Shown here: piece by piece, positions 1-64,000 of the stretch
Position numbering within the stretch: position 1 is the stretch's first letter
Layout: each line of letters starts with the position of its first letter
Assembly: GCF_006345805.1 (NCBI RefSeq)
Contig: NC_043024.1
Location: 15,996,001 to 16,060,000, forward strand
DNA length: 64,000 nt
Direction of reading: 5' to 3'
Origin: Octopus sinensis
Lineage: Eukaryota
The notes under the pieces: model-generated
Databases searched by the model: none
Seen by the model: the letters and a program-made list of their open reading frames with translations, nothing else
What the model was told of the DNA's origin: nothing
Program-made: the position numbers and the translations under genes

Positions 1-7
1 AACAAAG
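1..7 (+). CDS. GCLC: 3' end of a GCLC-like exon (…ITK), copy A; exon starts before the window
   Basis: aacaaag|gtaaatattgattt matches the exon end and donor of the copy B exon at 39511 (rc aacaaag|gtaaatattgattt). Phase 0 fits the next exon. Confidence 0.6.
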
Positions 8-329
8 GTAAATATTGATTTCTCTACAATAAATATTGGACTCTTTCATTTAACTAAAGATATTTATGAACTACAGTTGGCGTTTAATTATATCTCAAAA
101 CATTGCTTTCTTAAGATTGTTCTTTTAAAATTAACATCTTTTTTAATCATGAAACATTTTAAAATATTTACACTATATTTCAACCGGTTTGGCTTCAGCC
201 ACTATCATGTTTCGGGTTTTGGGATGGAAACAGGAAACTGCTTCGTGAGATTAGGGCAAAGCAACTGAGATTTCTATGTCATGTAATAAGGAACAGCGCC
301 TGGAAAATTTATAACCAGTTCTTTTTCTT

Positions 330-1160
330 AAATCATTTACAATCTGCCACATGTCACAGCCCATGTTTCACTGTCATGTAGCATAGCTGTTTGCACACAG
401 GCATCATACAATCTACCTTTCACTCTAAGGTGGGGTCCCATTGTTAATAACAAAACTGGTAGCTCTCTGTACTTTGCCCAGCTTGTTCTTATTCTAGCAA
501 CTATGCTCTCAGAACTTCTTCCACCACTGTTAACTTGATCATTTGGGTAATGGAAGTTATCTACTGCTTCCAAGGATTTTCACAGATATTTGAAGAAGCT
601 TATTTTCTGTACCTTCCGAGTTTTTATTGTACCCACTCATCTGTCACACATAAAGACTACTTTCTCTGTTAATTTTCCTGTAGCACTGCTGCACCTCTTA
701 TGTATCCATAGCTTGCACTGGGTACCCTGTATGAAGTACCTACAAACACATTTTCTACATACGATCAGTGTTAGTGATTTGTCCACTTTTGCTACTTACT
801 AGAACTTTGTTCAATACCTGAAAGTTCTTTAGTTCTTGTAGGGATTCAGCTACAAAAACAAGGTCATCAGCTAGAGAAGCTCCCAAGGGCAGCCAGTCTT
901 AAATTCCACTGTTATGTCCTGGAGGACTATGATAAACAAGAGGAGGCTGAGAACTGATCCTTGGTGAACTCCTACCTGTGCACTAAATTCCTTGCTATGC
1001 TCATTGCTGATTTTCACCTTATCGACATCTCTGCACATGGCAGGTGCAGCTCTCACCAACCACTCATCTATCCCTTGCTTCCACATTAATCACAAGGTAA
1101 GAGAGTGGAGGATCCTATCACTGGCTTTCTCCATATTGCTAAAAGCCAAGTACAGAGGTT
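330..1160 (-). mobile_element. Decayed RTE-clade LINE reverse transcriptase fragment
   Basis: ORF pieces QVGVHQGSVLSLLLFIIVLQ…GCPWELL and RVKGRLYDACVQTAMLHDSETW are typical RTE RT motifs. Confidence 0.85.
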
Positions 1161-1309
1161 TATTTTTGGCTAAATATTTTCCCTACAGTTGTCTTAATAG
1201 TTAATATCACCAGAAAAGGATTAAGTCTGAACAACTCAATATTACACATGACACACTAATGTATTTTATTCTCTCCGTCTTTTTTGTAATAATATATATA
1301 TATATACTA

Positions 1310-1450
1310 TGTCATTGGCCAGTGCTGGTGAGTCATAAAAGGCACCCATTACACTATTGGAGTGGTTGGTGTTAGGAAGTGCATCCAGCTGTAGACACCA
1401 AGCACAATCAGACTAAAGCCTGGTATAGCTCTCTGGCTTACCAGTTCCAG
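1310..1450 (+). mobile_element. Unexpanded 3' UTR fragment of the RTE family that forms the arrays at 14.6-17.0 kb and 51.9-63.8 kb
   Basis: cataaaaggcacccattacactattggagtggttggtgttaggaagtgcatccagc is similar to 63890-63950. Confidence 0.7.
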
Positions 1451-1451
1451 A

Positions 1452-1489
<38 letters not shown>

Positions 1490-1629
1490 TAATCGAAGTG
1501 TGCAATATTATATATCCATTACAGCTGATCGGTTTCACATCAGGAGTTCAAAGGTGCGTTAGGTAACAGTCCAGTTAAGCAACCCTGCGCTCTTTAAAGG
1601 TAGCTGTTATGGAATGTAGAATGATGGCT

Positions 1630-1698
1630 ACCTCTGAAGAGCGTGGGGTTATATAATTCAACTGTTACCTAACACTGTGCGAAACCGATTGGTAAGAT
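1630..1698 (+). ncRNA. Type I hammerhead ribozyme motif (PLE-like)
   Basis: CTGAAGA at 1634-40, stem II GCG…TGC, GAAA at 1681-84, near-palindromic ACCGATTGGT and GUA site at 1692-94. Stem I is short with a mismatch. Confidence 0.7.
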
Positions 1699-2164
1699 CT
1701 GCTGTGGTGGATATATAATATTGTAGACTTTGATTAATATACCCACTGCTGACAGATATATGAGTGCATTTTTTCCTGACTTATGGACTCTTAGACAGCT
1801 TACAGATACACACACACACACATATATATTCAATGTATCATATAATATACCCGAAAAAGAAGAACATTCCAAGGCATAGACGTAATGTATTTTTATGTAG
1901 TTAAGTCTAAGTGCGGTCATAGTGATCAATGGTTTCGCATCAAGCCCTATGGATGGTTCGTCAGACTCTAAAGCCGAAGGCCCATATAACTCTTCAACCC
2001 TGGAAGGCAGGAATCCGTTATGGTCTGTTAGCAAGTAACCGAAGAATAAGCAATACAGGTCGGCGAGGATGAGTTATCTCCTTTAGACCGGTTCATCTGG
2101 GCCAAAATGTGTGTGTGTGTGTGTATTAAAATATCTTCTTACATGTAATTTTTCCTTCTCCAAG

Positions 2165-2246
2165 GTTACTGAAAACTTCCCACCAGCACAAAAACGAGAT
2201 GCCATTACTAAAGAAAAGTTTTACTTCAGGAAAAATGTTCAACAAG
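2165..2246 (+). CDS. GCLC: GCLC-like copy A exon, VTENFPPAQKRDAITKEKFYFRKNVQQ(E)
   Basis: Pyrimidine tract+AG at 2163-64 and GT at 2247; 82 nt (3n+1). Aligns to vertebrate GCLC VDENMKVAQKRDAVLQGMFYFRK. Confidence 0.9.
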
Positions 2247-2609
2247 GTAAGAATTGAATTTCTTAGAAATTCTGAGAACGAAAACACAATTTTAACTTTG
2301 ACTAAATTTTGTAAAGGATTAAAAAATCTAATAGGGATACCCAAAACGGCCCCTAATATTTTCTTGTTTAGACACAGATCATAACAATCAAGAGTTGCGA
2401 TATCCTTAGTCATCATAAACAGTATTTAAGGATTTCTCGATGTTACCATATGGGTATATATTTTCTGTATGGAACACTATGTATCTAAAATACCCGGAGG
2501 TTAGGGTGACTGGGTTACGGATACACAGACAAGCACCGTTATTTATCACCGAACATGCACAATTAAATGTATTTACTATAGCTAATCTATAATTTTTTCT
2601 GCTAATTAG

Positions 2610-2680
2610 AAGTCGCTGATTGTGAACTAACTGGTGATATTTATACCTTGATGACTCTAAACGAAATCATGAATGGAAAG
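2610..2680 (+). CDS. GCLC: GCLC-like copy A exon, (E)VADCELTGDIYTLMTLNEIMNGK
   Basis: AG at 2608-09 and GT at 2681; 71 nt with compatible phases. Matches GCLC EYTLMSIDTIINGK. Confidence 0.9.
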
Positions 2681-3099
2681 GTAAAAGATATTTTTAATAA
2701 TCCTTTAATCTTTAACTCTATATATTTCATTGTAAATGCTAGTTTTTCTAAACATCAACTTGTGATTTCCTTAGCCACGTCATTAGCAATGTTTCAGAAG
2801 TCACTGGACATTTTGCATCTATTATCAATCAGACAATTTCATACAAGTAACACAGCCATTGTAAATCAAGTTCAAGCATAGCAAGTTCAAGTTAGCATGG
2901 GGCCTTTCAGATTTGTGCTAACTGATCACATACTATGAATCAGTTTAAAAAACATGACTAGTTTTGATATTATATTTGAACTTCTATCATGTCAATAAGG
3001 AATAGTTAAGTTTTGAATCCAAAAATTGGTAAGTTTCTGTATCAGGAAGCATTTCTGTAAAGGAAAGCTTTTAGTAAAACTGAGTAAGTAAAATCCTTA

Positions 3100-3600
3100 G
3101 CTGGGGACCAGAGTGGAGGCTCTCAACCAATATTCTGCTATGGGTGCTGCTGGATGACAGATTCTGGTGATGTTGTTATTCCATACTTTCCGATCCACAG
3201 CGCTGGCCTAAGCAGTCTCGTGGTCGAGGCACTGCAAGTAAAATCTGTAGCTGGCGACTGGAGGGGAGGCTGTCCTCTCATCCAATATGCTGCTGGATGA
3301 CGGACTCTGGCGACAATGTTATATCACACTTTCTGGTCCATGGTACTGGACTTAGCATTCTTGACGTCAAGACGCTGTAACTTCAGGACTTCCACAATTT
3401 GTTTTGCTCATGTCTTCTGGATTCTTCAGTGCAAGGTTCACTGTTACCACAAAAGTGAGTGTAGTAGTCTTTCAGTGCTCATCCTGCAGACGTGGCCAAA
3501 CCACTGAGGCCAGCATTGCTGGACTTGATCTTTAGTGGTCGGCTGCTGCTGGCATTGTACAACATTGCTTGCTTCGCTCAGCTTTAAAGACTCAGGATCA
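3100..3600 (-). mobile_element. Decayed non-LTR (RTE-like) 3' fragment
   Basis: The minus strand reads QWFGHVCRMSTERL, with stops. Confidence 0.55.
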
Positions 3601-4241
3601 ACAGGGACAAGAAAAAAGTCCTAACAACGGATGGCTTCCTAGCCATTGTGCATCTTGATGGCATTCAGATTAAAAACTGTGAAAAGAGAAGAATCATCAT
3701 GGAAGCTGATGAGTTTATTAATCCTCTCTGAACTCTTGTATTGAATTTCCATTCAATAACTTGTAGAGTTGAAATAATTTCCAAGAGATTAGTTAATCTG
3801 AGATTTGATAAGATCAATTACTGTGAGAAGAGGGAAGAGGGTAGAATCTCTAGAAGTGCTTTCTCATAAAAATATTAAAAAACTTTTGTAACCAGCTGTC
3901 CGACCTCTTAAACAATTTCGAAACTTCAGGGAAGAAAACTGAAACTATTTAATTATTTTGCTTCTATTGCCAACAGGATAATTTCCCTTATTTGCTTCCT
4001 CTCATCTACACACATCACTAATTTTCCTTGTCATAATTTTCTGCAATTCATCGTTAGTCTTCTCTCTAGTGTTTTAATGATTCACCACATTTTATGTTAG
4101 AAATCATCATAGTTTCATTAAAAGCGGGGTCAAAGACTGCCATAAATATATTCCAGATTATATAATGAAATTTTCTTTGGTCAACATCTCCAACAGAAAA
4201 ACTCAAACTATTTCCAATCCTTTTGATTCTATTCTCAACAG

Positions 4242-4359
4242 GATGATTTCCCTGGTTTAATTCCTCTCATACACAAATATCTTGATCATGTTGACTACGA
4301 TTCCAGTAAAAGACCTAAAATAATGCAATACCTGAAATTTCTCTCAGACAAAGCTGCAG
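4242..4359 (+). CDS. GCLC: GCLC-like copy A exon, DDFPGLIPLIHKYLDHVDYDSSKRPKIMQYLKFLSDKAA(G)
   Basis: AG at 4240-41 and GTAAG at 4360; 118 nt. Matches GCLC FPGLIPILNSYL…ILNYLKLIKKRASG. Confidence 0.93.
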
Positions 4360-4759
4360 GTAAGATGATTCTCATTTGTTTTCATCAATATTAAACAAAT
4401 GTTATTAGAAACATTCAACCTTAAAACTCATTGCTGAAAGTATTTATTTAAATAATAATTCGACATAGGTTTCCATAATTGATATTTATATAATACTAGC
4501 AGAGTTATCTGGCGTTGCCCGTGTTACATGCAATTGAAGAATTAGACTTTTCTGTTATATTTTCTGTAATTAACTGGAATACCTATGTTTCGAATTTCAT
4601 CAAAATTGAAGATGAGGGTTATGAGGTTTCTATAATCGATATTTATATAATATATATCCATCATTCCATTAGCAATTGAAATCCAAATGTTTAAAATTAA
4701 GGAAAATATCGCGTTTACTACACAAAGAAGATTATCTCCCATGCAATAGAAATGTCCAA

Positions 4760-5440
4760 GCTTGCTTCCCAATCACATGGTTCTAGGTTCAGTCCCACTG
4801 CGTGGCATTTTGAAAGTGTCTTCTATAAACTCGGGTCAACCAAAGCTACGTGAGAGGATTTGGTAGACGGAAACTGAAAGAAGCCCGTCGTATGTGTGTC
4901 TGTGTTTGTCCCCCCACCACTTGACATTCAGTGTTGGTGCGTTTACATCCATGTAACTTATTAGATCGGCAAAAGGACTGATAGAATAAGTGCGAGGCTT
5001 TAAAAAGTGCTAATGTTGTTTGATTCCACAGAAATTCACCAAGGCAGTGCTCCAGCATGGCCGCTGTCAAATGACTGAAGCTAGAAGACAAAACACACAC
5101 AGAGAGATGCATACACATATAGTAAAGACCGTTTTTGGTCGCGAATGACCATTGCATTGCACCTAGAAAGTTCCCATCTGAGGCAACTGTCTGGGCAAGG
5201 TTGTTCATGTAAGACCAGGCATCACCCATGCATACCAGCTTCCCTTCTCCACGTAACCGATGTTATCCAAGGGAAAGGCTAAAGGGGCCGATACAGTTTG
5301 GCACCAGTGACATCGCAGCTCATTTCTGCAGCTGAGTGAACTGGAGCAACGTGAAACAAAAAGAAAACCCAGTCCGGGAATTGAACTAGCATCCCGAATA
5401 TAAGTCCCACACTTAACCACTGTGGTATGCACCTTCACAA
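4760..5440. mobile_element. Two adjacent tRNA-related SINEs in opposite orientation in the last intron of GCLC copy A
   Basis: Family motifs shared with other SINEs in the window. The block is duplicated in inverted form at about 23990-24715. Confidence 0.75.
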
Positions 5441-5516
5441 AAAGTTGTCGACAAACAACCACGTGATTTTATATATACACATATGATTGAAAACGTACGC
5501 ACTCATTAATATTTTA

Positions 5517-5549
<33 letters not shown>

Positions 5550-5848
5550 TACTTTTGCTCTTGTACTTGTTTCAGTCATTTGACTACGTCCATGCTGGAG
5601 CAACACCTTAAAGGGTCGAACAACACCTTAAAGGGTCAAACAACACCTTAAAGCGTCGAACAAATCGACCCCAAGACTTATTCTTTGTAAGCTTCGTAGA
5701 AACAATTATCACTGCTAAAACTATTAGGGCTTTATCTATTTGTACCTCATTTGACGAAGCCAGGATATTGTTACAGAATACACCAAATAATTTCCATCTG
5801 AAATGAAAAACGAATTATTTATTATTCTAATTTATTTTTATCTTACAG

Positions 5849-6015
5849 GAAAGATAATGACAATGGCCCAATGGACAAGACAGTTTGTAAGAAATCATGA
5901 AGATTACAAGAATGATTCTGTTGTCAGTGAGAGAATCGCTTATGATTTTATGATGGAATGTGAAAAGATTGTCAACAGTGAAGAACGATTTCCACAAGCT
6001 TTTATCAGGAGTTAA
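5849..6015 (+). CDS. GCLC: GCLC-like copy A terminal exon, (G)KIMTMAQWTRQFVRNHEDYKNDSVVSERIAYDFMMECEKIVNSEERFPQAFIRS*
   Basis: AG at 5847-48 and TAA at 6013-15. Matches GCLC [26 protein letters not shown]. Confidence 0.93.
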
Positions 6016-7899
6016 GGAAACATTTTAAGAACTTTATCGCATATTTAATTAACTGAGCTACAGAGAACGTTGTCTACATAACCAAACTAATTTACATCAC
6101 ACTAACTAAACAGGATATATATATATAAATGGAATTAAACACAGGTTTTATTCAAATTCTTTTACTTCCGACACATGTTTCAAAGATATCACTTGTATTA
6201 TTCAAAAAACAATCTCTTACAAATTATCTCTTCACATAATATTAACTTGTTAAATATTGGTACATTTACTAATACTAACATTAATTTAGCTAATACCATC
6301 CATCCCCCTAGAAATATTAATAACAATGTTATTGTATTTGAAGTCAATTACAACACAATCAAGTTTGTGTCAAGTAACTCTAAAATTAAAAATCCCATAT
6401 TCCATTGTAAAATTACTAATGGTAATGAAGTATTTTTTTTTATATAAGAAGCACATCTTCTCAGTTATCTAAAAGAATTTCTAATCATTACTATACATTT
6501 AGGGATAGGAATAAACGTAACAGTACAGGGCTTAATAAATTAATTTTGGATCTAAAAGACCACAATAAACAATTTAATTTAGATTGGTTGATTCTTTCAA
6601 TCTCGATACCTTATGACAAGGAATTCTGTCTTTGTAATTCTCAACTATTTTTTATACTTTTTTCTAAAAATCCGCTTGTAAACACGGTTATAGAGCGTGC
6701 ATACCGATGTAAACATTGACTCCAGCATGGCCGCAGTCAAATAACTGAAACAAGCAAAAGAAGACACAAATAAAGGAATATAAATATCATATTTAGATAT
6801 ACATACACACATTCTTACATTTTCTTGTTTCGGTCATTTGACTGCGGTCAAGCTGGACCACTACCTTAAGGGATTTGAACCAAATGAATGGCCCCCAGAG
6901 CTTATTCTCTGTAAGCCTAGTACTTATTACTCTGATATAAGAAATCAATTTCGTTATAGCTGCCACAAAAGGTGTATTTTCTGTCATGAAAAAGTACAAA
7001 AAAATGTCAGCTGGAGGAAGGAGATTGTCAGAGGTTGGCGAGATGCAACGGCATAATTCTGCTTAGCGATGGCATCTGGAAAATGTATAACTGCTGTCAT
7101 TCACAGAAAAATTATTATTTTACCGTGAGAAGAGCGCTGTTGAAGTGTTAAGTGAAATTTGGTAATCAAGGATCGAACCCATGCTATGCCTGCATGAAGC
7201 CACTACAAATACATTGTGGAATAAAAAATTTACCTACTGTCATGGAAAAAGTGTAACAGTAAAAATGCAGAATTATTGGAGTAATGGGCATTCAAAAACA
7301 TATGAATGTATAGAAATGTATGAATGAAGTCTTTAAAGTTTAAGATTCAAATTAAGGAAGTGCAATAATAATGTTTAGCAGTTCAAAACTGTGAGCAATG
7401 AAATGCAGAATTAGGTCGGCTGATCGTGCGAATCAAATGTTGATTGCTTCACTAAAATCTGCAGATGGTATGGGTTACTTCCTTTGGGTTGTTTAAATAT
7501 TAGTAATATATGGTAGATAGAAGGATCCATTGGAAGGGCCCTATTATCGATATTTTCAACAGTCTAAGTATGTCATGAGGTTTCCAGACATGAGTTCTAC
7601 TCACGTGTCAAATAAAGTATGAAAGTGATAATGTCTGCAAAATTAGAAATAGGACACACAAAAAATCAATATTCAAAGTAATCGAACATAAACCATGAAA
7701 TGGGATATTTCCTTTGAGTGTTTAAAAAATAGTGCTATGAGTTATTTCCCTTGGGTGTTTAAAAAATATTTGTTTTATGAGGTAGATATAAAGGTCCCTT
7801 TTTTCATCAATTTTCATTGAAATCAATAAAACGATGTAGGAGGAGTTAGCTAACATATAATCAAATACAGAGATCGTGCCCCTCGTGGCCACAGTCCAC

Positions 7900-8660
7900 T
7901 CACTGATTGTTTTAACTCCCCCATCCTCTCCTCTTCCCCCCTCTCCTCCCCCTCTTCTTCCCCTCCCCTTCTCTCCCCCCTCTTCTCCCCTCCCCCTCTT
8001 CTCCTCACTACACCACACGACTTTACACATCACATCATATATGATGTGCCATACTAATACATACACCAACTAATACATACTAATACGTACTAATACATAC
8101 TAATACATACTAATACATACACCAACCCTACACATACACACGTCCAGACCCCTCATACGCACTTATACTCTCTCATACACACACACACACACACTTATAC
8201 ATACTAATACGTACTGATACATACTAATACATACACCAACCCCATACATACGCACGTCCAGACCAATCCTACGCACTAATACTCTCTCATACACACACAC
8301 CCTTATACATACTAATACATACACCAACCCTATACCTACACACGTCCAGACCCCTCCTACGCACTATTAGCTGGTCCTTCAACCCTATTATCAACCCTAT
8401 TATCTCCCCTTATTTCGCTCTCGCGTCTCATGTTTGATCTTTGACCTCTGGCCGAAATCAGATCGCCATGTTGATTCGTTAGCTACTGCACGCATTTTTT
8501 TTCTCTCCTTCTTTCTGTGTTTTTTTTCTCTCAGTGTATCTTTCTGTTGAAGAGCGTAGGCTCGAAACGTTAAAGACTTGTTTTATTTATATTTCCTGAG
8601 CGCCATACTAATACAATTGTTCGTTTGTTTTCCACCTGCCTTCGTCTTTTGTCTATTTTC
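7900..8660 (+). mobile_element. Non-coding repeat element with internal tandem repeats and a hammerhead-like motif
   Basis: Purine/pyrimidine tract, TAATACATAC repeats and three degenerate ~90-130-bp units. It shares the tail cctgagcgcc…taata with the elements at 13.6-14.5 kb and 34.4-35.3 kb. Confidence 0.6.
8539..8576 (+). ncRNA. Minimal (dimer-type) hammerhead-like motif with variant core CUGUUGA
   Basis: tcttt-CTGTTGA-A-GAGC(GTAG)GCTC-GAAAC-GTT-aaaga: 5-bp stem I, 4-bp stem II and a loopless ACGT palindrome as stem III. Confidence 0.6.
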
Positions 8661-8990
8661 ATAAAGCTTCCCGTTATATATATATATACATACATATATC
8701 TGTATATATACATATCTATATATATATATACATACATACATATATATATATTTACATATATATATATAAGTATATATATAAATATATATATAAATATTTA
8801 TACATATATATATTACATATATATATATATACATACATATATATTTATATACATACATATATAAATATATATATACATATATATAAATATATATATAATA
8901 TATATATATATATCTATATATATATATATCTATATATATATATATATATATATCATATATATTATACATATATATATATACATACATATA

Positions 8991-9037
<47 letters not shown>

Positions 9038-9155
9038 ATAAACACTATTATTTCTAAATCTCTCAAAGATATTCAGTAACATCGATGTTTCCTGGAACTA
9101 AAACAACAGTAACAATCGTCCTATCCAGGATAGCCACATTATGTTGCCAAATAGT

Positions 9156-9198
<43 letters not shown>

Positions 9199-9677
9199 GA
9201 GAGAGGGGAGGGAGGGACTGATACAGAGAGAGAGAGTGTGTGAGTGAACAATAAGAAAATGGAGGGGATCAATAAGTGGTATTCATCAACTTTTAGGCAT
9301 TATATTATGTCAATTTATTTATTTATTTACTAAAATGACAATTACAAGAATATACATTCATGTATAACATATGCTTTACATATAAAATATATTAATATAT
9401 AAAGATACCAGTAATTATTAAAATATAACATATAAGTTGACATAATATAATGTCTAAAAGTTGATGAATCACCTGTTGATCCCCTCCATTTTCTTATTTG
9501 CTATATAAATTAATGGTAAAATATCTCTTTACTTTCACCCATTTAGTACACTCGGTAATGTGATTTCAATGTAATAGAAAACACTTGTGTATTAATAATT
9601 GGGTATTCTACCAACAGTATATTGGATAGATATTATCCCTTAGTTGGTTGGATTCACAACCTCTAACTTTCTTGGAG

Positions 9678-9720
<43 letters not shown>

Positions 9721-9878
9721 ACGAACTTCTTTCGGTTGCTGTCTACCTAACTCACAAGGCTCGAGGCTATGGTAGAAGACATTTACCCAAGGTGCCGCGC
9801 AGTGGAACTGAAACCAGGACCAAATGGTTGGGAACCAAGCTTCTTACAACACAGCAACGCCTGCACCTATCTATATAA

Positions 9879-9971
<93 letters not shown>

Positions 9972-10179
9972 GTGAAATAGAAAGATGAATAATCTTGTAG
10001 TAGATTAATCAAAAGTTTAACCGATACCTTAGTAGCAAAAATCACAGCAGTAAACAGCACGGTTGGAGGTACAACCATCTGGCGTTGCAACCGTGCGTTG
10101 GTGCGGATAATTGAAATTAAAACATTATTGGTGAATTGAAGAAATGGAGCTGAACGCAGATTGAACAGAAATCGTTTTA

Positions 10180-10269
10180 TTTCATTCTACACGTGTTTCG
10201 AAAGGCACAAATTACCAAAATCCGATTGAATAATGGGACCATATTGTGTCTTTCTCTTCAGGAAGAAAA
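10180..10269 (-). ncRNA. Type I hammerhead ribozyme in the inverted repeat of PLE1
   Basis: Reverse complement of 12703-12792. Confidence 0.85.
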
Positions 10270-12702
10270 AAGGAAATCCGTTGGAAAAACAATTCCCGGA
10301 GATCGCGGGCGGCCTGTATCGTGACGATTGTCTGTTTTACCTGCAAAACACCACGAACAGAATAGTGCAGAAAACTAAGAGCAGGTTAGCTAGGTTTTTT
10401 AATAGAATGGGCATGAGTATAGTTTTTGATAATGAACTCACCAAGGCTAATTTCCTAGACGTTACACTTAACCTTAATAGCGACTCATACTGCCCTTACC
10501 ATAAGCCTTCCACTAATTTGAAGTATGTCAGTGTCTTCTCAAATCATGCCAAAACCGTAACAGACAATTTGGTTAAAAACATCTCTCTAAGATTGTCTGG
10601 CTTGTCCGCCAGTGCCGATATTTTTATGCAGAAAGCGGATTTTTATAACGCCGCACTATCCAAGGCCGGTTATAGGCAGAAGGTAATTTATATTGATCCG
10701 GCCCTTCCGATGCCATCATTCGGTCATCAGGATAGGGCCGTATATAATAACATTAACATTTTAAGTAAGGACGGGAGCGCGGCGGATGCCGGGGTAGTCG
10801 CTCCCGCATTTAATTTAGCGAACAAGGATAATTATCGGTCCGGGAGGTCTTACACTAACCCAAGACCCGTTATTCATCCGAGAATCACCCACCCGAATGC
10901 GAGAGCTGGCGTCCCGACCCATCACACTGATAGGAATAAGCATATATGGTTTGTAATCCCCTTTGGTAAGCAGATTAGAACTAACCTCCCCCTCATGTTT
11001 AGACAAGCCATCGCCAATAACTTCCCCAGAAATTCCAAATATTACTCCACGGTTAACTCACATAAAGTTAGGATAGCTTTCTCCAACACACTAAAAACCT
11101 CGCCCAGATAATCGCCTCCCATAATAATAGGCTACTTACTAAGACCCTATCACCTTTTTCCGGAGGCACAGCCTCTTCCGCTCCCGGTTTAATGCTCAGT
11201 AGGAATAATTATAGTAGTAATAATGATATGAGAGCCAGTACAGTGACACATAATCTCAGCTCCAGCCAGGGAGTACCCACTAGGGGTATAGTTATAAATA
11301 GGGGTGTTGTGGTTGACGGTAACAATGGGAGTAGGGTAGAGAGCCCCATTAGCATCCCCAGCATCATTTCCCGCAATAGCAGTACCACGGGCAGTAGCAA
11401 TGACAGCACTCTGATAGATAGTGGAGAATCAGGGGTTATTCCTATAGTTAATAGTGACGTAGTGGAAAATAGAGTAGTAAGCGGCTGCAGGTCTCGGAAC
11501 GAATATAGTGACAGGAACGCAGTTCTAATTTCAGAAACCAATCCTAGCAGATTAAGATTCACGTCGGCGAACTCCAAGATCAAAAACGCCGTCTACCAAT
11601 GCAAGGTTTACAATGCAAGGTTTACTTTTCGGGACGTGAACAAGCGCCAGACCACGGGACTCAGTAAGCTAATATGGCGACTGAAGGATGCGAACTTAAG
11701 CTATAGGCTGGAATGGTCAATTTTGTCGGTGGCCCTCCCATTTGATAGGGGCAGAAGACAGTGCAACCTTTGTGTAAACCTTGCAATGTAGGGGCATCAT
11801 CCTCAAGATTGTCTTTGCGTGTCTCCAACCATTACGCAACTTTTCGGGACGTGAACAAGCGCCAGACCACGGGACTCAGTAAGCTAATATGGCGACTGAA
11901 GGATGCGAACTAAGCTATAGGCTGGAATGGTCAATTTTGTCGGTGGCCCTCCCATTTGATAGGGGCAGAAGACAGTGCAACCTTTGTGTCTCCGAACTCT
12001 TCCATATTTTGTTTGCCAGAGGCCGGATGGTAAACGGCTCTTACAGTCGGCTTTTCGATGCCCCCATTGGCGGCGTTACACTTATCTGGCCTTTAAATAG
12101 CGTTTATAAATAATACCGGCACCCATAGCCCTTGGTAACAAATTCTGAAATAGCCTTTAAGATATCTACGATTAACCACTGCAAGGGGAATTACTCCTGT
12201 AAGACAACGGGGCTTGGTTTTTTCACAGCGGGGGGGTTTTCCTTGACAAGGCAGGCTTAGATGAACACACACACACATAAAACATAATATATATATATTT
12301 TTTTTATTTTTTTCTTTCTGCCACCCAACGGTTATCACGGCAGTAGCCACTGACAGCCGAACGATCAAACGCACACACGTACACAAAAAATGTTTTCTAC
12401 CCCTACGCCAACACACACATATATAGAACAGTATACACACACCACGTCTCAAAGTAGATTTTTTCTCGCCCCTTATAAAACATCCAATATTCTTTAAATA
12501 GTCAGAACTTTATTCTCGGTCACAAAGAACATATTACACCCACACCCACATGATTGACCGATGCCTGACCCGTTGAATTCTTCAGCACACCGGTTCTCAA
12601 CATACACTGATAAACAGTTTTCGCCATGGGCTCTTAGGAGCACAGTTCGATTTGTTTTTTGCTCCGCCTCTGTTCTGTTTTGTTTTTTCCAACGGATTTC
12701 CT

Positions 12703-12792
12703 TTTTTTTCCTGAAGAGAAAGACACAATATGGTCCCATTATTCAATCGGATTTTGGTAATTTGTGCCTTTCGAAACACGTGTAGAATGAAA
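12703..12792 (+). ncRNA. Type I hammerhead ribozyme at the 3' end of PLE1
   Basis: CTGAAGA at 12711-17, stem II GAAAGACAC/GTGCCTTTC, GAAA at 12773-76, palindrome ACACGTGT and GUA with cleavage after 12784. Stem I is tttttttc/gaatgaaa. Confidence 0.88.
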
Positions 12793-12852
12793 TAAAACGA
12801 TTTTGTTCAATCTGCGTTCAGCTCCATTTCTTCAATTCACCAATAATGTTTT

Positions 12853-13660
12853 ATATATAATATATATATATAATATATATATAATATATATATATATATA
12901 CACACACACATATATATATATATATTACACACGTACACACACACCCACATACACATGCATACACACACACACAAACATGCACGGGACACACCCAGACATA
13001 CACACATACACCTATATACACACGCCCACACACCTACATACACAACATATAAAACCGCCCACACACCTACATACACACACATACATACACACACATACAC
13101 GGACACCCCACACATACTTACATACATACACCTATACACACACGCCTACACACCTACATACACACACATGCATAACACACACACACATGTACTCACATAT
13201 ACACACACATATACGCACATACATGTATACCACACACATGACACACACACACCATACGCACATGCATGCATGCATGCACACGCGCACACCTACACGCATA
13301 CACACACACACACGCACGTACACATACATACATACACACACGCATACATACACCCATACACATACATGCATCCGACACACACATACATACACACTCACAC
13401 ATACATACACACACACACACTCACTCACACACCTGTATGTTACGCGCACACACATGCACATACACACACTTCCCCACACCCACACGTACATACATACACA
13501 CTCACACACATACACACACACACACGGACATACATCTATGCACACACATACATACATACATACTCACATACATTCATCGCACACACTGCCACCCAGACAT
13601 ACACACAGACACACTCACACATCCACACACATACATACGTACGCGCATACTCGCAGGCAC
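12853..13660. repeat. Compound (TA)n/(CA)n low-complexity tract
   Basis: Seen directly; source of the His/Thr-rich spurious ORFs. Confidence 0.95.
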
Positions 13661-14520
13661 GCGCACATACGCACTTACGCCCGGCGCGCGTGCATACGCG
13701 TCGCATACACCTCGCCCTTGGACCTGACGAGACCTCCCGCCCGTTCCTGGGACCGTCGCGTGTCGTTGGTTTTCCCACGCCTGTCTCCGCGGTACCACTC
13801 TTCCATCTTCCCTCAGCTGGAGTCCTTTTTCCTAAACCCCCCCCCTTTTTCGTTACACACACGCGCCACACATATACACAACCTTGCCTATATATATACA
13901 TCACTCTACACACATTCAATCTACTCATTAATAACACCACGACACTGGACACACACACACTACTACTCAACACACGCTGGCACGCTACATACGCCCCCAC
14001 CCCTTCCCCTCCCTCCCTTCCTCCTTCCTTCTTTTTCTTACTACTGACCTCCCTTCCTCCTTCCTTCTTTTTCTTACTTACTGTCTGCTAGCTGACCACT
14101 AGTCTCGCCCTACCTCACACGCCTACACACAGACGCACACACTAACACACACATATATTTTTTTTTTTTTTAATCTCGCCTCACATACACACACGCACAT
14201 GCACACACTCACACATACACACACACATCTGTTGGGTTACCAACCTTGTCTCCACTCTTTGCCTTTAAAAAACCCACTTTGCTTTGTTATCGTCAACATC
14301 CGCCTTTCACCATGTGCAACTCGTAAAACACCAGTCGTCTTTTTTCTCTTTCCCTGTTGCCCGCTCTGGGATCTCTTTTCCTCTCTCTTCCTTCTTTATG
14401 TTTCCGACGAAGAGCTCCGCTCGAAACGTCATACCCCCCTGCTTCCATCTCCTGAGCGCCTATAATAATAATACTGTAATTGTTCCTGTTGTTGTTGTTT
14501 TTTTGTTTCCCTTTTGGATA
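13560..14520 (+). mobile_element. Non-coding ~1 kb element, copy 1, with hammerhead-like motif at 14400-14434
   Basis: Near-identical second copy at 34350-35350. Contains CCGACGA-A-GAGC(TCC)GCTC-GAAAC-GTC. Confidence 0.8.
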
Positions 14521-14569
<49 letters not shown>

Positions 14570-14570
<1 letters not shown>

Positions 14571-17342
14571 CATCATCATCATCATCATTTAACGTCCGCT
14601 TTCCATGCTAGCATGGGTTGGACGGTTCAACTGGGGTCTGGGGAGCCCGAAAGCTGCACCAGTCCAGTCAGATCTGGCAGTGTTTCTACAGCTGGATGCC
14701 TTCCTAACGCCAACCACTCCGAGAGTGTAGTGGGTGATTTTATGTGCCACCGACACAGGTGCCAGACGAGGCTGGCAAACGGCCACGCTCGGATGGTGTT
14801 TTTTATGTGCCACCGACACAGGTGCCAGACGAGGCTGGCAGACGGCCACGCTCGGATGGTGTTTTTATGTGCCACCGACACAGGTGCCAGATGAGGCTGG
14901 CAAAACGGCCACAATCGGATGGTGCTTGTTACGTGCCCACAGCACGGAAGCCAGTCGATGCGGTACTGGCTACGGCCACGTTCGGATGGTTTTCTTGTGT
15001 GCCACGTGCCACGGCACTGGTACCACAAGGATACAAATTCCATTGATGTTCACTATTTTGATTTGTTTTGATTTGATTTTCACTTGCCTCAACAGGTCTT
15101 CACAAGTGTCACAAGAAGGAAGGTATGCACAGGTGGACTGACTACGTCCCAGGTAGGGGCCATGGGTTATGGCCTGACTAGTCTTGCCGGGTCTTCGGAT
15201 GGTGTTTTTATGTGCCACCGACACAGGTGCTAGATGAGGCTGGCAAACGGCCACGATCGGATGGGGTTTGTCATGTGCCCACCGCACTGACTACAGCACT
15301 GATGGATTTCTTGTGTGCCACAGGCACTGGTACCACAAGATACAAATTCCATTGATGTTCATCTATTTTGTCTATTTTGATTTGATTTGATTTGATTTGA
15401 TTTTCACTTGCCTCAACCGGTCTTCACAGGTGTCACAAGAGGAAGGTATGCACAGGTGGACTGACTAGTCTTGCCGGTCTTCGGAAGGTGTTTTTATGTG
15501 CCACCGACACAGGTGCCAGATGAGGCTGGCGAACGGCCATGATCGGATGGGTTTGTTACGTGCCCACAGCACGGAGGCCGGTCGATGCGGGAACTGGCTA
15601 CGGCCACATTCGGATGGTTCTCTTGTGTGCCACCGGCACTGGTACCACAAAGTGTGTGCCACCGGCACTGGTACCACAAAGATACAGATTCCATTGATGT
15701 TCATCTATTTTGATTTGTTTTGATTTGATTTTGATTTTCACTTGCCTCAACAGGTCTTCACAAGTGTCACAAGAAGGAAGGTATGCACAGGTGGACTGAC
15801 TACGTCCCAGGTAGGGGCCATGGGTTATGGCCTGACTAGTCTTGCCGGTCTTCGGATGGTGTTTTTATGTGCAACCGACACAGGTGCTAGATGAGGCTGG
15901 CGAACGGCCACGATCGGATGGTGTTTGTCATGTGCCCACAGCACGGAGGCCAGTCGATGCGGTACTGGCTACGGCCACTTTCGGATGGTTTTCTCTTGTG
16001 TGCCACCGGCACTGGTACCACAAAGATACAAATTCCATTGATGTTCATCTATTTTGATTTGTTTTGATTTGATTTTGATTTTGATTCTCACTGCCTCAAC
16101 AGCCTTCACAAGTATCACAAGGAGGAAGGTATGCACAGGTGGACTGACTACGTCCCAGGTAGGGGCCATGGTTTATGGCCTGACTAGTCTTGCCGGGTCT
16201 TCGGATGGTGTTTTTATGTGCCACCGACACAGGTGCTAGATGAGGCTGGCGAACGGCCACCACGACGGATGGTGTTTGTTATGTGCCCACAGCACGATGG
16301 CCAGTGATGCGGTACTACTGACTACGGCCATGTTCGGATGGATTCTTGTGTGCCACCGGCACTGGTACCACAAGCGGTACTGACTACTTTTTATGTGCAC
16401 CGACACAGGTGCTAGATGAGGCTGGTGAACGGCCACGACCGGCTGGTGTTTGTTATGTGCCCACAGCACGATGGCCAGTGATGCGGTACGGACTACGGCC
16501 ACGTTCGGATGGATTCTTGTGTGCCACCTGCACCGGCACTGGTATCACAAGCGGTACTACTATACGGCCACGTTCGGATGGATTCTTGTGTGCCACCGGC
16601 ACTGGTACCACAAAGATACAAATTCCATTGATGTTCATCTATTTTGATTTGTTTTGATTTTCACTTGCCTCAACAGTTCTTCACAAGTGTCGCAAGAAGG
16701 AAGGTATGTACAGGTGGACTGACTACGTCCAGGTAGGGCCCACGGGTTATGACCTGACTAGTCTTGCCGGGTTCGGATGGTGTTTTTATGTGCCACCATG
16801 TTTCCACATCACGGAGGCGAGTCGACGCGGGTACTGGCTACGGCCACGTTCGGATGGTTTTCTTGTGTGCCACAGGCACTGGTACACAAAAGATACAAAT
16901 TCCATTGATGTTCATCTATTTTGATTGATTTTCACTTGCCTCAGCAGGTTTCACAAGTGTCACAAGAAGGAAGGTATGCACAGGGGATCGACTACGTCCC
17001 AGGTAGGGGCCACGGGATATGGCCTGACTAGTCCTGCCGGGTCCTCTCATGCACAGCACACTCCATAGGACTCGGTCTTCAGTCATTTCCTTGGTGAGAC
17101 CTAAAGTTCGAAGGTCGTGCTTCACCACCTCGTCCCAGGTTTCCTGGGTCTACCTCTTCCACAGGTTCCCTCAACTGCTAGGGTGTAGCACTTCTTTACA
17201 CAGCTGTCCTCAACCATACACATCACATGACCATACCAGCGCAGCCGTCTCTCTTGCACACCACAACTGACACTTCTTAGGTTCAACTTTTCTCTCAAAA
17301 AGTATACACTCTGACGATTATGAACACTGACATTACACATCC

Positions 17343-17345
<3 letters not shown>
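14570..17345 (-). mobile_element. 5'-truncated RTE LINE whose 3' UTR is tandemly amplified; ends in a (GAT)n tail
   Basis: RRLRWYGHVM…GRGRPRK…VVKHDLRTLGLT at 17050-17340. The marker ggtatgcacaggtggactgac recurs at about 15121, 15445, 15780, 16128, 16703 and 16973. 62-63-bp modules lie at 14741-14930 and (CAT)n at 14570. Confidence 0.88.
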
Positions 17346-17393
<48 letters not shown>

Positions 17394-17488
17394 CCTGTTT
17401 AGTTAGTGTGATGTAAATTAGTTGGTTATGTAGACAACGTTCTCTGTAGCTCAGTTAATATATGCGATAAAGTTCTTAAAATGTTTCC

Positions 17489-17655
17489 TTAACTCCTGAT
17501 AAAAGCTTGTGGAAATCGTTCTTCACTGTTGACAATCTTTTCACATTCCATCATAAAATCATAAGCGATTCTCTCACTGACAAACAGATCATTCTTGTAA
17601 TCTTCATGATTTCTTACAAACTGTCTTGTCCATTGGGCCATTGTCATTATCTTTC
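17489..17655 (-). CDS. GCLC: GCLC-like copy B terminal exon (…YKNDLFVSERIAYDF…AFIRS*)
   Basis: Reverse complement of 5849-6015, 167 nt. It differs only at gatctgtttgtc versus gattctgttgtc. Confidence 0.92.
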
Positions 17656-17954
17656 CTGTAAGATAAAAATAAATAGAATAATAAATAATTCGTTTTTCAT
17701 TTCAGATGGAAATTATTTGGTGTATTCTGTAACAATATCCTGGCTTCGTCAAATGAGGTACAAATAGATAAAGCCCTAATAGTTTTAGCAGTGATAATTG
17801 TTTCTACGAAGCTTACAAAGAATAAGTCTTGGGGTCGATTTGTTCGACTAAAACCCTTTAAGGTGTTGCTCCAGCATGGACGTAGTCAAATGACTGAAAC
17901 AAGTACAAGAGCAAAAGTAATATATATATATATATATATTTATTATATAGAAGG

Positions 17955-18005
17955 AGCTTCTACAGGACTAGAACTGTTTCATTCAAGAGAAATCTTCAGG
18001 AAGCT
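17955..18005 (-). ncRNA. Type I hammerhead ribozyme at the 3' end of PLE2
   Basis: Reverse complement of 23757-23807. Confidence 0.82.
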
Positions 18006-18239
18006 AGTTAACAAGAATTGTATTGGCATTTATACATTTAGGCAGGTTTATAGGGGTGGTGGTGGGGGACTTTTTGGGGGTAGGCATAGCGCAAAAAAAT
18101 CATACTTGGGGGAGTGGTCAAGGAGTCAGTGGTAAATTAGATAGAAGAATAAACAAAAGAATAAAAAAAGAATAAAAAAATTTAAAAATATATAGAAGAA
18201 TAGAGTTTTAGGTAAATAAGGAAATTCTCACTTATACCT

Positions 18240-18313
18240 ATACACATATGTATACATATATACACACACACACACACACATATATATACATACACACATA
18301 CATACACACACAC

Positions 18314-18359
<46 letters not shown>

Positions 18360-18614
18360 ATATACATACATATATCTACCTATATATATATATATATATA
18401 CATATATATACATATACATACATACACATATACATGCATATACATATACACACTCACATGTATATATACACACACACGACCACACATACACATACACACA
18501 AAAAAATATATACATACACACACATACACATACACACATACACACACATATCCACATACACACATGCACACACAACACACAAGTCCCTATATACTCATAT
18601 ATACATATACACAC

Positions 18615-18645
<31 letters not shown>

Positions 18646-19274
18646 CATACATATGTGTACCTATTCATACCTACACATACACACATATATATACATACAA
18701 ATACAAACCCATTCCCTAATTTTAATTTTTTATCTTCATTTATTACTTTTGTTATCTTTGACCGCTGGTCACAAGCATCTTGGCTAAGACAGCTAGTCCC
18801 TTTTATCTTTCTACTTGAGCACAAGCACTCACTCACGCACGCACACTCATTAGCACGCACACACACTCATTCGTACACTCATACACATACAGGCACGCAC
18901 GCGTTATATTCATACATACATACATCTACATTCATACACGTTTATACACATACGTACGCGTACCTACAGATTCATGTCTACAATCTTAGAAGACTAGTCT
19001 ATACATATACACCAAATATATATACACACATACATATACACCTACATACAAATACATACATACATATATATACACACATATATATATATACACATATACA
19101 CATACACACATATATATATATATATATATACACACATCCGCATACACACATACATACATACACCCATACATACATACATTATACACATATAACACACCCA
19201 CACGTATACATATACATACATATACGCGCATGCATACACATACAAATACATACACAACACATATACATATACAT

Positions 19275-19326
<52 letters not shown>

Positions 19327-19768
19327 CATACATACACATACATACATACATATACATATATACACACACACATACATACACATATACACATACACGCACA
19401 TACACATATACATACGTACCCATACGCACACACACACACGCGCATCCATATATACACATAAGTACACACATGCGTAAAAGTATACAAATATCTATGCTTA
19501 CACATACACACACACACACGCCACTCCTTATGTTCATACTTACATGCGTACTCAAAGAATAAGTAATAAAATATATATACATGCAGTTATTCATACATGC
19601 ATACTCAAAAAATAATAAATAATAAATAATAAATAATAAATATTAAGTATATATACGTGCAGTTACCTATTATACAGACGGATACATACATATAAACTTA
19701 CACACACATATATATATATATATAATATACATATATATACATATAATATATATATATATATATACATA

Positions 19769-19813
<45 letters not shown>

Positions 19814-20721
19814 TACACATATGTACATATACATACACACATACATAACTCTACTTACCTACATATACCTAAACACACGAGCGTACACGTATATGTACAT
19901 ATACACATACACATACACAACAATATACATACATACATATACATACACGCATATATACACACACAGATATATATATACCCATATTATATATATATATATA
20001 TATTATATTATATATATATATCTACACATATACACACATACACACACATATACATACATATACATACACACACATACACACATATATATTAATATTATTA
20101 TTATATATATATATATACACATATAATGTATATAATATACACATACATACATACACATACATATACACACATACACACACACACCATACATATATACACA
20201 TATACACACACAAACATACATATACATACACACCATACATACACATATATACACAATATATATATATATATATATATAATATATATATAATACATATATA
20301 CAGTACATGTGTGCAAACATACATACATACATACTCATACACACTCACACACTACATATACATATAACACACACTTACACACACACATAATATATATATA
20401 TATATTAGATATATATACAGATATATGTATATATACATACATTATATATACATATATATACATACATACATATACATACACACATACACATATGTACACA
20501 TACACACACATATTCACATATATATATATATATATATATACATATATATACACACACATATATATATATACATATATACATACACATATATATATATATA
20601 CACATACACACACACACATATATATATACACACACCTACACATACACACATATATACATATATACATACATATACACACATACACACACACACACATATA
20701 TGTACATACATACACATACAC

Positions 20722-20756
<35 letters not shown>

Positions 20757-20789
20757 CATGCACATACGTATAACTCTACATACCCACAT

Positions 20790-20828
<39 letters not shown>

Positions 20829-21022
20829 ATACACACACATATATATACACATATATATGTGTATATATACACACACATATATATACCCATCTACAATCTG
20901 TATATACACACACATACCTGCACATACACATAACTCTACATACCTACATATACATCGAATACTCGCGTACACTCATAATACACATATATAATATACATAT
21001 ACACATACACATACATATACAC

Positions 21023-21068
<46 letters not shown>

Positions 21069-21150
21069 AATAAATAATATATATATACACACGCACACAT
21101 ATATATACATATATACATATATATATACACACACACACACATACACATAC

Positions 21151-21205
<55 letters not shown>
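18240..21205. repeat. ~3 kb compound (CA)/(TA) low-complexity region inside the PLE2 insertion
   Basis: Seen directly, with unique islands at about 18700-18830 and 19520-19690. Confidence 0.95.
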
Positions 21206-21208
<3 letters not shown>

Positions 21209-23382
21209 ACAATTGAGGGTAAAGTTAATTAGTTATTAATCAATTTCACCAAGTATTCAGTATGTAAAAGGACCATTATTTTTTTGAGTAAACATTGTCT
21301 GAGAGAAAATTTCTTAAGTAGTGGAAAAAGCTAAAAACTTATTTGGCTGCTATTTCTAGAAAGTTCAGTATGTGGCAAAGTAATTTATTTTACTAAGCCC
21401 TAATTATATAATTTTATATACACACATACACATACATACACCCATACATATACACATACATATGCATACACACATATATACATATATACATATACACACC
21501 ACACACACACACACATACATATATATATTTTTTTTACGTACATACACACACACACACATAATACATGCGTATATTCCTACAATACCCATACATTTTATAC
21601 ATATATACGATACACATATACAAGCGTGCACATACAATATGTGAAAGGTCTTAGGAGAAAAGTCGGAGGTGCTAGGGAACGGTGGGATTGGGGGGGTTTG
21701 TGGGTGGGGTGTCATCAATCTGGTTGCCGGGTAGGTTATAGTTCTTGTAGTTTGCATAATTCTTATGCATGCAATTTGGGGAGTGTTCTGAAATTGTTAA
21801 GGAGAGGGCCTTTGGCGAACAAGATCTCTAGGCTCTCCGAAATGCAAAGGTCACAGCAGGTATGGCCTCCTGTGTACGAACGCGCCTTCGTAGTAGTTTC
21901 CACTTTGTCTTGAAGGGGATGGAGTTCCTTTTAAGGTACCAGATGTGGGCGGCGAGGGTTAGTTTGGTTGGATTTATCCGGTCGCCGGAACGAGTGTGTG
22001 GTGTGCGTACCAACGGGTCTTAAAGCTGTTTGACGTCATTCCGATGTAGGATTTTCTTTTATCGTCAGGGCCTGATCTTACCTCGCATGTATATACTAGG
22101 TCCTCTGTAGGCAGTTGTGTTGAGGGGGCAGGTGGTTTTATCAGGCAGTTGCAATGCTATCGGACGTGGGATGGGTCTCAGAAAAAGTAGATATGTTAAG
22201 TTTATTCACTTGTTGTTGGCTAGGTTCCTGGCTAGATTGGCGTGGTAGAGTAGGAGAGTCTAATAGTGTTCTTATTTAGGATAGTGTAGTACTTATGTTG
22301 GGTGGGGAAGTGTTCTGTAGGAGAGTGAAGAAGATTTTAGCTACAGGTGTTAGCGACCTCACGGTTGAAGGGGGGGGTTGTACCAGCTAATGTGTCTTCG
22401 TCTATTTTTCTGGGTTGGCGTGGGGCTATACTAGTATAGGTAATCTTATCTTTAAGCCACTGCGGGCCAGGGCTCGTTGTAATAGGGGGCTGCGGCCTTA
22501 AAGATATCTTCCGTGGCGGACAGGCTAGAAATTCTTATTGAGACACTTTTTACTAGGTTATCTAATATATTTTTGGGGTGGTTGGAATTAATATCTATAT
22601 ATCTAAGGGATTCATTTGGTTTGTGGTACGGGTAATAAAGTGAGGTTTTTAAGTCGAGGGTGACGTCAAGGAAGTTAGCTTTGGTTAAGTTGGATTCTAA
22701 GGTAATCCTAAGGCCTAAGGCCTAAGTAATCCGTGGTCCTGGGGTTTATTTTGTGGAGGGCGAAAAGGCCGTCATCGCGGTAAAGACCACCGGAGAGGCC
22801 TGTGAATAGGGTTTTCAGCCTATGGAGGATGAAAAGGCCCACTAGGTCACTTATTTCAGCCGAGTCGCTAGCACCCATGCTGACGTCGAAGGGGGTCACA
22901 GATTTTTTGTTGATCCAGTGGGATCCGTCGTGGAAAAGAAAAGTCTTACATGCGTGGAGGATCACATCTTGCTCAGCCTCGGTGATGGTGGAGGACCTCC
23001 TGGCGAAGTTAATCGCGTCGATCAGCAAGCTCTCCGATATGGAGGCGTAGTAATCCTCGATATCCAGTTGTAGGAATCGGGTGTTGCTTTTGTCAGGTAA
23101 ATCCCGGAACCAGGTTATTGCCTCGGAGGTCCTATTCCAGAGTGGAAGGGGGATGAAGCTTCACGCATTTTGGTAAAATCCTGTCCAGGATCTTCTTGCT
23201 GACGGATCCGATGTCAGACTTGGTTGGGTTAATCAGTCGGACCGACGGTTTATTTCGAAATGGTCTTTGTGGTCTTTCAGGGTGAAGTGTGGGGACTTCA
23301 CCCTCAGGGGTTCAGTTCGGTCATCTTTAAGGGAGGTGGCAATCTCTTTCCCGGCTAAGTTGGTTTCAGTTAGCACTGTGTC

Positions 23383-23445
<63 letters not shown>

Positions 23446-23756
23446 GATATATGGGTGTGTGTGTGTATGTATGAGTGTATGTATATATATGTGTGGTGTG
23501 TGTGTGTATATATGTATACATATGTGTATAGGTATAAGTGAGAATTTCCTTATTTACCTAAAACTCTATTCTTCTATATATTTTTTAATTTTTTTTTTTA
23601 ATTCTTTTTTTATTCTTCTATCTAATTTACCACTGACTCCTTGACCACTCCCCCAAGTATGATTTTTTTGCGCTATGCCTACCCCCAAAAAGTCCCCCAC
23701 CACCACCCCTATAAACCTGCCTAAATGTATAAATGCCAATACAATTCTTGTTAACT

Positions 23757-23807
23757 AGCTTCCTGAAGATTTCTCTTGAATGAAACAGTTCTAGTCCTGT
23801 AGAAGCT
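23757..23807 (+). ncRNA. Type I hammerhead ribozyme in the inverted repeat of PLE2
   Basis: agcttc-CTGAAGA-T·TTC(TCTT)GAA·T-GAAA-CAG(TTCTAGTC)CTG-TA-gaagct: 6-bp stem I, 4-bp stem III and GUA site at 23799-801. Confidence 0.82.
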
Positions 23808-23890
23808 CCTTCTATATAATAAATTAATTTTACTCCGCTATGTATTGAGTACCTTATTTACTGTGGTTAACCCCGAATCAACCCGGGACC

Positions 23891-23934
<44 letters not shown>

Positions 23935-24952
23935 AAAAATTAATGAGTGCGTGCGTTTTCAATCATATGTGTGTTTGTGTGTATAAAACCCCGTGGTTGT
24001 TTGTCGACAACTTTTTGTGAAGGTGCATACCACAGTGGTTAAGTGTGGGACTTATATTCGGGATGCTAGTTCAATTCCCGGACTGGGCTTTCTTTTTGTT
24101 TCACGTTGCTCCAGTTCCCTCAGCTGCAGAAATGAGTTGCGATGTCACTGGTGCCAAACTGTATCGGCCCCTTTAGCCTTTCCCTTGGATAACATCGGTG
24201 ACGTGGAGAAGGGAAGCTGGTATGCATGGGTGACGCCTGGTCTTACATGAACAACCTTGCCCAGACAGTTGCCTCAGACGGGAACTTTCTAGGTGCAATG
24301 CAATGGTCATTCGCGACCAAAAACGGTCTTTACTATATGTGTATGCGTCTCTCTGTGTGTGTATGTGTGTGTGTGTTTTGTCTTCTAGCTTCAGTCATTT
24401 GACAGCGGCCATGCTGGAGCACTACCTTGGTGAATTTCTGTGGAATCAAACAACATTAGCACTTTTTAAAGCCTCGCACTTATTCTATCAGTCCTTTTGC
24501 CGATCTAATAAGTTACATGGATGTAAACGCACCAACACTGGATGTCAAGTGGTGGGGGGACAAACACAGACACACATACGACGGGCTTCTTTTAGTTTCC
24601 GTCTACCAAATCCTCTCACGTAGCTTTGGTTGACCCGAGTTTATAGAAAACACTTTCAAAATGCCACGCAGTGGGACTGAACCTAGAACCATGTGATTGG
24701 GAAGCAAGCTAGGACATTTCTATTGCATGGGAGATAATCTTCTTTGTGTAGTAAACGCGATATTTTCCTTAATTTTAAACATTTGGATTTTAATTGTTAA
24801 TGGAATGATGGACATATATTATATAAATATCGATTATGGAAACCTATGTCGAATTTTTATTTAAATAAATACTTTCAACAATGAGTTTTAAGGTTGAATG
24901 TTTCTAATAACATTTGTTTAATATTGATGAAAACAAATGAGAATCGTCTTAC

Positions 24953-25070
24953 CTGCAGCTTTGTCTGAGAGAAATTTCAGGTATTGCATTATTTTAGGTC
25001 TTTTACTGGAATCGTAGTCAACATGATCAAGATATTTGTGTATGAGAGGAATTAAACCAGGGAAATCATC
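24953..25070 (-). CDS. GCLC: GCLC-like copy B exon, identical to copy A 4242-4359
   Basis: Exact 118-nt reverse complement of 4242-4359, with intact AG/GT. Confidence 0.92.
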
Positions 25071-26215
25071 CTGTTGAGAATAGAATCAAAAGGATTGGAA
25101 ATAGTTGAGTTTTTTGTTGGAGATGTTGACCAAAAAAATTTCATTATATAATCTGGAATATATTTATGGCAGTCTTTGACCCTGCTTTTAACGAAACTAT
25201 GATGATTTCTACATAAAATGTGGTGAATCATTAAAACACTAGAGAGAAGACTAACGATGAATTGCAGAAAATTATGACGAGGAAAATTAGTGATGTGTGT
25301 AGATGAGAGGAAGCAAATAAGGGAAATTATCCTGTTGGCAATAGAAGCAAAATAATCAAAAATAGTTTCAGTTTTCTGATGGAGATATTGACCAAATGGT
25401 TATAAAATTTGCTGATATTTTTTGTGAAGGAAATATCTGAAAAACTGAAGCAGAAATAAGAAAAATTTCATGATGTTAATTTAGGATATTTTTATGACAT
25501 TCTTTGACATCTGTCCCTTTTAATAAAATTATGATGATTTCTAACATACAGACAAAGCCATAAAGCTTGGGGTATCACAGTGAGATGGGTGTTAGAAAGA
25601 GAGAGAAAGAAATAGTATGGTAGAAGGGACAAACAAATCTCTTTGGAACCATTTCATCTCTACAATTGAACCATTCTGCTTAATCCATGATTTCATGGAA
25701 GAGTTTAATAACCACAATTGTCATGCAGATTCTTCATTCCTCAGAGTAATTGGAACTTATAGAACAATCTAGAATCTTTTCTATAGACTATTTCTTATTG
25801 AAAAAATCATTACCAATTTCTTTGGATTAAGAATTTTGTGTGGACATTGATGTGTTTCACAAGTTCCTGAGGTATCCAGGGCATATTCTATTGTCACCAT
25901 ATGTCGATCAGTGCTTTATATACACACACACAAAGACACACACACTCACCCCATCCTAACCTCTAAAGCCAATCCCCCAAATCATTGATGCTTGAAGGAG
26001 AGACAAAAAGGATAAATTCTTTTCAGTTCCACATTACTCCTCCTTTCCCCCACCCAAACACACCTACAGTGTCCCTTGAAATAAATAATATTCTTTTACG
26101 TTAACACAACATGGTGGACAGGTCAGTTTTAGCTTCCCTACTATTATAATGTAAACCTTTTTGAACTCATAATATTCTGTGCGTGTATACCAATATTCCA
26201 CTGAACTTTTTAATA

Positions 26216-26418
26216 CCGTATTTGACGGCATATAGGATGCACTTTTTTCCAAAAAATTTGGCTAAAAAAATCGCCCTGTGTCTAATATGCGAAGTCAAGA
26301 CCCTCCCATAGGCTAATCTTCTCCCAGACGCTCACTAACCTAGCTTACGATAAGTATTTCTACCTACGCTAACGCCTTAATGATATTTTCCGTACTCATG
26401 CATCATTATTTTATTGCT

Positions 26419-26455
<37 letters not shown>

Positions 26456-26925
26456 GTATTATTACTTTAAAATACGAATTCTCGTAAAAATCAAAGCAAT
26501 CTACCGTAAATTGTTAGGCTGCGATCCATGACACACGTTTACTAATATCAGCTGATCAGAACCCTAAATCGATGCCATCTGACGGTGAGGAGTAAAACTA
26601 CATGATCGTTGCGAATTCGTGTATATACAAAGGTAGGTTGGATATCTTGGTACAACAAAGTTTATGATCATAACAACAGTACAACACTACAACAGTACAA
26701 GCACCCTCACGGTTATGGCAACACCCTCACGGCTGTTGTAATTTACATGCTTTCCTTTTGTATGCTTGCTTTTATACAGCAATGTTTTCTGCTTTTGTAA
26801 TGAGCTGCTAGACTGCTTTCAACAATATATGCTTAAATACACTTAAAACTTTTTTCCTGAATTTGACCTGCTGAAATGAGGGTGCGTCTAATATGCCAGT
26901 GCGTCTAATATGCCGTCAAATATGG
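26216..26925. mobile_element. Non-autonomous Tc1/mariner-superfamily (pogo/Tc2-like) element with TA target-site duplication
   Basis: TIRs ccgtatttgacggcatataggatgcac and gtgcgtctaatatgccgtcaaatatgg, with TA on both sides. The empty site is seen in the duplicate at about 27143-27166. Confidence 0.85.
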
Positions 26926-27464
26926 TAATTCCTTCTGGAAATTATCTTGAGAATGTATAATATATTTGTTGTAATCTTTTGTGCCCAATATTTCAATGAA
27001 CTTGTTAAACTTTTTTATGTTCTCAACATGCTCTTGTCACCAAAGAATGTATATATATATATGGATTGTAGTACTCTGTGTCAACCAATATTCTGTGCGT
27101 GTTTGAATATACAAATACAATACCAATACCAATATCCCACAGAACTTTTTAATAATTCCTTCTGGAAACTATCTTAAACATGTTCTTGAGAATGATTATT
27201 TATGTTGTAATCTTTTGTGCCCAATATTTTAAGGAACTTGTTAAACTTTTTTATGTCCTTAACATGTCCTTGTTACCAAAGACTGTATATATGTAATGTA
27301 GCAATTTGTAACAACCAATAATTAACGCAACCAAAGTTCTACATGTTACTTTTGACAATCTTTTTCCAAAGAGTGAAACCGGTAAAGTAAATAAACATCT
27401 TTTAAAATTGCATTTTCAAACCTTCTTTCGTATATATATATGTGTGTGTTTATGTATATATGTA

Positions 27465-27537
<73 letters not shown>

Positions 27538-27540
27538 CAT

Positions 27541-27890
27541 ATAATTAATGCATTCGAGCTTTGGTGTTGGAAAAGACTTTTACGGATTCCATGGACAGCG
27601 AGGCTCACCAATGGAGAAGTTCTTAAACAGATAAGGCCGAAAATGTCGTTAGAAGCTAGGATCACCAAGTATAGATTGGCATATTTTGGTCATATTATGC
27701 GGAGAAAATCCCCATGCTTGGAATTGTCAGTGGCAAGAGAGGAAGAGGCCGACCAAGAACCCGCTGGCTTGACACCATCAAGAGTGATACCGGAATGGAC
27801 ATAGCCAATCTGAAAGAAGCGACCCATGATAGAACTGACTGGAAGACACTGATCCAATGAGTGACCTCGAGTCGACTTCGACTGAGCGGA
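27541..27890 (+). mobile_element. RTE (BovB-like) LINE 3' fragment
   Basis: INAFELWCWKRLLRIPWTARLTN…LAYFGHIMRR. Confidence 0.85.
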
Positions 27891-27897
27891 TATATAC

Positions 27898-27939
<42 letters not shown>

Positions 27940-28086
27940 GATATGTAAAAAAATACAAACTGTGACAAGAACGCATAACACTTAGAAGACGATACAACAA
28001 ACACAGACAGGACATTCGAAGCCCTCAGTCTTCAGTCAAGAACCGGATCATCGTAGTAATTTTGGCTGATTATATATATATATAAA

Positions 28087-28975
28087 GAGTGTAGACAGAA
28101 TAATGGAAATACCTTAAAATTTCAAACAAATTTATTTTAATATGGGGTACGACTGCGTTTGGCAGTAATTACAGCTTGAATTCTATGACTCATACAAAAT
28201 TTGAATTGTTTCCAAATGAATTTTCGTCCATTCTTCAGCTAAAACAGTCTCCAGTTCTTGTAATGATGATGGTGGAGGATATCGACTCATTTGTTTTTCT
28301 AAAATGCACCATAAATGTTCAATAATACTGAAATCCGGGGTCTGTTCAACTTCACTAGAATGTTCCTCGTGCCTTTCAGAAACAACTTTCGGTGTATGAA
28401 TTGGTGCATTATCATCCTGAAAGATTGTGTTTCCCTCTGGAAACAGTTCTGCGACCATAAGATGAAACTAATCAGATAAAATGCTTAAATCGTCTTGACT
28501 ATTAATTCTGGCATGAAAGGAGACCATTGGACCGGTGGATTTCCAAGATATAGCCTCCACCTCCAGGTCATCACAGATCCTCCTCCATGTTTAATAGTTA
28601 GAAGAAGGCAGTCTGGGTCAAATGCTTCTTTTGGCTATCTCCACACATATACTTGGCCGGTGGTCAGAAATAAGGTATAGGATGACTCCTCTGCGAAAAT
28701 AACATTCTTCCACTGATCCAGGGGCCAATTCTGTAGGTTTTTAACTCCACTCTAAATGCTCTGTAACGTTTGTTTTTGAAAGTAGTGGTTAACTGATTGC
28801 AGCCCTCCTGTGAAATCCGGCTTGTGCAGCTCGCAGCAAAGAGTTTTTGTGGAAACTGGGTTCTCGAGGTGGTCATTAAGCTCTCCAGTAATTTTGGGAG
28901 CTGTACTTTTGTGATCCTTTCTAACAATTTGCATAAGAGTCCAACGGTCCCTGTCTGAAAGTTTTGGTTTTCTTC
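28087..28975 (-). mobile_element. Decayed Tc1-family transposase pseudogene
   Basis: IFQDDNAPIH…PDFSIIEHLW catalytic region and RKPKLSDRD…VSTKTL HTH region, split by frameshifts. Confidence 0.88.
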
Positions 28976-29924
28976 TGGAATTTTGTTTCAACGTGGAGGT
29001 TTTTCCCTCTTTCTCAAGGGGCTGTCATTACTTTTCAGACAGTACTTCTTGATACACCAAACATATATATATATAAGAGGCAGAAACAGAGAGAGAAAAG
29101 GAGTGTATTTCCATGCAGGAAAGAATTGTGAATGTGTGTGTATGTATGCAAGTATGTGAGTGTGTGTGTGAGTAAGTATGAGTGTATGTGAGTGTGTGTG
29201 AGACCGAGTGTCTGTGTGTATGTGAGTGAGTGAGTGTGTGTGTGAGTTTGTGTGTATGTGAGTGAGTGTGTATATGTGTGAGTGAGTATGTGTGTGAGTG
29301 TGTGTGTGAGTATGTGTGTATGTGAGTGTGTGTGTGAATGTGTGCATGTGTGTGTATGCATGTGTTTGTGTGTGCATGTGTGCAGGTGTGTGTGTGTGTG
29401 CAGGTGTGCAGGTGTGTGTGTGTGTGCGTGTGTGCAGGTGTGTGTGTGTGCACGTGTGTGAGTGTTTTAATCACATGCACAAAAACCTGGACTTGGGTCC
29501 TTGCAGGATGATAGGCAGAAAATAAACTTTTGGAATTTGAATGAGAGACAACAATTCTGTCTATCTGTCTTTATACACACACACACACATACAAACACAC
29601 ACACACACACACACAAACACATACACAGAAACACATACACACAAACACATGCACACACAAACACACACACACATATTGATTTATTAGTACTCTCCCTTCT
29701 CCATCCATCCACAAGTTCATTCAGGTTGAATAACTGGTGACGCTAAAGTGGAGAAAATGTATTTTTTTAAAATTTTTAAATAGGTTTCTTTTTAATAAAC
29801 TGGAAGAGACCCTCTTCATGCAAGGTTACTTGAGAAGGTGGGTCACTCGGTATAGAGGCTCACTATCTGTGGCAAGGGTACCTCGATACTGAGAGGTCCC
29901 AATATTGAATGGACCCAATATTGA

Positions 29925-30160
29925 AAGGCGGCGAGCTGGCAGAATCGTTAGCACACCAGGCAAAATGCTTAGCGGTATTTCGTCTGTTGCTACGTTGTGA
30001 GTTCAAATTCCGCTGAGGTCGACTTTGCCTTTCATCCTTTTGGTGTTGATAAATTAAGTACCAGTTACACATTGGGGTCGATATAATCGACTTAATCCAT
30101 CTGTCTGTCCTTGTTTGTCTCCTCTGTGTTTAGCCCCTTGTGGGTAGTAAAGAAATAGGT
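29925..30160 (+). mobile_element. tRNA-derived SINE; related copies at about 31730-31890 (-) and 42320-42520 (+)
   Basis: Head ggcggcgagctggcagaatcgttag…gagttcaaattcc with A/B-box-like motifs. Confidence 0.75.
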
Positions 30161-30694
30161 ATTTCGTCTGTGTTTATGTTCTGAGTTCAAATTCTGCCGA
30201 GGTCGAATTTGCCTTTCATACTTTTGGTGTCAATAAATTAAGTAGCATTTGTGATCTAATCGACTGGCTCCATCCCCAAGATTTTCGGGCTTTGTGCCTA
30301 GAGTAGAAAAGAATAGTGAAAGGGCCCGATACTGGGTGCCCTTGATATTCGCAGGCCAAGACTATTGTCCTTTTGCCCCCTATAAATCCAGCTGTGTATG
30401 AATGCATATGTATGTGTGTGTATTTCTTTGTTGGTTTGCTTATGTCCACTGCCTTAGCGGTTTGGCAAAAGAACAATAGAATAGATACCAATCTTAGAGC
30501 AATTAAATACATGGGTCAAATTGTTCGACTACACCTGCCAAGGTGATGCCCCAGCATGGCCACAGTTCAATGACTGAAACAAGTGAAATCATAAAAGAAA
30601 ACTGCCTTCCACTTGATATAAGCAATTTTTTTTAAATTTTAGAATTTACAAAATCAAGTAAGTGTTTTGGGGTTTATTTGAAATAATTTCTTAC

Positions 30695-30765
30695 CTTTCC
30701 ATTCATGATTTCATTTAAAGTCATCAGGGAGTAAATTTCATGGGTTACCTCACAACTGGTAAATT
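30695..30765 (-). CDS. GCLC: GCLC-like copy B exon, (E)FTSCEVTHEIYSLMTLNEIMNGK
   Basis: AG/GTAAG boundaries; 71 nt. 17 differences from copy A exon 2610-2680. Confidence 0.92.
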
Positions 30766-30819
30766 CTAGTTGACAGAAAAAAAAAAGAAATAATGATGAT
30801 GATGATGGTGGTGGTGGTG

Positions 30820-31641
30820 GAGACAAGAAAAGTCCCTTCATGGCAAATACTGGGTTAAACTAAACAGAAAATAAATAGAAAAAGCAGACTGAAGGATTTT
30901 TAATTGCAGCACAAGACCAAAGCCACCCCACCAGAAATTACCAAAAACATATAATGAAGAGAAACATAACAAGTAACTGCAGAATATGTGGAAATGGACA
31001 AGAAGCAATAAATCATATTATCTCTAGCTGCCCAGTCCTGGCTAAGAAGGAATATATTCACAGACATGACAGAGTAGGAACCTACATACACTGGAAGCTA
31101 TGCTAACACTATGGAATAACAACAGAAAAAAGATGGTATAGGCACACACCAGAAAAGGTCACAGAAAACGAGAAAGCAACCATACTCTGGGATATGCCGA
31201 TACACACAGATAGAGAAATTAAGGCCAACAGACCAGATATAGTTGTCAGAGATCATGAAGAAAAAAAAAACTTTCTAGTTGATGTATCAATACCGGCAGA
31301 TGACAACGTGTCTCTAAAAGAAATGGAGAAACTCTCAAAATACAAAGACCTGGAAATAGAGGTAACTTAAATGTGGAGTCTAAAAACAGAAACAATTCCT
31401 ATCATAGTAGGTGCATTAGGTATGATAAAAAATTTTCAGACAAATACATAACAAAAACACCAGGACTTACAAATATACATAACATACAGAAAATAGCAAT
31501 ACTAGGTACCGCACACATCCTACGTAAAACACTTTTCAATATGGTAACTACAACAGTATCACAACAAACTACAGCAGAAACCCAAAACACATACAGCTGT
31601 GCTCGGCAGTGCAGTGAAAGCACGTGATGAAAGTAAGACTA

Positions 31642-31655
<14 letters not shown>
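30820..31655 (+). mobile_element. 5'-truncated R4/Dong-type non-LTR element (restriction-like endonuclease) with (TAA)n tail
   Basis: IAAQDQ…CRICG…INHIISSC…RHD…ILWDMPIHTD…ANRPDIVV…DVSIP…EKLSKYKDL, with stops. Ends in (TAA)n. Confidence 0.88.
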
Positions 31656-31676
<21 letters not shown>

Positions 31677-31919
31677 TGATGATGATTTCAAATTTTGCCA
31701 CAAAGACAGCAGTTTCTAGGGATGGGATAAGTCGATCACATTGACCCCAGTCTTCAACTGGTATTTAATTTATTGACCCCGAAAGATTGAAAGGCAAAGT
31801 CGACCTTGACAGAATTTGAACTTGGAACGATGTGACGGACGAAATATCACTAAGCATTTCGTCCAGCATACTGACAATTCCGCCAGCTCAAACAATACTA
31901 ATAATAATAATAATGATAA

Positions 31920-32500
31920 TAATACTAAATGCCCAGGATGCCCTGATGCAGTACCACATAGTGGCTCTCATGACTTCTGATCTTAACTGAAGTGTTATCA
32001 TGTACATCGTTATGTCTTGGTATAAAAGATGGGCTACAGCAAATATTCTGCTCAATACCACAGATTTGCTTGTCAGTTGTTTGACCTTAACCAGTTGAGC
32101 ATGTCCCTTAGTGGCTGACGATATGTGCATCTCTGATCATGAGCAGAAGTAGTGGGGGAACATCGTAGCCATGTGTTGAAAGGAATTCTTTGGGGTTTGA
32201 ATAATTCACCTTTGGAAATATGGGTGGTTCGTTCAACATCCTTAAGCAACCCTTATTCAGGGACCTTTTGAACGGGATGGGTTACTCGACCAGAAGAAAA
32301 TTCTAACTGGGCCCCGCCTGCAAGATCATGTGCTGTTTATCTTGATATGATATCACCATGTCACACACATATGGTTGTGATGCATGTGCCTAGTGTACCC
32401 TTATCAGACGGGTAGTCATGATGGGTATACTGGGCTTCGTATATTTTACCCCAGTGTCACTTTGATGGCATGCACTGCTCTCTCACTCAATAATAATAAT
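31920..32500 (+). mobile_element. Non-coding interspersed repeat bounded by (TAA)n on both sides
   Basis: Flanked by aataataat runs with no ORF. LINE-3'-UTR-like origin is inference. Confidence 0.45.
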
Positions 32501-32692
32501 AATGTGAGTGCAGTTATAGATTTAGCATCGGGTAAATGTGGAGTCAGCCAATACCAGCAAATGAATATGAGTTGATAACCATACTTGTACCATACTTTCG
32601 CTAACTATTTTTGGTGCCCATATGGTCATGATCAGATATCATCCACTCAACTCACCCACTATTTGACCGAGCAGGATATCAAGGATACAACT

Positions 32693-32727
<35 letters not shown>

Positions 32728-33625
32728 TGTCAGCATTTGGTTGGTACTCACCAACGGCTGAGCAGACTTGAGCAATGTAAAATGAAGTGTCGTGCTCAAA
32801 GACATAACGTGCTGCCCACTCCAGTATTTGAACTCACGATATTACGATTCGATAGCCGAAAACATTAACCACTCGACCACGCACCTTCACTATGCAAATT
32901 TACATGTTTGTATATTGTGAGAGACAAATAGTCATGATTCCCACTGTTTCTGTGACCCCATCACCCTTCCCCCTTACAATTAATGTACATGACACCCCTT
33001 GTTTTACTCCAATAGAAAAAATATAAGCTCTGGTGGATGCCCTTAAATGCTGTGTGCGACACCATAGAGTGTTGTGACACTCCGGTTGGAAACCCCTGAC
33101 ATAGCAGCTCTTAGCTTTTACTCAGATGTGTTTGTTGATTTGATTACGAATAGGAAAATGTATTAATTAACTTATTATCATCGAACCTTAATTAATATTC
33201 GCAGCCATGAGTCATTACATAACTGCTTGATAAGCTGGCAATGGTGGCCAAAATCTCTCTGGTTATCAAACTCCAATCTGAAACAAGGTAGGACACATTG
33301 AAAAACAAAGCAGAATTATTCTCTAAAGTCATGAGAGAGTCTCTAAATGACAGCCTGATCCACTAAAAATAGCAGCCAAGTGTCCCTGAAATTAATCCCT
33401 ATCTGAAACAAGGCAGGACACATGGAATAAGGAATAAAGTAATGGTATATAGCCTTAAACAGACAGTATGGTCATGCCTGGAATGCATTTGATCACAGAT
33501 CTGCTCAGTTGGGCCTGACCTATGGTTAAGCAACAAAATACTTTTTCTTAGCAATCATGATATGTAATCAAAGTTAAAATTAATCTCTCATCATTTTTAA
33601 AATTTCCCAAAAGTTTAGTTCTTAC

Positions 33626-33703
33626 CATTTTGAACTTCTCTGAAGTGAAACTTTTCTGTATTAGTGGAATCCCGCTTTTGTGCTGATGTGAAGTTTTCAT
33701 CAC
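33626..33703 (-). CDS. GCLC: GCLC-like copy B exon, DENFTSAQKRDSTNTEKFHFREVQN; 78 nt, apparent 1-nt frameshift
   Basis: AG/GTAAG boundaries and paralogy to 2165-2246. Length is 3n where the flanking phases require 3n+1. Confidence 0.8.
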
Positions 33704-33739
33704 CTTGAAGAGAATGAAATTGAGTAGAAAATGAATGTT

Positions 33740-33754
33740 TGTGTGTGTGTGATA

Positions 33755-33790
<36 letters not shown>

Positions 33791-33888
33791 ATAATATAAT
33801 ATATATATATATAATATATATACATATATATACATATATATATATACATATATATATATTATACATATAACATATATATATATTATAC

Positions 33889-33921
<33 letters not shown>

Positions 33922-34048
33922 CATATATATACTATATATATATATCATATTATATATATATATATTATATATAATATATATATATATATAATATATACAT
34001 CTATATATATATATATACATATTATATATATATATATATACCTATATA

Positions 34049-34087
<39 letters not shown>

Positions 34088-34213
34088 TATACATATATAT
34101 ATATATATATACATATTATATATATATATATATACATATATATTATATATATATATATATTATATATATATATATACATATATATACCTATCTATATATA
34201 TATATATATATTA

Positions 34214-34254
<41 letters not shown>

Positions 34255-34285
34255 CATATATATATATATATCTAATTAGATATAT

Positions 34286-34350
<65 letters not shown>
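33740..34350. repeat. (TA)n-rich microsatellite
   Basis: Seen directly. Confidence 0.95.
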
Positions 34351-34353
<3 letters not shown>

Positions 34354-35350
34354 ACACATACATACACACATACTCACATACATTCATCGGACACACTGCC
34401 ACCCAGACATACACACAGACACACTCACACATCCACACACATACATACTTACGCGCATACTCGCAGGCATGCGCACATACGCACTTGCGCCGGCTCGCGC
34501 TGCATACGCGCCGCATACACCTCGCTCTTGGACCTGACGAGACCTCCCGCCCGTTCCTGGACCGTCGCGTGTCGTTGGGTTTTCCCACGCCTGTCTCCGC
34601 GGTACCACTCTTCCATCTCCCCCTCAGCTGGAGTCCTTTTTCCTTAACCCCCCCCTTTTCGTTACACACAACACGCGCACACATATACAACACATTGCCT
34701 ATATTATACATCACTCTTAACACCATTCAATCTACTCGCCTATTAATACCACCACGACACTGACACACACACACACTACTACTCAACACACCTGGCACGC
34801 TACATACGCCCCCCACCCCTTCCCCTGCCTCCCTTCCTCCTTCCTTCTTTTTCTTACTACTACTGACCTCCCTTCCTCCTTCCTTCTTTTTCTTACTACT
34901 GACCTTGTCTGCTAGCTGACCACTAGTCTCGCCCTACCTCACACGCCTACACCAGACGCACACACTACACACACATATTTTTTTTGTTTTTTCATCTCGC
35001 CTCACACACAACACATACCACACGCACACCACGCACACATTCTTCACACATACACACACATCTGTTGGGTTACCAACCTTGTCTCCACTCTTTTGCCTTT
35101 AAAAACCCACTTTGCTCTTGTTATCGTCAACATCCGCCTTTCACCATGTGCAACTCGTAAACACCAGTCGTCTTTTTTCTCTTTCCCTGTTGCCCGCTCT
35201 GGGATCTTTCTTTCCTCTCTCTCCTTCTTTATGTTTCCGACGAAGAGCTCCGCTCGAACGTCATACCTCCCTGCTTCCATCTCCTGAGCGCCTTATTAAT
35301 AATAATACTGTAATTGTTCCTGTTGTTGTTGTTTTTTTTGTTTCCCTTTT
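34350..35350 (+). mobile_element. Non-coding ~1 kb element, copy 2, with hammerhead-like motif at 35233-35266 (GAAA reduced to GAA)
   Basis: Direct near-identical repeat of 13560-14520. Confidence 0.8.
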
Positions 35351-35354
35351 GGAT

Positions 35355-35360
35355 TATAAT

Positions 35361-35391
<31 letters not shown>

Positions 35392-35396
35392 TATAC

Positions 35397-35452
<56 letters not shown>

Positions 35453-35474
35453 TATATATATATATATATATAAT

Positions 35475-35516
<42 letters not shown>

Positions 35517-35575
35517 CATTACATAATATATATATATATACATATTATATATATACATATATATATATATATATA

Positions 35576-35624
<49 letters not shown>

Positions 35625-35759
35625 CATATATATTATATATACATATATATATACATATATACATATATATATATATACATATATACATATATATATATAC
35701 ATATATATATATATACATATATAATATATATATATATATATATATTACATATATATATA

Positions 35760-35790
<31 letters not shown>

Positions 35791-35833
35791 CATATATATA
35801 CATATATATATATCTATTATATATAATATATAT

Positions 35834-35877
<44 letters not shown>

Positions 35878-35879
35878 CA

Positions 35880-35914
<35 letters not shown>

Positions 35915-35930
35915 TATAATACATACATAT

Positions 35931-35964
<34 letters not shown>

Positions 35965-36109
35965 CATACTATATATATATATATATTATACATATATATA
36001 TATATATATACATACATATATATATATATATATATACATACATATATATATATATATATACATATATATATTATATATATATATACATACATATATATAT
36101 ATATATATA

Positions 36110-36152
<43 letters not shown>
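35355..36152. repeat. (TA)n-rich microsatellite
   Basis: Seen directly. Confidence 0.95.
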
Positions 36153-36156
<4 letters not shown>

Positions 36157-36161
36157 GTGAA

Positions 36162-36500
36162 GGCGCATGGCTCAGTGGTTAGAGCGTCGAGCTTACGATC
36201 GTGAGGTTGTGAGCTCGAATCCCGGACCGGGCTGCGTGTTGTGTTCTTGAGCAAGCACTTTATTTTTCACATTGCTCCAGTTCACTCAGCTATAGAAATG
36301 AGTTGCGACGTCACAGGTGCCAAGCTGTATCGACCTTTGTCTTTCCCTTGGATAACACTGGTGGCGTGGATAGGGGAGGCCGGTATGCATGGGCGACTAC
36401 TGGTCTTCCATAAAACAACCTTGCCCAGACTTGTGCCTCAGAGGGTAACTCTCTAGGTGCAAACCCATGGTCACTCATGACCGAAGGGGGTCTTTGCTTT
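36162..36500 (+). mobile_element. tRNA-derived SINE; related copies at about 5130-5440 (-), 23990-24330 (+) and 49690-50010 (-)
   Basis: A box TGGCTCAGTGG and B-box-like GAGCTCGAATCC, followed by a shared body and tail. Confidence 0.8.
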
Positions 36501-36879
36501 TATATATTGTGTCACTCTGTCAGTCACGATGACGAGGATTCCAGTTGATCCAATCAATGGAACAGCCTGCTTGTGAAATTAACATGCAAGTGGTTGAGCA
36601 CTCCACAGACACGTGTACCGACAAGGCTGGCCCTTCGAAATACGGGTACAACAGAAACAGGAAGAATGAGAGAAAGTTGTGGTGAAAGAGTACAGCAGGG
36701 TTTGCCACCACCCCCAGCCAAAGTCTCGTGGAGCTTCAGGTGTTTACTCACAACACCTTGTCTGGGAATCAAAACCGCGATCCTATGACCACGAGTCCAC
36801 TGCCCTAACCACTATATATATATATATACGTAAATGTCAAACAAAGAGAATGAACGTTCCACACCACATTGGTGGATAA

Positions 36880-37131
36880 AATTTCTTTATTTGTGAATTA
36901 AGGTTACAATTGGTTTCATGTTAAGAAAATATCTTAATATTTTAACAATTTTTCAAGCCGATCACATGGGACTTGCAGAGAAGCTTGGATTTGGTTGCTC
37001 AACCATTTATCGACACCTGCATGCCATCAGAAAAGTCAGCAAGTTGGGTCAATGGGTTCCTCACAAACTATCTGAGTCTAATGAATGTATGTATCTATTT
37101 ATGTTTATATGTATGTATGTATGTATGTATG

Positions 37132-37165
<34 letters not shown>

Positions 37166-37330
37166 TGTATGTATGTATGTGTGTGTATGTGTGTGTGTAT
37201 GTATGTATGTATGTATGTATTTTGTAAATCGCCTAAATACTTCATTATTAACTTTATGTTTGGAACAGAACTTAACAAAATGTTCTCTCACAAAATTGGG
37301 ATAAAATGTTTAAATCGAAATATGCTGTAA
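36880..37330 (+). mobile_element. Mariner transposase fragment interrupted by (TATG)n
   Basis: TIYRHLHAIRKVSKLGQWVPHKLSE (WVPHEL-like motif). Confidence 0.7.
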
Positions 37331-38203
37331 ATATGTCTTAAATAAACAGTGTTTTATACCATAGAACCAAGAATGGTCACAGATAAATTAGTATTAAAAA
37401 TGATAAATCAAGGATGTCCTATATGATGGTAGGGAATTCACTTTCTTAGTCTTTGGGTGTCTGTGTTTGTCCCCCTAGCATTGCTTGAGAACCGATGCTG
37501 GTGTGTTTATGTCCCCGTCACTTAGCAGTTCGACAAAAGAGACCGATAGAATAAGTACTGGGCTTACAAAGAATAAGTCCCGGGGTCGATTTGATTGACT
37601 AAAGGCGGTGCTGCAGCATGGACATAATGGTGGAGCTTTCACTGTACCTTCACCTGAAAGAGTGCATGTATTGTGTGAATCATTTTCTGTAAGCTTATAT
37701 AGATTTTTATGATTCTAAACCTATATAGATTCTCACGATTCTTGGTCATCTCATAAAAATAAACTGAAAAAATGAATGCTGGTGTTGATATACTTTAATG
37801 AAGCACTTGAAGTCAGTATTACCATTTGGTTACAGCCGAATGATGAAACTAGTGTAAGAATGAATAAAAATTACATCCAGCAGGATTTCAAACCAATAGG
37901 ATCAAATTGTAAATAGAAATATTTTAAATTGTTTCTTTATTAAAGATGATATCTGAAGCTTGAGAAAACACAGATATGAAACCAGTATACTCTTTTACTC
38001 TTTTACTTGTTTCAGTCATTTGACTGCGGCCATGCTGAAGCACCGCCTTTAGTCAATCAAATCAACCCTGGGACTTATTCTTTGTAAGCTCAGTACTTAT
38101 TCTATCGGTCTCTTTTGCCGAACCGCTAAGTGACAGGGACATAAAAACACCAGCATCGGTTGTCAAGCAATGCTAGGGGGACAAACACAGACACACAAAC
38201 CCT

Positions 38204-38235
<32 letters not shown>

Positions 38236-38629
38236 CATATATACGACAGGCTTCTTTCGGTTTCCATCTACCAAATCCACTCACAAGGCATTGGTCAGCC
38301 CGGGGCTATAGCAGAAGACACTTGCCCAAGATGCCACACAGTGGGACTGAACCCGGAACCATGTGGTTGGTTAGCAAGCTACTTACCACACAGCCACTCC
38401 TGCGCCTATGCTCACATTGATTTGGTTTCTTTATCAATGCTTCTTTAGCAGGTGTAAATTTTTACAGGGTGAAGCTGCTAATCCCATGCCAAAACGCCCA
38501 ATCTGGGAACTAGTCTTCAGTCTAGCTTCTATATTTTGACTGGCCTGGCATAAGTGAATCTATCAGGAAAACTAAGATCCCTAACAATATAGGTTTTAAG
38601 GTCATAGAGGCAGGCCAGCTGTCACATTA

Positions 38630-39060
38630 TCATCATCATTGTTCGACCGTGGTCGAGACAATGGAATTTACTATGTTACGCCAGACTTCACGGTCCATCA
38701 TAGCATTACGGAGGTCCTGTTGCTGGATGCCTGTATCCCTAGAGATTACATCAGGGTAGGAGAGTGTGCGCCCTCTGGTATTGCGAGTAGATGGCTTCCA
38801 GAGGAGAAGAGTAGAAATTACCTCTTTTCAGCTCTACAACAATGTCCAGCAAACTGGACCCTTCTACCTTTCACAAGAGATGACACAGGTGGTAGTTTCC
38901 CATATATTTGCATTTTGGTTGGATGGTGCTTCCACGAGAGATTTTGAACTCTCATAAGGAGGCAAGTGTAGATTCTATCCAACCACCTCTCAAGCTTCTT
39001 TGATAACGTCCAAGTTTCTGAGCCAGTTGTCACACCGTGATATATCAGCCCTATTTCATG
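38630..39060 (-). mobile_element. RTE-like LINE 3' fragment
   Basis: GSETWTLSKKLERWLD…VQFAGHCCRAE, followed by a (TGA)n-like tail. Confidence 0.8.
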
Positions 39061-39430
39061 GGACAGAGACATAGTTATACATAAGACACACTAAAGGAGG
39101 TTCAGATATTCACCAAGAAATAACTCTCGATTAAAAGGTTGAAGAAAATCAGAGAGACAACTTTCTAGGAGGAAACTCCACAGATCCCCATTGGCATGGA
39201 GATCAAACGAAGAGAATAGCACTGGGTTGGATACACCATCACAAGACACCATCCTGGGATCACAAACTAGTCCCTCAGATGGAACCTCCAGAGGAAAAAG
39301 AGAGAAAGGGCAGGGCACTCCTTGCAATGTCATCTAGAGAAAGAAGTAAGATCTAGATGGAGTTGAGCCAATTGGATAGAAGGCCCAGGACAAGAATAAG
39401 GGAAGGGAAGCCGCCCTAGGAGGGGTTAAA
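39060..39430 (+). mobile_element. Second decayed RTE-like 3' fragment
   Basis: IKRRE*HWVGYTIT…LRWNLQRKKRERAG resembles the RTE C-terminal motif. Confidence 0.6.
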
Positions 39431-39510
39431 AGCCTGGGCAAGTGACGGCCCACATAGCTGCAGTTGCATCAATTTGTTTAATGCTTATTGTACAGAAAAT
39501 CAATATTTAC

Positions 39511-39615
39511 CTTTGTTATTGGGATCAAAAGGTTCAATTTGAAGGTAACAATGGCTCGGGTAAGAAGGACCATAAATACAACAAGGGCAGCATTTTCAAA
39601 GTCGGTCAATTGAAG
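39511..39615 (-). CDS. GCLC: GCLC-like copy B exon, LQLTDFENAALVVFMVLLTRAIVTFKLNLLIPITK
   Basis: AG/GT boundaries; 105 nt. Matches GCLC [35 protein letters not shown]. Confidence 0.95.
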
Positions 39616-39930
39616 CTGGAAATATAGAAAATATGCATACATTCATGCATATAAACATACATACATACTCTCACTCATACATACACACACACACATATAT
39701 ATATATATACATATATATATGGTTAGTATTATTATTATATTCATATATTTTATATATAAATATATATATGTATATATATATGTGTGTATGTGTATATATA
39801 TATATACACACACACACATATATATATATACAAATATATATATGCATATATACATATATATATACATATACACAGATATATATATACGTATATATACATA
39901 TATATATGTAAATACATGTATGCATATATA

Positions 39931-41187
39931 CGAGGGGCGTTCAATAAGTAATGCCCCTGACCCACTTGCAGTTGTTTGGTCTAGCTGAAATTTTGCATGT
40001 GCACTTATTTATATCTCTATAGATTAAGTGGTGAATTACAGCTGTGAACTAATTGTGGTTTCTGATTTACAGGTGTTTGAACTGAGTCAAGTGTGAAATG
40101 GAGCCTGCTGAGTGTCGAGCAGTGATCTGGTTTTTGTATTTGAAAGGACGCACACCACGGGAGACTTTTGATGAAATGAAAGTAACTTATGGTGATGATG
40201 CCCCATCATATGACCTTGTAAAACGCTGGCATTGTGAATTCAAACATAGTCGGAACTCTGTGGAAATAGCTCCCAGATCTGGTCGCCCCCTTCTGCCGTT
40301 GATGAGACGTCTGTCCGTCAAGTTGAGGCTGCCATTTTGGAAGGTCAACGCATAACTATTCGCCAAATAGCCCTTAAGGTCAAGATTAGTACCGGGTCTG
40401 TGGAAACTATCATTCATGACCATTTGCATATGCAAAAGGTGTCTGCCAGATGGATTTCCAGGTTGCTCACACCTTTCCAGAAGCAAGAACGCGTTGAATG
40501 CTCGAGGATGAATTTGGAGATGTGCCAAGAAGATGAGTCAAAATTTTTCAAAAGACTGATCACACAGGATAAAACCTGGGTCCATAGACCAAAGCCCAGT
40601 CAATGCAGTGAAAGCACCATGACTCACCTCCTCCAAAGAAGGCAAGGGTGCAACCCTCCGCTGACAAGGTTATGCTCACAGTCTTCTGGGACCAGGACGG
40701 AGTAGTGATGACAGATTTCCTGGCAAAGGGTGCCACAATTACAGGAGCCTATTGTGCTTCACTTTTGAGGAAATTAAAAGAAGCTATCAAAATCAAGAGG
40801 CGGGGCAAGATCAGCAAAGACATCCTCCTCCTGCAGGACAACGCTCCGGTCCACAACTCGCGTGTCGCCAGATCAGAAGCACAGGCATGCAGCTATGAAC
40901 TCCCCCCCTTGCACCCTCTGATTTTCACCTCTTCCCAGCCATGAAGTTGATTTCGAAAGGAAAGTGTTTCCCAGATGATGCAGCCTTGATTTCTGAAGTC
41001 ATGTCGTGGTTGGAGGACCAAGCTGGGGTCTTCTACAAAAACGGTCTCCAGAGCTGTATCAAACGATGGGAGAAATGCATAACTCTGGGTAGTTCCTATG
41101 TAGGAAAAGACTAATAACTGTGCCAAGTGTTGTTGCTCTACTGCTATGGGAAGTGGGTCAGAGGCATTACTTATTGAACGCCCCTCG
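39931..41187 (+). mobile_element. Full-length (1257 bp) mariner with frameshifted transposase
   Basis: TIRs cgaggggcgttcaataagtaatgc with TA flanks. Protein pieces MEPAECRAVI…RSGRP, KVSARWISRLLT, LLQDNAPVH. TIR style resembles the irritans subfamily. Confidence 0.92.
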
Positions 41188-41653
41188 TATATATATATAC
41201 ATATATATATGTATATATATGTATATATATGTCTATATATATATATATACATATATACATATACATACATATGTATATATATATATAAATATATATATAC
41301 ATACATATACATACAATACACACACACACGCACACACACACACACACACACATGTATATAAACAAATAAGAAGAAGAAAAAGAAAAAGAAAATTTTTTAA
41401 CACATCTTTAATAATGTGTTACAATAGTTTCTGTACTAGCTCTAATGTAATGCCAGTTTACGCAAAAATTCGAAGTGAAAAATTCATGTTATGTTTGCGG
41501 TTTTAGACATTAGAGAGGCATTTCATCAGACTTGCACCAAAGTGTGCTAGAATGAGAATCCAAATACAGTTAGTGATATTAATATACAGGTGGTGATTTT
41601 GATATGGGCTTTGGTATTAATATAAGAGAGTTATATGTATACATATGTAGTTA

Positions 41654-42219
41654 TTGGGTTGTCCGGAAAGTTTGTGCCAATTTATAATAGCTTACCTTTC
41701 GATTTATTTTAGAACATGGTTGAGTCCATAAAATAAGATTTGACTACACCTCCATTTAGAGCACAGTTTAAGCTATCTTTTCGTGGAAGAAGGTTTATGT
41801 TCCTATAACCTGTGTTAATTCTGTAACCCTTAAAAATGGAAAATAAGAAAGTTCATTTTCAGCACTTGATGCTTTAGGAACCAGACAAAAATTGCTGCAG
41901 CTCAGCTGGGATATGTTACCCCATCCACCATATTCACCAGATATTGCTTTTTCAGATTTCTACTTATTCAGGTCTCTGCAAAATAGTCTTAATGGTAAAA
42001 ATTTCAATTCCTTGGATGACATAAAAAGATACCTTGATGAATTCTTTGCCATGAAACCACCTAAATTCTGGGAAGAGGGTATTTTCAAGTTAAAGGAAAG
42101 ATGGAGTTGCATTGTGCAAAAAAATGGTTCATATTTGGTTGATTAAAAATGCAATGGCAAGTATTTATTGACCTTTTTCTTTCCTTTAAAAATTGGCACA
42201 AACTTTCCGGACAACCTAA
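41654..42219 (+). mobile_element. Internally deleted mariner derivative (566 bp)
   Basis: TIRs ttgggttgtccggaaagtttgtgccaattt with TA flanks. Retains the C-terminus HPPYSPDIAFSDFYLFRSLQN. Confidence 0.9.
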
Positions 42220-42596
42220 TATATGAATACAGATACCGTGATATTGAGATGGAGGTTATGATATCACTACAAATGGAAACATCAATGTTTCACTTGTGAT
42301 GTTATAAAATAGGTGATGGTGACGAGGTGGCAGAATCATTAGCGCACTGCGTAAAACACTTAGCAGAATTTTGTAAGTCTGTACGTTCTGAGTTCAAATT
42401 CTACCGAGGTCGATTTTGCTTTTCATCCCTTTTGGGGGTCGATGAAATAAGTACCTGTTGATCACTGGGGTTGATGTAATCGACTATCCCTGCTCTAAAA
42501 AATTTAGACCTTGTGCCTCTAACAGAGAGGATGTTATATCATGGACAGAGGAGATATGAAGGTGGGAAACGCGGCAGACAGAACTGTCATATATGT

Positions 42597-42646
<50 letters not shown>

Positions 42647-43037
42647 TGTATGTCTATGGGCTTGTGTTTGTGCTTGCATTTACACCTTAGAAACTGTTGC
42701 TAGTGTTTATGGAGATCAAGAAATAAATTCTAGAATTAAAAATATAAGTTCTTGAGTTGATTTGATTGATTGAATCTTTAGAATTATTTCTTCTAGCATG
42801 GCTACTGTCCGATGGTTCAAACAAGTCGAAGAATATACCAAACTGCACCAAATTCCACTCACAAAGTATCAATCAACCCAATGTTATTAGAAAATATTTC
42901 TGCAAGGAGTCTTGCACTGAGATTGAACTCATAACCATGCTGATATGAAGCCAAGACCGAAAAGCTATGCCTGTGCCTATATACAATGAAGTATACAGAA
43001 ATATCTTTTACGGAGACAGTTTCTAGTAAAATGTTAC

Positions 43038-43124
43038 CTCCATTGTCCTGAATTCTATTTTCCATCCAGATTTCTCATCAGGAAGTTTCAGTTTTAGGCT
43101 TTGCCAATTACTTCCAATGACGGC
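43038..43124 (-). CDS. GCLC: GCLC-like copy B exon, AVIGSNWQSLKLKLPDEKSGWKIEFRTME
   Basis: AG/GT boundaries; 87 nt. Matches GCLC NIQSTNWQTMRFKPPP…GWRVEFRPME. Confidence 0.92.
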
Positions 43125-43789
43125 CTTAAAACAGAATGTTAAACAAGGGTCTTCAATGATATAGAACATATACAACAATTTAATATAATATACTGTATTT
43201 ATTCGTATGCAATATATAATCACATATAATGCACATTACTGGTTATGTAAATCAAAAGGCAACACCTCTCTTGTATAATAGACACTGGTTTTTCTGTAGT
43301 ATTATGATATCTGGGAAATAAGTGTTTAGTCAGATTTATTATAAGAAAAAGTGAATACTAAAGTGACCTTTGACATTTACTAGAGTAGAATGTAAATATG
43401 ATAGACAGTAAATATCAGAGATAAATGTACCCAGAGAAATGAAACACCAAGCTAACGATACTTTTGAAAATTGTATTAAAAAATTACTCGTTATTTCATA
43501 ACCAAATACTAGTAATTTAAAATGATATATTTTTGCTTTTCATAATTTTTGTTTAAAAAGTTCTAATTTTTTACCTAAACTACTTTTCATTTAGCAGCTA
43601 ATTAAGTGATAATCATTATACTCTATCTTTATTTCTTATTTAAAATAACCCTTTAGGAAATAAATACAAAAAGGAAATTCCCTTGACAGCGGCAGTAGTT
43701 TGCTCCTTAAATTTGATTTTGAAATGCCTGCTACTCCAACCACTGTAATTTCCATCACACTGACTTTAATTTTAAATCAACCTTTCCAT

Positions 43790-44450
43790 TTTTTCCTCGT
43801 TTGCTGGTCAGCAGCAGCGGAGCTGCTCTCTGACTATCTATCTGCGGTTTTATATAGCTATGGTAAGACCTCACCTGGAATTTGCATCGCCGGTCTGGAA
43901 CCCCTATCTTGCCCAGGATATCAATCGTCTGGAAGCCATTCAGCGACGTGCAACCAAAAGAATACCCTCCAATAGGCATTTGCCATATTCTGAATGCCTT
44001 ACTTCTTCCCTGGCCATGGACACATTGAAACTCCGACGTCTGGCAGCTGACTTGGCAGACACCCATAAAATTATCAACCATCTTACAAACAATAACTCTG
44101 AGCACCTTTTCAAACTCCACCTGTCTAACACCCGTGGGCATATTTACAAAGTCAGAAAACAGCACAGCTCCCATGACTTTAGGAAACATTTTTTCACACT
44201 GAGAGTTGCTGAAGCATGGAACAAACTACCGGCATCAGTTGTTAGTTGTCAGAGCACTGCATCCTTCAAAACTTCCATGCTTTCTGAGATTTGCCAACAC
44301 TACACCAGATTTTCTCCCCTCCATACAAACACAAGCATGTATCTGACTCATACACTGTTCACTTTCCAGACATTTGTACATTACTGCATATACTCTGACA
44401 AGTTGAGGTGCACCTGAGCACTGTATACAATAATTTCATTATTATTAAAA
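43790..44450 (+). mobile_element. CR1/L2-group LINE 3' fragment
   Basis: VRPHLEFASPVWNPY…LEAIQRRATK…TRGH…FFTLRVAEAWNKLP. Confidence 0.88.
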
Positions 44451-46484
44451 ATAATATTTGTTTTACCTCTAATGTCCTCTTACTCTCTATTTGTTGTTTT
44501 TACAAACTCTCATTCAAGCACTATCTGATTTACGTGATAGTGAACAAACATACAAGTTAATTATCATACATTCTTTTATTCTTTTACACGTTTCAGTCAT
44601 TTGACTGCAGCCATGCTGGAGCACACCTTAAAGTGTTTTAGTCAAGGAAATCAACCACAGGACTTAATCTTTGTAAGCCTAGTATTTATTCTATCGGTCT
44701 CTTTTGCCAAACTGCTAAGTTAAATATACCAGCATTGGCTGTTGAGCGATGGTGTGGGGACAAATACACACATACACACGCACATATATATATATAATAT
44801 TAAGGAGTATAACTTCAAACTTACAGGGAAAAATTCAATTTAGTATTAAATCAAATTTCACAATATAAATATATAATATATATAAATTAGAGAAAACCCA
44901 CTATTATGCAATTCAAACAATGATAGACATAAACCAAATCATATAGAAATATGATAACCTTCACTGTGGTTGGGAAACAAGCTATATATATATATGATGG
45001 GATTCTTTCAGTTTCCATCAACAGTTATCTCTGATACTTACTGTCTATCATACTTAAATTCTGCTCAAGTAAATGTCAAAGGTCACTTTAGGATTTGCTT
45101 TTTCTTTATTTAAGGATGCAGCAAATCATATTCTATATGATTTGGTTTATGTCTATCATTGTTTGAATTACATAATAGTGGCTTTTCTCTAATTTATATA
45201 TATATATATATACAACGGGCTTCTTTCAGCTTCTGTCTAACAAATCTACTCACAATGGTTTGGTCGGTCTGAGGCCACAGCAGAAGGCACTTGCCTAAAG
45301 TGCCATGCAGTAGGACTGAACCCGGAACTATGTGGTTGGAAAGCACAAAATATACGATGGGATTATTTTAGTTTCCATCTACAAAATCTACTCATAAGGC
45401 TTTGGTTGGCCCAAGGCTTTAGTAGAAGATACTTGCCCAAGAAGTCATGCAGTGAGATTGAACCCACAATCATGTGGTTGGGAAGCAAGCTTCTTACCAC
45501 AGGACATCATTTTAAGATTAATTGCTCATTCATTTTTAGCATACTCATTAAAATATGCCAAAACACCTATCAGAACCTATACTTGTACAAAAGCTGCTTT
45601 TTGTGTCTTTTCTTACCTGCTTCTCTCCTCTGTACAAAAATGTTGTCACCATTAACTGTTGAACTATGTATATGTGAAATTTATGTTTATCTACTTTTAT
45701 GCTAAACATGTTACCCTTAAAGATTGTTTTAGCCGATTATGCCTATGCATACAAGTCAGTCTTGGATTTCATGCAATGTATTAACCTGTCCGATTTTAAC
45801 GACCTGTTAGTGATTAAGTCCTTAATCATCGTAGATTGTTTTCTTTGATATTTATACATCAGTTCTTTATATAAAGAGAATGCTATTTGGTGATAATTTT
45901 TTAGGTGCTTATATTTTATCATTTGCTTGTTTCAGTCATTGGACTACAGACAAAGCCTGGTACTTATTCCTCGGTTATTTTTGCCAAATCGCTAGATTAC
46001 AAGGACGTAAAGAAACAAACATCGGTTGTCAAGCAATAATGGATACAAACACCAATAAAAAGACACACAAACACTGGAATATATACACATACAAACACAC
46101 ACACACATATGCGTGCGCACACACACAGAAATAGATAGACAGACAGACAGATAGATACACAATATGCTTTCAGTTTTTGTCTATCTAATCTCCTCACAAA
46201 GCTTTGGTCAACCCGGGGCTATAGTAGAAAACACTTGCACAAACTGCTACAAAGTGAGATTGAACCCAAGACCACACGGTTGTGAAGCAAGCTTGTCGAC
46301 TACACAGCCATGCCTAAGAAGATGACAAAATTTAAGGACTTAGACAAGTTTTAGGGATTCGTTGCATTTAAACATTATTACAGTCAAGCAATTACATTAT
46401 CTGGAAGTTAACACAATGTTTCCAGTCAACCGTTTATACTAAGAAATATTTTATCTGCATAATACTAACCAACCCTAACCCTAG

Positions 46485-46780
46485 AGGTTAGAGTAGCGGA
46501 CTCATGGTCAAGGGATCGCGGGTTCGAATCTCAGACCAGGCAATGTGTGTGTTTATGAGCGAAACACCTAAGCTCCATGCAGCTCCGGCAGAAGGTAATG
46601 GCGAACTTCTGCTGACTCTTTCGCCACAACTTTCTCTCTCTCTTTCCTCCTGCATCTTGCAGCTCACCTGCGACAGGCAAGTGTCCCGTCCAGATAGGGA
46701 GCCTATACGCCAATGAAACCAGGAAACCGGCCCTTATGAGCCAGGCATGTCTTGAGATGGAACAAACAACAGCAACAACA
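46485..46780 (+). mobile_element. tRNA-derived SINE; related copies at about 36530-36810 (-) and 48976-49335 (+)
   Basis: B box GGTTCGAATC and shared body gagcgaaacacctaagctcc. Confidence 0.78.
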
Positions 46781-47429
46781 ACATTACTAATTAATGCTTT
46801 AGGTGGTAAGTTACTAGAGTCATTAGAAAGTCAGAGAGTGCAGTTTGTATTATTTGCTTAGGATCTCTGTGATGTATTTTTAAATCCTGCCAAGGTAAAC
46901 TTTGCCATAATTTTGGGTGTGATAAATAAAATACCAATTCAATTTTGAGGTTGAGTTTTCTTTCTTTTCCCCTCTCTCTCTTTTTCTGTATGTGTGTGTG
47001 AGTGTCTCTCTCTCTCTCTCTCCCTCTCTCTCTCTGTTTTTCTACATCTCTTTTTCTCTCTGTGTGTACCTCTTGTTTTTAATGTCCTCCTCTGCTTCCC
47101 TCCCTCTCTGTCTCTCTATTTTTCTGAGTGTCTCTCTCTTTCTCTCTGTCTCATTCTGTTTCTTTTTTCTCTACGTGTCTCTCTCTCTCTCTCTCATTCT
47201 CTTCCTGTCTCCCTCTCTCCTCAACCCCTCTCTGTCTCAGGAAGAAATCAGTTACAGCTAAACCTGAATAAGGACACGCTCCAGCAATTTTAAAATACCC
47301 AGGACACAACATAAAACACGACACCACCTCTGTGACTCCACCAAGCATTGAAGGCCCAAGAAAGGAAGAAATTTATCCATTGTAGAATTAATTTCTAGCA
47401 TCATAACTCCCATAGATTTATTTATAAAC

Positions 47430-47810
47430 TAGCAGTATCGCCCGGCGTTGCTCAGGTTTGTAAGGGAAATAACTATAAAGCATTTTTAGAGAGTTATAGC
47501 CAAAAAAATAGCAAAAAAATGGAAAAAAATGATGGTAAATTTTTTTGAGAGTTAAAAAAGGTCGAGTTGCGTCCCCTAGACAATCTGTGGTTTGTGTTTC
47601 TGATTCTCAACCCCATGTCGAATTTATCGATTTTTTTCAGAACTGGGGGAACTTTTCAAAATTTTCGCTGCGTTAGTTTTGAATTATGACATTGGGCTAT
47701 GTGTGTGTCAAGTTTCATCAGAATCGGTTGAAAGCCGTGGTCAGGGTGAGGGTACAACCAAACAGACACACAGAAACACACACAGACAAACTGCCGTTTA
47801 TATATAGAGA
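47430..47810 (+). mobile_element. Non-autonomous interspersed element, possibly Helitron/Helentron-like
   Basis: Starts ACTAGCAGTATCGCCCGGCGTTGC and ends …tatatagaga. A similar start occurs at 4495. Class is inference. Confidence 0.45.
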
Positions 47811-47848
47811 GATTATCAAAAGGATATATTTTACAAATATATATTTAC

Positions 47849-47961
47849 CTGAATGTGATCTGTATCTTTCATTATGTCTTGATCGATCTTCTCTTTGTAT
47901 AAAGCGATTGGGTCTCTGACCAGGAGTTGGGCAACGTATTTGGACATCATTTCATCAACAC
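47849..47961 (-). CDS. GCLC: GCLC-like copy B exon, (G)VDEMMSKYVAQLLVRDPIALYKEKIDQDIMKDTDHIQ
   Basis: AG/GT boundaries; 113 nt. Matches GCLC [29 protein letters not shown]…DHFE. Confidence 0.9.
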
Positions 47962-48062
47962 CTGATTAATTAACAAATAATTTAATCAGTTTTAATAATT
48001 TATAAAACTGTTGCATACTTTTACAAGGAAACTGATTAACACAGACAGACACTGGCAAGCAT

Positions 48063-48103
<41 letters not shown>

Positions 48104-48282
48104 TACATACATACATACATACATAGGCAGCCACGCACATACACATATGCACACACATGCACACGCACATACACGCACACATCTGCACATATACACTGAC
48201 ACGTGCACATACACACGCATGTATGTACACACACACACACACACAAACACAAACACATATATATTTATGTATGTATATATGC

Positions 48283-48640
48283 GCTGGCTCGGTCCTGTAC
48301 ATCGCATGCCAGACGGAAGAATCCCAAAAGATCTCTTGTCTAGGGAATTGTCCAGCGGCACAAGAGCACGAGGACGTCTGCAAGAGAGATATGATGTCAA
48401 TAGATTTGGACAACCTGAGATAGGAGGAGGTCACAAGTATTCGCCCACGCTGGAGTCAAATACTGCGAAACGGGATGAAGCGAGGGGAAGAAAAGCAGGA
48501 ACTTGCCATCAAAGGAAACTGCACTCGACGGAAGGAAAAACCAGTAGCACCGGCAGAGAGTTCCTTCAAATGCAGTTGCTGTATGCGTGACTGCCACTCG
48601 CTTGTGGGCCTGTACTGCCACAAGAGATGCTGTACCACCT
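48283..48640 (+). mobile_element. RTE-BovB-like LINE C-terminal fragment
   Basis: RWLGPVHRMPDGRIPKDLL…RGR and terminal CxxCxRxCHS…H motif. Confidence 0.82.
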
Positions 48641-50340
48641 TCAGCAGCTGACACAATTTCTTCGGGTGCAGATCCATGGCTTCGCAGGACCGACAACTGC
48701 ATACTACAAACGCACACACAAACACACATACACGCACACGTGCAGGCACATGCACACACACACACACGTACACACACACACACACACGCACACGTACACA
48801 CACACACACGCACACACACACGCATGATCTTTTATTCCAGTCTCCATCATTAGGTTTGTAGCCAGAATAAGTTAGATTTACCACAAGAGTTACGTCCCCT
48901 CTACAGAGTTACCTACCTTCGTAAAACTGTAGTTGTAATGATCATGTTAAAACATCTACGCTACTATACACACGGATGCGCAATGGCTCAGTGGTTAGGG
49001 CAGCGGACTCATGGTCATAGAATCTAGGTTTCGATTCCTAGACCGGGTGTTGTGAGTGTATATTGAGCGAAAACACCTAAAGCTCCACGTAGCTCCGGCA
49101 GGGGATGGTGGTGAACCCTGCTGTATTCTTCCCCTACAACTTTCTCTCTTCCTTCCAGTTTCTGTTGTATCAGTATTTCAAAGGCCAGCCTTGTCACATT
49201 TTGGGTCACACTGAATCTCTCCGAGAACTACATTAAGGGTACACGTGTCTGTGGAGTGCTCAGCCATTTATACCTTAATTTCACGAGCAGGCTGTACCAT
49301 TGATCGGATCAACTGGAACCCACTATAGACGCACGATCTACTGTCTATATGCATACGTACGTACGTACGTACATACATACATACATACATGCATACAATC
49401 ATATATACGTACATACATACATACATGCATGCATACATGCATACAATCATATATACGTACATGCATGCATACATGCATGCATACATACATACATACATAC
49501 ATACATACATACATACATACATGCATGCATACAATCATATATACGTACATACATGCATACATGCATGCATACATACATACATGCATGCATGCATGCATGC
49601 ATACATACATACATACAATCATTCACACATACAATCATACACACACACATACATACATACAAACAAACAAACAAACAAACAAAGACCCACTTCAGTCACG
49701 AATGACCATGGTATTGCACCTAGAAAGTTACTCTCTGAGGCACAAATCTGGACATGGTTTTTCTTTTTTATGGAAGACCAGCAGTCGTCAATGCATACCA
49801 GCCTCCTCTCTCCACACCACTGATGTTATCCAAGGAAAAGGCAAAGGGGCTGATACAGCTTGGCACCAGTGACATCACAACAGCTGAGTGAACTGGAGCA
49901 ACATGAAATAAAGTGTCTTGCTCAAGAACACAACACACAGCCCAGTCCGGGATTCGAACTCACTACTTCAAGATTGCAGCCTGATGCTCTAACCACTGAG
50001 CCATGTGCCTTCAAATGCAGAGAAACTGTTTTTAACTTCACTAAATCATTTATTATTTAGTGCTAAAATCTTCATCACTGACCAGGTTGCAAATAACACA
50101 ATGAAAATTTTGATACCAAGTAAGTAAATGGGTGAATGAAGTTAATAGTTTCTGTGAATGGTTAACAAAAGTCATGGATACTGTAACTGTTTAATGAATG
50201 TAATTATGATTGAATATTTACAACACAGTAGCAAAGTAAAAGGAAATGTGTTAATTAATTCTGTCAACTGGTCAATGATAATATTTTTATATAAAATGAA
50301 TCAAAAATTATTTTTATGTTTTTAGAGAATTTCTAAATAC

Positions 50341-50479
50341 CTTCAGCTTTCAATAATTCATACTGCTCAGGATCATAAGTGAAATCATAATCATTATAAA
50401 ATTGGTCACTCACAGAAAGGTAACTGCTTACTGTATCATAACGGGATTTCTTCATCAAAATGTTACCATTTGTCAAAGG
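50341..50479 (-). CDS. GCLC: GCLC-like copy B exon, PLTNGNILMKKSRYDTVSSYLSVSDQFYNDYDFTYDPEQYELLKAE(G)
   Basis: AG/GT boundaries; 139 nt. Matches GCLC PLKNNNYRISKSRYDSIDSYLS…YNDIDL…YEQLLQEG. Confidence 0.92.
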
Positions 50480-50689
50480 CTAAAAGGAGAAGATATAAAG
50501 TCAAAACAACTCAAAGTTGCAAGAATAAGCTGCTGCTTTTGACATGAAGAGAAGATATTATGAAGTAAGAATGATGGCTTTATGTAAAAGCACAAAAATA
50601 TGCTACTATTTATGACATGGGAACAATGTATTTGTCCACAAGAAATTGAAATAACTTAAAAATTAGTTAAATATTCTCACAAATACTTC

Positions 50690-51400
50690 ATGACAATGAG
50701 ACATATCTGTTCCGGAAGCACACATCACTAACACGAGGAAAATAGTATATCGTTACCATTTAGTATGGACTGGAAGGTAATGCAGCTAGAGGCTCTTAGT
50801 TAAAACCCAATCTTGTGAATCCTTGACAGAAAACCTACTCAACTTCTTCATAGAATGAAAGAACTTCTCGGAAATCAACAGATAGAAGAGTCTTATCTTA
50901 AGGAAGTTTTCTTTGGCAAGTTACCTCAAACACTACTTTCAGCAGTGAAAGAGCAAAATTCTCTCAAACATATTTGGCAGATGGTTTTATGGAATTAACT
51001 TCTAGATAGTCTGTAAATACCTTGCCATCCATTTCTTCAGAATTATAGTTGATGAAAGAAACTTATGAGAAACAATTTAAATTATTAACAGACAAGATCA
51101 AAAGTTTTCAACTGGGAAGAGATAAATGCTTTTATAATAGAAATAATGCAAGATGGTGCAGATGATTGAAAAGACCCAAGAGAAACGCTAGAAAAATGAA
51201 GCTATCACTTTAAAGGATGATGAATTAAGGCTTTTCAAAGCATAAAAGAAAAACTTTGGCCAGAAGCTTATCCAATCAAAGACATATCTGCAGTAACTAT
51301 AGCAAGAACTTTATTTACAAATTGGACATCTATATTTGGCATACCCAACACATTGACAACAGATCGCGGAAGAAAATTTGAGTCAACACTTTTCGTAGAA
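50690..51400 (+). mobile_element. Decayed Ty3/Gypsy relic (gag-like and integrase pieces)
   Basis: RKPTQLLHRMKELLG…FGKLP and WPEAYPIKDISAVTIA…FGIPNTLTTDRGRKFES. Confidence 0.75.
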
Positions 51401-51554
51401 AATATTTTTCAGAAGAATTTTTTAGTGCATATGTCAAGAGTTCAGAAAAATGGTTTTATTATCCACAGGCCATGCCTGTCTTTGCTGGCATCAGCTTACA
51501 TATTTCACCAAACTCTGCTGCATTTATTAAAGCTATTCCTAAAAATATTTATAG

Positions 51555-54500
51555 ACCCAGGAAGACATGGGATGTGGTGGTAAAGCACGATCTTTGAACA
51601 TTGGGCCTCACAGAGGCAATGATGAGATATGCTGGAAATATGCTGTGATCGGGAAGACCCGGCAACTAAAGTGAGATCGCAGTCGTGGATGGTACCAATG
51701 TTGCATAACTAGCCCATTTAAAAGTACCCTTGAATCATCGGGCGATAAATTGAGCTTGAGAAGACCTGTTGAGTCAAGTGAAATTGTAATCGTGGCGGCT
51801 GACTGGCAACCGTGCTGGTGGCACATAAAAAGCACCATTTGAATGTGGTCAATACCAGTGTCCCCTTAGTGACTCCCATGCCAGTGGCACATAAAAAGCA
51901 CCATCCAAACGTGACCAATGCCAGTGCCACCTGACTGGCTCCTGTGCCAGTGGAACATAAAAAGCACCATCCAAACGTGGCCAATGCCAGTGCCACCTGA
52001 CTGGCTCCTGTGCCAGTGGCACATAAAAAGCATCATCCAAACGTGGCCAATGCCAGTGCCACCTGACTGGCTCCTGTGCCAGTGGCACATAAAAAGCATC
52101 ATCCAAACGTGGCCAATGCCAGTGCCACCTGACTGGCTCCTGTGCCAGTGGCACATAAAAAGCATCATCCAAACGTGGCCAATGCCAGTGCCACCTGACT
52201 GGCTCCTGTGCCAGTGGCACATAAAAAGCATCATCCAAACGTGGCCAATGCCAGTGCCACCTGACTGGCTCCTGTGCCAGTGGAACATAAAAAGCACCAT
52301 CCAAACGTGACCAATGCCAGTGCCACCTGACTGGCTCCTGTGCCAGTGGAACATAAAAAGCATCATCCAAACGTGGCCAATGCCAGTGCCACCTGACTGG
52401 CTCCTGTGCCAGTGGCACATAAAAAGCATCATCCAAACGTGGCCAATACCAGTGCCACCTGACTGGCTCCTGTGCCAGTGGAACATAAAAAGCACCATCC
52501 AAACGTGGCCAATGCCAGTGCCACCTGACTGGCTCCTGTGCCAGTGGCACATAAAAAGCATCATCCAAATGTGGCCAATGCCAGTGCCATCTGACTGGCT
52601 CCTGTGCCAGTGGCACATAAAAAGCATCATCCAAACGTGGCCAATGCCAGTGCCACCTGACTGGCTCCTGTGCCAGTGGCACATAAAAAGCATCATCCAA
52701 ACGTGGCCAATGCCAGTGCCACCTGACTGGCTCCTGTGCCAGTGGCACATAAAAAGCATCATCCAAACGTGGCCAATGCCAGTGCCACCTGACTGGCTCC
52801 TGTGCCAGTGGCACATAAAAAGCATCATCCAAACGTGGCCAATGCCAGTGCCACCTGACTGGCTCCTGTGCCAGTGGCACATAAAAAGCATCATCCAAAC
52901 GTGGCCAATGCCAGTGCCACCTGACTGGCTCCTGTGCCAGTGGCACATAAAAAGCATCATCCAAACGTGGCCAATACCAGTGCCACCTGACTGGCTCCTG
53001 TGCCAGTGGCACATAAAAAGCATCTTCCAAACGTGGCCAATGCCAGTGCCACCTGACTGGCTCCTGTGCCAGTGGCATGTAAAAAGCATCATCCAAACGT
53101 GGCCAATGCCAGTGCCACCTGACTGGCTCCTGTGCCAGTGGAACATAAAAAGCACCATCCAAACGTGGCCAATGCCAGTGCCACCTGACTGGCTCCTGTG
53201 CCAGTGGAACATAAAAAGCATCATCCAAACGTGGCCAATGCCAGTGCCACCTGACTGGCTCCTGTGCCAGTGGAACATAAAAAGCACCATCCAAACGTGG
53301 CCAATGCCAGTGCCACCTGACTGGCTCCTGTGCCAGTGGAACATAAAAAGCATCATCCAAACGTGGCCAATGCCAGTGCCACCTGACTGGCTCCTGTGCC
53401 AGTGGAACATAAAAAGCACCATCCAAACGTGGCCAATGCCAGTGCCACCTGACTGGCTCCTGTGCCAGTGGCATGTAAAAAGCATCATCCAAACGTGGCC
53501 AATGCCAGTGCCACCTGACTGGCTCCTGTGCCAGTGGAACATAAAAAGCATCATCCAAACGTGGCCAATGCCAGTGCCACCTGACTGGCTCCTGTGCCAG
53601 TGGAACATAAAAAGCACCATCCAAACGTGGCCAATGCCAGTGCCACCTGACTGGCTCCTGTGCCAGTGGAACATAAAAAAAATCATCCAAACGTGGCCAA
53701 TGCCAGTGCCACCTGACTGGCTCCTGTGCCAGTGGAACATAAAAAGCACCATCCAAATGTGGCCAATGCCAGTGCCACCTGACTGGCTCCTGTGCCAGTG
53801 GAACATAAAAAGCACTATCCAAACGTGGCCAATGCCAGTGCCACCTGACTGGCTCCTGTGCCAGTGGCACATAAAAAGCATCATCCAAACGTGGCCAATG
53901 CCAGTGCCACCTGACTGGCTCCTGTGCCAGTGGCATGTAAAAAGCATCATCCAAACGTGGCCAATGCCAGTGCCACCTGACTGGCTCCTGTGCCAGTGGG
54001 ACATAAAAAGCACCATCCAAACGTGGCCAATGCCAGTGCCACCTGACTGGCTCCTGTGCCAGTGGAACATAAAAAGCATCATCCAAACGTGGCCAATGCC
54101 AGTGCCACCTGACTGGCTCCTGTGCCAGTGGCATGTAAAAAGCATCATCCAAACGTGGACAATGCCAGTGCCACCTGACTGGCTCCTGTGCCAGTGGCAC
54201 ATAAAAAGCATCATCCAAACGTGGCCAATGCCAGTGCCACCTGACTGGCTCCTGTGCCAGTGGAACATAAAAAGCACCATCCAAACGTGGCCAATACCAG
54301 TGCCACCTGACTGGCTCCTGTGCCAGTGGAACATAAAAAGCACCATCCAAACGTGGCCAATGCCAGTGCCACCTGACTGGCTCCTGTGCCAGTGGCACAT
54401 AAAAAGCATCATCCAAACGTGGCCAATGCCAGTGCCACCTGACTGGCTCCTGTGCCAGTGGAACATAAAAAGCATCATCCAAACGTGGCCAATGCCAGTG

Positions 54501-57500
54501 CCACCTGACTGGCTCCTGTGCCAGTGGAACATAAAAAGTACCATCCAAACGTGGCCAATGCCAGTGCCACCTGACTGGCTCCTGTGCCAGTGGAACATAA
54601 AAAGCATCATCCAAACGTGGCCAATACCAGTGCCACCTGACTGGCTCCTGTGCCAGTGGAACATAAAAAGCACCATCCAAACGTGGCCAATGCCAGTGCC
54701 ACCTGACTGGCTCCTGTGCCAGTGGAACATAAAAAGCATCATCCAAACGTGGCCAATGCCAGTGCCACCTGACTGGCTCCTGTGCCAGTGGAACATAAAA
54801 AGCACCATCCAAACGTGGCCAATGCCAGTGCCACCTGACTGGCTCCTGTGCCAGTGGAACATAAAAAGCATCATCCAAACGTGGCCAATGCCAGTGCCAC
54901 CTGACTGGCTCCTGTGCCAGTGGAACATAAAAAGCACCATCCAAACGTGGCCAATGCCAGTGCCACCTGACTGGCTCCTGTGCCAGTGGGACATAAAAAG
55001 CACATCCAAACGTGGCCAATGCCAGTGCCACCTGACTGGCTCCTGTGCCAGTGGCACATAAAAAGCACCATCCAAACGTGGCCAATGCCAGTGCCACCTG
55101 ACTGGCTCCTGTGCCAGTGGAACATAAAAAGCACCATCCAAACGTGGCCAATGCCAGTGCCACCTGACTGGCTCCTGTGCCAGTGGAACATAAAAAGCAC
55201 ATCCAAACGTGGCCAATGCCAGTGCCACCTGACTGGCTCCTGTGCCAGTGGAACATAAAAAGCACCATCCAAACGTGGCCAATGCCAGTGCCACCTGACT
55301 GGCTCCTGTGCCAGTGGAACATAAAAAGCACCATCCAAACGTGGCCAATGCCAGTGCCACCTGACTGGCTCCTGTGCCAGTGGGACATAAAAAGCACCAT
55401 CCAAACGTGGCCAATGCCAGTGCCACCTGACTGGCTCCTGTGCCAGTGGAACATAAAAAGCACCATCCAAACGTGGCCAATGCCAGTGCCACCTGACTGG
55501 CTCCTGTGCCAGTGGGACATAAAAAGCACCATCCAAACGTGGCCAATGCCAGTGCCACCTGACTGGCTCCTGTGCCAGTGGAACATAAAAAGCACCATCC
55601 AAACGTGGCCAATGCCAGTGCCACCTGACTGGCTCCTGTGCCAGTGGAACATAAAAAGCACCATCCAAACGTGGCCAATGCCAGTGCCACCTGACTGGCT
55701 CCTGTGCCAGTGGAACATAAAAAGCACCATCCAAACGTGGCCAATGCCAGTGCCACTGACTGGCTCCTGTGCCAGTGGAACATAAAAAGCATCATCCAAA
55801 CGTGGCCAATGCCAGTGCCACCTGACTGGCTCCTGTGCCAGTGGCACATAAAAAGCACCATCCAAACGTGGCCAATGCCAGTGCCACCTGACTGGCTCCT
55901 GTGCCAGTGGCACATAAAAAGCATCATCCAAACGTGGCCAATGCCAGTGCCACCTGACTGGCTCCTGTGCCAGTGGAACATAAAAAGCATCATCCAAACG
56001 TGGCCAATGCCAGTGCCACCTGACTGGCTCCTGTGCCAGTGGAACATAAAAAGCATCATCCAAACGTGGCCAATGCCAGTGCCACCTGACTGGCTCCTGT
56101 GCCAGTGGCATAAAAAGCATCATCCAAACGTGGCCAATGCCAGTGCCACCTGACTGGCTCCTGTGCCAGTGGAACATAAAAAGCATCATCCAAACGTGCC
56201 AATGCCAGTGCCACCTGACTGGCTCCTGTGCCAGTGGAACATAAAAAGCATCATCCAAACGTGGCCAATGCCAGTGCCACCTGACTGGCTCCTGTGCCAG
56301 TGGCACATAAAAAGCATCATCCAAACGTGGCCAATGCCAGTGCCACCTGACTGGCTCCTGTGCCAGTGGCACATAAAAAGCATCATCCAAACGTGGCCAA
56401 TGCCAGTGCCACCTGACTGGCTCCTGTGCCAGTGGCACATAAAAAGCATCATCCAAACGTGGCCAATGCCAGTGCCACCTGACTGGCTCCTGTGCCAGTG
56501 GCACATAAAAAGCATCATCCAAACGTGGCCAATACCAGTGCCACCTGACTGGCTCCTGTGCCAGTGGAACATAAAAAGCACTATCCAAACGTGGCCAATG
56601 CCAGTTCCACCTTATTGGCTCCTGTGCCAGTGGCACATAAAAAGCATCATCCAAACGTGGCCAATGCCAGTGCCACCTGACTGGCTCCTGTGCCAGTGGC
56701 ATGTAAAAAGCATCATCCAAACGTGGCCAATACCAGTGCCACCTGACTGGCTCCTGTGCCAGTGGCACATAAAAAGCATCATCCAAACGTGGCCAATGCC
56801 AGTGCCACCTGACTGGCTCCTGTGCCAGTGGCATGTAAAAAGCATCATCCAAACGTGGCCAATGCCAGTGCCACCTGACTGGCTCCTGTGCCAGTGGAAC
56901 ATAAAAAGCACCATCCAAACGTGGCCAATGCCAGTGCCACCTGACTGGCTCCTGTGCCAGTGGAACATAAAAAGCATCATCCAAACGTGGCCAATGCCAG
57001 TGCCACCTGACTGGCTCCTGTGCCAGTGGCATGTAAAAAGCATCATCCAAACGTGGCCAATGCCAGTGCCACCTGACTGGCTCCTGTGCCAGTGGCACAT
57101 AAAAAGCATCATCCAAACGTGGCCAATACCAGTGCCACCTGACTGGCTCCTGTGCCAGTGGAACATAAAAAGCACCATCCAAACGTGGCCAATGCCAGTT
57201 CCACCTGACTGGCTCCTGTGCCAGTGGCACATAAAAAGCATCATCCAAACGTGGCCAATGCCAGTGCCACCTGACTGGCTCCTGTGCCAGTGGCATGTAA
57301 AAAGCATCATCCAAACGTGGCCAATGCCAGTTCCACCTGACTGGCTCCTGTGCCAGTGGAACATAAAAAGCATCATCCAAACGTGCCAATGCCAGTGCCA
57401 CCTGACTGGCTCCTGTGCCAGTGGCACATAAAAAGCATCATCCAACGTGGCCAATGCCAGTGCCACCTGACTGGCTCCTGTGCCAGTGGCACATAAAAAG

Positions 57501-60500
57501 CATCATCCAACGTGGCCAATACCAGTGCCACCTGACTGGCTCCTGTGCCAGTGGAACATAAAAAGCACCATCCAAACGTGGCCAATGCCAGTTCCACCTG
57601 ACTGGCTCCTGTGCCAGTGGCACATAAAAAGCATCATCCAAACGTGGCCAATGCCAGTGCCACCTGACTGGCTCCTGTGCCAGTGGCACATAAAAAGCAT
57701 CATCCAAACGTGGCCAATGCCAGTGCCACCTGACTGGCTCCTGTGCCAGTGGCACATAAAAAGCATCATCCAAACGTGGCCAATGCCAGTGCCACCTGAC
57801 TGGCTCCTGTGCCAGTGACACATAAAAAGCATCATCCAAATGTGGCCAATGCCAGTGCCACCTGACTGGCTCCTGTGCCAGTGGAACATAAAAAGCACTA
57901 TCCAAACGTGGCCAATGCCAGTGCCACCTGACTGGCTCCTGTGCCAGTGGCACATAAAAAGCATCATCCAAATGTGGCCAATGCCAGTGCCATCTGACTG
58001 GCTCCTGTGCCAGTGGCACATAAAAAGCATCATCCAAACGTGGCCAATGCCAGTGCCACCTGACTGGCTCCTGTGCCAGTGGCACATAAAAAGCATCATC
58101 CAAACGTGGCCAATGCCAGTGCCACCTGACTGGCTCCTGTGCCAGTGGAACATAAAAAGCATCATCCAAATGTGGCCAATGCCAGTGCCACCTGACTGGC
58201 TCCTGTGCCAGTGGCACATAAAAAGCATCATCCAAACGTGGCCAATGCCAGTGCCACCTGACTGGCTCCTGTGCCAGTGGAACATAAAAAGCATCATCCA
58301 AATGTGGCCAATGCCAGTGCCACCTGACTGGCTCCTGTGCCAGTGGCACATAAAAAGCATCATCCAAACGTGGCCAATGCCAGTGCCACCTGACTGGCTC
58401 CTGTGCCAGTGGAACATAAAAAGCATCATCCAAATGTGGCCAATGCCAGTGCCACCTGACTGGCTCCTGTGCCAGTGGCATGTAAAAAGCATCATCCAAA
58501 CGTGGCCAATGCCAGTGCCACCTGACTGGCTCCTGTGCCAGTGGAACATAAAAAGCATCATCCAAACGTGGCCAATGCCAGTGCCACCTGACTGGCTCCT
58601 GTGCCAGTGGCATGTAAAAAGCATCATCCAAATGTGGCCAATGCCAGTGCCACCTGACTGGCTCCTGTGCCAGTGGAACATAAAAAGCATCATCCAAACG
58701 TGGCCAATGCCAGTGCCACCTGACTGGCTCCTGTGCCAGTGGAACATAAAAAGCATCATCCAAACGTGGCCAATGCCAGTGCACCTGACTGGCTCCTGTG
58801 CCAGTGGAACATAAAAAGCATCATCCAAACGTGGCCAATGCCAGTGCCACCTGACTGGCTCCTGTGCCAGTGGCATGTAAAAAGCATCATCCAAATGTGG
58901 CCAATGCCAGTGCCACCTGACTGGCTCCTGTGCCAGTGGAACATAAAAAGCATCATCCAAACGTGGCCAATGCCAGTGCCACCTGACTGGCTCCTGTGCC
59001 AGTGGAACATAAAAAGCATCATCCAAACGTGGCCAATGCCAGTGCCACCTGACTGGCTCCTCCTGTGCCAGTGGAACATAAAAAGCATCATCCAAACGTG
59101 GCCAATGCCAGTGCCACCTGACTGGCTCCTGTGCCAGTGGAACATAAAAAGCATCATCCAACGTGGCCAATGCCAGTGCCACCTGACTGGCTCCTGTGCC
59201 AGTGGAACATAAAAAGCATCATCCAAACGTGGCCAATGCCAGTGCCACCTGACTGGCTCCTGTGCCAGTGGCATGTAAAAAGCATCATCCAAATGTGGCC
59301 AATGCCAGTGCCACCTGACTGGCTCCTGTGCCAGTGGAACATAAAAAGCATCATCCAAACGTGGCCAATGCCAGTGCCACCTGACTGGCTCCTGTGCCAG
59401 TGGAACATAAAAAGCATCATCCAAACGTGGCCAATGCCAGTGCCACCTGACTGGCTCCTGTGCCAGTGGACATAAAAAGCATCATCCAAACGTGGCCAAT
59501 GCCAGTGCCACCTGACTGGCCTGTGCCAGTGGCATGTAAAAAGCATCATCCAAATGTGGCCAATGCCAGTGCCACCTGACTGGCTCCTGTGCCAGTGGAA
59601 CATAAAAAGCATCATCCAAACGTGGCCAATGCCAGTGCCACCTGACTGGCTCCTGTGCCAGTGGCACATAAAAAGCATCATCCAAACGTGGCCAATGCCA
59701 GTGCCACCTGACTGGCTCCTGTGCCAGTGGAACATAAAAAGCATCATCCAAACGTGGCCAATGCCAGTGCCACCTGACTGGCTCCTGTGCCAGTGGAACA
59801 TAAAAAGCATCATCCAAACGTGGCCAATGCCAGTGCCACCTGACTGGCTCCTGTGCCAGTGGCATGTAAAAAGCATCATCCAAATGTGGCCAATGCCAGT
59901 GCCACCTGACTGGCTCCTGTGCCAGTGGAACATAAAAAGCATCATCCAAACGTGGCCAATGCCAGTGCCACCTGACTGGCTCCTGTGCCAGTGGAACATA
60001 AAAAGCATCATCCAAACGTGGCCAATGCCAGTGCCACCTGACTGGCTCCTGTGCCAGTGGCATGTAAAAAGCATCATCCAAATGTGGCCAATACCAGTGC
60101 CACCTGACTGGCTCCTGTGCCAGTGGAACATAAAAACCATCATCCAAATGTGGCCAATGCCAGTGCCACCTGACTGGCTCCTGTGCCAGTGGGACATAAA
60201 AAGCATCATCCAAACGTGGCCAATGCCAGTGCCATCTGACTGGCTCCTGTGCCAGTGGCACATAAAAAGCATCATCCAAACGTGGCCAATGCCAGTGCCA
60301 CCTGACTGCTCCTGTGCCAGTGGTGGAACATAAAAAGCATCATCCAAATGTGGCCAATGCCAGTGCCACCTGACTGGCTCCTGTGCCAGTGGGACATAAA
60401 AAGCATCATCCAAACGTGGCCAATGCCAGTGCCATCTGACTGGCTCCTGTGCCAGTGGCACATAAAAAGCATCATCCAAACGTGGCCAATGCCAGTGCCA

Positions 60501-63500
60501 CCTGACTGGCTCCTGTGCCAGTGGAACATAAAAAGCATCATCCAAACGTGGCCAATGCCAGTGCCACCTGACTGGCTCCTGTGCCAGTGGCACATAAAAA
60601 GCATCATCCAAACGTGGCCAATGCCAGTGCCATCTGACTGGCTCCTGTGCCAGTGGCACATAAAAAGCATCATCCAAACGTGGCCAATGCCAGTGCCACC
60701 TGACTGGCTCCTGTGCCAGTGGAACATAAAAAGCATCATCCAAACGTGGCCAATGCCAGTGCCACCTGACTGCTCCTGTGCCAGTGGCACATAAAAAGCA
60801 TCATCCAAACGTGGCCAATGCCAGTGCCATCTGACTGGCTCCTGTGCCAGTGGCACATAAAAAGCATCATCCAAACGTGGCCAATGCCAGTGCCACCTGA
60901 CTGGCTCCTGTGCCAGTGGAACATAAAAAGCATCATCCAAACGTGGCCAATGCCAGTGCCACCTGACTGGCTCCTGTGCCAGTGGAACATAAAAAGCATC
61001 ATCCAAACGTGGCCAATGCCAGTGCCACCTGACTGGCTCCTGTGCCAGTGGAACATAAAAAGCATCATCCAAACGTGGCCAATGCCAGTGCCATCTGACT
61101 GGCTCCTGTGCCAGTGGCACATAAAAAGCATCATCCAAATGTGGCCAATGCCAGTGCCACCTGACTGGCTCCTGTGCCAGTGGAACATAAAAAGCATCAT
61201 CCAAACGTGGCCAATGCCAGTGCCATCTGACTGGCTCCTGTGCCAGTGGCACATAAAAAGCATCATCCAAACGTGGCCAATGCCAGTGCCACCTGACTGG
61301 CTCCTGTGCCAGTGAACATAAAAAGCATCATCCAAACGTGGCCAATGCCAGTGCCACCTGACTGGCTCCTGTGCCAGTGGCACATAAAAAGCATCATCCA
61401 AACGTGGCCAATGCCAGTGCCACCTGACTGGCTCCTGTGCCAGTGGCACATAAAAAGCATCATCCAAACGTGGCCAATGCCAGTGCCACCTGACTGGCTC
61501 CTGTGCCAGTGGCACATAAAAAGCATCATCCAAACGTGGCCAATGCCAGTGCCACCTGACTGGCTCCTGTGCCAGTGGAACATAAAAAGCATCATCCAAA
61601 CGTGGCCAATGCCAGTGCCACCTGACTGGCTCCTGTGCCAGTGGCACATAAAAAGCATCATCCAAACGTGGCCAATGCCAGTGCCATCTGACTGGCTCCT
61701 GTGCCAGTGGCACATAAAAAGCATCATCCAAACGTGGCCAATGCCAGTGCCACCTGACTGGCTCCTGTGCCAGTGGAACATAAAAAGCATCATCCAAACG
61801 TGGCCAATGCCAGTGCCACCTGACTGGCTCCTGTGCCAGTGGCACATAAAAAGCATCATCCAAACGTGGCCAATGCCAGTGCCATCTGACTGGCTCCTGT
61901 GCCAGTGGAACATAAAAAGCATCATCCAAACGTGGCCAATGCCAGTGCCACCTGACTGGCTCCTTTGCCAGTGGCACATAAAAAGCATCATCCAAACGTG
62001 GCCAATGCCAGTGCCACCTGACTGGCTCCTGTGCCAGTGGCACATAAAAAGCATCATCCAAACGTGGCCAATGCCAGTGCCACCTGACTGGCTCCTGTGC
62101 CAGTGGCACATAAAAAGCATCATCCAAACGTGGCCAATGCCAGTGCCACCTGACTGGCTCCTGTGCCAGTGGAACATAAAAAGCATCATCCAAACGTGGC
62201 CAATGCCAGTGCCACCTGACTGGCTCCTGTGCCAGTGGCACATAAAAAGCATCATCCAAACGTGGCCAATGCCAGTGCCATCTGACTGGCTCCTGTGCCA
62301 GTGGCACATAAAAAGCATCATCCAAACGTGGCCAATGCCAGTGCCACCTGACTGGCTCCTGTGCCAGTGGAACATAAAAAGCATCATCCAAACGTGGCCA
62401 ATGCCAGTGCCACCTGACTGGCTCCTGTGCCAGTGGCACATAAAAAGCATCATCCAAACGTGGCCAATGCCAGTGCCATCTGACTGGCTCCTGTGCCAGT
62501 GGAACATAAAAAGCATCATCCAAACGTGGCCAATGCCAGTGCCACCTGACTGGCTCCTTTGCCAGTGGAACATAAAAAGCATCATCCAAACGTGGCCAAT
62601 GCCAGTGCCACCTGACTGGCTCCTGTGCCAGTGGCACATAAAAAGCATCATCCAAACGTGGCCAATGCCAGTGCCATCTGACTGGCTCCTGTGCCAGTGG
62701 CACATAAAAAGCATCATCCAAACGTGGCCAATGCCAGTGCCACCTGACTGGCTCCTGTGCCAGTGGAACATAAAAAGCATCATCCAAACGTGGCCAATGC
62801 CAGTGCCACCTGACTGGCTCCTGTGCCAGTGGCACATAAAAAGCATCATCCAACGTGGCCAATGCCAGTGCCACCTGACTGGCTCCTGTGCCAGTGGAAC
62901 ATAAAAAGCATCATCCAAACGTGCCAATGCCAGTGCCATCTGACTGGCTCCTGTGCCAGTGGCACATAAAAAGCATCATCCAAATGTGGCCAATGCCAGT
63001 GCCACCTGACTGGCTCCTGTGCCAGTGGAAAATAAAAAGCATCATCCAAACGTGGCCAATGCCAGTGCCATCTGACTGGCTCCTGTGCCAGTGGCACATA
63101 AAAAGCATCATCCAAACGTGGCCAATGCCAGTGCCACCTGACTGGCTCCTGTGCCAGTGGAACATAAAAAGCATCATCCAAACGTGGCCAATACCAGTGC
63201 CACCTGACTGGCTCCTGTGCCAGTGGCACATAAAAAGCATCATCCAAACGTGGCCAATGCCAGTGCCACCTGACTGGCTCCTGTGCCAGTGGAACATAAA
63301 AAGCATCATCCAAACGTGGCCAATGCCAGTGCCACCTGACTGGCTCCTGTGCCAGTGGAACATAAAAAGCATCATCCAACGTGGCCAATGCCAGTGCCAC
63401 CTGACTGGCTCCTGTGCCAGTGGCACATAAAAAGCATCATCCAAACGTGGCCAATGCCAGTGCCACCTGACTGGCTCCTGTGCCAGTGGAACATAAAAAG

Positions 63501-64000
63501 CATCATCCAAACGTGGCCAATGCCAGTGCCACCTGACTGGCTCCTGTGCCAGTGGCACATAAAAAGCATCATCCAAACGTGGCCAATGCCAGTGCCACCT
63601 GACTGGCTCCTGTGCCAGTGGAACATAAAAAGCATCATCCAAACGTGGCCAATGCCAGTGCCACCTGACTGGCTCCTGTGCCAGTGGCACATAAAAAGCA
63701 TCATCCAAATGTGGCCAATGCCAGTGCCATCTGACTGGCTCCTGTGCCAGTGGCACATAAAAAGCATCATCCAAATGTGGCCAATGCCAGTGCCATCTGA
63801 CTGGCTCCTGTGCCAGTGGCATGTAAAAAGCACCATTCAAAAGTGGTTGATGCCAGTACTGCCTGACTGGCTCCAAAGCCGGTGGCATGTAAAAAGCACC
63901 CACTACACTCTCGGAGTGGTTGGCATTAGTAAGGACATCCAGCTTGCCAGATAAGACTGGAGCCTGGTGCAGCCTACTGACTTGCCAGTCCTCAGTCAAA
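51555..64000 (+). mobile_element. 5'-truncated RTE LINE hosting the 66-bp satellite in its 3' UTR
   Basis: PRKTWDVVVKHDL*TLGLTEAM at 51556-51620, homologous to 17050-17160 (-). The right flank 63890-63950 matches the rc of 14690-14745. Confidence 0.85.
51870..63830 (+). repeat. Tandem satellite, 66-bp unit, about 180 copies
   Basis: Unit CCAATGCCAGTGCCACCTGACTGGCTCCTGTGCCAGTGG(C/A)ACATAAAAAGCA(T/C)CATCCAAACGTGG. Confidence 0.99.

What the first reader, a model, noticed from the sequence alone, without database searches (positions are those of the whole stretch)
1..50479. Tail-to-tail pair of divergent GCLC-like paralogues hidden in repeat DNA
Seen: twelve GT-AG exons with compatible phases (one exception) form two convergent GCLC-like genes, with stop codons 11.5 kb apart. 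Established: exon boundaries match my recollection of vertebrate GCLC, and GCLC is usually single-copy in animals. Inference: a lineage-specific duplication of the glutathione-synthesis enzyme.
Basis: partly seen in the sequence, partly recalled or inferred. Interest (0 to 1): 0.7.

Follow-up and report, generated by a model that had tools for sequence, protein, structure and literature searches.

The report
Convergent octopus GCLC gene pair
The window holds the 3' parts of two real, tail-to-tail copies of the glutathione-synthesis gene GCLC from an octopus; the same pair is already annotated in Octopus bimaculoides, the two 3' ends are kept alike by gene conversion, and one copy here carries a frameshift.

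Summary
Twelve GT-AG exons, plus a 7-nt exon tail at position 1, form two convergent GCLC genes (Pfam GCS, E 1e-93 and 2e-43). Their stop codons lie 11,474 nt apart. All seven intron positions and phases match a mammalian GCLC.

The window comes from an octopod. The + gene is collinear with O. bimaculoides XP_052833098.1 (618 aa), which has a convergent 601-aa GCS neighbour. The - gene is collinear with O. vulgaris CAI9741797.1 (597 aa). The duplication therefore predates these species and is already annotated, though I found no paper on it.

The octopus copies form one clade (100% bootstrap) on a long stem beside cuttlefish GCLC. Known catalytic residues are kept, and dN/dS is 0.2-0.35.

Two details are new:
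- A roughly 2.2-kb 3' tract (the last two exons) is 93-98% identical between the inverted copies, closer than each is to its orthologue (dS 0.02 against 0.55 in the exons just upstream). This indicates gene conversion.
- The - copy has a 1-nt deletion at the start of exon 33703-33626 that leads to a premature stop. It has also lost an invariant Ser, and at least 12 kb of 66-bp satellite lies upstream. It is either a young pseudogene or an assembly error.

This is an ordinary gene-family finding of modest interest.

The parts
1..7 (+). PLUS gene: last 7 nt (AACAAAG, ...T K) of the exon before the first complete one, followed by the donor GTAAAT. The rest of the gene lies upstream of the window.
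   Evidence: window 1-64 aligns with O. bimaculoides L004 31854-31916, the end of exon ...KLNFLVPLTK|gtaaat. One search shows collinearity.
2165..2246 (+). PLUS exon (82 nt, phase 0 to 1), VTENFPPAQKRDAITKEKFYFRKNVQQ
   Evidence: 94% DNA identity to the O. bimaculoides orthologue for this exon plus the next.
2610..2680 (+). PLUS exon (71 nt, phase 1 to 0), EVADCELTGDIYTLMTLNEIMNGK
4242..4359 (+). PLUS penultimate exon (118 nt, phase 0 to 1), DDFPGLIPLIHKYLDHVDYDSSKRPKIMQYLKFLSDKAA
5849..6015 (+). PLUS last coding exon, ending in TAA at 6013-6015
50341..50479 (-). MINUS exon 1 of those in the window (139 nt, phase 0 to 1), PLTNGN...LLKAE. It carries the Tyr equivalent to yeast Gcl Tyr362.
   Evidence: residue mapping
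47849..47961 (-). MINUS exon 2 (113 nt, phase 1 to 0)
43038..43124 (-). MINUS exon 3 (87 nt), AVIGSNWQSLKLKLPDEKSGWKIEFRTME. It holds the equivalents of yeast W445, K451, E470 and R472.
39511..39615 (-). MINUS exon 4 (105 nt, phase 0 to 0), LQLTDFENAALVV...
33626..33703 (-). MINUS exon 5 (78 nt). A 1-nt deletion (GGTTGA to GGTGA) right after the acceptor shifts the frame, and literal splicing gives a stop 7 codons into the next exon. There is also a 3-nt deletion whose one-residue gap is also seen in the O. bimaculoides protein XP_014785336.1.
30695..30765 (-). MINUS exon 6 (71 nt, phase 1 to 0), EFTSCEVTHEIYSLMTLNEIMNGK
24953..25070 (-). MINUS exon 7 (118 nt). Its protein is identical to the PLUS counterpart.
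17489..17655 (-). MINUS last coding exon, TAA at 17491-17489. A compensated -1/+1 indel pair turns the conserved ...NDSVV... into ...NDLFV..., which removes an invariant Ser.
3933..6130 (+). PLUS arm of the gene-conversion tract: the last two exons, the intron between them and 115 nt of 3' flank. It ends in a (TA)n run.
23900..25377 (-). MINUS arm of the conversion tract, first part. 95.0-97.5% identical to PLUS 3933-5549.
17378..17943 (-). MINUS arm of the conversion tract, second part. 92.7% identical to PLUS 5526-6130, and 98.8% over the last exon with 60 nt upstream and 100 nt downstream.
17944..23899 (.). About 6 kb of extra DNA in the last intron of MINUS that is absent from PLUS. It is largely (ATAC)n and (AT)n.
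51799..63874 (.). 66-bp satellite (183 copies, 96% matches) filling the DNA upstream of the first MINUS exon in the window. No N-terminal GCLC exon occurs between 50480 and 64000.

Best explanation
The window is an octopod genomic locus carrying the 3' portions of two neighbouring, convergently transcribed genes for the catalytic subunit of glutamate-cysteine ligase (GCLC, the first enzyme of glutathione synthesis). Both belong to an octopus-specific, fast-evolving multi-copy GCLC clade.

The clade arose by duplication before this species split from O. bimaculoides and O. vulgaris. It has kept the ancestral intron positions and the known catalytic residues, and has evolved under purifying selection.

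Because the two genes lie tail to tail, their 3' ends form an inverted repeat. A tract of about 2.2 kb (the last two exons, the intron between them and the start of the 3' flank) has been homogenised by gene conversion since speciation.

In this genome the MINUS copy carries a single-base deletion that truncates the reading frame. It has also lost an invariant serine, and a satellite of at least 12 kb lies upstream of its first exon in the window. It is therefore most likely a recently disabled copy, at roughly even odds against a sequencing error. The PLUS copy looks intact over the four exons visible.

Shown here: gene identity, exon structure, orthology, clade, conversion tract and the frameshift. 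Inferred: that the intact members still make gamma-glutamylcysteine, and that the MINUS copy is dead.
For: Identity:
- Pfam GCS hits at E 1e-93 and 2e-43.
- The full-length orthologue P0222 aligns with yeast Gcl (PDB 3IG5), residues 5-648, at E 2e-84.
- All seven intron positions and phases match kangaroo-rat GCLC.

Orthology and conservation of the pair:
- O. bimaculoides L004 holds the 618-aa gene on the + strand and a convergent gene encoding a 601-aa GCS protein.
- Window PLUS is collinear with L004 at 85-93% DNA identity.
- Window MINUS is 93% identical in protein to XP_014785336.1 and collinear with the O. vulgaris P0230 gene.

Clade:
- NJ tree gives 100% bootstrap and a stem of 0.457, sister to cuttlefish GCLC at 69%.
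- An exhaustive search shows one representative at 80% identity, then a gap down to 49%.

Constraint:
- dN/dS is 0.35 between orthologues and 0.20 between paralogues over the first four exons.
- The octopus proteins keep 90-100% of the 50 columns that are invariant in 21 canonical GCLCs.
- Equivalents of yeast D49, E50, E52, E96 and E103 are kept in P0222; W445, K451, E470, R472 and Y362 are kept in window MINUS.

Gene conversion:
- PLUS and MINUS are 97.9-98.8% identical around the last two exons, against 88.6-92.1% to the orthologue. In the two exons just upstream they are 78.5% identical, against 94.1% between PLUS and its orthologue.
- dS is 0.023 in the tract against 0.55 upstream.
- The tract borders are mapped.

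Damage to MINUS:
- The 1-nt deletion is absent from four homologous sequences.
- Literal splicing gives a premature stop.
- Ser to Leu at an invariant column occurs only in this copy.
- The orthologous intron upstream is about 2.4 kb in O. vulgaris, but at least 13.5 kb with satellite here.
Against: - The MINUS copy has only one frame-breaking lesion. All 16 splice sites are intact and there is no in-frame stop in the homologous frame, so the deletion could be an assembly error in a TT dinucleotide.
- The N-terminal exons of both genes lie outside the window, so intactness of either whole gene is unknown.
- No expression data were available.
- Tyr362 (glutamate alpha-carboxylate contact in yeast Gcl) is Phe in most octopus members, Arg449 is Lys in all, and the metazoan Cys aligned with human Cys553 is Pro. 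Unchanged catalytic function is therefore not assured.
- dN/dS values rest on 48-146 codons.
Confidence: 0.8

Rival explanations
1. Both copies are working genes and the frameshift in the MINUS copy is an assembly or consensus error. The locus would then be a pair of expressed GCLC paralogues, as annotated in O. bimaculoides.
For: There is a single 1-nt deletion in a TT dinucleotide. All splice sites are intact and there are no other stops. The O. bimaculoides neighbour is annotated as a 601-aa protein and the O. vulgaris orthologue as 597 aa.
Against: The same copy also carries a compensated indel pair that replaces an invariant Ser. A lineage-specific satellite of at least 12 kb lies in the upstream intron. 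Other family members are clearly decaying, for example the frameshift in O. vulgaris L001.
Confidence: 0.4
2. The pair is an assembly artefact: a falsely inverted duplicate or an un-collapsed haplotype of a single GCLC gene.
For: The 3' 2.2 kb is 93-98% identical in inverted orientation, which is what a mis-join could look like.
Against: The exons upstream of the tract differ at dS 0.55 and by 21.5% of nucleotides. Each copy has a different collinear orthologue. The convergent pair exists in an independent chromosome-scale assembly of another species.
Confidence: 0.02
3. The octopus clade has been neofunctionalised. It no longer serves, or no longer only serves, glutathione synthesis. It acts instead as a ligase with altered amino-acid specificity or GCLM-independent regulation, while a separate canonical GCLC does the housekeeping job.
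For: The stem branch is very long, at 0.457. Arg449 is Lys in all members, Tyr362 is Phe in most, and the Cys aligned with human Cys553 is Pro. There are multiple copies with turnover.
Against: All metal ligands and the key Arg, Lys and Trp residues are kept. 90-100% of universally invariant columns are retained. No canonical octopus GCLC was seen, although the searches that could have shown one appear blind to proteins longer than about 580 aa (against 58, 59).
Confidence: 0.2
4. Both copies in the window are dead relics embedded in repeats.
For: The surroundings are repeat-rich. The MINUS copy is frameshifted. Partial 5-exon copies occur elsewhere in octopus genomes.
Against: The PLUS copy is open, with correct splice sites in all four exons, and has dN/dS 0.35 against its O. 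bimaculoides orthologue, which is annotated full-length.
Confidence: 0.05

Closest known systems
O. bimaculoides gene pair on CM046627.1 (10.60-10.65 Mb): XP_052833098.1 (618 aa, 'glutamate--cysteine ligase catalytic subunit') and its convergent neighbour encoding a 601-aa GCS protein. Older partial models are XP_014785340.1 and XP_014785336.1.
   Same: The tail-to-tail arrangement is the same. Window PLUS is collinear with the 618-aa gene (85-93% DNA identity, 91% protein). Window MINUS is 93% identical to XP_014785336.1 and shares its one-codon deletion.
   Different: It is a different species (orthologue dS about 0.12). Introns are larger here and the spacer is not alignable. MINUS is frameshifted here but annotated as coding there. 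The 66-bp satellite is absent from the part of the O. bimaculoides locus I could read.
O. vulgaris CAI9741797.1 (597 aa) on OX597840.1 at 13.38-13.47 Mb
   Same: It is the collinear orthologue of window MINUS (81-94% identity in exons and flanking introns), and its exon-5 sequence is almost the same apart from the two deletions.
   Different: It lacks both the 1-nt and the 3-nt deletions. Its next exon resembles the PLUS type, so it is a mosaic. Its upstream neighbour is a further GCS gene in tandem orientation.
Canonical eukaryotic GCLC / Gsh1 (human GCLC; yeast Gcl, PDB 3IG5, 3IG8, 3LVV, 3LVW)
   Same: Pfam GCS domain, intron positions, Mg2+ ligands, and the Arg472, Lys451 and Trp445 equivalents.
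   Different: Only 42-54% identity to canonical animal GCLCs. The clade is multi-copy, sits on a long stem branch, has R449K in all members and Y362F in most, and has Pro at the position of human Cys553 (the role of that Cys is recalled from memory, not tested).
Inverted-repeat (palindrome-arm) gene pairs homogenised by gene conversion
   Same: Inverted orientation; paralogue identity exceeds orthologue identity within a sharply bounded tract.
   Different: The tract is short (about 2.2 kb), covers only the 3' ends, is separated by an 11.5-kb spacer, and is interrupted in one arm by about 6 kb of microsatellite-rich DNA.

Membership tests
Eukaryotic glutamate-cysteine ligase catalytic subunit (GCLC/Gsh1, Pfam PF03074 GCS) | Sequence match to the GCS profile above the curated threshold | tested here: met
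   314.9 bits (MINUS, profile positions 83-372) and 149.5 bits (PLUS, 235-372) against a cut-off of 25.
Eukaryotic glutamate-cysteine ligase catalytic subunit (GCLC/Gsh1, Pfam PF03074 GCS) | Gene structure shared with animal GCLC (intron positions and phases) | tested here: met
   Seven of seven introns fall at the same protein positions and phases (1,0,0,0,1,0,1) as in Dipodomys ordii GCLC, locus L007.
Eukaryotic glutamate-cysteine ligase catalytic subunit (GCLC/Gsh1, Pfam PF03074 GCS) | C-terminal-half active-site residues (yeast Tyr362, Trp445, Lys451, Glu470, Arg472) | tested here: met
   All five are present in the conceptual MINUS protein (KSRY..., SNWQSLKLK, GWKIEFR). Residue list from PMC5613772 Table 3, mapping, alignment. 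The PLUS part in the window lies 3' of these residues.
Eukaryotic glutamate-cysteine ligase catalytic subunit (GCLC/Gsh1, Pfam PF03074 GCS) | N-terminal region with Mg2+-binding residues (yeast Asp49, Glu50, Glu52, Glu96, Glu103) | tested here: inconclusive
   The exons lie outside the window; no hit occurs in 50480-64000. In the O. bimaculoides orthologue P0222 all five are conserved.
Eukaryotic glutamate-cysteine ligase catalytic subunit (GCLC/Gsh1, Pfam PF03074 GCS) | Uninterrupted reading frame across the exons | tested here: not met
   This is met for the four PLUS exons. It is not met for MINUS, where the 1-nt deletion at 33701-33703 gives a stop 7 codons into exon 30765-30695.
Eukaryotic glutamate-cysteine ligase catalytic subunit (GCLC/Gsh1, Pfam PF03074 GCS) | ATP-dependent gamma-glutamylcysteine synthesis | not testable with these tools
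   Requires an enzyme assay or complementation.
Eukaryotic glutamate-cysteine ligase catalytic subunit (GCLC/Gsh1, Pfam PF03074 GCS) | Metazoan Cys used for the disulfide with the modifier subunit (human Cys553; role recalled from memory; not defining for the wider family) | tested here: not met
   The aligned position is Pro in all octopus copies (DSSKRPKIM against DVDTRCSIL). It is also not Cys in Capsaspora.
Unprocessed (duplicated) pseudogene - MINUS copy only | Frame-disrupting lesion absent from orthologues | tested here: met
   Sequencing error is not excluded.
Unprocessed (duplicated) pseudogene - MINUS copy only | Multiple independent lesions, lost splice sites or neutral dN/dS | tested here: inconclusive
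   Splice sites are all intact. There is one extra radical change at an invariant Ser. In the converted tract dN/dS is 0.53, based on only 4 differences.
Unprocessed (duplicated) pseudogene - MINUS copy only | No productive transcript | not testable with these tools
   No RNA data for this species were available.
Inverted paralogues under gene conversion | Within-genome paralogue identity exceeds between-species orthologue identity in a bounded tract, and the reverse holds outside it | tested here: met
   97.9-98.8% against 88.6-92.1% inside the tract; 78.5% against 94.1% outside. dS 0.023 against 0.55. Borders at 3933 and 6130.

The most novel reading that the evidence does not exclude
Octopods have turned the normally single-copy, rate-limiting glutathione enzyme into a fast-evolving, clustered multigene family that undergoes birth, death and gene conversion. 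Its substrate pocket and regulation would be altered: Tyr362 to Phe in most members, Arg449 to Lys in all, and the Cys used for the modifier-subunit disulfide replaced by Pro. The family may be the only GCLC genes octopods have, or a set of ligases with a new gamma-glutamyl product or modifier-independent control.
Probability: 0.2. Interest if true: 0.6.

Novelty: new member of a known kind. Interest (0 to 1): 0.33.

Why it matters
GCLC is the rate-limiting enzyme of glutathione synthesis and is usually a single essential gene in animals. A clade-specific family of several rapidly diverging copies offers a natural experiment on how such an enzyme tolerates duplication, divergence near the substrate pocket and loss of copies, and cephalopod redox and thiol chemistry is unusual.

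For annotation, the practical points are these. The two 3' ends are nearly identical inverted repeats, so reads and transcripts will cross-map. One copy may be a pseudogene in this species. Older octopus protein models of about 400 aa are truncated artefacts of full-length genes of about 600 aa.

None of this changes a general principle. It is a well-behaved gene-family expansion that automated annotation already records.

Tried and rejected
- Species identification failed. The window is not O. bimaculoides (PLUS is 91% identical to P0222) and not O. vulgaris or O. sinensis (loci L001, L002, L003, L005, L006 are 72-94% identical). The one-codon deletion shared with O. bimaculoides hints at a closer tie to that lineage.
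- N-terminal truncation was considered, because three old O. bimaculoides models are about 400 aa. I rejected it: newer models are 618, 537 and 597 aa and align with yeast Gcl from residue 5.
- Whether octopods also keep a canonical GCLC could not be settled. None appeared, but those searches returned no protein longer than 578 aa and missed P0222 and P0230, so the absence is uninformative. Clustering at 50% identity hides it.
- A search with the PLUS peptide returned only three partial paralogues.
- The look-up of encoding contigs found nothing for P0001 or P0020.
- The paper by DOI for the yeast Gcl structure was not held. I took the residue list from PMC5613772 instead.
- Three literature searches found nothing on octopus or cephalopod GCLC duplication.
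- Pfam found nothing in eight repeat or intergenic ORFs, and ARAGORN found no tRNA.
- Alternative AG or GT sites that could rescue the MINUS frame were looked for by eye around 33703 and 39511. None exist.
- An early impression that many invariant residues are lost was corrected. Against 21 diverse canonical GCLCs, only one universally invariant column (R449) is changed in all copies.

Full report
**1. What is in the sequence**

A tBLASTn probe with GCLC, repeated with database proteins, hits only two sets of collinear segments. One set is on the + strand at 2.1-6.0 kb. The other is on the - strand from 50.5 kb down to 17.5 kb.

Reading the flanks and splicing the pieces gives the following exons.
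- PLUS: four complete exons at 2165-2246, 2610-2680, 4242-4359 and 5849-6015.
- MINUS: eight exons at 50479-50341, 47961-47849, 43124-43038, 39615-39511, 33703-33626, 30765-30695, 25070-24953 and 17655-17489.
- The window also begins with the last 7 nt of the previous PLUS exon and its donor.

Every exon has an AG acceptor and, except the last ones, a GT donor. The stop codons (6013-6015 and 17491-17489) are 11,474 nt apart.

The concatenated peptides match Pfam GCS (PF03074) at E 1.2e-93 and 2.1e-43. The seven intron positions and phases are the same as in kangaroo-rat GCLC.

**2. Whose genome, and are the two genes real paralogues?**

The best database relatives are all from Octopus.

Old O. 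bimaculoides models of about 400 aa suggested an N-terminally truncated family. The cluster listing shows instead that current models are 618, 537 and 439 aa. The 618-aa protein aligns with yeast Gcl from residue 5 to 648.

The locus of that protein (L004, O. bimaculoides CM046627.1) carries the gene on one strand and a convergent gene for a 601-aa GCS protein on the other. Window PLUS is collinear with the 3' end of the 618-aa gene at 85-93% identity through introns.

Window MINUS is 93% identical in protein to the old model XP_014785336.1. It is also collinear, introns included, with the O. vulgaris gene for CAI9741797.1 (597 aa).

So the window is the orthologous locus of a third, unidentified octopod. 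The pair is old and conserved, and an assembly artefact is excluded.

**3. Shape of the family**

- A neighbour-joining tree on 292 columns places all octopus copies in one clade (100% bootstrap). The stem is 0.457 substitutions per site, the longest internal branch in the tree, and the clade sits beside cuttlefish GCLC at 69% support.
- An exhaustive HMMER scan of 1.84 billion cluster representatives finds one representative for this clade (80% identity). Nothing else appears until ordinary GCLCs at 48-49%.
- Each octopus genome examined has several loci:
  - the convergent pair in O. bimaculoides, plus XP_052834018.1 elsewhere in that genome;
  - a tandem pair on O. vulgaris OX597840.1;
  - five-exon partial copies in O. 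vulgaris and O. sinensis, one near a chromosome-record end and frameshifted.
- I found no paper that mentions this expansion.

**4. Is it still an enzyme?**

I took substrate- and metal-binding residues of yeast Gcl from Table 3 of PMC5613772 and mapped them with the alignment.
- Asp49, Glu50, Glu52, Glu96 and Glu103 are conserved in the O. bimaculoides orthologue.
- Trp445, Lys451, Glu470 and Arg472 are conserved in the window's MINUS exon 43124-43038.
- Tyr362 is Tyr in window MINUS but Phe in the other octopus proteins.

Of the 50 columns invariant in 21 diverse canonical GCLCs, the octopus proteins keep 90-100%. Only Arg449-to-Lys is changed in all of them.

dN/dS is 0.35 between PLUS and its orthologue (143 codons). 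It is 0.20 between MINUS and the O. bimaculoides PLUS-type gene over the first four exons (146 codons).

The simplest reading is that intact members are working glutamate-cysteine ligases, perhaps with modified substrate handling or regulation. This is inference.

**5. Gene conversion of the 3' ends**

Self-comparison shows that PLUS 3933-6130 matches MINUS 25377-23900 and 17943-17378 at 92.7-97.5%. By contrast, the exon at 2165-2246 matches its MINUS partner at only 75%.

| Region | PLUS vs MINUS (within window) | PLUS vs O. bimaculoides orthologue |
|---|---|---|
| Last two exons with flanks | 97.9% and 98.8% | 88.6% and 92.1% |
| Two exons just upstream | 78.5% | 94.1% |

Synonymous divergence tells the same story:
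- 0.023 in the tract;
- 0.55 just upstream of the tract;
- 0.12 between orthologues.

The tail-to-tail arrangement makes the 3' ends an inverted repeat, and a tract of about 2.2 kb has been homogenised since speciation. It ends in a (TA)n run 115 nt past the stop. In the MINUS arm it is interrupted by about 6 kb of mainly (ATAC)n and (AT)n.

**6. State of the MINUS copy**

An alignment of exon 5 with four homologues shows GGTTGA in all of them and GGTGA in window MINUS. Spliced literally, the frame runs into a stop seven codons into the next exon. No alternative AG or GT restores the frame.

Two further features point the same way.
- The last exon has a -1/+1 indel pair that changes the invariant ...DS... 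to ...DL....
- The DNA upstream of the first MINUS exon is 1.3 kb of unique sequence followed by 12 kb of a 66-bp satellite. No GCLC exon occurs up to the window end. The corresponding intron is about 2.4 kb in O. vulgaris, and the satellite is absent from all six related octopus loci.

Against decay, all splice sites are intact and there is only one frame-breaking lesion. I put pseudogene against sequencing error at roughly even odds.

**7. Comparison with the known, and verdict**

The genes are members of the GCLC family by profile, gene structure and active-site residues. Full membership of the window's MINUS copy as a functional gene fails on the reading-frame test.

The pair is already annotated by automated pipelines in O. 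bimaculoides, so this is a new member of a known kind. The modestly interesting points are:
- the octopod-specific, fast-evolving multi-copy state of a usually single-copy enzyme;
- the localised concerted evolution of the inverted 3' ends;
- the possible recent death of one copy.

Whether octopods keep a separate canonical GCLC could not be settled here. The word-indexed searches returned no protein above 578 aa and missed known 597- and 618-aa members, so their silence is uninformative.

Interest is about 0.33.

Noticed in passing
window 51799-63874 (and 63875-64000): A 66-bp satellite with 183 copies and 96% matches. GC is 0.53 against about 0.36 elsewhere. It ends in a SINE-like tail (…GCACCCACTACACTCTCGGAGTGGTTGGCATTAG…CCAGTCCTCAGTCAAA). 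It is absent from the six related octopus loci fetched.
   Followed up: partly
window 14738-16533 (arrays with 63-, 174- and 348-bp periods), extending to about 17344: A diverged relative of the same satellite, about 80% identical to the reverse complement of the 66-mer, sits just 3' of the MINUS gene in the opposite orientation. Window 16460-17344 is 94% identical to O. vulgaris L005 1-889.
   Followed up: partly
window 49940-50008 (-), inside the repeat 49691-50013; other copies at 5122-5363, 24095-24333 and 36154-36498: A weak Rfam tRNA match (31 bits against a gathering score of 29) lies inside a dispersed repeat. It is probably the head of a tRNA-derived SINE. ARAGORN calls no tRNA.
   Followed up: partly
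window 10233-11111 and 11192-11791 (+): Two long ORFs (292 and 199 aa) lie in the spacer between the genes, in a stretch of higher GC (0.44). They have no Pfam match. They may be a decayed mobile element or chance ORFs.
   Followed up: partly
L004 31604-31681 and 31779-31859 (O. bimaculoides): The exon encoding LQLTDFENAALVVFMVLLTR... is partly duplicated in tandem in the O. bimaculoides assembly. The old model XP_014785336.1 also repeats this peptide.
   Followed up: no
L001 (O. vulgaris OX597822.1, first 23 kb of the record), L002/L003 (O. sinensis), L005 (O. vulgaris OX597841.1): L001, L002 and L003 carry partial GCLC copies with only the last five exons, compact introns and no upstream exons within 10 kb. 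In L005 only the last two exons were found. L001 is near a chromosome-record end and is frameshifted in its last exon. L002 and L003 are 96% identical to each other.
   Followed up: partly
L006 1-5784 and 10001-72156 (O. vulgaris OX597840.1): The orthologue of window MINUS has another GCS gene (543 aa) 4 kb upstream in the same orientation. Its exon 6 looks like the PLUS type, which suggests further gene conversion within the cluster.
   Followed up: partly
cluster listing: Several GCLC entries per species also appear in a spider (Larinioides sclopetarius, five entries on two contigs) and in Mytilus galloprovincialis (VDI33070.1 and VDI33071.1 on one 77-kb contig). GCLC duplication may not be unique to octopods. 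Isoforms or haplotigs were not excluded.
   Followed up: no
tool behaviour: The word-indexed protein search returned no hit longer than 578 aa and missed close relatives (P0222, P0230, and P0001). Negative results from it should not be read as absence.
   Followed up: partly

What the first reader, a model, noticed from the sequence alone, without database searches (positions are those of the whole stretch)
3932..25378. Sharp identity step between paralogues: probable 2.2 kb gene-conversion tract over the last two exons
Seen: exon 2610-2680 differs from its paralogue at 17 of 71 nt. The next exon is 118/118 identical. Intron, SINEs and the start of the 3' UTR also match closely from about 3932-6125 to 25378-17385. 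Copy B alone has a ~6 kb PLE in this tract. Copy A alone has a 20-bp triplication at 5601-5660. These private changes argue against a plain assembly duplication. Inference: recent ectopic conversion between inverted paralogues gave both proteins the same C-terminus.
Basis: partly seen in the sequence, partly recalled or inferred. Interest (0 to 1): 0.72.

Follow-up and report, generated by a model that had tools for sequence, protein, structure and literature searches.

The report
Gene conversion between two octopus GCLC-like genes
Two tail-to-tail copies of an octopus glutamate-cysteine-ligase-like gene are about 25% different in their upstream exons but share a 2.2 kb, 97.8%-identical 3' end, a clear but ordinary case of one gene copy overwriting part of its neighbour.

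Summary
Copy A (+ strand, 3933-6127) and copy B (- strand, 25377-23894 plus 17921-17381) align over 1995 positions with 43 mismatches (97.8% identity). The exon before the tract differs at 17 of 71 bases, and the introns between are almost unalignable. The genes are C-terminal parts of glutamate-cysteine ligase catalytic-subunit-like paralogues (Pfam GCS) from an octopod genome.

Homology continues past the outer border at about 65-75% identity, so this is a step in identity, not the end of a duplication.

Upstream, B is collinear with Octopus vulgaris gene g2 (protein P0007). Inside the tract, A and B group together with 96-100% bootstrap support. They also share a pseudo-exon duplication and three SINE-like insertions. 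No O. vulgaris or O. sinensis homologue has those insertions at that place.

Interlocus gene conversion is therefore well supported. The donor was probably A.

O. vulgaris g1 and g2 carry an independent tract of about 370 bp over the last exon, so 3' homogenisation recurs in this family.

- The C-termini differ by two residues.
- A has a further private 128-bp insertion.
- The 6-kb B-only insert is a decayed element with a reverse-transcriptase-like remnant, and its assignment to the Penelope-like elements is unverified.

This is a known kind of event and of modest interest.

The parts
3933..6127 (+). Conversion tract, copy A. It holds the 3' end of the intron with a pseudo-exon unit, the penultimate exon, the last intron with SINE-like repeats, the last exon and about 110 nt of 3' UTR.
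   Evidence: 97.8% identity to copy B over 1995 aligned positions.
23894..25377 (-). Conversion tract, copy B, outer part (pseudo-exon unit, penultimate exon, most of the last intron).
17381..17921 (-). Conversion tract, copy B, inner part (end of the last intron, last exon, start of the 3' UTR). It has no isolated substitutions against A, only indel-type differences.
17922..23893 (.). B-only insertion of about 5.97 kb within a (TA)n run. It holds inverted repeats at 17938-18379 and 23824-23389 (95% identical), about 2.2 kb of (ATAC)n/(AT)n, and a decayed reverse-transcriptase-like frame (YRDD motif) at about 22400-23150 on the - strand.
   Evidence: No Pfam hit and no hammerhead ribozyme.
4467..4652 (+). 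A-only insertion of 128 bp (4496-4623), flanked by a 29-bp direct duplication (4467-4495 and 4624-4652, 2 mismatches). B has one copy of the 29-mer.
5601..5660 (+). A-only triplication of a 20-bp unit inside a SINE 5' fragment. B has a single copy.
4242..4359 (+). Gene A penultimate exon (118 nt). It is identical to the B exon at 25070-24953.
5849..6015 (+). Gene A last coding exon including the stop codon (6013-6015). The B counterpart is 17655-17489. The only difference is TCTG against CTGT at 5917-5920.
2610..2680 (+). Gene A exon -2, outside the tract. It has 17 of 71 mismatches against the B exon at 30765-30695.
2165..2246 (+). Gene A exon -3, outside the tract. With its flanks it is about 73% identical to the B exon at 33703-33626.
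30695..30765 (-). Gene B exon -2.
33626..33703 (-). Gene B exon -3. It has a 1-nt deletion (TT to T) at its start and a 3-nt deletion, relative to A and to O. vulgaris g2. The 1-nt deletion breaks the frame unless it is a consensus error.
39508..50479 (-). Further upstream exons of gene B: about 50479-50341, 47961-47849, 43124-43038 and 39614-39508. They correspond to residues 306-458 of P0007.
3889..4016 (+). Pseudo-exon unit: a degenerate tandem copy of the intron end plus the first 40 nt of the penultimate exon, with an in-frame stop. The tract border (3932|3933) lies inside it. The B copy is 25377-25292.
4757..5692 (.). Three SINE-like interspersed repeats in the last intron (4757-5097, 5124-5363, 5541-5692). 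Both copies have them at identical positions. Other copies in the window are only 74-94% identical.

Best explanation
A and B are convergent (tail-to-tail) paralogues of a glutamate-cysteine ligase catalytic-subunit-like gene in an octopod genome. Their 3' ends lie 11.4 kb apart. The duplication that made them is at least as old as the split from the O. vulgaris/O. sinensis lineage. Upstream exons and their flanks are 72-77% identical and the introns are otherwise unalignable.

Later, homology-directed repair copied about 2.2 kb from one copy into the other. This is interlocus gene conversion, inferred to follow a break in one copy. The copied stretch runs from inside the intron before the penultimate exon to a (TA)n run about 110 nt past the stop codon.

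The copied block carried a tandem pseudo-exon unit and three SINE-like insertions that had arisen in one copy only. The donor was probably A. The pseudo-exon architecture, including a diagnostic 8-nt deletion, is shared with O. vulgaris gene g1. It is absent from g2, which is the orthologue of B.

Since the transfer the copies have gained 2.2% substitutions. B has gained a 6-kb retroelement-like insertion. A has gained a 128-bp insertion and a 20-bp triplication.

Shown: the identity step, homology continuing across the border, the change in tree topology, and the shared derived insertions. Inferred: the repair mechanism, the direction, and the order of events.
For: - Identity step: 26% against 2.2% mismatches, Fisher p = 3e-54.
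- Both flanks just outside the border still align to each other and to the single-copy O. sinensis intron. The border is therefore an identity step inside older homology.
- B upstream of the tract is collinear with O. vulgaris g2 over exons and introns, about 5.6 kb aligned.
- Neighbour-joining trees: (B,g2) 86.5% at exon -3; (A,B) 96.5% at the penultimate exon and 100% at the last exon.
- Distances: upstream A-B 0.22-0.34, at least as large as A or B to the O. sinensis homologue. In the tract A-B is 0.006-0.033, against 0.08-0.17 to that homologue.
- The SINE-like repeats of the last intron are absent from the last introns of g1, g2 and the truncated gene copies ('frag') at L001-L003. Dispersed copies elsewhere are only 74-94% identical.
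- The pseudo-exon unit is present in A, B and O. vulgaris g1, and absent from g2 and frag.
- An independent tract of about 370 bp exists between O. vulgaris g1 and g2: intron 94.8%, last exon 97.0%, ending at the stop codon. Their other exons are 73-78% identical.
Against: - No reads or depth data were available, so the assembly could not be verified.
- Several A/B differences are 1-nt homopolymer deletions, nearly all in B. They look like consensus errors and show imperfect polishing.
- The orthology of A is weak: (A,g1) has only 54% bootstrap support, and A is about as close to frag. The direction therefore rests mainly on the pseudo-exon architecture.
- B's flank just outside the tract (25380-25626) is itself g1-like and lacks a 19-nt segment that A retains. 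One event does not explain this.
- The inner border coincides with the end of all detectable homology and with a microsatellite. It is not an independent mark of the tract end.
Confidence: 0.8

Rival explanations
1. Assembly artefact. One 3' end is a haplotype copy or a collapsed and re-expanded repeat that the assembler placed wrongly, inverted, next to a paralogue whose true 3' end lies elsewhere or is diverged.
For: - The two O. sinensis contigs L001 and L003 differ by about 3% and may be haplotigs. Haplotype-level divergence of 2-3% therefore occurs in octopus assemblies.
- Many A/B differences are homopolymer 1-nt indels typical of long-read consensus errors.
- The inner 540 nt carry no isolated substitution at all.
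Against: - The window has no N and is contiguous through both copies and the 11-kb spacer.
- Each copy is joined to its own diverged upstream intron exactly at homologous positions. Overlap assembly would not make that join at 65-75% identity.
- The copies differ by a 6-kb insertion, a 128-bp insertion, a triplication and 43 substitutions.
- An independent parallel tract exists in a different species and assembly.
Confidence: 0.07
2. A recent partial inverted duplication rather than conversion. A 2.2 kb 3' fragment of one gene was copied, for example by fold-back or template switching, and happened to replace or abut the 3' end of an older paralogue. This made a chimeric gene without homologous templated repair.
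For: - The two tracts are inverted and close together, as template-switch products often are.
- The inner border lies at a microsatellite and at the end of homology.
- B is inverted relative to the tandem g1-g2 order in O. vulgaris, and it is flanked by inverted satellite blocks. The locus has therefore been rearranged.
Against: - The outer junction lies at precisely homologous intron positions in both copies. Reading frame and splice sites are preserved. Homology-driven exchange predicts this; random insertion does not.
- The same family shows a second homogenised tract, in direct orientation, in O. vulgaris.
Confidence: 0.1
3. No transfer at all. The 3' end is simply under much stronger purifying selection than the rest of the two genes.
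For: - The C-terminal exons are more conserved between species (84-92%) than exons -3 and -2 (75-82%).
- The first 60 nt of the penultimate exon are identical even to O. vulgaris g2.
Against: - About 85% of the tract is intron, SINE-like repeat and UTR, and it is as similar (97-99%) as the exons.
- The tract carries insertions absent from all outgroup homologues.
Confidence: 0.01

Closest known systems
Interlocus gene conversion between the duplicated human fetal globin genes HBG1 and HBG2 (Slightom et al. 1980; recalled from my own knowledge, not checked here)
   Same: A discrete tract of near-identity lies inside older, more diverged paralogues. It covers exons and intron, with one border at a simple-sequence repeat. 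Here the inner border is a (TA)n run, and the B-only insert also sits in a (TA)n run.
   Different: The globin genes are direct tandem repeats. Here the copies are inverted and convergent, and the tract covers the 3' end. The globin case had population and functional data; none exist here.
Arm-to-arm conversion in inverted repeats and palindromes (primate Y-chromosome palindromes; the Drosophila Hsp70Aa/Ab inverted pair; from my own knowledge)
   Same: Inverted, closely spaced copies are kept similar by intrachromosomal conversion. Conversion between inverted repeats does not delete the spacer.
   Different: Those arms are homogenised over their whole length and stay above 99.9% identical. Here only the inner 2.2 kb of a much longer homology is homogenised. 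It has since drifted to 97.8% and picked up large private insertions.
The O. vulgaris g1/g2 GCLC-like pair on OX597840.1 (locus L004)
   Same: It is the same gene family, and g2 is the orthologue of B. It also shows a sharp step: 73-78% identity in exons -3 to -1, then 95-97% over the last 194 nt of intron plus the last exon.
   Different: The tract is much shorter (about 370 bp) and ends at the stop codon. The genes are in tandem, not inverted. The penultimate exon is not included. The event is independent: g1 and g2 are closer to each other than either is to A or B.

Membership tests
Interlocus (ectopic) gene conversion tract | The two sequences are paralogues whose homology extends beyond the tract. 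| tested here: met
   Collinear blocks are A 1-63, 2157-2326, 2593-2736 and 3761-3794, against B 39517-39454, 33711-33543, 30782-30638 and 25665-25632. Identity is 72-82%. The flanks at the border align to each other and to the O. sinensis intron.
Interlocus (ectopic) gene conversion tract | A discrete stretch of significantly higher identity, including unconstrained sequence. | tested here: met
   97.8% over 1995 positions against about 74% upstream, p = 3e-54. Introns and SINE-like repeats are 97-99% identical.
Interlocus (ectopic) gene conversion tract | Phylogenetic incongruence: orthologues group outside the tract, and paralogues of one genome group inside it. | tested here: met
   (B,g2) 86.5% at exon -3, plus intron collinearity. 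(A,B) 96.5% and 100% in the tract. Each segment has few sites (110-300 nt).
Interlocus (ectopic) gene conversion tract | Non-reciprocal transfer, with an identified donor left unchanged. | tested here: inconclusive
   The pseudo-exon architecture is shared with O. vulgaris g1 and absent from g2, which points to A as donor. A's own orthology is weakly supported (54%).
Interlocus (ectopic) gene conversion tract | Both copies really exist in the genome (spanning reads, normal depth). | not testable with these tools
   No reads are available. The only evidence is indirect: private differences and homologous junctions.
Glutamate-cysteine ligase catalytic subunit (Pfam PF03074 GCS) | Significant match to the GCS domain. 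| tested here: met
   B C-terminal 179 aa: E = 4.8e-56, profile positions 199-372. A 146 aa: E = 6.1e-44. The closest proteins are O. vulgaris and O. sinensis 'GCLC-like'.
Glutamate-cysteine ligase catalytic subunit (Pfam PF03074 GCS) | A complete, intact coding sequence. | tested here: inconclusive
   A runs off the window start. B is seen only from residue 306 of P0007 onward, and a satellite begins at 51799. B exon -3 has a 1-nt deletion that breaks the frame, or is a consensus error.
Penelope-like element (for the B-only insert) | A reverse transcriptase of PLE type. | tested here: inconclusive
   There is a decayed frame with FLQLDIEDYY, GASDSAE and GLYRDDGL motifs. It has no Pfam hit at E <= 0.01. 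Its homologues are short unnamed proteins. A few of the weaker ones carry PF26215 (3) or PF00078 (1).
Penelope-like element (for the B-only insert) | A GIY-YIG endonuclease domain. | tested here: not met
   No such ORF or Pfam match exists in 17922-23893. The element is too decayed for this to exclude a PLE origin.
Penelope-like element (for the B-only insert) | A hammerhead ribozyme in the terminal repeats. | tested here: not met
   An Rfam scan of 17800-24000 at E <= 1 gave only low-complexity false positives and no hammerhead.
SINE (for the repeats in the last intron) | Short, non-coding, dispersed in many diverged copies. | tested here: met
   Copies at 74-94% identity occur elsewhere in the window and in all O. 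vulgaris and O. sinensis loci.
SINE (for the repeats in the last intron) | A Pol III (tRNA-derived) head. | tested here: inconclusive
   B-box-like motifs are visible by eye at 4781-4793 and, reversed, at 5375-5395. No tRNA was called there by Rfam or ARAGORN.

The most novel reading that the evidence does not exclude
Octopods carry a lineage-specific cluster of GCLC-like paralogues whose 3' ends are homogenised again and again, independently in different species. The window has a 2.2 kb tract between convergent copies. O. vulgaris has a tract of about 370 bp between tandem copies. B's flank just outside the recent tract is g1-like, which hints at an older event. This would mean that conversion, perhaps with selection, keeps a common C-terminus while the rest of the proteins diverge. 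From my own knowledge, the C-terminal region of GCLC takes part in binding the modifier subunit. Satellite-flanked inversion of B would have brought the two 3' ends face to face.
Probability: 0.25. Interest if true: 0.45.

Novelty: new member of a known kind. Interest (0 to 1): 0.27.

Why it matters
- It is a clean, well-bounded example of interlocus gene conversion in a cephalopod genome, where such events are little documented.
- In this family, trees built from the C-terminal exons will mislead about orthology.
- A second, independent tract in O. vulgaris shows that the 3' end is a recurrent target. That gives a small natural system for studying tract borders at microsatellites, at indels and at a 6-kb heterology.
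- The octopus GCLC-like expansion itself may deserve functional study.
- It does not change what is known about the mechanism.

Tried and rejected
- Classing the B-only insert as a Penelope-like element. Pfam gave no hit on the RT-like frame or on the related ORFs at 10233-11111 and 11192-11791. Rfam found no hammerhead. The protein search returned only short unnamed homologues. The label stays unverified.
- Naming the species. The closest DNA is O. vulgaris, O. sinensis and O. bimaculoides at 80-92% identity. The window is therefore another octopod. No protein of the window itself was found in the database.
- Positional orthology of A. The spacer matches to O. vulgaris loci are short and not collinear, so they are probably transposable elements. 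The match of about 620 bp between L004 and L001 is a TE absent from L002.
- My first inference that B was the donor. It rested on the 19-nt deletion shared by B's flank and the real exon unit, and on the similarity between B 25548-25462 and tract segment 4093-4174. I dropped it once O. vulgaris g1 showed that the multi-unit architecture, including units with that deletion, is g1-type.
- Two age strata inside the tract. By mismatch columns the difference is not significant (Fisher p = 0.12). Only the count of isolated substitutions (0 in 540 nt) suggests it. It is post hoc, so I report it as a hint only.
- Purifying selection alone as the cause. Rejected because of the identity of introns and SINE-like repeats.
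Full report
**What the window is.** The window has no N and about 40% G+C. It is rich in microsatellites and interspersed repeats, and it ends in a satellite of at least 12 kb with a 66-bp unit.

The exons in the finding translate to the C-terminal part of a glutamate-cysteine ligase catalytic subunit. The spliced peptides match Pfam GCS (PF03074) at E = 4.8e-56 for B and 6.1e-44 for A. The nearest proteins are 'glutamate--cysteine ligase catalytic subunit-like' proteins of Octopus sinensis and O. vulgaris. DNA identity to O. vulgaris, O. sinensis and O. bimaculoides loci is only 80-92%. The window therefore comes from another octopod.

**Gene models.** Gene A is on the + strand. Its exons are 2165-2246, 2610-2680, 4242-4359 and 5849-6015, with the stop codon at 6013-6015. 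The window starts inside the preceding exon.

Gene B is on the - strand. Its exons are about 50479-50341, 47961-47849, 43124-43038, 39614-39508, 33703-33626, 30765-30695, 25070-24953 and 17655-17489. The two genes are convergent, and their stop codons lie 11.4 kb apart.

**Checking the observation.**
- Exon 2610-2680 differs from its B counterpart at 17 of 71 bases. The next exon is 118 of 118 identical.
- BLAST gives three inverted blocks at 97.5%, 95.0% and 98.3% identity.
- After removing the B-only insert, A 3933-6127 aligns with B 25377-23894 plus 17921-17381. There are 1995 aligned positions, 43 mismatches (97.8%) and 12 small indels.
- Identity is about 97-100% in every part of the tract: the pseudo-exon and intron, the SINE-like repeats, both exons and the 3' UTR.
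- Private changes are confirmed. B has an insert of about 5.97 kb (17922-23893) inside a (TA)n run. A has a tripled 20-bp unit at 5601-5660.
- The last exon is not identical. TCTG against CTGT at 5917-5920 gives DSVV in A and DLFV in B. O. vulgaris g1 and g2 read DSVV, so A keeps the ancestral form.

**Is it a step, or the end of a duplication?** A sensitive comparison finds a collinear chain upstream:
- A 1-63 with B 39517-39454, 76.6%
- A 2157-2326 with B 33711-33543, 72.8%
- A 2593-2736 with B 30782-30638, 71.7%
- A 3761-3794 with B 25665-25632, 82%

The rest of the introns do not align. The intron before the tract is 1.2 kb in A and 5.3 kb in B.

The last 100 nt outside the border still align with each other and with the single-copy O. 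sinensis intron. They do so only at about 50-65% identity. From position 3933 onward identity is 98-99%. Homology is therefore continuous and identity jumps. Upstream blocks against tract: about 109 of 415 mismatches against 43 of 1995, Fisher p = 3e-54.

The inner border (6127 and 17381) lies at a (TA)n run in both copies. Beyond it no homology is detectable. It therefore cannot be separated from the end of the old duplication.

**Outgroup evidence.** I fetched four related loci:
- A truncated five-exon gene copy ('frag') in O. sinensis, at L001 and L003.
- The same truncated copy in O. vulgaris, at L002, which lies at the very start of OX597822.1.
- An 82-kb O. vulgaris locus, L004 on OX597840.1, with two tandem genes. 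These are g1 (3' end at L004 1-5784) and g2 (P0007, 597 aa).

B upstream of the tract is collinear with g2 through exons and introns, with about 5.6 kb aligned. Examples are 33327-32531 with 59186-59960 at 80%, and 32503-32376 with 65795-65922 at 94%. B is therefore the orthologue of g2.

Neighbour-joining trees give (B,g2) 86.5% and a weak (A,g1) 54% at exon -3. In the tract they give (A,B) 96.5% at the penultimate exon and 100% at the last exon.

Upstream, the A-B distance (0.22-0.34) is at least as large as that of A or B to the O. sinensis homologue. In the tract A-B is 0.006-0.033, against 0.08-0.17 to the homologue. This switch in topology is the classical sign of interlocus conversion.

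**Shared derived structures.** The last intron is about 1.5 kb in A. It is only about 360-520 bp in frag and g2. The extra DNA consists of three SINE-like repeats (4757-5097, 5124-5363, 5541-5692).

Other copies of these repeats in the window and in the octopus loci are 74-94% identical. None lies in the last intron of g1, g2 or frag. A and B have them at identical positions with about 97% identity. They must have inserted in one copy after the split from the O. vulgaris lineage and then been copied into the other.

The tract also begins inside a tandem pseudo-exon unit (A 3889-4016, B 25377-25292). This is a degenerate copy of the intron end plus the first 40 nt of the penultimate exon, with an in-frame stop.

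**Direction.** O. vulgaris g1 has three such units: 3748-3873, 4127-4203 and the real one at 4459-4636. Their boundaries match those in the window, and the pseudo-copies share the same 8-nt deletion. g2 and frag have a single unit.

The tract architecture is therefore of g1 type. B is a g2 orthologue, so B most likely received it, and A was the donor. I give this moderate confidence, about 0.6, because A's own orthology to g1 is weak.

B's flank just outside the tract (25380-25626) is also similar to the g1 inter-unit sequence, at 72-74%. It lacks a 19-nt segment that A, g2 and frag retain. This hints at an earlier transfer or at unit loss in A. I could not resolve it.

**Age and internal structure.** Tract divergence is 2.2%. 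Orthologous B-g2 introns differ by about 6-40%, and the best-aligned long blocks by about 17-20%. The transfer is therefore much younger than the species split, but it is not very recent.

The inverted repeats of the B-only insert differ by about 2.3% in substitutions, similar to the tract.

The inner 540 nt (5549-6127) carry no isolated substitution. They hold only indel-type differences. At the rate of the outer part about ten substitutions would be expected, P about 3e-5. This could mean a later, shorter conversion bounded by the 6-kb heterology. By mismatch columns, however, the contrast is not significant (p = 0.12), and the test is post hoc.

Nearly all the 1-3 nt indels are deletions in B, mostly in homopolymers. 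The 1-nt deletion that breaks the frame of B exon -3 is of the same kind. These may be consensus errors or decay of B. I cannot tell which.

**The B-only insert.** It holds three things:
- inverted repeats of about 440 bp
- about 2.2 kb of (ATAC)n/(AT)n
- a decayed frame with reverse-transcriptase-like motifs (FLQLDIEDYY, GLYRDDGL)

A related, younger element with 172-bp inverted ends (98.8% identical) lies in the spacer at 10118-12853. There are no Pfam hits, no GIY-YIG domain and no hammerhead ribozyme. Homologues are short unnamed proteins. A few of the weaker ones carry PF26215 or PF00078, and one O. vulgaris protein is 94% identical over 45% of the query. It is a retroelement remnant. 'PLE' is possible but untested.

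**A parallel in another species.** In O. vulgaris, g1 and g2 are 73-78% identical around exons -3, -2 and -1. They are 94.8% identical over the last 194 nt of the last intron and 97.0% over the last exon. Similarity stops at the stop codon, with 52% identity downstream.

g1 and g2 are closer to each other there (0.077) than either is to A or B (0.13-0.17). This is an independent conversion in that lineage. Homogenisation of the 3' end is therefore recurrent in the family.

**Rivals.**
- An assembly artefact cannot be excluded without reads, but it is unlikely. The junctions lie at homologous intron positions next to flanks that are only 65-75% identical. Each copy has large private insertions. 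A separate assembly of another species shows the same kind of tract.
- A homology-independent partial duplication is disfavoured by the same precise, frame-preserving junction.
- Purifying selection alone is excluded by the identity of the introns and SINE-like repeats.

**Comparison and verdict.** This works like textbook interlocus gene conversion: the fetal globin genes, with a border at a simple repeat, and inverted-repeat or palindrome arm conversion (both recalled from my own knowledge). A search of the held papers found nothing on conversion or expansion of GCLC-like genes in octopus.

It is a new example of a known kind. Interest is modest. The most interesting open point is the recurrent homogenisation of the C-terminal exon across an octopus-specific GCLC-like gene cluster.

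Noticed in passing
window 51799-63900, and 14738-16533: A satellite of at least 12 kb with a 66-bp unit (53% G+C, about 96-97% between copies) lies beyond the last B exon seen in the window. Related 63-, 174- and 348-bp tandem repeats lie in the A-B spacer in the opposite orientation. B is therefore flanked by inverted satellite blocks, which could mediate its inversion.
   Followed up: partly
window 17489-50479 against L004 (O. vulgaris OX597840.1): In O. vulgaris g1 and g2 are tandem (head to tail). In the window A and B are convergent. If A is the g1 orthologue, the whole B gene is inverted in one lineage, or one assembly has it mis-oriented.
   Followed up: partly
L004 5423-5781 against 71785-72153: There is an independent homogenised tract of about 370 bp between O. 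vulgaris g1 and g2. The intron part is 94.8% identical and the last exon 97.0%. It ends at the stop codon. The other exons are 73-78% identical.
   Followed up: yes
window 33703-33626 (- strand): B exon -3 has a 1-nt deletion (TT to T) relative to A and O. vulgaris g2. It shifts the reading frame. B is either a pseudogene or carries a homopolymer consensus error.
   Followed up: partly
window 10118-12853: This is a 2.7-kb element with 172-bp inverted ends (98.8% identical) and two ORFs (10233-11111 and 11192-11791). The first ORF has a GLYRDDCL motif related to the remnant in the B-only insert. It looks like a young insertion of the same retroelement group. It has no Pfam hit.
   Followed up: partly
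window 13530-14573 and 34341-35412: A direct repeat of about 1.05 kb, 91.7% identical, occurs in the A-B spacer and in a B intron. It adjoins long (AC)n/(TA)n arrays and is probably a transposable element or microsatellite-rich repeat.
   Followed up: no
L002 (O. vulgaris OX597822.1:1-23148); L001 and L003 (O. sinensis): A truncated five-exon GCLC-like copy (products of 158-164 aa) sits 9.5 kb from the very start of an O. vulgaris chromosome record. In O. sinensis it occurs on two contigs about 3% apart, which are either haplotigs or a recent duplication.
   Followed up: partly
window 4242-4301 against L004 71335-71394: The first 60 nt of the penultimate exon plus 15 nt of intron are 100% identical between the window and O. 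vulgaris g2. The rest of that exon is about 70% identical. This points to a very constrained DDFPGLIPLIHKYLD motif or to a mosaic history.
   Followed up: no
window 49940-50008 (- strand): The only Rfam hit at gathering score in 1-52500 is a weak tRNA match (31.1 bits). It lies next to a copy of the SINE-like repeat family (49695-49912) and is probably a SINE head.
   Followed up: no
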